Shown: positions 1-64,000 of the stretch, one piece after another
Layout: every line of letters starts with the position of its first letter
How positions within the stretch are numbered: the first letter of the stretch is position 1
Assembly: GCA_010909165.1 (NCBI GenBank)
Contig: MU008199.1
Span: 1-64,000, forward strand
Origin: Anthoceros angustus
Taxonomy: Eukaryota > Plantae > Anthocerotophyta
Direction of reading: 5' to 3'
Length of the DNA stretch: 64,000 nucleotides
Made by a program: the position numbers and the translations under genes
Notes under the pieces: generated by a model
Database searches by the model: none
The model's input: only the letters and a program-made list of their open reading frames with translations
Told to the model about the DNA's origin: nothing

Positions 1-19
1 GTATATATTCACTGCTCCA

Positions 20-420
20 GTCCCAGCGATCGATGACAAGTGCCTTCTGAAGGCGGTGCACTCCGCAGTTGTGGAGAGGACACTAGATAACACACTTGTG
101 GGCACTTGCACGGTGGACATGTAGGCAAAGTGTGGCGAAGTAGAAGATGCGCATCAAGTTTTTCAATGCTTGAGCCCAAAGGATGTGGTGACTTGGAATG
201 CCACGATTCTTTGGGTATGGAGGAAAGGGCTTGGTCAAGAGGCGCTATTTTTGTATGGGCGAATGCAGGAGGGCACCTTGTGGTGATGAGGTTACTTTTG
301 CTTGCCTTTTGAAGGCATGTGCAAGCATTGGTGCCTTCTGGAAGGCGGTGTGCACTCACTTGTGCAAAGAGGACATTTGGATAACGACTTGTGGGCGCTC
401 GGTGGACTGATGCCAAGATG
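20..420 (+). pseudogene. Degenerate PLS-class pentatricopeptide repeat (PPR) gene fragment
   Basis: Manual translation across frameshifts gives VDM*AKCGEVEDAHQVFQCLSPKDVVTWNATIL / GYGGKGLGQEALFLYGRMQE / GDEVTFACLLKACASIGA, which are typical PLS PPR motifs. In-frame TAG and several frameshifts. Confidence 0.85.
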
Positions 421-479
421 CATGCCTCGTTTTTGACTTGGCTAGGAAAATTCTTACCGACATTTACAATGCGGCACTA

Positions 480-1510
480 TTTATAAATCGATAAATTTGT
501 ATAACATTTTACAATGTATTTGCAATGAACATGCCACATCGCAATTTCACTAATATATAGCCTCATAAATGACATAAATCGGGAAAAGGTCTCTTCCACA
601 TATTTTTTATTTGCGACAAGCATGCCACATCGACAATCTTACTAATATATAACCTCATAAATTACATAAATAAGGAAAAGGCATGCCACATCGCAATCTT
701 ACTAATATATAACCTCATAAATTACATAAATAAGGAAAAGGTCTCTAATATATAACCTCATAAATTACATAAATAAGGAAAAGGTCTCTTCAAAAACATG
801 CCACATGCCACAAAAATAATATATTTATTCATGGATATTGGCTGGCTTGTGCATTTTACAACCATAGAATTCTGACGCATGTGCGTCGGTAAATATACAA
901 TAAAATGAATAATCCAATAATATAACATAAATTGGAGAAACCATTTTACAATGATATTTGCAATGAGCTTGCCATGTCAGCAAATAATAAATTTATTTAT
1001 AGATATTTATATAAAATGGTTTTCATGCGTTTTACAACCATAGCTACAATGCATGTGACACGTCGATAAATACAAAAAAAAGATAATCCCATAACTAACA
1101 TAAATCCAGAGAAACATATTTACAACATCATTTGCAACGAACTTGCCACATCAGCAAATAATAAATCTATTCATAGATATTCCAATAAAATGGTATTATT
1201 CCAAAAATCAAGTCTTGCACAATTTACAACCACATCTACAACAAACATGGTTTACAACGTCTTTTACAAGTACCGTTTTACAACATCCTTTATGCCACGT
1301 CATTATAAATTCAACAAAATGTAGTTTTATTAACAAATAACCCCCATAGTTTTCTAAATCAAAAGAGTTTATGCACAATTAACAACGCCATGTACAACGA
1401 GCAAGCCATGTCAACAAACCCCGTTGTAAATGTCAACATGCCAAATCCCGTTGTAAAATTCAACATGCCATGTCAACAAACCCCTTGTAAAATCCATGCC
1501 ACATCATATT
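480..1510. repeat. AT-rich region with ~60 bp tandem repeats and recurrent CATGCCACATC / TTTACAAC motifs
   Basis: CTAATATATAACCTCATAAATTACATAAATAAGGAAAAGG repeated about 3-4 times at 550-790; further short motif copies to ~1510. Confidence 0.65.
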
Positions 1511-1699
1511 AGTTAGGAACCCTTGTTGTAAATGTTCAAAAACTTACAGGGCTTTGAGTCAGTAAGAGTGTTGTAGTTTCCTCTAACTAAACTTAGACCC
1601 ATTTGTAAAGGTAGCCCCTCCTTGTAGTGATTCTGGGAGGGGCGCCTTTGGCGCAGGTGACAGGAGGTCATCGATTGTTTTAGGTGGACTCTGCGAACA

Positions 1700-4450
1700 A
1701 GAGCAGGGAAGGCAATCAAGAGGAGGGTCCAGAGGACGGGAAGTAGAAATCGAGGAAGTAACCTGCTTCACTGGACGAGCTCTTTCTGGAGTGGGGAATG
1801 CGTGAAGATGAACCCTGATGGAGGACGACGGCTTCGGACGAGCAAAGAAGAGAAAGGGAGACTCCAACCCGACGATGTGGAAGACGTGGAGGTTCGTGGA
1901 AATTCCTCAAATTCGCAAGGGCATGAGGGGTTAAACGAGACCTCACAGCTTGTTGGGGAATTCACGGGTGTTTGCTTTCACGGATATGAAAGGCATTCAA
2001 CAAGGCTAACACCGGATAGATCTGAAGCCGAGGTGCCTGCTCGGATTAGGCAAGATAAATCAATCCCAAGCACTCGCCAAGGTCAAGGAAGTCCCGGATA
2101 AGTATCCGAAGCGACATCATCTTCCCAATCGAACAAGGAGTGGGTGGCGCCCATTGTGGTCGTGCCAAGAAGCGCAGGGCGATTCGGTCCAGATCGAGAA
2201 AGCTTAACGCCGCCACGAAAAAGGACCATTTCCCATGCCCTTTGTGGACGACATCGACAAGGTGGCGTGAGTACCTACTCCTTCTTGACGGCCATCTGGC
2301 CACAACCGCCACACCTAAGGGAGCCTGACCGATAAGACAACATTCACCACGGAGTGGGGACGCTTGCCTACAAACGGAGCGCTTCGGATGACAGGAGCAC
2401 CGGATCATTTATGCGGATGGTGACCAATGTCTTCCGGAATTCCCGAGGGACTTCATGGAGGTGTTCTTGGACTTCAGTGCACGGAGAGGAGGACAAACAC
2501 GGGACATTTATGAAGTGTTTGGAACGATGTAGGAGACTCAACTGCGGCTCGCATCCCGAGAAGTGCTACTGCATGACAGAGGGAATCTTGTTGGGGCACC
2601 GAGTGTCGGTAAGAGGGATAGAGGTGGACCAAGACAAGGTGAAAGTCATCCACAGCCCACCAACGAACTTGAAGGAGTTACGGGATTCCCGGCATGGTAG
2701 GTTACTATAGGCGCTTCATACAAGATTTTGCAAAGCGGCCTGTGCTAACGAGCTACTCAGAAGGAGGAGGAATGGACCCGGACGCCGTAAAGGGAGGCGG
2801 CATTCAGAGACCTCCGCACCACTGTCCGCCCCAAGACCAAAGGACCGGAAGCGATTCCATGTGTACGTGGATGTCACCGCCATCGGGTAGTGCTCACCAA
2901 AAGATGATAAACGGAGGGATCACCCAATCTACTACGCTGAAGACACACGATGAACGGAGGTACACTACTACGGAGGAGGCATTGGGTATGGTATACGCTG
3001 CTAAGAAATTCACTACCTTCCCAATGAGTTTGTGTTCTATGTTGATCACTTCGCTACAAGCATTTGGTGAACAAGGCGCATTGTCCTCGAATTGCGAGGT
3101 GGATTCTGGAGTTCACATTTGAGGTGGAGACTAGGCAAGGCAACACCAACGCTTCTTATCCAGATTAAAACGAGCCTCCCCGCAGGATCAAGAGGACGCC
3201 TTCCTGAGGAATTGGTGGCGCAAGAGGAGGAGGTAGAGGAGCACAATGACAAACCCGTCGGTGAACAATGGACCCACTAAGGCGAGAAGGAGGGCGCCCT
3301 CTTACGGGAGTTGGAACGCATCTATGGGAGATGGAGCTACCCAACGAATCGAACTCGCCGGCAGCCTTTGTGCACTACGCCGCCTTTCCTCAGAGCAACG
3401 GCATCTTTAAGGTAGGGACTGTGACGTGGAACGAAGGTACCTCCAACAAAGTGAAACGGAGGTGGTAATAAAGGGGATGCAAGGACTAGGTGGTGGACAT
3501 TATCAGTCACCAAGAAAAAAATCTTGAGGTCGGGTACCTGGCCCACCATGTATGGGGAAACACACCAATTTGTGAAGAAGTGTGATGCTTGTCACGGATC
3601 GGGAAGCCGACGCCACAACTCAATGGCGTAGTGCCCATACTAGCACTAGCGCCTTTTGAGAAATGGGGCATCGACTTGGACCCATACCACCCACCACAGT
3701 GCACGTAAGCGGTACATCTTGGTGGCAACCATCATCGCACTCGTGGGTCAAGGCCGCTACCGTAACGGACTCGCGAGCACGGTGGCCAAATTCCTCACGA
3801 AAACATCATCACAAGGTATGGGTGTCCGCTGTACCGGTGTTTATAGGGGAACCCATTTCCTCAATGATGTGATAACGCAATGACGGACTATTTCGCATCA
3901 CACATCGTAAACGCCCCTACAATCCAAGGCCAACGGATCGACGAGAAGACCAATGGACTTATCGCCGATCCTCAATAAGCCGACGGTTAACTATGCGCAC
4001 GATCGATACAAAGTCGCCATCGGCGCGGGCGCTCGTAACGGCAGAGGTAACCACGCAACGAACTCCGACATTCGACCTATGGGCACTCACCTATGCCGGT
4101 CGAGTTTGAGGTGCCAACACCCGTCATGATGGAAAGGCGCTTAACGGATGAAGAGAGCCAATCGAGGCTAGGTTTTGTTGTAATGGAGGACCGGAAGAGG
4201 CGCAACAAATAATGCAATCGGGTAATCAACGCAGCCGTCAGGCATGATAGGCGCTTTAGAATCGTGAGTATGTGAAGGAGGGAGATCCGCCTCCTTTACG
4301 ACAAATGACATATGCACTTCCTGTAAACTCCACCTACGGCGGATGGGGCCTTACCAAGTCGCAGAGTATCCCCAATGGGTCCGCCGCGCTTGGATGGTGA
4401 ACCGCCCACTCGGTGAACGGATGGCGGTGATTGACGCTTAGTGTTGGCGA
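1700..4450 (+). mobile_element. Degenerate Ty3/gypsy LTR retrotransposon pol (RT, RNase H, integrase)
   Basis: Frameshifted motifs: RKLNAATKKDHFP and EGILLGHRVSVRGIEVDQDKVKVI, GYYRRFIQDFAK (RT); ERRYTTTEEALGMVYAAKKF (RNase H); APFEKWGIDL and GTHFLNDVI (integrase). RT-RH-INT order is gypsy-type. Confidence 0.9.
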
Positions 4451-4849
4451 GACGCCAACAGTGAGAAGGGAGTATGTGGACTACGGACTTCACAGGGGTT
4501 AGAAATTAGGATTTTGTTTTTTGTGGGAGGAGGATAAAATGAGGCTAAAAAGGAGGAAATAAGCCCGCTAGCACTGACGACCCGAGTATACTGAGTGAGG
4601 AACGACCTAGACCTAATGGCGGCGACAAGGTAACGGATAAGTCCGACCCACCTGTGACCAGTGATAAGTACGCCAGTGAAAAGTAACTTAGAAGTTGGGC
4701 GACTAGACGCCACGGGACGACCCCCGAGTGGAGGACGGCATGCAGTCGACCGTAACTTGCAGAGGCCGTTATAGCAGTATTCACGCCGGGCGGGGGCCGT
4801 GAGTACGCGCGGCAGAGTACGCTGGCCAGAGGCCGCAGTAAGCCATGCA

Positions 4850-7800
4850 CTCGGCGCCACGGACAGGAAGAGGCCCCGCCCCGCCGCATTCCGGGCGTCG
4901 CAAGAAGGCTCACCGCGCTCGAGACACGCGATCTCGCCCGCACCGCCTCGGGCGGTATCTCGTGGACACTGACGCTCGCGCGGCTCACCTGAGAGGCGCG
5001 CGGGAGGCTCAACGTGCTGCAGCCTCGGCGGCCAAGAACCAAGGGAGGAGAAGGCGATGGCACCCAAAAGCCCGAAGTTTGGGAGCCATGGAACCTTGTG
5101 GAGCGCAACATTGTGACCCGCGCTATCCGGACTTTGGGCTCGCCCGTGAAGCGGAGAATTGGTGCAGGAGTGGCATTTGGATGTGTTCCAAATGGTCTGA
5201 CATTTGACATCACCGTCCGGAGTTTGCCCAAGATGCCGGGCGGTCAATAAGGAGGTGCGGTCCAAGAACCTCCGAGGACCAAGGCGATGGACCTTGAGGT
5301 CCAAGGCGCCTACAACCGCCCCAAGGAGGAAGAGGGGAGGGTGCCGAGCCCCTCAAGGCGGGGAAGATAGGTCCACCACGCAAATGCTAAGGCTCGACGC
5401 AACGACCACCAACGGTTGGTCGATATCCGACCGCTGACAGCCGAGTGGCGGTGGCCCGGATCATCGCCCATCGAACCTACTCACCAAGGTGGATCACCTT
5501 GGTGATAATCTATTGGTGTTCCCGCACGCTACCGCTGGGAAGAGGGCGACTGGGGAGGATTATCTTCGCCGGCTTAGCCAGAGGCTCGCAAGCTCAGACC
5601 GAGAAGCGCCATTCTGGGCCGCCCCATACCGATCCATGTATGGGGCATTTCAGCTCCTCAAGGAAGGAGAGCTTGAGCGAGCGCCCGAAAGGACTGAGGC
5701 CCCGCCAAGTGGAGCGCAAGGGCGCCGAGGGGAGGAGGCCGAAAACCAAACGGACTGGAGGAGGACGATCGGGATTCCGACTCCATACGCCTGAACGGAC
5801 CCCTCACCACCCAGGAAGTATGGAAGCACCCGCCTCCCTCCTTCCGTGCCCCAACTGTAAGCCCACCAGCAAGGCGCCACCTCAGCGCCATCACTCCTAC
5901 CGAGGAGCCCCACGACTGTGAGAGAGCCAAGAAACGCAAGACCACTTACCAACGCTGCACCTGGGCCGGTGCCAAGATTCTTCCCCGACGAGTGGCAAGA
6001 AGCGGAGGAAGCGAAGGAGGTAAGGACCGCCTGTGGAGCAGGAGGACACTGCAGCCGATCCAGAGCCGGGTCCGCCTGTGAAGGGGCAAAGGGCTCCCTG
6101 ACTCCATCACCTCCGCCGAGCCCCGTGGAGGAAAAGGGCGAGAAGGAGCTCGCGCCAAAAGGGCCAAGGAGGGGAAGCCCTGAGCAAAGACTCAGACCTA
6201 AGGGTCCCGATTGTCCGAGAACCCCCGACTTGTTCGATATGGAGGTCCTCGACGATCAGGAGATGCCGGCCCGCACGACTCCAGCCACTCCGGCCGTGGA
6301 GGAAACACGGCGTCCCCATCCACTCAGATGCCTGGGGTCAAGGGATGGAGAAGGCCTGGAGGTGGAAGCCACCCGAGGCGCATGGTACTCCTCCGAGCTG
6401 GAGGGAGCCCGAGGCGAAAGGAAGGCCAAGCTCTCGGATTGAGGAAGGAAAACGCCGGGAGGCGGAGAGGGAGGTCCGTCCATCCGCAAGGACCGGACCA
6501 AATTCCTTCACCGAGGAATTGGCAGCAAGGAGGCCCAAGCGCGGGCGGAGGACCTCGCAGTGAGGAGCAAAGAGAAGAGGACGCAGCGAACGGGCGCGGA
6601 TCTCGCGAGGCGCCTGACCGACCAGAGCGAGAGGCTGTGAAGGTGGCCAAGGAGGCGGAGGCCACACGAAGGCCGATCGCGATCACTATCGTGATCGGAA
6701 CCGGTGGAGGGAGGCGCCGAGAGAGCCAATCAAGGCCGAGCAAGTGGTCATGGAGCAAGCACGTGAGGAGGTGGAGGCCAGCACCGAGATTGGGGACCTG
6801 CAGCAAGAGGTAAGGCGGCGTGAGCCGGAGGACAACAAGGACACTTGGAGTTGCAACCCAAGATGCACGGAGCTTAGGGGTTCTCAACGAGAGAATCCAA
6901 GACTTCGAGCGAGAGGAACGCCCAGCCCGCTTGAAGACGGAGGAGAAGGGCGGCAAGGAGTTCGACGGTTGCGCAGCAGGCAAGCCGTGAGCCTGACGGG
7001 ATACCGCCCGCCTGAGAGAAGGAAGTGGAGGACCTCCGGAATAGAGGAGGAAAGCAGGAGGAAAGGCTCGTCCGGCCAGTGAAGGAGGGAGCTCACCCAT
7101 GGCCGAAATCGTGAGTCGGAACAACGACGGAGGAGGAGAACGCAAAGCAAGGTTGCAAGAGGTAATCTGAGGCAGCCTTGACGGCCTCAAGGGAGTCCGC
7201 CCGCCACACCGGTAAGCTTGGCCACGGAGACAAAGCCAGGGCGATCCGCCTGCCACGAGCACCGAGGAGGGAGTACCGGTGCTCCCGGCTCATGTGGAGG
7301 AGGCGATCTGCAAGTCGATTCCGACCGCCTTACCACGCAGAGCTCAAGGCCTCGAGGTCCCGCGCCACCCCAGGCAGAGGGTGGACTCCAAGGGAGGAAG
7401 GAGCGAGGAGGACGGACGGGACAAAGACAACCGCTGGAGTCCTAGGAGCGCTGCTTGACGACGGCAGCAGCAGCGAAGGAGAGCTGGAGGAACCGGGAGG
7501 AGGAAGGGCCACACCGAGGTAAGACTGCACCCTCGCATGGAAGGACGAGGGAGGATCTTGAGAGGGGAAAGGTGCAACCGGGCATTCGGGAACCAAGGGA
7601 GGGCTCAAGGATGAACCCATGACCAGCCCGGTGGGGAGGCATGCCCAGAGAGGGTCCTGACTTTGTCCTGACTGAGGAAAGGCCGATCCCGAGGTCCGCC
7701 TCAAGGAAGTCCGACTTAGGGATCCAGACTCAGTGACGAGTCCGACCCCGAGGTCCGACCCTGTGGAAGGGTTGGGTCCAAGACCGACCTCAGAGGCAAG

Positions 7801-8700
7801 TCCGGCCCCGAGGACCGGACTCAAAGAAGGCCGGGCCTGTGAGACCGGACTCAGAGGGGAGACCGGACCTAGAGGTCCGGACCGAGTCGAGACAGGTCCC
7901 GAGGTCCAAACTGGGAGTGGGGAGAGCCACCACCAACCCCAGCAGATCCTTGAGGGCCGCGCAGGGCCCGCCGAGAGAGAAGAGGGAGGACGAGGAAGAC
8001 TTGGTTGTCGCCGCCACCGGTGGCGCAGATGACCCCTGAAGAGGAAGGGTCCCGCCGCGATCATCCGATTGCGCGCCACCGATGGCTCGGGGCCGTGTGC
8101 CAAGAAGGAATGGGCTATCCTCCACCACCGACGGCGCGATAGGAATAGGCAGGGTAGTAGGCGGCCGGGTTAGGCACACCGAAATGCCGCCTCACCGTAA
8201 TAGAGGTGTAATAAAGGCGCACCTTCGAGTATAAGAGGGCTAAGTCAATAAATCATCTTCTTGGTGTTGATGCCTGCACCTTTGTGTGTCTTCTGCTAAC
8301 GTGAGTCCCGAGTCACCGAAAGGTGCACGATACCCCGGGAGATTGACTGTGGTCCCGTGACGGACCTAACGTGTTGTGGTGTGTGGAAGGGTGATCGGTG
8401 ACCGTGCTCGCCCGAGCCGCGCCCAAGACCGAACGGATCGAACGTGAGCCGGAGGAACTCCGGAGGGCGGCAGAGCCCGGACGGAGAGGCCCGCGAACGA
8501 CGGAGGAGGTCCGGATCAGTAACAAGGTTTTTCTAAGACCGAGTGTAGCGTGAGGGGAGAGAGGAAGGATCGATGTGAGTGACGAATGAACGAACGGATA
8601 ACGGGTCTCAAACGCTTGGCCATACCGGGCTCAGACGGTGAACGCAGAGTAGTTAGGAGTATGTGTGAGATCGAACGAGTGTAGGAATCACCAAACGCGT
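4850..8700 (+). mobile_element. 3' internal region of the gypsy element: frameshifted charged/coiled-coil extra ORF and probable LTR-like end
   Basis: GC- and purine-rich coding-like sequence with E/R/K-rich fragments (about 5000-7520) directly after the integrase; TATAA and AATAAA near 8230-8255. LTR boundaries not resolved. Confidence 0.5.
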
Positions 8701-8759
8701 AAACGGAGCCTATCATTCCCTTGGGAACGGACTTCTTCCTACAACGATACGGATTGTGG

Positions 8760-10120
8760 CGCGCCTACCGGCTATCAACAAAGTCGCGCCACATCGCGCT
8801 TCTGCAAAGCAAGAGATTTGGAGGTCAATCTCAAGAAGACTAAGATCATGTTCTTCACCAGGCGGGATCCAATGCAACACAATCTCAAGTTCTACTATAA
8901 TGGTGAACTTGTCCAGGTAGTTCGATTTTATGTCTACCTGGATGGAACTCTGTATGGCTCGACACTTCAGTGGAAGCTCTTTGTCTCCGCTTGCATTCTC
9001 AAGGGTGTGGCATCGGCATGTGGGGTTCGAAGACAGTGCTCTCGGATGCACATCAAGGACATCCCCACTCAGCAATGGTTATTCAACAAAGTCGTCGTTC
9101 CTTCGGCTATGTATGCAACGGAGTTTTGGTGACCGTGCCTCTCTCCCGACGATTGGTGCAAGGTGGAGGAGGTTCAGATATCCTTTCTTCGTCCCTACAT
9201 TGCGTGCAAGAGGTTTGTCCCCCTTCCCATCTTCCTTGCAGAGTTTGCCACATTCCCGCTTGAGTTGGATGGTCTATTTCGCTTGATTAACTTCTTCTAC
9301 CGCCTCTGTTCATTGGAAGAAGCTCATTCGGATCATCCTCCCCTCCCTCATACCTTCTTCTGGCTTTTCAGTCCTCCCGGAAATTAGCCGTCTCGGGAAA
9401 TAAGACTTCTTGGTATATAATCTTGCTCATGGTTGCGTAAATTTGGATTCGGGAGAGTCTTCCGCCCATCCCTTTCGTTCTTGCCACCTCCTCCAAATAA
9501 GTCCATCCGCCTTGATTTGCAGACTACATACTTGTCCTATACTTGGTCTCCTCTCTCCCCCTTATCCCCTAGGCTAGACACTTATAAAGAATATTTTCGT
9601 ACTTTATCCAATTCTGGGAAACCAGTGCTCCCTCTTTACCTTCGCACCCCTGTGTCTTTTAAATTAAGGATGATTATATGTCATCTTCGTGTCGGGTCTC
9701 ACCGTCTTAGGATTGAGATGGATAGATGGCTATGTCCTAAGCCACCAAAGGAGTCCACAATCTGCAGGTTATGCAACAGGGGGGTAGAGACTGAAGAACA
9801 CTTTGTGTTCCTCTGTCACATCTATGAAGATATTCGGCAAAATTTTATCCCTCTTTTTACAACAGCACGATCTTCACTTCGCCGTTTTTTCTCTTTTCCT
9901 GATCCTATTTTCTGTAGGTGTCTGCCTAAAGCAAATGTGGGAGAAGCGGACTCAACATTTTCAAAAGTTCAACATACGTGACATTATTTAATGATTCACG
10001 TCACTAGTTTTCAGGCCAGATTCATAATAGCGATTAATTTTTCATTATACCTTCTTCGTATGTATGACAAATCAGTCCCATGACGGAAACCGTCCTTAGT
10101 GGACTTCAATTCTTCTTCTT
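8760..10120 (+). mobile_element. 5'-truncated non-LTR retrotransposon (LINE, RTE/RTEX-like): RT C-terminus, zinc-binding region, (TTC)n tail
   Basis: FCKARDLEVNLKKTKIM...YVYLDG (late RT domains); LRVGSHRLRIEMDRW...ICRLCNRGVETEEHFVFLC (C-terminal CCHC); internal stops; TTCTTCTTCTT at 10110-10120. Confidence 0.8.
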
Positions 10121-10181
10121 AGGGTGGGGTTATAGCTCCTAAAATAATTGTACTATAATAAAAAGTTGCAAGGTATCCTAA

Positions 10182-10262
10182 GTTGACATGGCCGAGTTGG
10201 TCTAAGGCGCCAGATTAAGGTTCTGGTCCGAAAGGGCATGGGTTCGAATCCCATTGTCAACA
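10182..10262 (+). tRNA. tRNA-Leu(AAG): tRNA-Leu (anticodon AAG)
   Basis: Acceptor stem GTTGACA/TGTCAAC, A box TGGCCGAGTTGG, anticodon arm CCAGA-TTAAGGT-TCTGG, long variable arm, B box GGTTCGAATCC, T-run terminator at about 10292. Confidence 0.96.
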
Positions 10263-10326
10263 TGCTTGTGGGATATCGCAGTGTTAACCTCTTTTTTATT
10301 AGTGTTTTCTTCCCTTTCCCCAGCTT

Positions 10327-10590
10327 CACCACTCGATTGGGGATTGGGGTTTACACCGTCTTATTTCTTCAGTCAATCACAATGGTTCAGGCCACCACTC
10401 GATTGGGGATTGTGGTTTACAAAGTGTTAATTCTTCTTATTTTTCCAACCTCTACCATTAGCATGGCCCATCTTCGGAGGGGGTATCTGTGCTTGATTGG
10501 GGATTGGGGTTTACAAAGTGTCAATTCTTCTTACTCTTCCAACCTCTACCATTAGCCTGGGCCATCTTCGGAGGGGGTCTCTGTGCCCTA
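10327..10590. repeat. ~95 bp tandem repeat (about 2.5 copies) downstream of the tRNA
   Basis: GATTGGGGATTG(G/T)GGTTTACA occurs three times; CCAACCTCTACCATTAGC...CCATCTTCGGAGGGGG twice. Confidence 0.75.
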
Positions 10591-10599
10591 CTCAGCGAC

Positions 10600-13450
10600 G
10601 GGCACGAGGCAGGGGATCCCTTAGGGGGTGCCCTCTTCGCCAGCCGCAAAACAACAGCACCCACACCATACCTGAGGTGGGTGACGCCAACTCGCTGGAG
10701 TTCCCCTCTGCCGCTCTCATTTCATACTCCGCCTTTTGAGGGAACATAGGTGCTTGACAGTTTAACAGCACTCTGTCCATGTGCCTCTCTGAGACCATCA
10801 CCAACGGTTGAAGATGATGCTGTCCTCCAGAAAAGCTCATGGTGGACTGACCAGCCTCGAGATGTGACTCCTTGACATTCTGCAGCCCATCACCTTGAGT
10901 CTCAAAACGAGAAGCAATCCGGGTTGCCAAGGTGCCGCTCACAAGCTGCTTCAGCCTTGGATCGCAGTGCACTAGCTTCTCATAATATTCAGGACGCCCT
11001 CGGGGAAAAATTGTAAGCAACGTATACAAGCAATTGCTGAGCAGCTGTTAAGTACATTTCATCCCTCAATTCAACAGGCTGAATGCAAGTGGAAGCAGAG
11101 GCTAACAGCTGAACTGAGCTGACTCACATGCAGACGGGTAACATTTGCTAGCGCTCATGATGTGCGATGGTTCTTGGCCAACCGAGCATCAGGGCTCACC
11201 CTGTACTTGAATGCCTCAATGAACCCCTTGCAGTCCCCACCAGGTCCTTTCCCACGTTCACCAGCGAACTTGAGATCTTCGTCTCAATCGCGATTGGACG
11301 TAGAACCTTCATTTCCAAGTTGTCAAGCATGGGAGCGAGATGTGCTGCTGCAGCACGTGCCGTAGGGCTTCTTTGTCCAACGGCAAGGAGTGCAAGAAAG
11401 CTCTGCGTGATTACTTGGACAAAGTGCAAAAAGGAGTCAGGGTGAAATCGGCCGGAATCATTCCACATGCCGTGTCATGCTTGGCACGATTTCAAGCTTG
11501 ATTCCGGGGTATCATATGCTTGTAGCTCTTAAAGCATGTGGAAGGAAGTTCCTCGTCCGACATCTGCAAACGGAACTTCCTACAGGCATTCAGATGTACC
11601 TGACGGTGCATGATCTGGTGTGGCAGATGACAGCGTTGCAACAAGCATTTTCACTTTGCAGCATTGAAAGCATTTTCAAGCTCTTTGCTCTAGTTGCGGA
11701 TAAACATTCGTCTAGTCCTGGTGAGCTTCAAACTAGCCGTGTATTGGGCTCCAGGTTCATCGATGGTTGGGATGCAAGGTGTTGCAGATCAATCCAGCAG
11801 CTGGCTGGAAGCCGAGACACTGAATGATTGGAGACAGGAATTTAAAGGGACGTTCATGATCGGGGATGTGGGAAGTAGAGTCATGGTCTTATCCTCCAGT
11901 TCACCAGGATCTCTGGGGCCCTGCTAACCTCCAACACATATCAAACACCGGAAGAAGGAGAGGTGGAGTGGGAGGAGAAAGTGCGCGACTTTTTCGATAA
12001 CAGCAACGCTTGTGTGCGACCAGGCTGTCCCAGTCAGACTTCCCGACAACACAAAGACAAATACCTTGGGCAGCAGGTCTCTAAATTGTCACGTGTCGAC
12101 AATGATTCTAACTTTTGGCATCTCAGCTCTGGAACTTTGCTTAGCAGCTGCCAGAAATGCCAAACCTTTCAAGGGAGAGCTTTACCCGAGAGAAGATTCT
12201 GATCGGAGTCCTGAAGGTTGGACACAGGATCCTTGAATCCTTCCATCACCCAGTTCTTCAGACTTTTGAGGGCACTCTGATTCTTTGAAAATTACATGAT
12301 CTGCATCGTACCAGGAGTTCACGAGCCGTGCACAAGTTTGTTAGTGCTCACCTTATTCAATTCTCTTCTGCTCTGCTGATCTATCCAGAATTGGTGGCCG
12401 TGGCTCTTTTCAAGTGGAATATTCGAACCATAACAGAATCATATGGTAAACCCTGTCCGATTTCTTGCACACTAGTCCTTCGTTGGAGTTCTGCACAAGG
12501 CATGACTGACTTCTTCGGTGATAACAATGCAAACATGTGTCTCATTATGTGGTTGCTGGGTAGTTCCTGGATTGTGAGCAGTGGCGGCCCAAGGAGTTCC
12601 GTAATTCGGAGAACTTGGTCTCCTGTTTGCTAATCTCGATAAAGAGAGAGAATGACAGCCAGTTGGTTGATACCACTGCCGCCCGGAAATGGTCAGAATA
12701 CCTCGTTTCACATTGATCTCCAACGCCAGCAGGAACAGCAGTCCTTGCCTTGTTTCAGCCCTCAAATTGAGAGAGAACGAACCTGCAGAATCTAGTGGAC
12801 TCCAGACTCTGCCTGGAGCCAATACGTCACCACTTGCTCAAAGGCTGGTGCTATTTTAGTATACAGGACGTAGAGAGGCCAGCATAAGATCGTCAAACGG
12901 CCGGTGGCTTAGTGAAAAATCGGTGGGTTAGAAATTGCTGCCTCCATGTTGTGTGGGCCTGAACAGTGGAGTGGGTACACAGAACTTGAGAAGCATGAAC
13001 CTGGCATGAAATCCCTGGTGCTGGGCTTCCAAATGGAATTACGTCCAAATACACTGCATCAGCTTTCACTTGTCCTCACGCTTGGCCCATGCTCAGTCTG
13101 CAAGATCCAGATTAGGAGCGAATGGTGTTATCGAGCCTGACCCACCTTTAGCATCCTATTCTGACTGGGATGCAGCTAATGATTCACCATAGCAGCGGGT
13201 GAAATCCCCAAACCTCTAGATCACCTCTCCAGCACACCGTAGTGGTATCCTAAGCACTGGATGCGCGAATATGTGATATGGACTGGGCTCCAGTTGTGCT
13301 GCCTCCTTGGTCCACTGCTACATCTGACCCTTGACAGAAATTATGCTCATTTGAGATGATCCGGACATGTGGAACGATGCCCGGACATTCTGATCATATT
13401 CTGGGCAAAGCCCAGCTGCGTATACTTGATCGATGGTCTTCCATTGTTCC
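10600..13450 (-). pseudogene. Probable decayed protein-coding gene of unknown family
   Basis: Minus-strand coding-like stretches broken by stops (e.g. KNQSALKSLKNWVMEGFKDPVSNLQ...ALP*KVWHFWQLL) and intron-like GT..AG segments; no recognisable domain. Confidence 0.3.
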
Positions 13451-14171
13451 AAAATCCTTCCCTACGAAAAGGCTACATCAGTCCGTCTTGATACACTCTC
13501 TGAGATAAACAGCACATCTAAACCCTTGCCAGCTTGCGTTCTCAGATAAACAACACATCTTAATCCTTGCCAGCTTGCTTTCTGAGACAAACAACACATC
13601 TAAACCCAATTGCAGCTTGCGTTCTGAGATATCGTAGATAGGGTAGACGGATTTAAGCTCCATGTGGCATTCTACTTTACGGTTTTGAGGCCCTACGCAG
13701 CCGGCATTGTATATGTCGAGGCCGTCGGACGTAACGCTTTGTCGTTTCCGACGTGCATGCCATGTGCATAAAGCCATGTGCCACTTCGAGCCTAGTTTCG
13801 GAGCTCTGCATCCGAGCCCCTGAGTAGCACAATCTGGTGCCTCTCCTTCCTCGAGTGCTGTGTAGGAAGCTTTCTTCTCTTCATGGGATGAACAAAAGGA
13901 TCTGGACCTGCTCGCCTTGCCCTGTCTTGCCCTGGCCGTGCCGGTCTGCTCAGCAAGGCGGCCTTTTTAGGATTAGACAAATTGGAGAAACCCAGTCTCC
14001 GATCCTCATTCATGGGCCTTCAATACGCTGCATGAGTCATAGTACAGAGGTTTACCCCACCTATCGAGTGAAGGACATTGCATTGCTGCTAGGTGTAAGT
14101 TGATGTGGCAGCTATTGTGAGTCCGAACAGGCCTGTGCCATGATTCCCTTCTCATTGACGCCGTGAGTTGT

Positions 14172-14210
14172 AGGAAGGAAGGAAGGAAGGAAGGAAGGAA
14201 GGGAGGGAGG
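14172..14210. repeat. (GGAA)n microsatellite upstream of the GRAS gene
   Basis: About 7 GGAA units followed by GGGA units. Confidence 0.9.
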
Positions 14211-14276
14211 GCCATCTGTATCTGTCAATATTTTAGAATTTGCTCCTGAAAATTGTAGAGTGCAATTGAGCGCAGC

Positions 14277-17200
14277 ATGCTCAGCTCAGCTAGGCCCCTT
14301 CTAGCAGAACCAGCAGGCATGTTCAATCGAGAAATATTTGGGGGAGGAGCTCACATACATTTCCCTCATCTTAAGACTATTGTGACAAGTCAAGACGACG
14401 ACGATGGAGGAGCGTGCTTCTATCCTTCGGATTTCCCCCCTACCCCCGCTGGCGTGTGCAACAGCCCTGGAGGTATGGACGAGAGCTTCGGGATCGAGGC
14501 CTATCTCTCCGGTACCGACGAGAATCACATGGAGCAAGAGCATGCAGCACAGGAAGCTGGGCATGGGCAGAACTATGGGGGCGATTTCGTGCCCATGCTG
14601 AGCACCAGCATGGTAACAAGTGTGAACACAGAGCCCGAACCACTACAGGCGGTGCCCGTCTTCTTGGGGCCATCTCGGAGGCCATCTCTGCCCAGCTCCC
14701 ATTCTTCCACTTCCTTGGTTACTCAGGCGAACGATCACGACCGCTGCAACGAAAACGACGCTTCTCCCAACATAGGCTCCAGCTGCGAGTGCGGGGATCC
14801 TCAGTGCATCGAAGGATCGTCAATGGCTAACGTCTCCACATCCTTCCTGGAGAGCAGATCCATGACCAGATTCTCCAGGGAGCCGCCATCAAGAGCCCAA
14901 AGCGTGGCACACTCAGGTAGTAGTAGTACAAGTTCATTGAGCAAGTGCTTTGCTAAATTCTTCATGACCCAACTGGTGCTCAACAGATGTCCTGTCCTGA
15001 CTTCCTGCAGCGGGCAGAAGCCAATCAGAGGTCTTCTCCACCACCACCGCCAGCCACCCCGGCCACAGCAACTTCGATGAAACAACAGCAGCGGTACCGG
15101 GAGCCCGCCATGGTGAGGAACCCTGCACCAGACAAGGCCTGGAGTGCGAGTTCGCCATGGAGCTGGAGGAAGCCCAAGCCAGCATGGAGGACGAGTCCCG
15201 TGCATTCGCAGACTACTACCAACAAGAAGGATTCCCTCCTGCATCCTCCGCCAGGCCCGTTTCCCCGCTCATTTCCCGCATGCTTGGAGACAACGACATC
15301 ATAGACCCCACTAAGCTCCCATCCACCGCCACCCAATCCGCCGACGGCCTCGGCTTCTGGTACAGCTCTGGCGGCGGGAGGCCGCCTGCCAGAAACGCCT
15401 TCCGCCTGCGCAGAAACTCCGCAGACAAGCAGTACGCCTTGGATCGACGGGCCCGGTACGGCGTCCTGGGCTGCAAGAGCTCGGAATCCATGAAGCAGGA
15501 AGCAGAGCCGGGCCGAGGGAAGGAATCCGCCATCCCCGACTTCCTCCGCTCCAAGCCCCTCTCCAAATGCAGGGGCCCGGCTCTGCGCCACTCCAGATCC
15601 GAGCCAGCCCTGCTGCGAGGCACCCGATGGGCCTCCTCGAGCTCGTACCCGGAAGGCGTCAAGAACCTTCCCAGACCCGGCTATGGCGGATGCTACCCCA
15701 GCGGCATGATTCCCCCTTCCTCCATGCTTCCCTCCCGCTCCTCCCAGTCCTCCGTCGAGCTCGCCTCCTGCTCCGCCTCCTCCCAGGTTCGCGCCCAGAT
15801 CCAGACCTACACCCAATCCAAGGCCTCTCACCGGGAGGAGAATCCGAGCAGACTCCAGTTGGATCCCCGCAGCCTGCACCTCTCCTCCTCCTCCTCCTCC
15901 GGCCTCTCCGCCTCCGCGCTCATCAGCCGGGCCGCCGCCGGGATGAACATCCCCGGCTGCTCCTCCGACGCCAGCTCCATCGGGATGGGCTTCTCCAAGC
16001 TCGCCACCGCCGCCGCCGCGGCAGCTTCCGGAACCTTCAAAGTTCAGCAGCAGCAGCAGCCGGTGGATGGCGGGCTGCGGCTGGTGCAGATCCTGGTGAA
16101 CTGCGCCGAGGCGGTGGCCTGCCGGGACAGCAGGCAGGCCTCGTCTCTCCTGCAGACGCTGCAGCGGCTGGCGAGCCTGCAGGGACGCCATGCAGCGCGT
16201 GGCGGCCTGCTTCCTGGACAGGCTTTCCGTGCGAATCTACAGCAGCCCGGCCGGGTTCAAGAGCTCGGGTAACAGCGCGGCGATGGCGGCAGTGCCGCCC
16301 GCCAGGATTCGAGCAGGCCCGTCCGAGCGGGAACGGGACGAGGGCTTCTCCCTCCTCTGCCAGAGCTGCCCCTACGTCGGATTCGGCCACTACACCGCTA
16401 ACACCGCCATGATGGAGGCGTTCGCCGGGGAGGACGCGCTGCACGTGATCGACCTGGGGATGTCGCACGGCCTTCAATGGCCCGGCCTCATCCGGAGCCT
16501 GGCTTCCCGCGCGGGCGGGAAGCCCCGAAGCCTGAGAATCACCGGCGTCGGGCTCGACGCGGCCAAGATGGCGGAAGCAGGAGAGCAGCTGGATCGCGTG
16601 GCGCGCGAGGCGGACCTCACCTTCGCCTTCCGGATCGTGAAGGAGAGCCTGGAGAACCTGGACCGGACCATGCTCGATCTCCGGGACGGGGAAGCGCTGG
16701 CCGTGAACTCGGTGCTGCAGCTGCACTGCGTCGTGAAGGAGAGCCGCGGCTCGCTGAACGCCGTCCTGCAGTCCATCCACGACCTGAGCCCTAAGATCCT
16801 GACGCTGGTGGAGCAAGACGCCAGCCACAACGGACCCTTCTTCATGGGCAGGTACCCGTCTTCGATCCCTAGACCTGCTACTCCTGCACCATGACCTCCA
16901 CCACTACAGCACAGCATTTGGATCAACAACACCCATCCCTTGCATGCATGCGGTCTCTGATTTGGATTCTCGCAAGCACTTGAGCTCACGGGAGAAGATG
17001 GCTATGGTAATGTGCGCAGGTTTGTGGAGTCGTTGCACTACTACTCCGCCATCTTCGATTCCCTGGACGCCACGCTGCCGAGATACTCGACGCAGAGGGT
17101 GAAGATCGAGCAGTTCCACTACGCGGAGGAGATTCGGAACATCGTGTCCTGCGAGGGCCCCGCGCGGGTGGAGCGGCACGAGAGAATCGATCAATGGCGG

Positions 17201-17374
17201 CGCCGGATGAGCCGGGCCGGGTTCCAGCCGCAGCCTCTCAAGTTCCTGCACGACACACGGCGATGGCTGGCCAGCTACGATTGCCCGGGCTACACGCTCG
17301 CGGAGGAGAAGGGCTGCCTTGTTCTGGGCTGGAATTCCAAGCCCATCATCGCCGCTTCCTCCTGGCGTTGTTGA
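14277..17374 (+). CDS. RAD1: GRAS transcription factor, RAD1-like (required for arbuscule development); exons 14277-14916, 15011-16851, 17020-17374, with an apparent frameshift at ~16185
   Basis: [93 protein letters not shown] and EEKGCLVLGWNSKPIIAASSW match the RAD1 clade as I recall it. GT-AG introns 14917-15010 and 16852-17019 keep the frame. Confidence 0.88.
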
Positions 17375-17859
17375 TTAACCACCTCACTAAACATTTCAGT
17401 CTCGCATTCATTATCAATTTCAAAGGAACCTGGAGTTGCTCGCAAACACACACATATTGCGAGGCCATTGACGCTCCAATCTAGCGCTTCTACGCGCTCG
17501 GACTGTCTGTCGTCAGGCCGCTGCCGGAGGCTCTTCACTGACTGGGTCGTGAGACGTGCGGTTAAACTTACAGCCCGAGAGATTGCTGACATTTCCTCTT
17601 ACGCAAATTCTGATTCGGAAACCGATTCTGTTAGGAGAGCTTTCCGTGACCCAGGTTCGGTCATAACCAAAGCTCCCACATTTACACATTGAGAGCGTGG
17701 TCCTGCTGAGATTGGCCGCCCAAACATGAGAACCTGGAGAACGATGGGGACCAACCACACTCCAACAACTCTACACCTCCACCTGTTACCGTCCTACCCT
17801 TACTGCACCCAAGGCTTTATAAGTAGAACCCCTTTCAAACCAAACTTTGGGGAGTTAAA

Positions 17860-19770
17860 ATGGGGAATGCTATGTTGCTGCTATTGCTTCTACTTCCGTG
17901 CCACTGGATAGTGCTGGCTGCTGCAGCAGGTATCCAAGTAGAGGCAAATAGATAGTTTATAATAGTTTTATATATTTTTTACTTTGAAGAGTTTTAAATA
18001 TTGTTTGAGTTTCAATACGATGATCTCACACTTGTATTGCTGCAGGTGGACCTTGTTCAATTAATCAGGTAGAAATCGAAGTGAATTTAAGAAGGGATTT
18101 GGATAAAAGATACAATTACTCTGTAAATCAGACCGTTCGTCTAGTAGTAGCAAGAGATATCTTGATTGATACGAGCTTAGTTTTTGATGACCTCTATGCG
18201 TGCACAATTTTGACAAGTGACCAAGACTTGCAACATAGTATATTTACTACAGATGACTCATTTCCTGCTCTTCATATTCGATCTACTTCCAACATTCTTA
18301 TTCAAAATATTAGTTTTCAGGTATATAGTTCTTCTATGTATGTTGTCCGTCATAAGTTTTTTTTATTCTTGTAGAGTTTCTTAATATTTGATCTCTGTGC
18401 TGTATATTGTAGTTCCAGAATCGGAATCCTGACCTGCCAACAAAGTGTAGCTTACCAGATGGTACAGGACGGATATGCCCGCTTATTTACGTGCACAAGT
18501 CTTATGGCGTCCAAATTGTGCAAGCTGCAAATCTCAATGGGAGAATTGATGTGTGGCGCTCAGCAAATGTGAGCATTGATAATGTATCACTCAATACAAT
18601 ATCAACGGATTGTGCAGGTATTACTGTACAAATGGTGGGTTCTGGTCCAAATTTAACAGGTGCTGATGTTTCAATTACCAACAATGTAATAACCGGTGGT
18701 GTTAATGGGGTGCTACTTTATCAACGTGCTGTTGGGGTGATTGTTGCCAACAATATGTTTGTAAATCAAATGTTTTCAGGCGTACAATGTGGTTTAGGTA
18801 TGCATAACGTTGGTGATTGCATGATGACAAATATCGCGAACAACCTCGTAACAACTGTTAATGATTTTATTCCGGGACAAGATGCTGCTGGTTTTTACTT
18901 TGATACACATTGGGTGAATCCAGGGAATTATCTCACATGTAATTATGTAGCAAATTACACACAATGCTTGTATCTGGATTATGCATCTTCTGGTGTTGTG
19001 GTGGATGGTATGATATGTTACAACACTCGTGCTGGTTTGAAGCTCAATGCAGGTCACAGCAACAAAATTTCAAGCTTTCTTAATATCCAGGTGATGTTGC
19101 CTGCTTGGATTAGTTGTCAAAATTATGACGTAAATAATTGTCTAAACGACCCAGGATCATCCTGGGATTCACAACGTCTTCAATTGTACAATTCAGAATA
19201 CTTTCAAGCGGTAAGTGGTTTTTCTTCATTTTTGAATCTATTGAAAATTTGTGCTAGAAAATGTAGTCTTTCTCCAAATGTTCAGTAATGTTTTCATAGT
19301 CACAACAATATAAGCATGCTCATTATGGTAATGTTGATTTGCAGTTGTATCCTTATTTGAATGACTTCTGCAACCTCACAAGTATCAATGGTACCGATTG
19401 CAATCCGGATGATGGATATACCGTTCCAGCAAATGTGACAGGAGCATGTAGTGGCATTCCCACAGGAAATATTGTAGAGGTTATTGTAGTGGATGCCCAA
19501 AACCAAAGATATATACCATTTTACAAGAAGTGTGATATGGTGCTAGACCCTGTGGTATCTCTCAATTCTTTTACTTTTAACAATCCATCCTTTAATCATA
19601 CTAATAGCCTATTTATAGACTTTGACAATGGTGACTTTGGTGTTCATCATAATTCCACAATCTACAATGACTTTCCAAATTTCCATTCGTGTCCAAAGCG
19701 TAAAAATGGACCACAAGTTGTAAAGTCTTCTTCTTACAGTTCTAGGTTTAACATTCCTTATAATCTTTGA
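17860..19770 (+). CDS. Secreted right-handed parallel beta-helix (pectin-lyase-fold) protein; 4 exons (~17860-17929, 18046-18320, 18413-19210, 19345-19770)
   Basis: Signal peptide MGNAMLLLLLLLPCHWIVLAAAAG; frame-preserving GT-AG introns; Asn/Val/Ile-rich strand repeats (VSITNNVITGG, VIVANNMFVN, TNIANNLV) and CLYLDYASSGVVVDG. Confidence 0.8.
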
Positions 19771-20104
19771 AGTTGCTACATGGAACGTCCTTGTACTTGA
19801 AGTTCTAAGTTTAATATTCCTTAAGAAATTCTCACCAGCCCAAGAAGTGTTAAGTATTTCCAAGCAGGAGCTAAAGAGTTTTACAAACCCTACTTGAAAG
19901 GGCAGCCTATGTTATAGCCGTTGTTGCAATTTTATGTTACACTTCCAATTTGCAACATCTTTTGGAGGCTTGGTATTAAGTTTGTCATTTCTTTCTCTAA
20001 GTGGTGCCACAATCTTAACACGATCCTGGCTCTCTCTCCTACCACCTCACCCTCATAGGTACATCCCCTCTCTCATATGCATTGTTTATGAATTTCCACA
20101 TGCC

Positions 20105-20500
20105 AGTAAGCTATAAGCTCTAGGCCCCAAACTTGTAAGCTATGACCCAATGTAAGCTGGTATCCCGAAAGCCGTAGACACACACGCAAGGCCTAAACAC
20201 CTTGAGGCTCGTAAGCTGGTATACCCGAAAGCCGTAAACATACTGTTGTCCCGAGTAGCGCCCGCTTGCGCGCGCCCTCCAACCCAAAGAACCTCGGGAA
20301 TCCGTCTTATCGAAGGTTATGCGCGTCCTCGAAACCAAAGAACCCCGGGTGTCTGCCTGTCTAGGGTGACATGTGCCTCCCAACCAAAACAGCCTTGGGA
20401 ATCCATCTCTCGAGGGCCTCCAAACCAAAGAACCAAGAACCCTAGGAATCCCCATTCCAGGGTGACGCGCGCTCGCGGCTTCTCCAAACCAAAGGGAGTA
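20105..20500. repeat. Repeat-rich TE-like segment (GTAAGCTGGTAT..CCCGAAAGCCGTA twice; CCAAACCAAAG motifs)
   Basis: Direct repeats visible at 20152-20245 and 20280-20495. Confidence 0.5.
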
Positions 20501-20603
20501 GCGGAGTTTGCACCATGGATATATCATTGCTGGAAGTCAAGACTCTCAGCTCAAATTTGGATTGAGGTTGGCCGTCGGAGAGCACCTAGAGCACCGAGCC
20601 CTT

Positions 20604-20655
20604 AAACTAACCTATCTCACGAAGCTCACGTTCCTTGTTGGTGGGTGAACAATCC
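20604..20655 (-). other. Short 25S/28S rRNA-like fragment (not a functional rRNA gene)
   Basis: The minus strand reads GGATTGTTCACCCACCAACAAGGAACGTGAGCT-TCGTGAGATAGGTTAGTTT, versus the eukaryotic LSU consensus as recalled, GGATTGTTCACCCACCAATAGGGAACGTGAGCTGGGTTTAGACCGTCGTGAGACAGGTTAGTTT, with a ~12 nt deletion. Confidence 0.75.
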
Positions 20656-20734
20656 TGGCGTTTTGCTTTAGTGGATGCCTTTCGCCATGTTTAAACCCGC
20701 TGCAGCACCACTCTATCTATGTCCCGCTAGGTAG

Positions 20735-21960
20735 CGTCCCTCTCCGTCATCGCGGAGGAAGAAACTCACTGAGGATGCAAGGCGGACCCCTCGGCCGTAG
20801 AATCGTGACCCGATTGTGCGGCGGGCGAGCAGGGCTCCCTATTTAGCTGCGCACTTTGGACTTATTCGTCCGTCACAACTGGATAGGTTCCCCCGATCGG
20901 GCACGATCCCATTGTTGACTGTGTCCGGCGTCAAGCTAGCAGTAGCGGAAATGCGAAACGATACCGCCTAGGACCCAGCGGGTTTGTGCATGCCCCAACA
21001 CCCTGGGGCTTAGCTCCGTCCTTCACGACCCCAGCGACCTACTGTTGGTTTGGGTTGTCCTTGGGATGCATGCCCCACTAAGTGAAATAGGCTTCTAGGG
21101 GGTGCCTAGCGCCATCTTGAGGTGTCCTTTAATGGGACCGGGGGACGCGAAACTCCCTCATGGAAACACCTTTGGGTTTTTACATCGGTAAAGGCCACAT
21201 GGACCGGGCTACTCTGTAGGGCAGGAATAGAAAACAAATGCGGTGGGATCACTTTTGTAGCGCACTCACTGAAGGCGCGAGCCTCCCCCTTACAGAGGCA
21301 TTTCCGCGTCTGGAGGGGGTCAATGTGGCCCTTTTCGACCGTCTATGTAGGTTAGTATATGATCCCGCACTAGTGGCTTGGCACGGCCCTCGGTTGTGGC
21401 CCCGGGTGCATTTCAAAGGGTCCGGGCTTGGGCCATGGTCATCATGAGGAGTCGCATGGGTTTCACCTATCCCAATTTTAGCCAGTGCTGATACCGATGA
21501 ATGCCTCCTAAGGGTGGTTCCTTGGAACCCAAAGCAGATATACCCTGGAAGCGGGTGTTTCTCCTTTCCTCAGCCTTAGTGGGGGAGGGAAGGGAGAGAA
21601 GGGGGGGAAGCGTCGGCCTGTTACGGCATTGGGAAGGAAGTCGATGGACCGAGCGCAGCAGCCAAGGAGACGGTCATCGAGTAGCCTCATTCTCGCGTGT
21701 TCCTTGGTCAAGGGTACGGCCTTCCACATGCGGGTCTGCGTATTTGAATGGGAGACCTAAGGGGAGTCCCCACGCTAGTATTGATAGCTCAGTGTACTAT
21801 CCAAGAGTTTGTGTGGAGTGGGTGAATCACTTCCTCTCCTCCTCCCGATCTGGCTGGGAGTTCCCTGTCATGTTCAGTGCGTTGGGGGCCCTATCTATGC
21901 TTACCGGGGGGGAGGAGGGGGAACCCCTAAAAAGCATCTTTTAGCTATGATGTTGGGAAC
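20735..21960 (-). mobile_element. Probable 5' part of a second copy of the RLE non-LTR retrotransposon, head-to-tail with the upstream copy
   Basis: 20735-21385 aligns by eye with 26150-26845. 21385-21960 has no counterpart in the window and is inferred to be further 5' sequence. Confidence 0.75.
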
Positions 21961-21968
21961 ATTAAGTT

Positions 21969-24900
21969 TTATTGAATGGCGGGAAAGTCGCCAGCTATGC
22001 ATGCAAGTATCTTGATGTCCCACAGGGTTATACGGGGGGTCAGCGTGAATAGGGGTCTTCGTCGTAGGAAGAAGGGCCCGATGGTGGTGTAGGCATCTAC
22101 GTCACCTCCCTTCTTTAGCAAGTCCCGGGTGCTCCACAATTTGAGGTTGAAGTTAAACACCACTTTATTGATCTCATCATATAGCCAAGAGACCTTTGCG
22201 CCAAGGACAAGGGCGCGGAGGGACTTGTGGAGTGAGTGTGGGATCGTGCCCATGACTCCCACAACAAATGGGATGAATCTAATGGTGGAACGGGGATTGG
22301 TCCGTTGGATTGCTGCCACCAGGGCTGCGTATTTGGCGGTTTTCTCTTCTTGGGTCTTAGCTATATAGCAATCCTGGGTCATTGCAACATCAATGATGAT
22401 GATCCAGCTGCGAAAGAAGTGATCTGACTCCTCTGGGCGTGGCCCTCTTTTGTCATAGCAAATGATTAAGTCCGATTGGAGCCGGCCGGCGACCTCCCAG
22501 AAGTGTGAAAGGCAAGAAGTTTCGGCTGCATTTGGGAACTGACCGAACTTATTATGAGCCATACAAATCCGTCCCCTGCGGAGGGGTCGACCATTGAAAC
22601 GGAATGTGAACCATGTGGCCACTTCCATGATAATCTTGTCATGTCGGAGGACCCGTAAGGTCTTGAGGCGCGGCTCGGGGCATGTGCAGAGGATGTGGGC
22701 GCCTGTTTCCCGCTTGCGGAGGGTGTAGTTGCGGCATAAAGGGTCCTCTCCGTGTGTAATGGCTCGGCCGGAGTTGCAGGGTGTGCAGTTGAAGAGAAAC
22801 CAGCACATGATGGTGAACTCGACTGCGAGGACATTGAGGTGGGTGATCCAGCTTCGACTACCTGGGGCTTGGGGGTTAGGGAAGTGCCATTGCTTCCAGC
22901 CGTCATAGCGTTCCATCTCCTGAATAGTTCCCAGATTGGGGTAATGTTCTATATACGTTGTCAGCTTGGCTATACTGGGAAATGGGGATGGGTTCGGCCC
23001 GATGTCAAACATAACTCCTTGCCCGTTGACCCAGACTTGGACTTGTTGACATACCGAGTAAAATCATGTTCCCAAATCCGACCTTCTGTCTCCCGGCTGG
23101 TGTTCAGTCCGTGCCCGTCTATAATAATGCAGCCTTTTCCGATGGTAGAAAACCAGTTGGTGAAAGGGGTGTGCGGTTGGCCCAACTCCGCTTCCAAGAG
23201 GGGGAGGGTTGGGTCCCAGTCAAAGAAGATGCGCCCAGTGCCATTGGGTATCAGGCGGCACTTGGCAAGTTCGGCTACGATTTGGGCATGGCCGATAAAA
23301 AGGGCTCGAGAATGTGGTTGTTGTAGCCAACCGAAGAGGCTAAGAACCAGCATGTTTTGACATATTTTGATGAAGTCTCGCAGGCCTAGGCCTCCCAACT
23401 CTCTAGGCATACAGAGTTGGCCTCAGACTCCTTCTTTGTCCCCCAAGCCTAAGACTCGGCAGGCTGAAACTAATATGTATGATGTGGCTTGATGAAGAGT
23501 ATCATCCAGAATGTTCAGGTGTGCTAAGGGGTAATACATGACTAGGTTTCCCCATTCATGGATCATCCGAATGCGGGACTCGGGGTGAACTAACCTGAGG
23601 CGTTGGGTGTCATCCCTGATGAGTGCAAGCCGTTTGGTGAATTTGTCCAGTGCTGGGGTCCCGGGCCCCACAACGTGGCCGTCAGCATCTTGAAGATGTG
23701 CGATTCCATTGCCCTCACTTGTGGGTCAAATGCTGGATGCTTAGGTGTTGGAAGCAGCCATCACGGACGTGTAGAACCAAGATAGAGGTCGCCTTGGCTC
23801 GGATCCATTCGCATTCAATCCCCACCATCCGTACTTGGCTATGTCGAATTTTATTCCGATCGTGAAAGCGGACTCTGAATGGCCATTGCTTGGATATCAC
23901 TCCAAATATTCGAGTCTCATCATCCATAAAGTCCACCACAGCGGATCGCGATGCCGCATTCTATATCCATGGCACCCGTTGCACCCATTTGGAAAGTGAG
24001 CGTGGAGTGGGAATGAATGTGAGTGGACTTATGGTGTTCCTTGGGAATACCTCGGGAAATGAGGATCTCATCAGGTATTTTGGCCCTTGAGGAGACACAT
24101 CCTGCCGCCCGAGCATTTACCACATAGCCTTGGCGAGGGTGGAGAGGGGTTAAGTGGATGATCTTGGAAATGAGGCATATTTCCACGATCTGGCGTTCTT
24201 GAGGTTTGTGAAGAGGACAAAGACCGCCCTGTGTGCGTGTTCTAGCACTAGGGCCAAGGTGATATTGCCATCTAGGCATCCCGCTACTTCTGATGTGACT
24301 CCAACTTGCATAGTGGATTGGAGGTTGAAGCGGAGGTCTTTGTGAATTGCTGCATTAGGGTGGAAGACCTTCGTGACCGCTGGGAGTAGCGTGATAGTCG
24401 CCACTGGGTTAGCATCCTCTCGTAAATGGAGGGAAGAAGCCTCACAAGGGGTGCAAGGCCGGACCCTTGAGATGGGCGAATGACTGACCCAACTAGTACT
24501 TGTGCGAAGGCGAGAGAGGGCTCCTTATTTAGCTAGCTGCGCACATTGGACTTATTAAATGTCACAACTAGACAGGTCCCCGATCGGCCACTACAGGGCT
24601 TGGGGGTTAGGAAGTGCCATTGCTTCCGGTGTCATAGCGTTCCATCTCTGAATAGTTCCCAGTTGGGGTAATGTTCTATATCGTTGTCACTTGGCTATCT
24701 TGGAAATGGGATGGGTTGCCCGATGTCAAACATAACTCCTTGCCCGTTGACCCAGACTTGGACTTGTTGACATCTGAGTAAAATCATGTTCCCAAATCGT
24801 CATCTCCATTTGGTGTTGATCCAGGTGCCTATAATAATGCACTTTTAGATGGTAGAAAACCGGTTGGTGAAAGGGTGTCTTAAACTCGCCTCCAAGAGGG

Positions 24901-26880
24901 GAGGTTGGGTCCCGATCAAGAAGATGCCCGGTGCCATTGGGTATCAAAGTGCACTTGCAAGTTCGGCTACGATTTGGGCATGGCCGATAAAAGGGCTCGA
25001 GAATGTGGTTGTTAGCCAGCAAGAGAGGCTAAGAACCAAAGATGTTTTGACATATTTTGATGAAGTCTCACAGGCCTAGGCCTCCCAACTCTCTAGGCAT
25101 ACAGAGTTGGCCTCAGACTCCTTCTTTGTCCCCAAGCCTAAGACTCAGCTGAAACTAATATGTATGATGTGGCTTGATGAAGAGTATCATCCGTAATGTT
25201 GGTGTGCTAAGGGGTAATACATGACTAGGTTTCCCCATTCATGGATCATCCGAATGCGGGACTCGGGGTGAACTAACCTGAGGCGTTGGGTGTCATCCCT
25301 GATGAGTGCAAGCCGTTTGGTGAATTTGTCCAGTGCTGGGGTCCCGGGCCCCACAACGTGGCCGTCAGCATCTTGAAGATGTGCGATTCCATTGCCCTCA
25401 CTTGTGGGTCGTCTGTGGATGCTTAGGTGTTGGAAAGCAGCCATACGGGGACGCTGTGGGGCACGCTGACCTTGAAGATAGAGGTCGCCTTGAAAACTCA
25501 GATCCATTCGCATTCAATCCCCACCATCCGTACTTGGCTATGTCGAATTTTATTCCCGCCCAGTCGTAGAAAGCGGACTCCTGAATGGCCATTGCTTGGA
25601 TATCACTCCAAATATTCGAGTCTCATCATCCATAAAGTCCACCCTGTGGATCGCGATGCCATACATTCTATATCCATGGCAGTCCCGTTGCACCCATTTG
25701 GAAAGTGAACGTGAGTGGACAGCGAATGTGAGTGGACTTATGGTGTTCCCTTGGGGAATACCTCGGGAAATGAGGATCTCATCCGAGGTATTTTGGCCCT
25801 TGAGGAGACACATCCTGCCGCCCCGAACAGTTTCGGACCACATAGCCTTGAGCGAGGGGTGGAGAGGGGTTAAGTGGATGATCTTGGAAATGAGGCATAT
25901 TTCCACAGTCCTGAAAGCGTTCTTGAGGTTTGTGAAGAGGACAAAGACCGCCCTGTGTGCGTGTTCTAGCACTAGGGCCAAGGTGATATTGCCATCTAGG
26001 CATCCCGCTACTTCTGATGTGACTCCAACTTGCATAGTGGATTGGAGGTTGAAGCGGTCGAGGTCTTTGTGAATTGCTGCCGAAATTAGGCTGGAGAAGA
26101 CCTTCGTGACCGTTGGGAGTAGCGTGATAGGTCGCCAGCTCTGGGTTAGCATCCCTCTCCGTCGTCGCGGGGAGGGAAGAAGCCTCACAAGGGGTGCAAG
26201 GCCAGACCCTTCGAGATGGACGAATGCCGCGACCCAACTAGTACTTGTGCGAAGGCGAGAGAGGGCTCCTTATTTAGCTAGCTGCGCACATTGGACTTAT
26301 TCGTCTGTCACAACTAGACAGGGTCCCCCGATCGGCCACAATCCCATCGTTGACTATGTCTGGCGCCAAGCTAGCAGTAGCAGAAATGCGAAACGATATC
26401 GCCTAGGACCAAGTGGGCCTGTGCATGCCCCGACGCCCTGGGGTTTAGCTCCGTCCTCCGCGACCTCGGCGACCAGCTGTTGGTTTGGGTTGTCCTTGGG
26501 ATGCATGCTTGCCCCACTGAGTGAAATAGGCTTCTAGGGGGTGCCTAGCGCCACCTTCGGGGGTGTCCCTTTCGTTGACCCGGGGGGATGGCTTGTCCAG
26601 AAACTCCCTCGCGGAAACACCTTCGGGTTTTTACACTGGTAAAGGCCACATGGACTAGGCTACTCTGTAGGGCAGGAATAAGGAAACAAATGCGGTGGGA
26701 TCACTTTCGTGGCGCACTCACTGAAGGCGAGAGCCTCCCCCTTGTAGAGGCATTTCTGCGTCTGGAGGGGGTCAATGTGGCCCTTTTTGACCGCCTATAT
26801 GGGTTAGTATATGATCCCACACTAGTGGCCTGTTACGGCACTGATCCTGCACTAGTGGCCTGTTACGGCACCCTTCACCC
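21969..26880 (-). mobile_element. R2/R4/NeSL-type non-LTR retrotransposon (RT + CCHC + restriction-like endonuclease), degraded, with a ~1.74 kb internal tandem duplication
   Basis: RT: WRPITLLPTVTKVF, QVGV..GCLDG, RGIPQGNTISPLTF, FMDD, LCMPRELGGLGL. C-terminus: PLCRNYTLRKRETGAHILCTC...RHDKI, QSDLII...IIIDV...EEKTAKY, FIPFVVGVMGTIP. 22857-24590 repeats as 24591-26338. Confidence 0.88.
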
Positions 26881-26899
26881 ACCTGTAGCTTATCTTATT

Positions 26900-27700
26900 T
26901 AGAGTGGAAACCGATAAAGGAAAACAATTGCGCGACCAGGGTCCTTCCCAACTAGCCATGCCTTTTGGAAAGAGTTCCCAGGTAGTTAGTTGGAGCTTAG
27001 TGGCCAAGAAGTCAGACACCACTGCCTACACATTCCTAAAATTTTGTAGGCCCATCACTCGGAGATTGAGGGAGCGCTTGATACGTTCTTGAGATTCATA
27101 AATGAATGCATTTACTACATCAGGCGATGAAGCCGAGCCTGACAAGGTCTGCAAGCCCTGAGCAATAGGAAAGAGCAAAATTGGGGGTTGAAGCGCATAA
27201 ATAGATAACTTAGCAGACACGGCTTGTAATTCACGTTGCACAAATTCCTTTACTAAGGGGCATTTAGCATCCATAGAAGCGGAAGTGCTCTACATGATAT
27301 CTTCACGGAGTTGTGACACATCCTTGTTAAGGATATAAGCTGCTACGAAGTCCTGTTGAAAAGAAACCATCCTATTGTTGATGTTCCAAAAAATCTGACT
27401 TAAGCTAAGGGACAGCCATTTTGGACAAGCAGGTAGCCAGCTGCTTGTTGAGGGTAGCAATCTTGGTGCTGGACCAAATCTGCCCGAATGACTAGACTTT
27501 CCAAGCGATTCCGGAGTGTAGCGATTTCCAACTATTGAGATTTAATCTTTTCCTCAAAATGCTCCTTGGAAGCTTGAAACTCGGACTGTAGTTCCTCTAC
27601 CTCAGCTTGGGAAGCTAAGGTCATATTTTGTGGCTTCCCAAGCTCACCTTGATGTCCGTTTGGAAAGACTTCAATAATCTCTCGATCTTGTTTGTGCACC
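26900..27700 (-). mobile_element. Probable LINE ORF1-like fragment
   Basis: Coiled-coil-like region followed by ESQERIKRSLNLRVMGL, resembling the R.kr..Nl...Gl motif of LINE ORF1 proteins; broken by stops. Confidence 0.4.
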
Positions 27701-29640
27701 TAACACCTTTGGACAAAGGAGCTTATAACGATTGTAAGCTATATTCTGATTGTAAGCTATATTCTAAATATAGCTTACAATCGATAAGCTATGGCCATTG
27801 ATTCACAGTCCATAGCCATGCCTCGACTTTGGAAGGAAAAAAATAAATTCCCACACCTACAGAATTTCTCAACCCCCACAGGCCCGACTTTGGATGTAGG
27901 CTGGAAGGCCAATAACATATTAGACCCGACTCAGAAGAGACAGAGGCCTAATGAAATGCTGGTTACATAAGCATAGAGGAAAAATTTAGAGCTACTGCAT
28001 TTTCCACGGACAGTGCGGCCCCTCCCGAGAGAACAGGTCTCGGATTTCAGATGGACCACCTGCTGAATTCTCATCACTAAGAGCCCCAGCCAGCTGTGCG
28101 AAAAACCGTGAAGGAAAAATGTGTCGTGAAGACAATGGTACCCACTACCCGACAATGGTACCAACTACCCAACAATTCCCGATGCACATGAACCCAGAAA
28201 GTAGCTATCAGGAGACAGTCGAGAAAGGGGGTGTAGTATGCAAGCCCTTCCCGTTGCAGCCGGCACTCACCGTCGCCACAGCATAGCCTGAAGCATGTTG
28301 CGCACCCCTGAACAGAACAGCGTCCGAATCCGGTGAAATGGAATGCAATCTGGTGTGTTGGCCCCCGCCCGGTCCTCAGCTATCAGCAGAGACTGGCCGT
28401 GAGCGGCAGAATTCGAGCCGCTAGATGATTCGTTCCCTGGGATCCAGCAATGCAGGCTTGTAGCGAGCAAATCCAGTGAGTGATCCGTGGGCAGCGCCCT
28501 GGCGAGACTGGTGAGGAATCGAAGCTCCCTCCCCGGTATCTGGTCAGAATGACCACGGCTGGCAGCCTGGGCGAGAGGTACCTTCCTCGGGGTTGCAGGC
28601 CTACCGCGACACCCACCAACTCACGGCGACATCCGCATACTGTGACACCCACCGAGCGGTTCGCTATGGAAGCCTACAGCGACTCTGAGATGTGGCAGCC
28701 TGAACCCCAGCGGAGAAGAAGCCCGGGAATCCACCGAAATGCACCAAAAACCACCTTGCAAACCTGTCCCAGACGATTGCCCAGCTTCCAGATGTTCCAG
28801 GCCCACTCACAGCGATGTGTAGCAGCAAAATCGCAGTGCGTACCGGAGAAAAAATTCCGATCTAAATACCCGGCGATGAAGAGTCCCCTACGGCGCTTCC
28901 GGATGGCCACAATTCAGGCTTGTGGCCTGACCGTCTGAAATGCGAATGCGAGTGCCACCTTCCAGCCCAATCGCCGACCCGACTGTACACATGCCATTAG
29001 TCCGCTGCCACAAAGCACAAAGCAAATCAAATGTTTAGAGATGCCGGCCCCCTAACCCCTATTGTCCTCCAAAGTACTGTAGTGCTTGAAACAGCCGGCA
29101 GGCCTGGTGACGGCAGCCCCGAGGTGCAGGCCCGAGGTCAGCGGTACAAACCCAGGAATGTTGACGGTAGCCCAGCCCAGCCCGGAATCCTCAGATCTAG
29201 GGTGTCCCACGAAGAAATGCATTGTAGGAGCCCATAGTGCCTTGATATCCAACAAATGGACTTGTTTGTATTGTCATTTCATAGATCAGTTATTTCAGTT
29301 AAAGTGGAAATTATTATCATCATAAACAATGTTGGGGAGCTCTGGAGGAGAGGTCCCACCGACATTTGAACTCGAGCTACTGCATTCAGAGTCCAGTGTC
29401 CTAACGACTATAGACTATAAGACCGGACGGCACTCACCACGGAAACATTTTTATTCAGGAAAAAACGTCTCCCTTCCTCTATTCATCCAAGAATCGCAAG
29501 CGCTTCGGTGTGGGATTTGGAAAGCAAGCATCACTCAACTTCAAATGCCACAGGGATGGACATGGTAATAAGAAGCTGGAGAGAAGACCACTCTTGGCAA
29601 TTGCGATTTCACTCATACCCAGTAGCAGCTATAGGCAAAA

Positions 29641-31717
29641 ATGGCTGAAGAGAGCACCGGCAGCTCAACCTCTGCCCAAGAGTCTGGTGGACCCAAGGCT
29701 GCCTTTGGGCTATCAACAACTTTACGACATGAACTGCACAAGCGGGAGGGATGCTTGTGCCTGCACAGACCACCTCCATCACCACCCTTATCCAGCCTAG
29801 AGGGAATTCGCTTAAGGTGAGCTGTTGATGTGAGATATGCAAGTTTTTTTTTGCGACAATGATGTGAGATATGGATAATCTTCCTGCATATGAACGGTCT
29901 CAGCCCATATATTAGCAGGCTGCTCACGTAAACTGTGTGCCCACTAGATTTTGAAACTTTATGCTGCCGTGTTCCTAAAGTTGGCCAGCACCTACTCGTT
30001 GAAGTCAGCATACTTTGGTGGATGGCTATGTGCTAACATTGCCAAGGACTTGTTGTATGTATACAGCGAATTACTTCTGGATCACAGGCACATTGGACGT
30101 GTGCTGTATGGCAAAATCTATATACCACCTTTCAGGATAAGTGACAGACAGTGTTTGGGGGTTGTGGAGTTCCAGGATGCCAATGGCAACAGAGGGTTAA
30201 CAGTTTCAATATGCAATGCCAGTGCCGACTTTATCGGCAGATGCTCAAAAGGGACGGAAGTGGCCATAAAAGAACCTTACTTGAAGCTCTACCCCAATCG
30301 AGTTGCGGAGCTGGTGGTTGACAATCCTGCCAACATGCACCCTTTGGCAGAAGCTTCGAAGAGGACCAGTGTAAACCAGCAAACCTTGAAGACCTACTTC
30401 AGGGGTGGCTTGGAAGGAGCCCCTCCTCCTTGCCCTGACTTCGTGGGACCTGTTCAGATTCGGATGGTTGGTGACAACAGCCCTCTAGGAAGAGGCCTGT
30501 TCCTTACTGAGAATGTGGAGGAGGGAAGGCTGCTCCTTGTCAGCAACGCCGTCGCAATAGCTCGAGCCGGGCCCAGGGGAGAAGCCAAGGGTGCCCGTTT
30601 TGGTGTGAACAAACTACCTCCAGTTCTGGAAGAACTTGTGACCAACCTGCTCAATGTGGTGAATGCTGAGCCAGAACGTCTGAACCAGATCTACTCCTTG
30701 CAGGACACAGTACTCCCTCCGACTAGCCTTCCACCAATGTCCAGGTTTGCACCAATACAGGAATTAGCATCCTCTTCGAGCCAGCAGAAGAAGCCGGATC
30801 GACCTAAACTGGACATCGGTCGGCTTCGTCGAATTGTTGGCATCAACGCATTCGAGGGAATGTACTTGCCAGCTTCCTTCGGATACAAACTGAACTACAG
30901 ATTCGTAGGCTCGCAGTCGGAAACATACTTCAACCAGGACCCCACAGATGTTGCAGGCTTCTGGATCCTTCCCTCATTCATCAACCACTCGTGCTCTCCC
31001 AACTCCTCCTGGAGGCACGTCGGAGAGGCCATGTTCATCAACGCATCCCGCGACCTCAAAGCAGGCGAGCAGATCACTGTGGCTTACGACAGCGTCTTCC
31101 TCCCTCAGCTCCGCCGCCTCTCCAACACGGCTAGGCGAGGGTTCATCTGCACTTGCGAGCGCTGCAACATGGAAAGAGCGGCTTGCTCACAGGTTCAAGA
31201 GCTCGGAATATTGGGTACCCACTTAAGCCTAGCCAGACCTGCCAACTCCCCTACCGAGAGCTTCAAGAGAGCTCAAGATATGGTCCTCGCGGTTGAAACC
31301 CTGATGGTCAGTAAAGCTGCAAACTTCTCTCCACCGCTCACCTCCAAAACCAAGAACTGGCTCAGGGCCTCCTTCGCCGGATCATACTTCCTCAACGCCC
31401 AGCTGCAGCTCATGGTAGCCCAACAGATCCCAGAATCGGTGAGGGCGCACTTAATGTGCACAAACATATCTCTGCAAGACACGGTGAAGATGGAGCTGGC
31501 CGTCCACCCCGGCAGCGAGAACAATCTCGACTCTTTCGAGCACAAGGACAACGGTCTCACATACACAGGCTGCTGTTGGGGCGGCCAGACCTTCCCTGAA
31601 TGCTGGTCCTTGGCTCTCCGGACTTGCAAGTGCATCTACGGTGCGGATGTGGATAAACAAACAGCCAGAGCCCTCATCATCTGGTACAGGAAGCTCTGGA
31701 GGTATCTTCCAACATGA
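29641..31717 (+). CDS. SET-A: SMYD-type SET-domain lysine methyltransferase with N-terminal HxG...KEPY domain, no TPR; exons 29641-29816 and 30067-31717 (~608 aa)
   Basis: GRGLFLTENV, FWILPSFINHSCSPN, RDLKAGEQITVAY, post-SET CTCERC. N-domain HRHIGRVLYG...VAIKEPYLK...VDNPANM. Phase-2 GT-AG intron 29817-30066. Confidence 0.9.
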
Positions 31718-32037
31718 AAAATCCTTAACCCTCAACCGTTGAGGGAAGAAGAAAATCCTCGTCATCCATGCCAACAACTTGGCTTCATGATGCTCTGAGT
31801 ATTTCCCGTCCTTCTCGATGTCGCAAGAAGTATTAAACACCTGCTGCTGTCTCTGATGACATGGTCGATATATTCTCACACGCTCCACATTAATCTCATC
31901 AAACAGCCTTCAACAACCGTCCTCCTCTTGGTGCCTCCTCCAGCCAGTGCTACTAGTACAAAAGACCTTCTGATCAGCCGTGTGGAATCAAACCAGAAGC
32001 ATCAAGCCCCGAAACTCGTTGTCATCCATCCGGCACA

Positions 32038-32298
32038 ATGGCAGGCTCTCTGGCTTTCCTCTTCCTCGCCATCCTCGGTGCGGCAGCCACCATTAGGGCA
32101 GCGGACGAGGACCCGCTCCAGGACTTCTGCGTGGCCGAGGACTTCATCACCGTCATCAACGGTGTAACCTGCATGGCGGAGGAGGAGGCCGCACACGCAT
32201 CCCCGGGCCACCGAGCTGCTGTTTGTGCAGTTCTCGAGCAGACCTTCGGCGTCAGTCACAAGCAAGCGAAGACGAAGGAGAAGTACTACCACGAATAG
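32038..32298 (+). pseudogene. Germin-like (cupin) gene with the core deleted
   Basis: Signal peptide plus germin N-terminal motif DEDPLQDFCVA...INGVTC, joined directly to a C-terminal-like VLEQTFGVS; the metal-binding germin boxes are absent. Confidence 0.75.
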
Positions 32299-32422
32299 GT
32301 ACCTTTCAGTTAGTACCTTACAAAGGTGTAATACCTTTCATAGGCTTTTAAGATCTCGTTAGGCTATCTCTTCACTAAGATTGTTGCTTCACTATTTTGC
32401 GGCGGCCGACCGTCTTGCAACG

Positions 32423-33767
32423 ATGAGCATAGAGGAGGAGACTGCTGTGCCGATCCCGACGGTGCCGGAGACTCTGTTGAAAAAGCGCAAGAGGGATGAG
32501 CAGTGGGCTCTAGCCAGGAAGGAGCAGCTGCAGGCGTCCAGGGCCAGGAGCGCTAAGAACAGGAAGGTCACCTTCAAGAGGGCGGAGCAGTACGTTAAGG
32601 AGTACAGGTCCCAGGTAAGGTTTTTTTTGTGTCAGTGACCTAACGGGGGTGAGCTGTGTCCTCGGCACCGTAGCTGCGTGACTGTTGCAGGCGTCTCGAT
32701 TTTGATGTATGTGGACCGTGGTAGGCTAGGTCGCGTGATTCGAAAAACCTGGTTAGCGGGGTTGCCTGATTGTGGCGATTCTGAAGGAGTATTTGCTGGT
32801 CGAACTTGTAGGAGCGTGATCTCATCAGGCTCAAGAGGCAGGCCAAGCTGAATGGCGGATTCTATGTGGAACCTGAAGCCAAGTTATTGTTTGTGGTTCG
32901 CATTCGGGGGTAGGTGGATTTTGCTGCTGTCGATTTAGGTTGGTTGCAGTATCTTATGTGCATGAAGAGAATGGCTACAAGTCTTGTGCTGTGCGATGCA
33001 GTATTAATGATATGCACCCGAAGACACGAAAGATCCTGCAGCTTCTGCGGCTGAGGCAGGTAAGGTGCTGTGTGATTACTGGAGTTGTGTGCCGGAGCAC
33101 CGCAGGGTGACTACAGAGTTTATGTTGATTTTCTGTTATGGAGGCTTGCCTTGGTTGCTAGTTTTAGGTCTTAAGTTGATGTTCTGCTCCTACTCTGCTG
33201 CAGATCTTCAATGGAGTTTTCATGAAGGTCAACAAGGCTACCGTCAATATGTTGCAAAGGGTGGAGCCGTATGTAGCCTACGGGTAGGTATTTTGTCTTC
33301 AGAGGAAGGCATTTTCTCGCTTGTAGTATTATCCCCCAGCGCATTTTCAATCGTTTGACCCACGACCCTTGCCAGTTACCCCAACTTGAAGAGCGTAAGG
33401 GAGCTCATCTACAAGCGTGGTTATGGAAAGGTGGACAAGGCCCGAACTGCGCTTACAGACAACTCTATTGTTGAACAGGTCTGTGAGTGTGTCAGCCTCA
33501 TCTCCGCGTTTCTGGAGTCTCTTCTGCTACTGACCGTCCTCTTTGCTACAGGTTCTGGGCAAGCATAATATTATTTGTGTCGAAGACTTGATCCACGAAA
33601 TTTACAACGTGGGTCCCCATTTTAAGGAGGCCAACAACTTCTTGTGGCCGTTCAAGCTGACCTCGCCTCTGGGTGGCCTGTTGAAGAAGCGAAATCACTA
33701 CATCGAGGGCGGAGATGCTGGCAACCGGGAGGACAAAATCAACAACATGATCAAGCAGATGATCTAG
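32423..33767 (+). CDS. RPL7: 60S ribosomal protein L7 (uL30), 6 exons
   Basis: [95 protein letters not shown]; canonical GT-AG introns. Confidence 0.97.
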
Positions 33768-34179
33768 AAACGGTTTTGTCGGAGTCCTTCACAACGTTCT
33801 CAAGTGTGGGAGACTACGGTGAACTGCGAGTCACGTTTTTCACTCTCTCAGCACGTCATGTGGTAGCTTGGACTGCCAGGATCACCAGATCAGAGTGAGA
33901 TAGTTTTGGATCTCTATCCCCAGATGCAGGTAGCAGGTTTGAGTCCAGATAAGCGTGTCTTCGCTAGTTTAGACGGCATTTTTGAGCGTGGCAGCCAGAG
34001 GAGAGGGGATGCAGGTAGATGAACAACTACTGTCCGGTCAGCGAGAGGATAGGGGCTGCAGGTCTCATAGTATCCAATGTGACAAAACGTCAACATGGAC
34101 TGGAAATTTAGTGTTCTTAATCGACGCTTATCGGGTTCCCGAGGATTGGCTGATTGGCTTAACCGCGCAAGCGGCACAT

Positions 34180-34580
34180 CGACGTGCCCTTCAACCTGCA
34201 AGTCGAGTACGGTTACTGTCTTAACCAAGCTGGGACAGCTTTTTCACCAGTGGTAGAGGATCTGCAGATTCTGCATCTCTCACACACGACACAGTACAGT
34301 AGCAGGGCAGACAACATCTGTATTATCAGGACAGGACAAAGTTCCTGTCAAGGAGCCCAGAAGGACTGTTCACATGGGTGGGTCTCCGGGTCGTCTTCTC
34401 AAGCGACGATGGTGGAAGATTGCCGGTAAGCAGCCGGGGACGGAACGTCCGTTAGGAGGACGAGGTAGAGGTCTCCTCCCCGCCCCCCGCCGCCGAGCTA
34501 GCAGATACAAAGCAATACCGCTTCCAGAGAGTCCTCTCAGTACAATTCTCCTGAGGCACCCTGGTTGCGGCTGTGGACTG
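34180..34580 (+). pseudogene. Degenerate partial duplicate of the 5' region of the DNA methyltransferase locus
   Basis: TCAACCTGCAA..., ACACGACACAGTACAG..GGGCAGACAA, CCTGTCA.GGAGCC, TCGTCTTCTCA...CGATGGTG and TACAATTC.CCT match ~35215-35715 in the same order. Confidence 0.7.
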
Positions 34581-35019
34581 CAACTAGCATAGGTTCGACA
34601 GTTCGCAAGCGAAGAAAAGCAGTCACTTCTCTCAGATAATCCCAAATTTGTGAAGCTTTGGAACGCACGAAATCCTGCTCAATCATTGTCCCTGTGCCCA
34701 AGAATGGGCTGAGTATTGTTACTGATCGGCTGCTCAATGTCGTCCCTTTGAAGGACGTCAGAGGGTGGGTTACTTCATTGTTTGATGGACGTCCCTTTGA
34801 TGGGGAGCATTCCTTTGATGGGTGCTTTCTTGCCAGGCAAGCAATGAATTCATTCTTCTGAACTCGTCAAACTCAAGCGCAACAAACTTATAAAACAGTC
34901 CACTAGATGGACTGACTGCCGCAGGAAGATCAATAATTGTGATTTGCATTCTGCTTGCGTGTCTTCAAGGCTCGGCGAGATGGCGAGACCTAAGATGAAG
35001 GCTGGTCGAAGCTTTCAGC

Positions 35020-35160
35020 TTTGTTCTTGTGTGGGTGGCCACAAGTTGCACCCCTGTTCTTGTGTGGGTGGCATCAAGTTGCAGCCCTGTTCTGCTGTGG
35101 GTGGCAACTATTTGCAGCCCTGTTCTTCTGTGGGTGGCAACAATTTGCAGCCCTCCTCTT
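35020..35160. repeat. 33 bp tandem repeat, about 4 copies
   Basis: TGTTCT(T)GTG(T)GGGTGGCA.CAA.TTGCAGCCC units, readable as LQPCSxVGGN. Confidence 0.85.
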
Positions 35161-35379
35161 CCAATGATGCGGAGCCGCGAAGGTCAATCGGGTAAGCTGC
35201 ACTCCGACCTGCTCATCAACCTGCAACTTGAGTCTGGTATGTTCTAAACCACGCTGCTACAGCTTTCACCAGCTTCGTAGAGAATCTGCATCTCAACGAT
35301 CTCCCTGAGATGAGCATGGCTTCCATTGCTGAAATCCGTCATTGTAAGTAAACAGGCCTGACATTGGAGTGACAAGGGA

Positions 35380-36837
35380 GTGCTGATCCTGATGCAGATG
35401 TGTCCTTGCCAACACGACACAGTACAGCAGCCGGGCAGACAAGCTCTGAAGAGTCATCTGGGCAGGGGGTCTCATCATTTCCAGAGGGACAAAATGCCTG
35501 TCAGGGAGCCTGTAGTGACTGTTCCCATGTTTGGGCCTACGGCAAAACGTAAGCTCGTCTTCTCAGAGCACGATGGTGTAACATTACCGGAGCCTGCCGA
35601 CCGGCGACGAAAGTTCCGTTCGGAGGAAGAGACAGAGGTTTCCTCCCCGCCGCCGAGCGAGCAGATAGAATTCGAAAGCGCTGCCAGGGAATCCTCCCCA
35701 TACAATTCCCCTAGGGCTTTCAGAGAGCGCGTCGGGCAAGTGAAGGCGCTCTTGCGAGGCACAAAGCCTGCCGGGTGCCCCTCCCCATTGAGCCCAGTGA
35801 AGTCCTGCGGGACGGTTACATGGAGGCCTCCTGAGGACGGGATTGTCCTCTGCGAATTGTTCGGCGGGATTGGCACGGGATTAGAGGCAGCGCTCAGATC
35901 AGGTCTGCGCATCAAGCGCTATGTCTACTGCGATGCGGACGAGGTAGCTAGACTGGTTGCCAAGGACAGATGCAGGCAGCTGCACCAGCGTTTTCCGGAA
36001 CTCTCTCCCAAAGCCTTAGGGAAGGCATTCACCACATTCCCGCAGGATGTGCGGGGGATCGAACCAGAGCATCTGAGGTCGCTGGGGCAGCTGGATCTGG
36101 TGGTGGCAGGTTGGGAGTGTCAGGGTTTCTCATCTGCGGGGCTCAAGAAGGGATTGAGCGATTCCAGGTCGGCTCTGTTTCTGAACCTAGTGCAGATTTT
36201 GGAGTGGGGGAAGGAGATGTACCCTGGTCTTGCCTTTGTGCTAGAGAACACTGCTGCGCAGTTCGACAGGGCGGAGAACATTCGTGAAGACTATGTTAAA
36301 GTCACCTCCTTCGTTGGCGAGCCATTTGTGATCGATGCTGCTCAGTGCAATTCTTTTGCTCACCGGGTTCGCAATTACTTCACAAATCTTGCTCCTGTCC
36401 CAGAGCTGAATCTTAGCCGGATGCGCACAGAGAGAGACCCCAACCTGAAGGTGAGGGATATCCTGGGGGAAGGACGGAAGACAAAGCCAGTGGTGCATGA
36501 TGAGTATAGCCCCAATTGCACTCTGCCCTTTTACAAATGCAATAAGGTGGGTCAGGAGAGGAGTGCCTGGCCCACTATTGTAGCTTACCTCGAGCCTGAA
36601 GAGTTCACTCGTGCGAATGGAAGCGTTCGCGACACGAGGGGCTCAGGAACCCCACGTTGGACTCCTCCAACTGCACAGGAGCGTGAACTTGCCATGGGCT
36701 TCAGGGCAGACACTACAGGATTTGTTGGTGAAACGCAGCGACGGAAACGTCTGGGCAGGGCAATGGACTTGAATACCCAGGTGTGGATTCTGGCTACTTG
36801 CGTTGAAATACAGCGAAGAAATCTCCGGGCTTGCTGA
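35380..36837 (+). CDS. Stand-alone non-canonical C5 cytosine DNA methyltransferase (start uncertain, possibly ATG at ~35493)
   Basis: Motif I LCELFGGIGTGLEA, II YVYCD, III FPQDV, IV DLVVAGWECQGFSSAG, V DSRSALF, VI FVLEN, VIII HRVRNYFTN, IX ERELAMGF, X RRKRLGRAMD, in canonical order; no BAH, chromo, UBA or PWWP domain. Confidence 0.9.
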   Translation: MLILMQMCPCQHDTVQQPGRQALKSHLGRGSHHFQRDKMPVREPVVTVPMFGPTAKRKLVFSEHDGVTLPEPADRRRKFRSEEETEVSSPPPSEQIEFESAARESSPYNSPRAFRERVGQVKALLRGTKPAGCPSPLSPVKSCGTVTWRPPEDGIVLCELFGGIGTGLEAALRSGLRIKRYVYCDADEVARLVAKDRCRQLHQRFPELSPKALGKAFTTFPQDVRGIEPEHLRSLGQLDLVVAGWECQGFSSAGLKKGLSDSRSALFLNLVQILEWGKEMYPGLAFVLENTAAQFDRAENIREDYVKVTSFVGEPFVIDAAQCNSFAHRVRNYFTNLAPVPELNLSRMRTERDPNLKVRDILGEGRKTKPVVHDEYSPNCTLPFYKCNKVGQERSAWPTIVAYLEPEEFTRANGSVRDTRGSGTPRWTPPTAQERELAMGFRADTTGFVGETQRRKRLGRAMDLNTQVWILATCVEIQRRNLRAC

Positions 36838-37406
36838 CATCCATGTGCAGGCTGCAAGTGGAGGACACCTATTTGATCTGAAGTCCCACAGGCGTGTCCA
36901 TCCTGTCGAGGGAAAGCCTGCCATCGCTGTATATAAAACTGCTTGAATGGAAAGTGAGTTCCTTGGAACTCTTCGTAGAACACAAGAACTGGCAATCGTA
37001 TTTGCCCACTGCATGCCAAAGGGATTTGTCCCCTTTCTCGTCAGAATAAGGACAACGAACAACCGTACTGAAACGGCATGGGCACCAGTGTACAGATGCA
37101 TTGCAAGCAGCACAAATTGCAGCGCAGCCTACCACCTGAAATGAAAAAATGACCACGCACACTTAGTAGTAGCACAGCTACACACTTATGTCACTGCTTT
37201 TCTGTGTCGAGAGTTTATACGCCCCCTGAACCGTCAGTGTGCTGCTGTCCCGATAAAAAATAACTTAAAAATAACTTGGTGCAGTGTTTGACACATCCCT
37301 TCTGCCTCCAAGAAGGGGGCTACAATCACCTCGCAATGTGTCAACAATTGGCATCTGCTGGAAAGAGGCAACTCTTGCCAAAAATGACCTATCCCTTCCT
37401 TGTCCC

Positions 37407-39269
37407 TCAGGGAACGGGGCTGCAATCAGGGTAGGCCTCTGCGTCTGATGGGGAGTGGCATATATCCTGGTGCACCAATTCAGAGATGAGTAGTTGTTGG
37501 CCACCATGTCTGTGACCAACAAGGGCGACGTATGGGGCACCCCGTGCCCGATGGAAGGGTTTCTGCTGGCGTGAGCCTGATAGCACATGTATTACTCCAT
37601 CTTCATTCTTCATCAACTTCAGGTGATCCAACACTCGTCTACCGAGGACAGGGCTCTTGTGAACTAGGTAGTTGATGAGGGCTTTGTCATGGAAGCAGTG
37701 CCTGTTCTTCCTCTGTAGGGCCACACGCACTGTCTCTGTAACAATGGCATTCGTAAGGGTCCTGATTGGTTTGATGCCACCCATCAATATTTCGCTACTC
37801 ACCACGTCCTTTTCCTTCTCCTCCTTGTCCAACGACTTCCACAGCTGCTTACCATATACCTCCTCCAGCAACCCAGCTGTGCCAACCTTTTTTTGCCTCT
37901 TCCTGGAACCTCTTCTTCGCCTGCTAACCCCTCTTCCCGCCTCCAAGAGTTTCCTCTCCCCCACATCAGACCAATCCATGACTGCATGGTCTGCTTCAGT
38001 ATCGTCCTGCCTTTCATCACTCTCACCGTGATCCTCCCCTTCCTGCTCACTTAACCTGGCAACGTTCTGCCTGGCTTCGACCAGGGTCTCTTCCCTTGCA
38101 GCCGGAGCTTCACTCCACTTCCGGTCCTCCATGGCAAGATACAGGCCTTCACGCTTCCTCACAGTTGCCAGGGCATCTCCCAGAAACGTTACACCAGCAA
38201 CCTGAGAAAGAACCACATTACGATACCGGAATCTCACCATTCCAAGGATCATCTGGTAACACACCCATCTCCTCAACTGGCTGGTGGGCTTGTCTATGAA
38301 GCCCTTGAGCATCTCCGTAGGATCCAGGTCTTGCATCTCAAAACCAACAATGGAACCCCACTCGGCCCATCGAGGAGCCTCCTCTCTGTCAAAATTGCTG
38401 CCATTTCCCCACAAACTCGGCTCGACTGGACCCCTATTTTCTTCGGCGGACTTCCTGTATCCCAGGAAGTTGAAAACGCTGACCGATGCATTCAATCCTC
38501 CCGAACCCGAACCAAGCGTCTCGATACCTGTCAACGAACTACCAAATGAGGGAACCGACTTCCCTCCAAAAACTTCATTATTTCCATCTTTCCCTCCACT
38601 CTGCACCTGCTTGTCACCCTCCCCATCCTGACTAGAACCACGCCCTTGAAAACTAGACTCAGCCTGCCTCACAAGATGCCTAAAACTCCTCTCCTCCGCC
38701 CGAATCACCTCTATAAACTCCTTCGGCACCGGACTCCAAGGAAAAAGAATCACGACATCCGACCTGGCAGGCATCCCACTTCTGTGCAACGTCCTCAGAA
38801 AGAACTGCAACTCCTCCGGACTAGTTGCCTCCCCCAGATGAGCCACAAACAGATCGTGCATTCCCCGGCTACCTCTCCGGAACAAAACCCCCATTCCCTG
38901 CAGCGCCAGCCGGTCTTGATATCCATCCCACTCCACCTCCCCCTCCTTGGTCAAGGCCAGCGCCTGATCAACCCGGCTCCTCCTCAGCATGCTCCAGGTA
39001 CCGCTCGTCCGCTTCGAATCAGGAGGGGAAATCCATGGCTTCTCCGACAGCACCCCGGGGTCCAATGTGCACAAAACAAACAGCAACACCGTGAACAGCA
39101 GCATGAAGACGCAAATGAAGATGGCCGATTGCACTTTCAGCTTGAAGTACTTCCTGGACACCTTGTCTGTACATGTGCAGTCCCAGGTGCTCAGCGGCAA
39201 GCTCCCCCAGGGAATGCCTTTGCATGCGAATTTGCATCCTCTGGCCAGCATCTCGTGATTTACCCCCAT
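37407..39269 (-). CDS. Conserved plant type-II membrane protein of unknown function (620 aa, intronless)
   Basis: N-terminal TM segment SAIFICVFMLLFTVLLFVL; ALQGMGVLFRRGSRGMHDLFVAH, WGSIVGFE..DLDP...L.GF and LRRWVCYQMILG resemble an uncharacterised land-plant family as recalled. Confidence 0.8.
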   Translation of the reverse strand: MGVNHEMLARGCKFACKGIPWGSLPLSTWDCTCTDKVSRKYFKLKVQSAIFICVFMLLFTVLLFVLCTLDPGVLSEKPWISPPDSKRTSGTWSMLRRSRVDQALALTKEGEVEWDGYQDRLALQGMGVLFRRGSRGMHDLFVAHLGEATSPEELQFFLRTLHRSGMPARSDVVILFPWSPVPKEFIEVIRAEERSFRHLVRQAESSFQGRGSSQDGEGDKQVQSGGKDGNNEVFGGKSVPSFGSSLTGIETLGSGSGGLNASVSVFNFLGYRKSAEENRGPVEPSLWGNGSNFDREEAPRWAEWGSIVGFEMQDLDPTEMLKGFIDKPTSQLRRWVCYQMILGMVRFRYRNVVLSQVAGVTFLGDALATVRKREGLYLAMEDRKWSEAPAAREETLVEARQNVARLSEQEGEDHGESDERQDDTEADHAVMDWSDVGERKLLEAGRGVSRRRRGSRKRQKKVGTAGLLEEVYGKQLWKSLDKEEKEKDVVSSEILMGGIKPIRTLTNAIVTETVRVALQRKNRHCFHDKALINYLVHKSPVLGRRVLDHLKLMKNEDGVIHVLSGSRQQKPFHRARGAPYVALVGHRHGGQQLLISELVHQDICHSPSDAEAYPDCSPVP

Positions 39270-40149
39270 GGAGAGCTCACCGGCGAGAAGAAAAAATGCC
39301 GAGCTGCGAGATGTCCCAGATTTGCACTCCCTGCAGCTGGGACTGTGTGGCCATCATCGGGGCTGCCTGCACTCGCTTCGCTGAGGCCGGGGGAGCTGCA
39401 TGCGGATGCGGATGCTAGGAGGCCACTTCTGCTGCGGTGAGAGCGTCTGATTCGGTTTCACGACCGAGGCTGCATCGACCGCCGGCCACAGCAGGCATAG
39501 CCGCCGCCAGATCTGGAGGTCGGGAGCTTCCGGTTGCTCAGACTGCTCCATCAGCAGCGTGCCAGCGCGGATGGAAGCAGGCGGGACACAAAGGGCAAGA
39601 AGCGTCGCCTGCTGGTGGTTGCTTCATCATAGTAAAGAAGTTGCGTGTGTTGCTCTTCTCGGCACGCGTTAAAACCAACCAGCTCCAGCCCACACTGGAG
39701 TGCGTGCATTATTAGTCTACCACCTCCGAAATTCACCTCGCTCCGACATGCCAATGCCTTCGGAGGCTAATGGATCGCGGTGAAAGACTCCGTGGAGTTC
39801 GAATCTTCCCATAAATGTATCAAAGGTTAGAGATAACCTTCATAATTAATTTCTACTTTGTAAACACATTCAGCAACGTGCTGCGATATACATAGCTTAC
39901 GGAACAAAGATTTTGAGTTATGTGTTGGGCCACATGAAGTTCCAAAATGTCACCAAAGAGCGGACCATTACAATCCTGCATGAATTAGTAGCCATTATTA
40001 GCTCCAACCTCCAACCTCTCATGGTGCATCTAGAGTACTTTCTATGTGACTTTTCTCATAGCTTACTGGAACAACCCCAGACAACCCCAATATCATCTCA
40101 TAGCTTACTGGAACAACCCCAGACCCAGTATCAACCACATTCGCTAGAA

Positions 40150-42200
40150 CTCATCTTTGAATAACCAGAATTTGAGATTCCAGCCACCTATAGGTATCCC
40201 ATTTTGATGAAAGAACACTATATAACCTACAGGTGTCCCATTGAGGTGATCTAATAACTAAATTATAAACAATCAAGTGAAAGTTTATGGATGCTTGTTG
40301 ATAACAAAACAAAATCGCCAATGGAGTATTGCTAAGGGAGCCGACATCGGTTGGCGTATTGGACCTGTCAAAATTGTGCCTCAAAGCCGAGTTGGCAGGC
40401 TTGCTCCTGAACTTCAACAAGTATGCCAAGGAAGTCTGCGGCAGCAGGTACAGGAGCATGAGTAGGGATGGTGGCAGCCATTGTTTGAGAGCGAGTACCT
40501 AGGCCAGGGTTTCTTTCTCACTCGTAGTCATGTTAAGCTCGGCACCTTTGAGCTTGCGAGAGAAATACGCAATAGGTTGCTTGCCAGAACCTGATCTTGC
40601 TAGAGAGTAACACCTATAGCCAAGTCCGAAGCGTTAATGGTGACAATGAAGGAGAGAGCAGGATCAGGGTAAGCAAGGAGGGGGGTTGTGATGAAACGTG
40701 CCTACTTGATGTGAGCAAAAGCAGTATCCTGCTCGACGGACCACATTTAGGACATACCCTGTTGCCATACGTTGGTGAGAGGCGTGGCAAGATGAGCAAA
40801 ATGGGGGATAAACTTATGATAGTAGGATGCAAGGCCTAAGAAACTCTGAATATCATGAACATTGGCAGGGGTAAGCCAATCACAGACTACCTAGATCTTG
40901 GTTGGGTCAGGACGAGTACAATAAGCATCAACAATATGACTCAGATATTCCACATGTTGCCGTAGTAGTTCACATTTAGGAGCTTGGACATAGAGCTTAT
41001 ACTGATGTAAGCGAAGGAGGCCTCACGCAAATTCTTGTCATGCTCCTTCCTGCTATGTCTATATATACATGAGAATGTCATCTAAGTAAACGAGAAATTT
41101 TCCCTTGTTAATCAGACCGTGAAAAATACCATTCATAAGTATTTGGAAAATTGCAGGGGCATTGGTCATGCTTAAAGACATTATAAGCCACTCATAGTGG
41201 CCATACCTGGTGTTGAAAGCGGTCTTCTCTTTGTCCCCTTGTGCTATGCGAATTTGATAGCAACCACTAGCCAAGTCCAACTTCGAAAAGTATTAGGCCC
41301 CTGTCAATCCTTCTAACAACTTATCAATACGAAGAAGGGGGAAAGTGTTTCGCTTGGTTAGGTTATTGAGCCCTCGATAATCAATACACAGCGTAGTTTA
41401 CTGTCCTTTTTGCAAGAGAATAGGATAGGGGCATCATGCGAGGACTTGGACGGGCGGATGTGACCCTTTCAAAACAACTCCTCGACTTGCTGTGTAGACT
41501 CCTCGACCTCCAATGGTGACATGCGATAGACATGCTTATATGGCGGCTTGTGCACTCTAGATATAAGCTCGATGTGACGATTGACATCCCGAGTTGGGAG
41601 AAGTCATGCATGTAAAGTCTCAACAAGGATGTTCTCAAACTCGAATATAAGAGCAGCTAACCTAGCATCATCTTCAGCAGCAACAAACTTGTCTGGGAGT
41701 GTTGGGCATGCACAACTGCTCTTTAATAACAACCAAAGTCACACCTAGTCCTTTCTAGTGCATGTCCCAATGCATACTTTGTGCTAAAATTTGTTGTACA
41801 GTCCGTTGCTTTGGAGGTGCTCTCCTCAAACCACATATCGTCGACCTTTTAACTCTAGGTTAACTTAACTCCTTGTGTGTCCAAGTAATGGTTGGGTTGT
41901 GGTCCTCCAGCTAGGGCATACCAAGAATGACGTCATGGCCATTCCCTAAGGCAATAACGATGAATTGTAGGCGCTTGTAGTAACTTCCCATCTACAAGTT
42001 TACCATACAGTTGAAAGTGGCCTGCTTCTGAGGCTGCCCATCATCCAAGTATACTTCACCGCAAATCTGCCTTGAATCAAATCCTCCTTCCTGTGCAATT
42101 GTCCGAGACATAAAATAAGTGTTCGTTCCACAATCTATCAAAAGCGGCAAGGGCTCCCATTTACATAAAGTCGCGGCCATGTCTGGGGCCTCAATGTGCC
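40150..42200 (-). mobile_element. Degenerate Ty3/gypsy pol fragment (protease, RT, RNase H)
   Basis: LLIDCGTNTYFMS (protease); LDLASGCYQIRIAQGDKEKTAFNTRYGHYEWLIM...NAPAIFQ...LVYLDDIL (RT); QPIAYFSRKLKGAELN...EKETLA (RNase H); stops and frameshifts. Confidence 0.9.
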
Positions 42201-45200
42201 TAGTCAGTTTTTCAGTGGGATGGTGAAGGTGAAAAGAAGAGAGAGAAAATTACCAATTAATAATTATTTTTACTCTATTGGAAAAAAATCATTACAACAG
42301 AGTATAAAATGTAGACTAATGGATGAAAGTATTTCACCATCCAAGTTAAAACTAGAACACGAGAGTAAAAACTGAACAGCCAGGTGAATGACAAGTACAA
42401 TCTAAAACACCATGGGTAGATTGTAATACAGCAAGGTAAACAATAATCCACTAGTAATCCCACCACAATCGCTAATCTGGCAATAAAACATCTTATATTA
42501 AGTACTATTCATGCGGATCCAGTTATACAAAACAACTGAGAAAGAAATGTATTCTTTGCAGAGTTTTCTGTATATATCCAGAATTACATGAAATTAAAAG
42601 AACAAAACATAGAGAAATTACTAGAATAGTTGATCCACGTTATTCAAGAATTGCAAACCTACACAAACAAAGTCAGACCTATAATCAGGCAATGTAGCAA
42701 GACATGAAAACGGAGGAAATAAGAAACGTATTAGGGAATGGACGTGCAGAGGGGTGCTATAGGAAAACACCTGACCTTATTTTGGAAAATCAATTGTACA
42801 GTTGTACAGATTGAAGATGCAATTTCCACGACCACTTGGTTCTTAGAATTGCCATTCTCAATGCCATGGTGCACTACCACATCCAGAACTGTAGGCAATG
42901 TTGCCACATTCTTGTCTTCTTACACTTCCACTTTTGATGTCTCATTACAATGACTCGACATAAAAACTTCTCCTTGAGGAGGCACCGTGGCCATTGCACG
43001 GACATCGTAGGACAACTTTGAAATCAAGCCACCATTGATGTTGAACTGTGGAACTGGCACGCTGTGCTCATAAACAGTGCTATTTTTAGCACTGTAGTAT
43101 AGAATCTGTCAGCAAAAACAAAATTAGACCACCTTGAACAAATAACGCCGAAGACAGAACAGTCAAACCACCAACTTAAATACTTTACCTTCTCAACATG
43201 CTGAGATTGTATGCAAGACCCTATAGATAGCCTACTGTTGATGTTGAACTGAGGATCTTGAACATTGCTTTCATGCATAGTGTCAACATCTATGGCTACA
43301 GAATTCAGGACTTGCCAGCAAGAATAAACCTGAATAAAAATAGCTTGGAGAAGAGTACATGGAACAGTCCAACCACAAATTAAAGACAAACTTGCCTTCT
43401 CAACACCCTCAGTTTGAGTACAACAAGCACCATATGAGAGTAATTTTGAAATTGGTCTAATGCTGACGTTCAACTGAGAGACTTGCACATTGCTTTCATG
43501 AAGAGTAACATCCATGGCTACAAAGGGCAGACCTGCCAGCATAAAGCTAAGAGAGTCAAATTACCCAAAACCAAGAAAGTGAAAATGCCAACTTATTCCA
43601 AACTTATATTCTCAACAAATTGGGCTTGTAAGCAACATCTAGCTTAAGCTTGCACAAAACCATCTTCTCAACATCAAAATATCTTCTGAATATCAAATAT
43701 CTGCTCAATGCAAATAGGAAAACGTACATCTTCAGGCTGACTGGAAAGAACTACTTCACATTGACTGCTGCTGATAGTAGAACACCTCGCAAATCATCTT
43801 GCATCTGACTGAGTTCTTCATAAAGCAACTCCTTGTACGATTTTCTTTCACTAGGAGCTAATATCGTCGTTGCAGCTGCCTATTTCGCTTGCCCCGAGTG
43901 ATCATACCTACAAAGTCCACACATTGTGAGCAAAAAGAAATGTCATTGAATGACATAAACAAGTCACAGATACTACCTTGAAAATCCGACGTCAATTTTG
44001 TGGCCTGTGACACTTTTGCTAGTGTCAGAGGAGCTTACCACGTCATGTAGAAACATAGAAAAGAAGTCACCATGCCTTCTATGACTTTGCAAAAGAAACC
44101 AGAAAGGGTATGCATGTGCCACGAGGCAATGACCTCGACTCCTTGCGAAAAAAGCTAAGAGGGGTGTGGGAGTGGTACGAAGGGGAGGATTCATTATGAT
44201 CCTTACTGTCATCTTCATCATTGCCAACATCTCAATTGACAGTTTCTAACATGTACACTCAATTCAGGGAAATAGCTTTGAAAATCTTGTTGTGCGGCGC
44301 ATCTTGTCTTATCATGTTTCACTACTTTGTTGTTAGCATTCAACTCAAAGGCAGTCACCATGGGAGAGTGTGTGAGCTATCTTTGAAACATCTTTTGCTA
44401 CTGCGCCCCATGTGCGGGTGACTCTAAAGTCCTGGTCAAGTGTAACATGGAGGCCACTAATTCCTTTAAGTTCGGTGAGAAACAATTTTGGATGCACAGC
44501 TCAGCAAAAGCGAAATCTTGTTGCAAGCCTCGGACTCGAACCTCGCGATTTTTTCCTAGTGAAGGATTTGGTCGAACCCGCCGTAGAGGTTCGGTTCTCT
44601 TCTTGTCTTGTGCGCATGCTTAGTATGTTTCTTTTCCGCCGTTGTATCTGACTTTCGAGTAATATGTGGGTATAGGGAAGTATTAAAAGTAACGGGGAGA
44701 AAATCTGCACATGTAGCCAATATTGCAACCATGACTTCTTCTTAAAAAACTACTTGCGCTGCTTCTTATGTTGCTGTGCTGTGGATTCCTCAGATGTCAC
44801 CGATGTAACTCGAAGAAAGAATAAATAGATTTTGATAGTTTGTTAAATATATTAAAAATAAAAACAAGAAAAAATTAACCACCAGATTTTAACACATGCA
44901 GTAAAAGGAGGCTACATTTTTCATCCTGCTGTGCATCAAAGTCACCGCTATGTCTCAAAGTCAACCCAAAGACAGCGATTGAGGGAATCTGAATCTTAAT
45001 GAAAGTTACATTTTTCATCCTCGATTTGAAAACGAAAATACTTGGTATTACATGTGTAGAGGATTTTCAAAGATGACCCAAAAACGTGATAGACGTGAAT
45101 CGTCGAAAGCGTTTGTAAGACGCAGAGGAATCGGTTTTGCTGGCAGGAGTCCGGGCGAGCGCTGTTAATGCTTCGCCTACAAGATCGCTGCCGTCCGACA

Positions 45201-45609
45201 CACATGCCGACGGGGGTACGTATGGAGTATTGTAAACGGGAGAGCCGAGAGCCGAGAGCCGAGAGGACAGAGTCGAGGAAAAGGGAGGGCCAAATTGTGA
45301 AGCGAAGAATGTGTCTCCCTTCACTATTTCACCTCAGCGCGTGGGGCCGGCCCGGCAGGAAGCGCGGCCCGCGGTGAGAGCGGATTAGGTCGTGGCCAGA
45401 GAAGAGAAAAGGGGGTGGTGATTCGTGAATCGTGATGGCCGGGGTAACTGGCGTTAAGCGGTGGTTAACGGGCATTTGTGGGGCGAGGGGGTAAAGAAGG
45501 CGAGTCCGGATCCGGGCACCACGTCGGCTTTTGGGCGAATGGCGAATGCATCGCGAGAGTCCTGCTCCAGATCCGCGCGCCAAAATCCGGCACCTTCACC
45601 CAGCCCGGC

Positions 45610-48239
45610 ATGGATGCGTTTGCCAGCATGCTGATTTCCAAGCTGTGCTGCAATCCTGTCACTCTAGACAAACAATCGCTCATCGCTATGCACAACGAGG
45701 CAGCTCAGGGCCTGAAGATGCTGTCCGGAATGGGCTGGCACCCGCAGACTGTGGCCGACTCCGACGCCAGGCGCTCATCTTCCGCCGCCCTCCCCAGTCT
45801 GCGCAGAATCGGCATCAGGTAGCTCCATGGATTGCTTCGCCCGCCCGGCTGCAATGCGATGAGGCTCCAGCCCGATGCTCACGTTTTGTGGGCGTTTTTG
45901 GCAGGGATTTGACGCCCGGGAAGCGGCACCCTGGGAAGGTGCTCCACGGCCGGCTCTGCGTAAAGGCGTTCAAGATATGCGCTTTCATCCAGACCGTGTT
46001 GGAGGAGGACAGGCCGGAGACGGGGAAGGCCATCACGCTGAAAATCAGGCATTCCGGGAGCTCGGCTTCCGGGGAGGCGGAGGCGGAGGCGGAGGTGGAG
46101 CTGCTGTACCCCCTGGGGCTCAAGGTGGCCATCAAGGAGCCCTTCTTCGTGGAATTTCCGGGAGGGTTCATCGGGCTCAGGATCGATGATCCCGCGGACA
46201 TCGTGCGCCTGGAGGCGGAGAAGCCTGAACCTAATCGGGCCCTGCTGCAGAGCGAGGGGCCCGGGGACCTGGAGGTGGCGGATTTGCTGCGGAAGGAGGG
46301 GAACCTCTTCTTTGCTAACAAGGACTGGGACAAGGCAATTGAGCTGTATGGCAGGTGCATTGATGAGATTAGAGTTAGCGCTAGGGCTATCCAAGAAGAG
46401 TACGATGGCAGGGTTGAGGCGGGCAAGCCGGGTGGGGAGGGCGCCTCCAACCCTGCGGCGCACGCCAAGCGCAAGTCTAAGCAGGCCAGGACTAGGAAGA
46501 AGAAGCGGGAGCTCAAGACCGTGGCTGTTGCGCTGCAGATCAGGGAGGAATTTCAGGCCGCGGCTGTCGTTTTGCTCACTGCTGCGTATTCGAATAGAGC
46601 CGAGGCGTGGCTGAGGCTGAGGCATTTCGAGAATGCGTATCTGGATGCGCAGAGGGCGCTGTATTTCACGCCTACGCATGACAAGAGCTTGCTGAGAAAG
46701 GGGAAGGCGCTTCATGGTTTGCAGTGTTACAAATTAGCCAGTTCTTGCTACCAAGAAGTGTTGGATCTGCCTTCTGCGAAGCTGTCGGCGGAGACGCGGG
46801 AGCATATAAAGTCCAGTCTGTTGAGGGAGGCTCGGGTTGCGGAGATCCAGTCTCGCCTGGGAATTTACAACTTGGAGGATTTCTTTTTAGGGGGCTGCAA
46901 GGGGGATCCACCAGCTTGCGCTGACTTTGTGGGGCCTGTGGAGGTTCGGCATGTCAACCAGACTGTAGGAAGGGGCTTGTTTGTCACTAAGGATGTGAAG
47001 GAAGGGGACTTGCTGCTGGTTTCCAATCCGGTTGCGGTCGCTCGGGGTAGTCCAGATGTAGGGTTAGGGCACGGCTCTGCAGAAGGAGCGGAGGCTGATG
47101 TGGCTGTGCTGCAAGACTTGACGTCTCAACTCAGGGATGCAGCCAGGAGGAGCTGTCGGAAATTGGAGCAGATTTACACTCTGGCCGATGGGAACAAGGC
47201 CAGGAAGGGGGAGGTCCCTTCCATGGCCGTCTTCGCACCTCAGGAGCCCAGCACAGCCTTTCTGCAACACGATGTAAAATCCTTTTCTGGAAAGCTAGAC
47301 GTGCTGCTGGAGCGGGACCTCATTGAGGTCCAGATCGACAACCCTAGGATGCGAAGAGTAGTAGACATCAACGTGTTCGAGGGAAGTCGGTTCACGAGTT
47401 CGCCAGTCATCAATCTGGTTTGGGTTCCAGAAAGGGAGACTCCTGCTGGAATTTGGATTCTGCCCTCTTTTATAAACCACTCTTGTATACCCAACTGTTC
47501 TCGAAGGCATGTGGGTGACACCATGTTCGTCAACGCTTCCCGAGATCTTCATGCTGGAGAGGAAGTTACGGTCGCTTACTTCCATCTCTTCATACCAGCA
47601 CATGAACGAAGGTCTCTGTGTGATAAGAGGGGCTTCTGCTGCTGCTGTCCTAGGTGCACCTTGGAGCAAAGCCTAGCATCCAGAGCTCCCGCGTTGAGAA
47701 GAGTTTCACAAAGGTATGTCAAGTACTCGGCTCTGACTGATGCTGTGGGCACGTTGTCTGCTGCTTCGAAAGGTGCCAGTATGCGACGCGATCTCAACCA
47801 GTTTCTGGAGTCTAATCATCTGCAGCTCAACGCTGAAAGCAAGAATTGGATACGGGCTTCCTATATAAGACCCTACCTCCAGGCCATCGTCCAGGTTCTG
47901 CACTCGAGAAGGGTGACGGGGGCCAAAACTCCTATCACCACTCAGTCCTTTGACATGGTGTTTGATGCCATGATATCCGTCCATCCAGGCTCAGAGGACA
48001 CACTTTCCATGCTTTGTCACCCTTTTTCTTATGGAACAGCAGATGTTTCTCCTAGTAAGAGCAAGGCCTGGGCAGATCTAGCTCTCCGGATCTGCAGATG
48101 TGTGTACGGCTCTTTCAAAGAATCTACTGGTGAGGCCATTTTAAAACATCACACTGAGAGTTCTTTGAGATACATGGAGAAACAGGTTGCTTCTCACTTA
48201 GATACCTTTAGATTCGAATGGTTTTGTGCTGTCAAATAA
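45610..48239 (+). CDS. SET-B: N-domain + TPR + SMYD-type SET protein; exons 45610-45818 and 45905-48239 (~847 aa)
   Basis: KRHPGKVLHG...VAIKEPFF...RIDDPADI; TPR LRKEGNLFFANKDWDKAIELY, YSNRAEAWLRL, KSLLRKGKAL; SET GRGLFVTKDV, IWILPSFINHSCIPN, AGEEVTVAY, CCCPRC. Phase-2 intron 45819-45904. Confidence 0.92.
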
Positions 48240-48780
48240 GACATGGTTTCCTGTCGGATTGATTTCTGACTCTTGCTCAGGACCTCCAAATGTTTCCGGA
48301 AAAACAAAAAACTGTTGTGCAAGAATTTTGGTTGTTTTGAGCACTTCCTCGTAGAGCCCCTTGCTAGCCTTGACAGACTGATCTTTCTGTTGCTTGGTTG
48401 CCCTGAGAAGTTGCTCCTGAGTCACTCTGAAGCTTTGCTCTGATACACACTAAGAATCTACCTGCCTGCTATCCACAACAGCGCACATACATGATTAGGG
48501 ACCATGGATCACCTAGTTGATGAGGTCTGCTGGGCGGGCCTTCAAAGCAAGCAACACAAAGGTGCAAGCCCTACTGAGTTTGGTCACGCACAAATTTGTG
48601 AGCTCCTAAACGTTCCAAACACATTCCTCAGAGCCCTCTTTTGGACACGTCTGATGAAATGTTGTGCCTCTGAAAAACTGCTTTCATTCTGTTGGCTGGA
48701 AGGATTGACCTAAACACTGGGAAAAACTCATTCCACTAGGAAGTGCATGTCTTCAATCTTCACCCCGATCCGCCCTAACT

Positions 48781-48830
48781 GGTCTGTCCGCCGGAGTGGT
48801 CCGCCGGAGTGGTCCGCCGGAGTGGTCCAC
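48781..48830. repeat. 13 bp tandem repeat GGTCCGCCGGAGT, about 3 copies
   Basis: Directly visible upstream of SET-C. Confidence 0.8.
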
Positions 48831-49012
48831 CGTGGCCCTCCTCAGTTGCAACTTCTGCTGATTCGAGAGGTAGGTTGAGCGTCCACGAGTGGAGCCGCCA
48901 TTGTGACTTGAAATTCTCACGGTTGCTTTTGTAGTCTGCGGTTGGAACATCATCGCTTGGTGCACTGTTTTGCTTAGGGGCAGGACCAGCTCAGATTGCA
49001 TAGGGCAGCACT

Positions 49013-50482
49013 GTGTGGAAGGGCACGGAAGGGTTCGCTGTCCTTAAAATGATGCTGGGTACTGGGCGGTGGCTGCTTCAACAGAATTGGTACCCAGTCT
49101 CCGTGGTGAAAAGCGGCCGAAACTTCTACTTCACGTGCTCTCGTCCAAGGAAGGTATCTACCTTCGCAATGTGTTCACTTTCCCAGGTTCGCCCGAACGT
49201 GGACCCTGTAAGCTCAACTGCAGAGTCTGAGAATTCTCTTGCAGCTTTCAACCTAGATGAATATTTTGTGAAGGGCTGCGTTGGACCTGCTCCACAGTGC
49301 CCTGACTATGTGGGGCCTGTAGAAATTAAGATGACCGGTGGAGTTGTTTCAGTTGGTCGTGGATTGTTCGTCACCAGGGATGTGAGGGAAGGTGACTTGC
49401 TAGTGGTAGGCCAAGCTCTGGCTATGGCTCACCGTGGGGATTCCGAGGAACAGCAGAAAGCCAGCAAGCAGGAAATAGCACGCCAGCTTATGGAGATGGC
49501 CGTCAGTAGCCCCTGGAAAATGAGACAGGTTTATTCTCTATCTGATGGTCACGGTGATCATGAACGTGAGGTCCCCTCGCTGGACTTGGTCGCACCTGCT
49601 CCTCCGCAAGGGCTGTCTCTGGGAGCCCAACCTGTGGATTTTGTTCGGATCTGTCGTATCGTACAAGCTAATGTGTTTCATGTGCAAAATCCAAGCTGGA
49701 GAACGTGCTGGAGTCGAGGGGACGCCCCGTCGAGCGTTCTAGGGATATTTTTGCTTCCCTCTTTCATTAACCATTCCTGCGCACCTAATGCTTCGTGGAA
49801 GGTTTTGGGTAAAGCTATGTTCATACAGGCTTGCCGTGATATAAAATCTGGAGAACAGGTCACCATTTCGTACATGGACACGTTTCAGCCAGAGCAACAG
49901 AGGGGAGATATATGTAGATCGAGGGGTTTCACCTGCCATTGTCCCAGATGTACATTAGAGAGGACTGTGGAGTCGCAATCGTCTAGTGCCTATGATCTGA
50001 AATATCAATTTGGGGTGTACCTTCAATCACTATCTACACTGCAGACTGGACCAGCGAATGCTCAAGGGCAGGCAAGGAGACGTTTAGCTGAAGTGAGTGC
50101 AAAGATGTGTGAGAGTGTGGAACGGGTTGTTCAGTTGCCCGAGCTAAAGTTAGATTGGGAAACTCGGAACTGGCTGCGGGCTTCCTATTGCAAACTGTAT
50201 GTGATGCAGCTGTTCAACACTTTTGAGACGAGGAACAATGCGCTAGCTGCTAAATCTCTTGACACTGTACTCGAGATGGTGCTTGCTTCTCATCCTGGTG
50301 TGGAAATAGGTCTGCAACTGTCATGTGTCCCGTGGCTTATGAAGAACACGAACTTCCCGGAACACAAGATCAAAGAGTGGCACGACTTGTCTCTCCTGTT
50401 TGTGAAATGTATCTATGGAGATCTGAAGTCATCAACCAAAGAAGCTATCGTCAAGGCTTACAAGGCATCTGCTAGCTTTTAG
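49013..50482 (+). CDS. SET-C: SMYD-type SET protein lacking N-domain and TPR (first ATG ~49049; possible transit peptide)
   Basis: CPDYVGPVEI, GRGLFVTRDV, IFLLPSFINHSCAPN, DIKSGEQVTISY, CHCPRC, NWLRASY; single uninterrupted ORF. Confidence 0.9.
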   Translation: MWKGTEGFAVLKMMLGTGRWLLQQNWYPVSVVKSGRNFYFTCSRPRKVSTFAMCSLSQVRPNVDPVSSTAESENSLAAFNLDEYFVKGCVGPAPQCPDYVGPVEIKMTGGVVSVGRGLFVTRDVREGDLLVVGQALAMAHRGDSEEQQKASKQEIARQLMEMAVSSPWKMRQVYSLSDGHGDHEREVPSLDLVAPAPPQGLSLGAQPVDFVRICRIVQANVFHVQNPSWRTCWSRGDAPSSVLGIFLLPSFINHSCAPNASWKVLGKAMFIQACRDIKSGEQVTISYMDTFQPEQQRGDICRSRGFTCHCPRCTLERTVESQSSSAYDLKYQFGVYLQSLSTLQTGPANAQGQARRRLAEVSAKMCESVERVVQLPELKLDWETRNWLRASYCKLYVMQLFNTFETRNNALAAKSLDTVLEMVLASHPGVEIGLQLSCVPWLMKNTNFPEHKIKEWHDLSLLFVKCIYGDLKSSTKEAIVKAYKASASF

Positions 50483-51369
50483 GAAAAGCCAAGGGTGAAG
50501 CTGGTTCGAACTTGTGTCTCTACTGTAATCCAAGGAGCTTTCGAAGAAGCTTGCGGCCTGTTGATGTGGGCACGGTGTTGCCCTTCAACCTGGAGTTTCC
50601 CTCTTGTGCTCAATATCATCTGATCGGTGGAATTCTCTTGTTGGCCTGGGAGAAAGCTTGTAATTAAAATGTGAAGAGTGGACACCAGAGGGAACTCCGG
50701 ACTTTGTTTCTTGTTTTAGCTGATTTGTTTTCATGGACATCTTATGCCCTAGCACGGTGATCGCATATTGTGACATCCGCTAGTGGCTCAGCTCTAGCAA
50801 AGCGATGACAGGTGTTTGAAGGACATGCGTCTACGGATATTAATGTTAACCTGGCTCTATCGATTTCCAGCCAGGCCTGCTTCTGTGAGAGGTGAACGAA
50901 ATTGTCTGAGTGTTATCTTCAGCTTCTTCTTTTTAATAAGCAACTTTTTTCCAGGAGGGTGGTCTTCTTTACTGATGGACTGCCGCCACCATCTGGTGGT
51001 AGCTCATTCTGATGGGAGTCCTTGCCGAAGTCTTTTCAGTGGGTGAGGTGGAGTGCTGCCTTTCTAGGGTTGGCCAGGCTCAGTCCAGGAGTCTGCGGGA
51101 TAGCTGTACGCTGGATCCTCCTACTGGCTCTTATGAGGTCATCAGCGATCACATGGTGGTATTCCCTTTCCCTTTTCTAGTTGAGGTGAGAGACGTGGAT
51201 GGCTGTTCCCATTGCAGAAGAGTGTAGCCTTCAAATAAATATCTGCTCCCTGAGTCTAAGGTGGGCAGCCTCTTTAGATACACGCAACCCTTTGGGCAGG
51301 AGCCGCAGTTGAATAACGTCCATGGACTGCTCCATGTATAGAGCTAGAATCCACAAAGATCCAAGCTTG

Positions 51370-53830
51370 TCAAAAGGTCGGCACTTCCTCGTAGTAACCT
51401 TCAAGCAGTTTCCTATAGTACTCAGGCTCCCTGCCTTGCCCGTACCGGCGCTCGCAGACTTTGAGAGCAGTGTCCAGAATCTCCTGTAACGGATTAAAAA
51501 TTCCATTCCGGTCGCATATCTGGAAGTTGTTCCCGAAGTAGTCTCCCCACAGACACTGAGCAAGAACGGAGAGTGCCAGCTCGGAGCCTGGATCAGTCTG
51601 GAGCATCGCTCCCAGCACTGCGCTAATCGGGAAAATGCTAAGAGCCTCTCCACGCTCAAACCCAGGAGACAGCGAGTGATGGCATGCAGCCAGGTAGGAA
51701 TACAAGAACGATGATCTAAGCCAGGACTTCTCAACTTCGCCCAGGCGAAGCAGCTCTCCATCCAGCAATTTTTGAAGTCGGTAGGATGCAGTCACAAGGT
51801 CGTCTGAATAGCAACCCACACCCACTAACATCCGAGGCCCTGTGGACTGCATCCTCTTCATCAGCACGTAGGTGTAAGTCCTGCTCAGCTGCCGGAAGGC
51901 GGGATAATCCCTAACAATCTTTGCCTCAAACACACAGCGGGCACAAGCACACTCACTACTCCAGGACATCTCATTGCACAATCTCCTGCGCTCGGCCAGG
52001 GGCATGAATATGTCGCAGCACGGGATTGACAGAACCTCATCAGCTTCGATGTCCTTGGAGGCGCGAACCACCACCACATTGTTGTTGTCCTCCAGTACGT
52101 AGCAGCAGTTTGGAGCGCAAGAGTGCGTCATGTAAGAAGGGTAACGCCAGCATCCCGCACCCCAGAATGGTGCAGAGCTGACATACGGGCTGGGGTCTGG
52201 CGCGTCGTAAATGGCCTCCTCCCATTCTCGTAGCACCGTCCGTACATACTGCATGTGGAAGTTCCGAATGAAGAGCAATTTCTGCTCCGGATTGGCTCTA
52301 AAGAAGGCGGCACCCACGTTACCGAGCTGGTACATTCCAGGGAATTTGTCTGAATCCTGGAAGATTGCAGGCGGGGCCTGCAGATGTGTCTGTAGTTGCT
52401 GTTCCAATTCTTGGCACAAGCTCTTGTGAGCTTCTATGCTGCTGTCGTCTGCCAGCTCTGGATTGAAATTGGAAAGATTGTAGGTGTGTGCTGTCGCAGG
52501 GCTGTTCACCATACGTGTCCCTTCTTTCACAGGTATTTGCGCCATGTACTTTCTGTACTTCTTGAAGGTGCTGTCAGGGGCGTCCGTTACCTTTAGCCAT
52601 GGGAACTCATAATCCTCCACGCCAGGCACATAGTCCATTGCAGGTTGAGTGAAAATCCGCAACATATCTGAACTGTATGCAGGCGAGGCAAAGAGCTCCT
52701 CAACATCCTCTCGAGTCCCGGCATTAAAATAAATCACTGCCCCCGCCACACCGACCTTGATGGATTCCCTCACGCTTACCAGCGTATCCAGACTGCGGTC
52801 TGTCTGCTTCATTAACTGCTGGTAATACTTCATCTTGTTTGACGCGCATATGTCCATCTGCTGCGCATGCCTGAAGAGGAAATCTGAAAATCGTTGATGG
52901 AAGCTGTGAATGACTAGAAATGTGCATGGCCAACAGACATCCGCGGACTCGGCAGGAGACTTAAAACTGTCCTCCAGCAAATGTAGGAAAAAGTGCATCG
53001 CAACATTCACGAAGTTTCTTCCATCCCTTATTGCTTCTATAAGGCTTTCATCCGCCACATCGCGGGTCCTAGCCATGCATTGCAGACTGCAAACGTACTC
53101 AACCGCATCCGAATAGGGGAATTCCCCATAAAGATCGTTGCACACATCACACTTGCGGTCTGTGGACGCCGCCACCCGTTGATTACTCCTCCATGCAAGA
53201 ATACCAGCAATATGGAGCTTCTTCTCCACAGGCTCAGGATCTGCACCAGGTTGGTCGTCTGGGTAGGGCGGCTGTACATGCCCAGGATCTGCACTGGGTT
53301 GGGGGAGTGAGAGAGGCAGCGGGAATAATACATCATGAATTTCCCGTGGGTCGGCAATCCGTAAGCCCACAGTCCCATCCAAGAACGTAACGTGGAAGGG
53401 GTTCGTGATATCCACCACGCTGCCTTTCTGATAGAGGCCCAGGGTGTGATTAAGAAACGGAGCTATTCTGAGCTGTAGTAGTAGGCCATTAACACCTTCC
53501 AGCAAAGTAACTATGGATGTCAAATAACAAGGCTCCACAACCAACGTCCCACGGATAAATCTCCCGCGGTGACGACAAAACGGAACGAGCTCCCTGCACA
53601 CACAAACATTTCAGAGCTTTTCAACTGCACATGCTACAGCAGAAACCAGTCCCATCACCAGTCACAGGCTAGGGAGCTCACTGGAATTCCATCAGAGCTT
53701 CCGGAGGGAACCAATACGGCGGTAATGCCTCCACAACGGCTTCCCTCTCTTGCAATCCATGATTTGGCACAGACCTAAGCATAAGTTGGCCATGCCGTTC
53801 CAGCATGCGCTCTTTGTATGGCGTTACCAT
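51370..53830 (-). CDS. SET-D: divergent SET-family protein, probable pseudo-enzyme; exons 53830-53682 and 53593-51370
   Basis: N-domain RHRGRFIRG...ITNPFH...RIADPREI; CDVC..x15..CSLQC; YPSYMTHSCAPNC; DIEADEVLSIPCCD (no catalytic Tyr); CACARC; WLRSSF. Phase-2 intron 53594-53681. Confidence 0.85.
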
Positions 53831-55324
53831 GATTTCCTCGAGACTTCGTGGCAAAGATTGCAGATCTATGCAATTACGTATCTCAGATGGCACTCACTAG
53901 GTACAGCCCGCAAGGGTAGAGATAGAGAACCCCCAGGCACGCTTCTCGAGGGTCGCAGTCCCGATGATCTCCATACATAAACAGCGACTGGCTGATGGGC
54001 GCAAACAAACCGCTCATCAGCTCTCACAACCGCAAATCAGGAGCCACCGTACTGTTCTTGCTGCGGGTGCAAAAATGTAGTGGGAGATTCAAATCTGAAT
54101 AAACGGGCATCGGGAGAGGGACATGGATCGGCGGCGACTGTATATGTATAAGCGGGCCCACGAAGGGCTCTGTTGCTGCAGCTGGGCTTGGTGGTGCAGT
54201 CGTTTGACACGGTCCCACGTCTGGCGATGGCGGTTTAAAGTGTTAAACCCTAAATGCTTGGATGAAGGAGTGGCAATTAGAGGCAGAGCGATGTATGCAT
54301 GGATGTTGTCCGGCCCCAGGTTGGTGGCCAGCAGCTGTGCTTTCCGGGATGTCCTCTTGAAAAGTGGCTTGGTGAGCAGTCAGAGTCGGCAGTAATGCTC
54401 GATCTGCCAATGCACGGCAGCTTGGTGGGGAATATTTGTTCCTGCCTTTCCTGCGGTGGTTGGAACTGGGGAGGATCATGGCGTTTGTTGAGGCTGAGAG
54501 CTTTATCGGATGGTTGTGGGTAGATTTTAGAGGGGAAGTACGCTTCGACACAGGCCGATATATCGGGAGATGGAGCAAGTTGGCATAGTTATGAGAATGA
54601 CGGCAGGAGTGTAGGCCTTGTTTGCTCGTGATCTTAGCTTCACGTTGAAGATATGTTCTCTGGCCTCCGTCTGTTACCTTTATCTGTAATAAGGCAAGTG
54701 CTCTGATGATGGAGGTCAGTTTGAGCAGGGTGGGATGGTCGTTTCGGTTCAATGTTGTCACCAACTCACGCTTTGCACGTCTGCGAATACATTTTAGGAT
54801 TGGATTCTGAACGTAGTGTTCGGAAAACATTTGCTATGCAGGACCTTGAAAATGAGGGGACCAGGCTCTTGCCACTGGAAAGTGGTCTTTTTGAGCTACC
54901 AGACAGGTCAGTTTTTCTTTACCTTGAAGGATGGACAGCTCTGCTCTTCTCCGGTGAGTGACCTATCCAGTCTGAAGGATTTACTGGAATCTGTGGGTTG
55001 CAGACGTGAAGTATTATAACACAGGTCTTCTGTTTGCATTCTGTGTCACAAGGGTAGTATGTATACTGAAGGGGAGTTTTTGGTTTCTGTTCAGGGTCTT
55101 CTAAACCTTGTGATGTCTTCTACCATTTCATCCCCCAATGCGTTTTGCCAGCCATGGAATACCACCCGGCGTTCCATTGGGGTTGTGTAAACAAACTCGT
55201 TTAGTATTCTGCACTTTTTTGCTGTGCATGGTTGAAGCCAGCGCAGGGGGCTTCAAATCAGCCGCTGGGGAGGTACGTTTACACCCCATTCATGAAAGAA
55301 AGGTCATCCGTTGGCTGTTTGCCA

Positions 55325-55765
55325 TCCGGAGTTGTTTCACTTGGTCGTGGATTGTTAGACACCAGAGATGTGAATGAAGGTGACTTGCTAGTAGTTGTTC
55401 CTCGTCTCAAAGTGTTGAACAGTCGCATCACATATGGTTTGCTGTAGGAAGCCCGCAGCCAGTTATAAGTTTCCCAATCTAACTTTAGCTTAGCAGACTG
55501 AACAGGCCGTTCCAGACTCTCACACATCATTGCACTCACTTCAGCTAAACGGACTGCAGGCACACCCCAAACTGATACCTCAGATCATAAGCACTAAGAC
55601 GATTGTGACTCCACGGTCCTCACTAACCTACATCTGGACAAGGGCAGGTGAAACCCCTCGATATACACGTATCTTCCCTCTCGTTGAAACGTGTCCATGT
55701 ACGAAAATGGTGACCTGTTCTCCAGATTTTATATCAGGGCAAGCCTGTATGAACATAGTTATGTT
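55325..55765. pseudogene. Rearranged pseudogene copy of SET-C (short forward piece plus inverted 3' piece)
   Basis: 55328-55392 matches ~49340-49403 forward; 55395-55760 is the reverse complement of ~49810-50238 (LKLDWETYNWLRASY on the minus strand). Confidence 0.85.
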
Positions 55766-56261
55766 CAACAACTTCTTTTTAATAAGCACTTTTTTCCAGG
55801 AAGGAGGTCATTTTTACTGATAGACTGCCGCCATCTGGTGGCTGCTCTTCTGATTGGAGTCTTTGCCAAAGTCTTTTCTGTGGGTGAGGTGGAGTGCTGC
55901 GTTTTAGGATTGGCCAGGATCAGTCCAGGAGGCTGCGGGATAGCTGTATGCTGGATCATGCTACAGGCTTCTATGAGGTCATCAGCGATCACATGGTGGT
56001 ATTCCCTTTCCCTTTTCTAGTTGAACTGTCAGTACAAGTCAGCCCAAGGGCCACACCTCTACAGTTGTGGTGTGCCTTTCTAAACGAAAGCAGGTCTTCC
56101 TCTAAACGAAGAAGCTGCCCACTATCCGTGAGCTGAGACACGCGGATGGCTGTTCCCATTGCAGAAGAGTATACCCTCAAATCAATATCTGCTGCATAAC
56201 CTCCATTGACTGCTACATGCATGTAGCAGAAAGCCACAAAGGTCCAACCTGGCGTTGCTTG

Positions 56262-58784
56262 TCAAAAGGGCGACAGTTCGTCGTAGTAATATTCAAGTAC
56301 ATGCCGGTAGTCCTCAGGCTTGCTGCCTTGCCCGTACCGGCGCTCGCAGACTTTGAGAGCAGTGTCCAGAACATCCTGTAACGGATTAAAAATCCCATTG
56401 CGGTCGCATACCTGGAAGTTGTTCCCGAAGTAGTCTCCCCACAGACAATGAGCAATAACGGAGAGTGCCAGCTCGGAGCCTGGATCAGTCTGGAGCATCG
56501 TTCCCAGCACGGCCCCAATCGGGAAAATGCTATCAGCTTCTCCGCACTCAAACAAACCAGACTCCCAGTGATGGCATGCAGCCAAGTAGGAATACAAGAA
56601 CGATGATCTAAGCCAGGACTTCTGAAGTTCGCCCAGGCGAAGCAGCTCTCCATCCAGCAATTTTTCCAGAGTGTAGGATGCAATTACAAGGTCGTCTGAA
56701 TAGTTTTCCTGAGGCACAAACGTCGCAGGCCCTGTGGACTGCATCCTCTTCATAAGCACGTGAGTGTAAGTCCTGCTCAGATGCCGGAAGGTGGGGTAAT
56801 CCCTAACAATCTCTGCCTCAAACACACAGCGGGCACAAGCACACTCACTACTCCAGGACATCTCATTGCACAATCTCCTGCGCTCTGCCAGGGGCATGAA
56901 TATGTCGCAGCACGGGATTGACAGAACCTCATCAGCTTCGATGTCCTTGGAGGCGCGAACCACCACCACCTTGCTGTTGTTATTCAGTACGTAGCAGCAG
57001 TTTGGAGCGCAAGAGTGCGTCAAGTAAGAAGGGTAACGCCAGCATCCCGCAGCCCAGAATGGTGGAGAGCTGGCATACGGGCTGGGCTCTGGCGCGTCGG
57101 AAACGGCCGTCTGCCATTCTCGTAGCAGCGTCCGCACATACTGCATGCGGAAGTTCCGAATGAAGAGCAATTTCTGCTCCGGATTGGCTCCAAAGTAGGC
57201 GGCACCCACGTTACCGAGCTGATACATTCCAGCGAATCTGTATGCATCCTGGAAGATCGCATGAGGGGACTGCAGATGTGTCTGTAGTTGCTGCTCCAAT
57301 TCTTGACACAAGCTCTTGTGAGCTTCTATGCTGCTGTCGTCTGCCCGCTCTGGATTGAAATTGGAAAGATTGTAGGTGTGTGCTGTCGCAGGGCTGTTCA
57401 CCATACGTGTCCCTTCTTTCACAGGTATTTGCGCCATGTACTTTCTGTACTTCTTGAAGGTGCTGTCAGGGGCGTCCGTTACCTTTAGCCATGGGAACTC
57501 ATAATCCTCCACGCCAGGCACATAGTCCATTGCAGGTTGAGTGAAAATCCGCAACATATCTGAACTGTATGCAGGTGAGGCAAAGAGCTCCTCAACATCC
57601 TCTCGAGTCCCGGCATTAAAATAAATCACTGCCCCCGCCACACCGACCTTGATGGATTCCCTCACGCTTACCAGCGTCTCCAGACTGCGGTCTGTCTGCT
57701 TTATTAACTGCTGGTAATACTTCATCTTGTTTGACGCGCATATGTCCATCTGCTGCGCATGCCTGAAGAGGAAATCTGAAAATCGTTGATGGAAGCTGTG
57801 AATGACTAGAAATGTGCATGGCCAACAGACATCCGTGGAATCGGCAGGAGATTTAAAACTGTCCTCCAGCAAATGCAGGACAAAGTGCATCGCAACATTC
57901 ACGAAGTTTCTTCCATCCCTCATGGCTTCTATAAGGCTTTCATGCGCCACTTCGCGGATCCTAGCCATGCATTGCAGACTGCAAACGTACTCAACCGCAT
58001 CCGAATAGGGGAATTCCCCATAAAGATTGTTGCACACATCACACTTGCGGTCTGTGGATGCCGCCACCCGTTGATTACTCCTCCATGCAAGAATACCAGC
58101 AATATGGAGCTTCTCCTCCACAGGCTCAGGATCTGCACCAGGTTGGTCGTCTGGGTAGGGCGGCTGTACATGCCCAGGATCTGCACTGGGTTGAGGGAGT
58201 GAGAGAGGCAGCGGGAATAATGTATGACGAATTTCCCGTGGGTCGGCAATCCGTAAGCCCACAGTTCCATCCAAGAACCGCACATAGAAGGGGTTCGTGA
58301 TAAACACCTTGCTGCCTTTCTGATAGAGGCTCATGTCATGATTAGGAAATGAAGCTATTCTCAGCTGTAGTAGTATCCCATCAGTATCTTCCAGCAAAGT
58401 AAATATGGATGTCACATAGCAAGGCTCCACAACCAGCGTCCCACGGAAGTATTTCCCGCGGTGAAGAAAAATCGGAAAAACTAGCAAGTCTCTGCAACAC
58501 ACAGCGAACAGTTCAGAGCTTTTCAACAGCACATGCTACAGAAAAACCCAGTCCACCACCAGCCACAGGGGAAGAGCTCACAGGAATTTTAGCTCAGCTG
58601 CGTGAGGGAACAGATCCTGCGGTGTTGCCTGCACAATGGCTTTCCTCTTCAGCAATCCATGATTTGGCACCGACCTAAGCATAAGTTGGCGATGCCGTTC
58701 CAGCATGCTCTCTCTGTAATCCGGATCCAAATACCAGGGAAGTGGTGGAAATGGCCTCCAGGACTGGCTCTCTCCATCCATCAT
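56262..58784 (-). CDS. SET-E: tandem paralogue of SET-D; exons 58784-58582 and 58491-56262
   Basis: Collinear and highly similar to SET-D; YPSYLTHSCAPNC, EVLSIPCCD; phase-2 intron 58492-58581. Confidence 0.85.
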
Positions 58785-59709
58785 TTCCTCGAGACTTTGT
58801 GGCAAAGATTGCAGATCTATACAAATACGGATCTCAGATTGCACTCACCAGGTGCAGCCCGTAAGGGTGAAGTTAGAGAACCCCCAGGCAGGCTTCTCGA
58901 AGGTCGCAGTCCCGATGATCTCCATACATAAACAGCGACTGGCTGGTGGGCGCAAACACACTGCTCATCAACTCTGACAACCGCAAATCGGGAGCCACCG
59001 TACTGTTCTTGCTGCGGGTGCAAAAAAGCAGTGGGAGATTCAAATCTGAATAAACGGGCATCGGGAGAGGGACATGGATCGGCGGCGACTGTATATGTAT
59101 AAGCGGGCCCACGGAGGGCTCTGTTCCTGCAGCTCAGCTTGGTGAAACAGTCGTTGGACACGGTCCCACGTCTGGCGATGGCGGTTTAACGTTTGAAACC
59201 CTAAATGCTTGGATGAATCATTGGCCATTACCGGCAGAGCGATCTATGTATGGATGTTGTCCGGCCCCACCTTGGTGGCCAGCAGCTGCGCTTTCCGGGA
59301 TGTCCTTTCTCTGCGGTGGTTGGAATTGGGGAGGATCATGGCGTTTGTTGAGGCTGGGAGTTTATCGGATGGTTGTGGGTAAATTTTAGAGGGGATGTAC
59401 GCTTCGACAGGCAGATATATCGGGAGATGGAGCAAGTTGGCATAGTTCTGTGAATGACAGCAGGAGTGTAGGCCTTGCTTGCTGGTGATCTTAGTTTCAC
59501 GTTGAAGATGCATTCTCCGGCCTTTGTCTGTTACCTTTATCTGTAATAAGGCAAGTGCTCTGATGATGGAGGTGAGTTTGAGCAGGGTGGGATGGTCGTT
59601 TCGGTTCAATGTTGTCAACAACTCACGGTTTGCATGTCTGTGAATACATTTTAGGATTGGATTCTGGTAGTTTTCGAAGAACATTTGCTATGCAGGACCT
59701 TGAAAATGA

Positions 59710-60500
59710 AGGGCCACTCTTGCCACTGGAAGGTGGTCTTTTTGAGCTAGCAGACAGGTCAGTGTTTTTTGACCTTGAAGGATGGAGAACAGCTCTGCTC
59801 TTCTCTGGTGAGAGACCTGTCCAGTCTGAAGGATTTACTGGAATCTCCAGGTTGCAGACGTGAAGTATTATAACACAGATCTTCTGTTTGCATTCTGTGT
59901 CACAAGTTTGTTTGAGATAGTTGGGCAGTATGTATACTGAAGGGGAATATTTGGTTTCTGTTCAGGGTCTTCTAAACCTGGACCAGGCTCTTGCCACTGG
60001 AAGGTGGTCTTTTTGAGCTAGCAGACAGGTCAGTTTTTTTTTACCTTGAAGGATGGAGAACAGCTCTTCTCTTCTCTCTGAAGGATTTACTGGAATCTCC
60101 GGGTTGCAGACGTGAAGTATTATAACACAGGTCTTCTGTTTGCATTCTGTGTCACAAGTGTGTGTGAGATAGTTTGGTAGTATATATATCGAAGGGGTGT
60201 TTTTGGTTTCTGTTCAGGGTCTTCTAAACCTGGACCAGGCTCTTGCCACTGGAAGGTGGTCTTTTTGAGCCACCAGACAGGTCAGCTTTTTTTGACCTTG
60301 AAGGATGGAGAACAGCTCTGCTCTTCTCTGGTGAGTGACCTGTCCAGTCTGAAGGATTTACTGGAATCTCCGGGTTGCAGACGTGAAGTATTATAACACA
60401 GGTCTTCTGTTTGCATTCTGTGTCACAAGTGTGTTTGAGATAGTTGGGTAGTATGTATATCGAAGGGGAGTTTTTGGTTTCTGTTCAGGGTCTTCTAAAC
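59710..60500. repeat. ~250 bp unit in three tandem copies
   Basis: CTCTTGCCACTGGAAGGTGGTCTTTTTGAGC...GTTCAGGGTCTTCTAAACCT occurs three times here and once in the first duplication unit (~54860-55110). Confidence 0.9.
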
Positions 60501-60719
60501 CTTGTGATGTCTTCTACCATTTCATCCCCCAATGCGTTTTGCCAGCCATGGAATATACCACCCGGCGTTCTATTGGGGTTGTGTAAACAAACTCGTTTAG
60601 TGTTCTGCACATGTGATGTGCATGGTTGAAGCCAGCGCAGGGGGCTTCAAATCAGCCGCTGGGGAGGTACGCTTACACCCCATTCATGAAAGAAAGGTCA
60701 TCCGTTGGCTGTTTGCCAT

Positions 60720-61800
60720 CTAGAGTTGTTTCAGTTGGTCTTGGATTGTTCGTCACCAGAGATGTGAATGAAGGTGACTTGCTAGTAGTTCTCCAAGCTC
60801 TGACTATGGCTCACCCCGGGGATTCCGAGGAACAGCAGATAGCCAGGAAACAGGAAATAGCACGCCAGCTTATGGAGATGGCCGTCCGTAGCCCCTGTTA
60901 ATTGAGACAGGTTTGTTCTTTTCTTATGGTCATGGTGATCAGGAACGTGAGGTCCCCTCGCTGGACTTGGTCGCACCTGCTCCTCCGCAAGGCTAGTCTC
61001 TCAGAGCACAACCCGTGGATTTTGTTCGCGTTTGTCTTATCGTACAAGCTAATGTGTTTCATGAGCTGAAGTTCTCCCTCCAAAGTTTCAAAAACCAAGC
61101 ATAAGTGACAAACCGCTGACTGAAACCCTCGCATTGCCACTTATATTTTGCCCATATTTCGAACTTTGTAAATGTGTCTGGAAGGTTAAACACATCCACA
61201 TTCGGAAGCCTCTCCGCCATGAACACGAATGTGTTGTCCATCCACGCGATGGCACCCTGTGCATATGTAGACAGAAGGACACAAAATGTAACGACTGAAA
61301 GGATTAAGGACAATACCTTGGTCGACTTTAGCCGTCGTGTTTCTAATTGTCGTTTTCAATCCTACGCAAAGCGAGCACGTGGAGAACCTATTGGACTTTG
61401 GAATCTTCACCCTTGTACTTTGTTCTGGCTGCACATTCCCCATGTTTGAGGTCGTCAGTACCTCGTATTGTCGGGAGTTTGAATGTCGCAAGTGTTGTGC
61501 TTTATTCATCCTGTATGTGTGTCAATTTTTCTTGCCTCCCTCTTGCATTAACTATTCTGGCACACCTGATGCTTCGTGGAAGGTTTTGGGTTTTGGGTTT
61601 TGTCTGAAATAAGATCTGGAGAACAGGTCACCATTTTCATACATGGACACGTTTCAACGAGAGCAACAGCGGGGAGATATGTATGTATCGAGGGTTTCAA
61701 TTGCCCTTGTCCAGATGTAGATTTAGAGAGGACTGTGGCGTCTTAGTGCTTATGTTTGAAATATCAGTTTGGTGTGTACCTGCAATCCGCTTAGCTGAAG
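60720..61800 (+). pseudogene. Pseudogene copy of SET-C interrupted by an insertion
   Basis: GLGLFVTRDVNEGDLLVVLQALTMAHPGDSEEQQ...PC*; resumes at ~61525 with FLPPSCINYSGTPDASWKVLG; stops and frameshifts. Confidence 0.88.
61064..61520 (-). mobile_element. Transposase-like fragment inserted in the SET-C pseudogene
   Basis: AWMDNTFVFMAERLP...LPDTFTKFEIWAKY...WFLKLWRENF and VKIPKSNRFSTCSLC resemble CxxC-containing DNA-transposon-associated proteins; family not established. Confidence 0.5.
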
Positions 61801-61859
61801 TGGCTAAAACAAATGGTGTTCTCCGCATTTGGTCTTTTTGAGGATATGCTAAGCCCACA

Positions 61860-62230
61860 GGGGCATGAGTGTGAGGAAAATACTATCCCAGTGTGAGTGT
61901 TAGGAGCCCGTTTGAGCATGAATGTTGGAAGCTTATTTGGGATGTAGTATTAGGAGTTCATCTCGCTTGGAACCCTAGTTGGGATACAATATTAGAAGTT
62001 CACCCCTTGGAAGCCTATTTGGGATACAATATTAGAAGTTCATCTCACTTGGAAGCCTATTTGGGATACAGTATTAGAAGTTCATCTCGCTTAGAAGCCC
62101 ACTTGGGGCATGAATGTTAGAAGACCCATCCCAGCATGAGCTTAGAAGACCAATTGGGGCATGAATGTTAGAAGCCCCATCCCAGCATGAGCGATAGAAG
62201 CCCATCTGAGCAGGGAGACAAGCCTACCTG
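61860..62230. repeat. ~39 bp minisatellite
   Basis: GAAGCCTATTTGGGATACAATATTAGAAGTTCATCTC(A/G)CTTG and diverged copies. Confidence 0.85.
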
Positions 62231-62677
62231 GGATTGAGTACTAAAAGTCTATTCGAGCTTGAATGTTCTATAAAAGCCTGATTGGTCAAGACTAAATTGT
62301 CAGAAGTTCTTCAACCTTTCAAAATCCCTTAACCCCAAAGTGACCATAGGACTCAAATCGAGTCTTTCCGCAATGTTAGGCCACCAATGAAAATGAAAAC
62401 AATTGCGTCAATTCACGCGGCGGCTTGTTTTATGCTTGTTTTGTTTTGTTTGGGTTGTTACTTTTTAATACGGATAGGGAGGAGTTAGCCAATAAGGCCG
62501 TTTTGGCCAGATTGCACTTAGAGTGCAATCCCTAGACCCTCAGTCAGTTGGGGGCCGAATACGTCCGGCGAGTGCTGGGCTGGTACGCCGAGATGGGGTG
62601 ATTCGGCGAGGGGGAGATATGGTCTACTAAAGGGAGGCTTGCCGAAGTAAGTCCATTGAAGTATGCCTCGACGGAGT

Positions 62678-62905
62678 TGGTCCGGCCAGGCGGCGTAGTC
62701 CGATAACGGATCTGCTACTTGACGGGATGGTCCGGTCGGGCGGCGCAGTCTGGTAACAGATCCGCTGCTTGGCGGATGGTCTGGCCGGGCGGCGTAGTCC
62801 GGTAACGGATCCGCTACTTGACGGATGGTCCGGCCGGGCGCGAGTCCGATAACGGATCCGCTACTTGACGGATGGTCCGCCGGGCGCGAGTCCGAACGGA
62901 TCAAC
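62678..62905. repeat. ~50 bp GC-rich tandem repeat (4-5 copies), probably within a TE that continues past the window end
   Basis: GGTCCGGCCGGGCGGCGTAGTCCG(G/A)TAACGGATCCGCTACTTGACGGAT units; broken ORF fragments follow at 63250-64000. Confidence 0.8.
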
Positions 62906-64000
62906 CGCATGGCGGCGCGCTGGAAGAAGTCCGTGAAAATGATTCTGACTGGCGGATGCAACGACCTAGGGTTAGGGTACATATATAGGCGGGTTAGATT
63001 ATAAGGTGTGGGGGGTATATAAGGAGGCCTATGCGCCAAAGATCGGAGACTATCCCTTGTGCCAACTTCACGCTCTGTGTGCTCTTGCCCTCCGATGCTC
63101 AAGGAGCGGAGTGTGTTCCTACGTCACCTTGGAGGATTAATTGGTGGTAGGGGATTGTGTAGCTTTGTCTGTGTGGTATGAAGTGTCTTGATCTGTGTGG
63201 TGCATGTTGTGTTTTCTGTGGGTTATTGTTCATGTTTTGAAGACGGTCTGCGGAAGTACATCCACGACGAAGGGACACGGGCTTTGTGAGGAGACTATTA
63301 AGCAGGGGTCAAAGCTTTGTCAAGGGTTCACAAGCAACTTGTTGAGCTTGCTTTCTGGCTAAGTGAGCTTCTAACTAACTGCATGCTCTGAGGCTGTGTC
63401 CCAGGGGGTAGAAAGAAGCCTCCTCAGTCCACGAATCTAAGGCTGAGGAACCTGGGGAGAGTGCTACTAGAAGCGATATATAGGAGCAGCACCTCGGCCA
63501 CACACAGAGGGGGAGATCAATGACTACAGCAAAGCAACGAAGCAAGCAAGGGTTGAAACGGCGAGCTGCTAAGCAAGATAGCAAGATTGATGCCATCTAG
63601 GGATCATCCGAACAAGTTCTCACAACCTGGACATGGAAGGATGAAGAGGGGAACATGCAGCAAGATGGGTGCAATATCAAGGACAAGACAGTCACAGGAG
63701 CCCTACGTGAAAAGATTGGAGGGAAAGAGGCGATTGAATCGTGGTTTGGACCCCCATCTAACAACGATGGTTACGTTTGGAAGCAGACTGATAAACTGAG
63801 TGATGAGGAATGGAGGAGGGTGGACGACCTTGTCTACCATATTTACAGCCAGAGGCCCTCCTTAGATGAGAAGAAGGTTCAGCGGTTGATGTGCCTTGGG
63901 ATCCTAATGGAGAAGCTCGAGGGAGTTGTGTGAACTAGAGCCAGTACAAAATAACAGCCCTGGAGGGCATTGAGGCTCATGCAAAAAAACGGGTGCAAAA

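Follow-up and report, generated by a model that had tools for sequence, protein, structure and literature searches.

The SET-domain gene cluster of the hornwort Anthoceros angustus, which occupies about 32 kb of the analysed window (64,000 nucleotides of contig MU008199.1), appears to be a radiation of the TPR-SET family, in which gene B would be the ancestral, chaperone-docked non-histone methyltransferase and genes A, C, D and E would be derived forms. We hold this explanation with somewhat better than even confidence. The TPR-SET family itself is already known from ATXR1 and from fungal TPR-SET proteins, and the cluster is a diversified local variant of it. What appears to be new is the assignment of the N-terminal domain (N-domain) to a probable OB fold, the predicted Hsp70/Hsp90-type clamp in B, the finding that C is spliced, transcribed and provided with a leader, and, in D and E, an orphan insert and lost catalytic residues within frames that appear to be maintained. 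Plant SET surveys include the ATXR1-type proteins, with no function or substrate found for them in the literature, and the same holds for enzyme activity or substrate in any TPR-SET family member. A probable OB fold combined with a chaperone clamp argues against treating ATXR1-type proteins as histone enzymes. Moreover, the cluster constitutes a natural deletion series (loss of the TPR; loss of OB and TPR; dead enzyme with an insert) for assigning roles to the domains. Should it have no defence role, its main interest would be to specialists in SET-domain evolution.

Gene models and predicted methyltransferases

Five intact SET-bearing long open reading frames, each with a Pfam SET match, are found on the forward strand at 29948-31717 (A), 45495-48239 (B) and 49004-50482 (C), and on the reverse strand at 51370-53610 (D) and 56262-58535 (E). 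They are accompanied by two pseudogenes with frameshifts and stops, 76-90% identical to C in DNA. These results confirm the first-pass annotation in its count of five genes and two pseudogenes and in its four architectures (A, B, C and D/E types). A, B, D and E are each modelled with two exons, separated directly upstream of the N-domain by a GT-AG intron in phase 2: A (29641..31717, 608 aa) has exons 29641-29816 and 30067-31717 around intron 29817-30066; B (45610..48239, 847 aa) has exons 45610-45818 and 45905-48239 around intron 45819-45904; D (51370..53830, 790 aa) has exons 53830-53682 and 53593-51370 around intron 53681-53594; and E (56262..58784, 810 aa) has exons 58784-58582 and 58491-56262 around intron 58581-58492. 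Sequence searches and folding used single-exon references, and the joined exons served only for a local reading-frame check. The 14 kb between A and B contain a C5-methylase ORF and a DUF7780 gene.

B has the full family set of N-domain, TPR, split SET, post-SET and helical C-domain. A has the same domains without the TPR, and C consists of a transit-peptide-like leader, a split SET and the C-domain. TPR repeats upstream of SET occur in B only, and their lack in A, C, D and E is interpreted as secondary loss. The C-domain motif, WxRxS...PG...CxxxYG, aligns in all five genes, as had been claimed. A, B and C each keep the GxG SAM loop, NHS, the catalytic Tyr and the post-SET cysteines; their Pfam SET match is split across ~170-200 residues, with no MYND match. 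Furthermore, the predicted structure of B has a SMYD2/3-like fold, to which a TPR of co-chaperone type and a further beta domain at the N-terminus are added, and SMYD proteins are the best structural matches in the PDB search. The split SET and these matches bear out the earlier description of the SETs as SMYD-like. Likewise, Pfam found none of the accessory domains of the standard plant histone methyltransferase classes (SRA, PWWP, PHD, AWS, pre-SET), also in agreement with the annotation. A, B and C are thus predicted to be SMYD-fold, MYND-less, SAM-dependent protein-lysine methyltransferases, with the same slightly better than even confidence as the explanation as a whole. Human SMYD2 and SMYD3, and SMYD4 with its N-terminal TPR, share with them the split SET, NHSC, GEE-x-x-x-x-Y, the post-SET zinc site and the helical C-domain. 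The best-matching SMYD2 and SMYD3 differ in their MYND, since an intact SET-splitting MYND is present in none of A-C and only half a finger is found in D and E; B, in addition, carries the N-terminal OB-like domain.

Pairwise identity among A, B and C is 32-36%, and they appear to be old paralogues of one another. B has an orthologue 70% identical in another organism and is under strong purifying selection. C is transcribed and spliced (48703..51522): its 5'-UTR intron, 48870-48977, is removed, and it reaches a depth of 84 in a same-sample RNA run. Its coding sequence (49049-50482, 477 aa) begins with a leader that resembles a transit peptide in composition, which suggests organelle targeting. 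At its 3' end, the C transcript runs antisense across the end of D.

The N-domain of B (45906..46230) is probably a TTC5-like OB fold. This assignment rests on sub-threshold Pfam matches and on the secondary structure in the AF2 model of B, where the order b1-b2-b3-alpha-b4-b5 fits an OB fold. Weak, sub-threshold matches to TTC5_OB (PF16669) were obtained in 16 of 52 sequences, and one homologue with three N-domain copies clears the cut-off in sum (39.5 vs 30 bits). ESM language-model similarity between the N-domain and TTC5_OB is 0.89, and the N-domain profile had no significant match among PDB sequences. TTC5/STRAP likewise combines TPR and OB, in addition to these weak similarities; however, the order is reversed here, with the OB before the TPR, and TTC5 has no SET. 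TTC5 binds ribosomes close to the exit tunnel (PMC10403363).

The TPR module of B (46272..46859) is structurally nearest to the co-chaperone TPRs of FKBP38/52, Sgt2, HOP and CHIP. It contains a five-residue dicarboxylate clamp, R/K-N-N-K-R, which is kept in most of the family and corresponds in B to R129, N133, N230, K260 and R264 (numbered from 45906), the positions being assigned by what we take to be the clamp of HOP TPR1. With these residues, the TPR of B would have an Hsp70/Hsp90-type dicarboxylate clamp and is predicted to bind accordingly.

Putative pseudoenzymes and recent duplication

D and E consist of the N-domain, an unrelated middle, the second SET half and the C-domain. They have neither the first SET half nor the GxG strand, and in what remains of SET the SAM-binding Asn is changed to Thr and the catalytic Tyr, which is essential in SMYD3, to Cys. 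Both are predicted to be pseudoenzymes. A divergent first SET half hidden before the zinc finger was considered and rejected, as the G-I-L-A strand is followed after only 18 residues by the first cysteine, and no GxG is present. The middle (~360 aa; 57066..58145 on the reverse strand in E) opens with a degenerate MYND finger, C-x2-C-x16-C-x3-C, which keeps four of the eight zinc ligands (C1, C2, C5 and C6) and lies outside a complete SET. In E, this region has a host-like GC3 of 0.58 and is predicted, with low confidence, to be mostly helical. A HMMER search of 1.84 billion representatives with E gave, among the best 150 of 300 matches, hits to the N-domain and the SET/C-domain only and none in the middle. 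A word-index search with E had no match, and comparison of the D/E middle with Pfam, NCBIfam and PHROGs returned nothing convincing. The AF2 model of E is unreliable over residues 1-487, so the fold search confirmed only the SMYD-like C-terminal part.

E is a recent duplicate of D, with 86% amino acid identity, the same lesions and a mosaic divergence in which the orphan middles are 92% identical. None of the 161 substitutions between them over 2.2 kb creates a stop, for which the probability under neutrality is 0.0022, and there is a single in-frame indel, whereas the adjacent C copies, at similar divergence, have several frameshifts. The reading frames of D and E thus appear to be maintained. 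The two pseudogenes are fragments of C and 5'-truncated at the same point. Copy 1 (55328..55758, reverse strand) comprises a short direct piece, 55328-55396, and an inverted piece with frameshifts, 55395-55758, after which comes a duplicate of the C 3'-flank (55758-56193); copy 2 (60723..61802, forward strand) comprises 60723-61066 and 61529-61802. Both arose when a ~5 kb C+D unit was recently duplicated in tandem, and one or two duplications of that single unit account for the recent turnover. The proposal of local duplication with gene death is supported by these C-derived pseudogenes and by the D/E duplicate.

Relatives in plants and fungi

The first-pass annotation regarded the N-domain-TPR-SET architecture as unusual or mainly fungal. 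Fungal relatives do exist, but the family is widespread and often multicopy, with domain loss, in non-flowering land plants: genes with N-domain, TPR, SET and helical C-domain occur in liverworts, mosses, a lycophyte, a fern, Ginkgo and Cryptomeria, and related N-domain+SET proteins also in a green alga and in fungi. The B-like architecture, with several copies per genome, is represented by Marchantia 'MpATXR5' and by proteins of Ceratodon, Sphagnum, Calypogeia, Diphasiastrum, Ceratopteris, Ginkgo and Cryptomeria; Riccia, Calypogeia, Cryptomeria and Taxus have copies without the N-domain. The D/E insert is absent from the retrieved bryophyte, fern and gymnosperm proteins, as is the intron before the N-domain from the four loci checked in such relatives.

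The known TPR-SET proteins (At1g26760/ATXR1/SDG35; 'methyltransferase FGSG_00040') have in common with the cluster the TPR, the split MYND-less SET, the post-SET CxCxxC and the WxR(A/S)S helical C-domain. The model of B aligns to streptophyte 'FGSG_00040' Atlas clusters with TM 0.84-0.87 by the hit, and the Phoenix protein P0045, so named, shares the TPR, SET-C and C-domain motifs. Angiosperm ATXR1-type proteins have no N-domain and a stable low copy number, whereas the hornwort cluster keeps the N-domain and has radiated. For this comparison, in which the 'FGSG_00040' proteins represent the plant type, we take ATXR1 to be At1g26760. The same equation is found in PMC2474616 and PMC4521844, and rapeseed has two ATXR1-type copies per genome (PMC13210918). 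With regard to fungi, Colletotrichum P0007 has the full N-domain+TPR+SET, and Ascomycota and Basidiomycota Atlas clusters align to B over residues 1-761; identity is ~28%. Veerappan et al. 2008 placed At1g26760 weakly with a fungal group and called TPR-SET fungus-specific, without describing the N-terminal domain (PMC2474616); here, by contrast, the architecture is found across non-flowering plants.

A, B and C form a clade with four SRR33208241 paralogues (98/96 in one tree, 80/55 in a 27-row tree), which supports a lineage-restricted radiation of an ancient TPR-SET family. Moss copies group with an angiosperm ATXR1-type protein (98/95 and 89/94, respectively), and the mosses Sphagnum and Ceratodon have copies that fall together with Phoenix and Taxus proteins, apart from the A-C clade. 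The backbone is poorly supported, and in the free tree the long D/E branch is placed away from A-C; the second tree and the AU test used 27 rows without a mixture model. An alignment-based profile search returned mostly generic TPR proteins. Grouping with conserved plant orthologues thus holds for the moss copies, and the architecture is widespread, while A-C stand apart and the trees give no one-to-one orthology with the single-copy angiosperm gene. Since A-C are not its orthologues and C is expressed, so that the cluster is not silent, the view of a locally expanding system is only partially refuted.

Mechanism and alternative readings

In the favoured scenario, the TPR clamp of B would hold the EEVD sequence at the C-terminus of Hsp70/Hsp90, its OB-like domain would bind RNA, ribosomes or proteins, and the substrates of the enzyme would be proteins other than histones, for instance translation factors or the clients of chaperones. 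From this putative ancestral form, A may have lost the TPR, C may have replaced OB and TPR with an organelle-targeting leader, and D/E may have been left without the first SET half and the catalytic residues but acquired the orphan MYND-bearing insert; if expressed, they would act as binding or scaffold proteins without catalysis. The pseudogenes would be remnants of a recent event that copied the convergent C+D pair in tandem. A bolder version can be offered only tentatively: OB-TPR-SET proteins would be an old class of lysine methyltransferases that dock on chaperones or ribosomes, trimmed to ATXR1 in flowering plants, and in this cluster an organelle-targeted C would lie tail-to-tail with maintained D/E pseudoenzymes. 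Through their insert, D/E would have acquired a new binding function, perhaps that of a regulator or a decoy during interactions with microbes.

We consider it improbable that the cluster is a defence or symbiosis methylation system under arms-race turnover, with D/E as decoys or guards for effectors attacking C-type enzymes or their substrates. Intact pseudoenzymes adjoining an active-type paralogue would suit such a system, as would the independent expansions with domain loss in several plant lineages and the mosaic D/E divergence, with dN/dS of ~1.1 in the C-domain beside a near-identical middle. However, relaxed selection with gene conversion would explain equally well a ratio near 1 that is based on 15 synonymous differences, B is strongly constrained, and no NLR, kinase or LRR gene was found among the neighbouring ORFs scanned with Pfam. 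An equally doubtful view takes D and E as young, near-neutral chimeras heading to pseudogenes, with only A-C functional and the cluster as ordinary duplication debris. Their overall dN/dS is 0.87, no spliced D transcript or D contig was found in the RNA run in which C is well covered, the C transcript runs antisense over the D 3' end, and the protein-database matches listed hold no D/E-type homologue. The stop-free frames argue against this. So does the fact that, on a branch as long as 1.77 changes per site, D and E still have their post-SET cysteines, splice sites and C-domain motifs, and so do the D/E-like pieces of ~88-94% identity in runs of related organisms.

That these are nuclear histone methyltransferases, as the name 'ATXR' implies, seems distinctly unlikely. 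SMYD1-3 do act on histones, together with other proteins (PMC4307310), and an OB-like domain could bind DNA; yet Pfam finds no chromatin-reader domain, the TPR of B is of co-chaperone type, the leader of C resembles a transit peptide, and a survey of Archaeplastida notes that the category is poorly characterised biochemically (PMC5725981). Least probable of all is a horizontal transfer of the A-E clade from a fungus, separate from the ATXR1-type genes of other plants. Fungal proteins with the full architecture are compatible with it, and the AU test does not reject a grouping of A-C and their SRR33208241 relatives with two outgroups including Colletotrichum (p 0.40). Nevertheless, the best matches are plant proteins (31-34% identity, with higher scores than the fungal match at 28%), the architecture extends across non-flowering plants and a green alga, the free trees place A-C among plants, away from the fungal outgroup, and the GC3 of the cluster genes is close to that of the host DUF7780 gene.

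Gene content and gene models

Six-frame translation combined with Pfam searches identified five SET-domain ORFs, all of them intact, in the 29.6-58.8 kb interval of the window, with A, B and C on the forward strand and D and E on the reverse strand. The full form B comprises an N-terminal domain with a probable OB fold (N-domain), TPR and SET folds and a helical C-terminal region (C-domain); A has the N-domain, SET and C-domain, C the SET and C-domain, and D and E carry an unrelated middle between the N-domain and the second SET half. Comparison of the window with itself by tblastn and blastn revealed two broken copies of C (55328-55758 and 60723-61802), each 76-90% identical to C and containing frameshifts and stops, which bears out the five intact SET genes and two pseudogenes of the first-pass annotation. 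Pairwise identities among the old paralogues A, B and C are 32-36%; D and E share 86% identity, and over the second SET half and C-domain they match A-C at 23-32%.

The models of A, B, D and E begin with a plausible first exon, separated by a phase-2 GT-AG intron from the N-domain that directly follows, and joining this exon gives an open frame from ATG of 608, 847, 790 and 810 aa, respectively. The exons were joined only in this local frame check, and single-exon references underlie all searches and folds.

Family range and descent

The N-domain/TPR/SET architecture had been taken for an unusual, mostly fungal one, a view that is not supported: among plants other than angiosperms, the B architecture is common. 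The N-domain, TPR, SET and C-domain occur together in homologues from Sphagnum, Ceratodon, Marchantia ('MpATXR5'), Calypogeia, Diphasiastrum, Ceratopteris, Ginkgo (three) and Cryptomeria (several, one of them 'methyltransferase FGSG_00040' in RefSeq). Furthermore, relatives with N-domain and SET occur in the green alga Nannochloris and the fungi Colletotrichum and Cadophora, and versions devoid of the N-domain in Riccia, Calypogeia, Cryptomeria, Taxus and Phoenix, the Phoenix protein also bearing the name FGSG_00040. In a structure search of the ESM Atlas, streptophyte TPR-SET clusters ranked top (TM 0.87 and 0.84 by hit), followed by fungal clusters in which the N-domain was covered too. The N-domain was also observed with Kelch, MYND and RING domains (P0115), in a three-fold repeat of N-domain and SET (P0030) and in a TPR-SET protein of 3043 aa (P0023), and these architectures make it a mobile module.

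The family is presumably of the ATXR1 type, a label taken from three publications (PMC2474616, PMC4521844, PMC5725981). The fungal TPR-SET family was defined by Veerappan et al. 2008, with Arabidopsis At1g26760 clustering weakly with it (PMC2474616); ATXR1 has been listed among the SMYD candidates as one that lacks a zinc finger (PMC4521844), and the TPR class of plant SET proteins as poorly characterised and most abundant in pteridophytes (PMC5725981). The family is known and its architecture widespread, and no description of the combined N-domain, TPR, SET and C-domain architecture was found in the literature searched. Novel features are a probable OB fold, a putative chaperone clamp, a version with a predicted transit peptide, and predicted pseudoenzymes with an orphan insert.

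Two trees were built, one from the N-domain, SET and C-domain columns of 43 rows under a mixture model and another from 27 rows under a simpler model. In both, N-domain-bearing moss copies join the N-domain-less Taxus and Phoenix proteins (98/95 and 89/94, respectively), a grouping that suggests loss of the N-domain in the seed-plant ATXR1 type. A, B and C cluster with four paralogues from SRR33208241, a sequencing run of a second organism (98/96 with 43 rows, 80/55 with 27). In the 43-row tree, liverwort and gymnosperm copies form separate radiations of their own, and D and E sit on a long unplaced branch. On the 27 rows, AU tests did not reject a clade uniting A-E (p 0.34), and they did not reject placing A-C with the outgroup either (p 0.40). 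The intron before the N-domain is common to A, B, D, E and three SRR33208241 genes; it is absent from the Ceratodon, Diphasiastrum and Calypogeia loci, which are intronless, and from the Marchantia locus, whose intron lies inside the N-domain. This shared intron favours a single lineage-restricted origin that would include D and E. The relationships in the trees place the plant that carries the cluster among the non-seed land plants.

Duplication of the array and divergence of D and E

A is 14 kb from B, with a C5-methylase ORF and a DUF7780 gene in between. In SRR33208241, a 70%-identical B orthologue adjoins an A-like gene, and another pair lies on a second contig; the pairs are tandem (L001:1703-7154) and divergent (L002:1341-7291), and one member is devoid of the N-domain and most of the C-domain. 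Direct and inverted repeats of the window reveal a tandem of ~5 kb, in which C facing D is followed by a spacer, a 5'-truncated, partly inverted C copy facing E, a second spacer and another truncated C copy. Both truncated copies start at the same point in C (about 49340), and the duplicated C+D units are ~90% identical in DNA. This layout and the shared start indicate that one or two recent duplications of a convergent C+D unit gave rise to both dead C copies and the D/E pair. Short tandem repeats occupy the spacer and the right of the cluster (59717-60502 and 61925-62902; about 260 bp x3 and 42-50 bp units).

D and E have lost the first SET half, the Asn of the NHS motif is replaced by Thr and the catalytic Tyr by Cys. 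The SMYD3 counterpart of this Asn, Asn205, is a cofactor-binding residue, and SMYD3 loses its activity with every substitution of Tyr239 (PMC3105404), so that D and E are predicted to be pseudoenzymes. For their middle (about 360 residues), no homologue appeared among the matches listed from 1.84 billion representatives, nor in three profile libraries. Its first cysteines, C-x2-C-x16-C-x3-C, are spaced like ligands 1, 2, 5 and 6 of a MYND finger, and ESM features give zf-MYND at 0.88, which serves as a lead only. Between D and E, identity is 97% in the middle and 74-78% in the N- and C-domains, with an overall dN/dS of 0.87, a pattern that would fit gene conversion together with relaxed or patchy diversifying selection. 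Their frames are kept: none of the 161 substitutions creates a stop (P = 0.0022, simulation) and the single indel is in frame, whereas the C copies nearby have several frameshifts.

Transcription, proposed function and neighbouring features

With regard to whether any of the genes is expressed, RNA reads were checked over 48700-54500. C is transcribed, as a 2712-base contig from a same-sample run has a 108-base GT-AG intron spliced out; the same run yielded no contig of D alone. The C contig reaches 51522 and is antisense to the last 150 coding bases of D (51370-51522), which could make the two a natural antisense pair. In runs of related organisms, C orthologues are ~92% identical, and D/E-like pieces are short and shallow, one with intron sequence; no spliced D/E transcript was observed. 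These C orthologues carry an in-frame 39-base duplication in the predicted transit peptide (49124-49162).

We lean towards a family of SMYD-fold methyltransferases acting on lysines of non-histone proteins. SMYD enzymes cooperate with Hsp90 and act on non-histone targets (PMC4307310), and TTC5 works at the ribosome exit tunnel (PMC10403363). B would dock on Hsp70/Hsp90 via its TPR clamp, its OB-like domain contacting RNA, ribosome or protein; A and C would be retargeted derivatives, C with putative organelle targeting, and D and E may serve as non-catalytic binders. The first-pass annotation saw instead a locally expanding family with defence-like turnover. A defence role of the cluster is possible but unlikely. 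B is under purifying selection (pN 0.16, pS 0.65), and the local radiation resembles those of other non-flowering plants.

In the intronless C5 cytosine methyltransferase ORF between A and B (35380-36837, forward strand), WECQG takes the place of the PPCQG usual for such enzymes; a partial, decayed copy lies at 34161-34552. Retrotransposon-borne DNMTs exist in charophytes and dinoflagellates (PMC5890265). The intact DUF7780 gene (37407-39269, reverse strand; 620 aa, E 7e-64) is probably an ordinary plant gene. Further upstream, a retroelement in two related copies of 83-89% identity spans 20732-26842, with an RVT_1 match at 25553-26269 (reverse strand), and an ORF at 18413-19288 (forward strand) with weak right-handed beta-helix (NosD/Beta_helix) matches may be a single exon of a secreted protein resembling pectin lyases.
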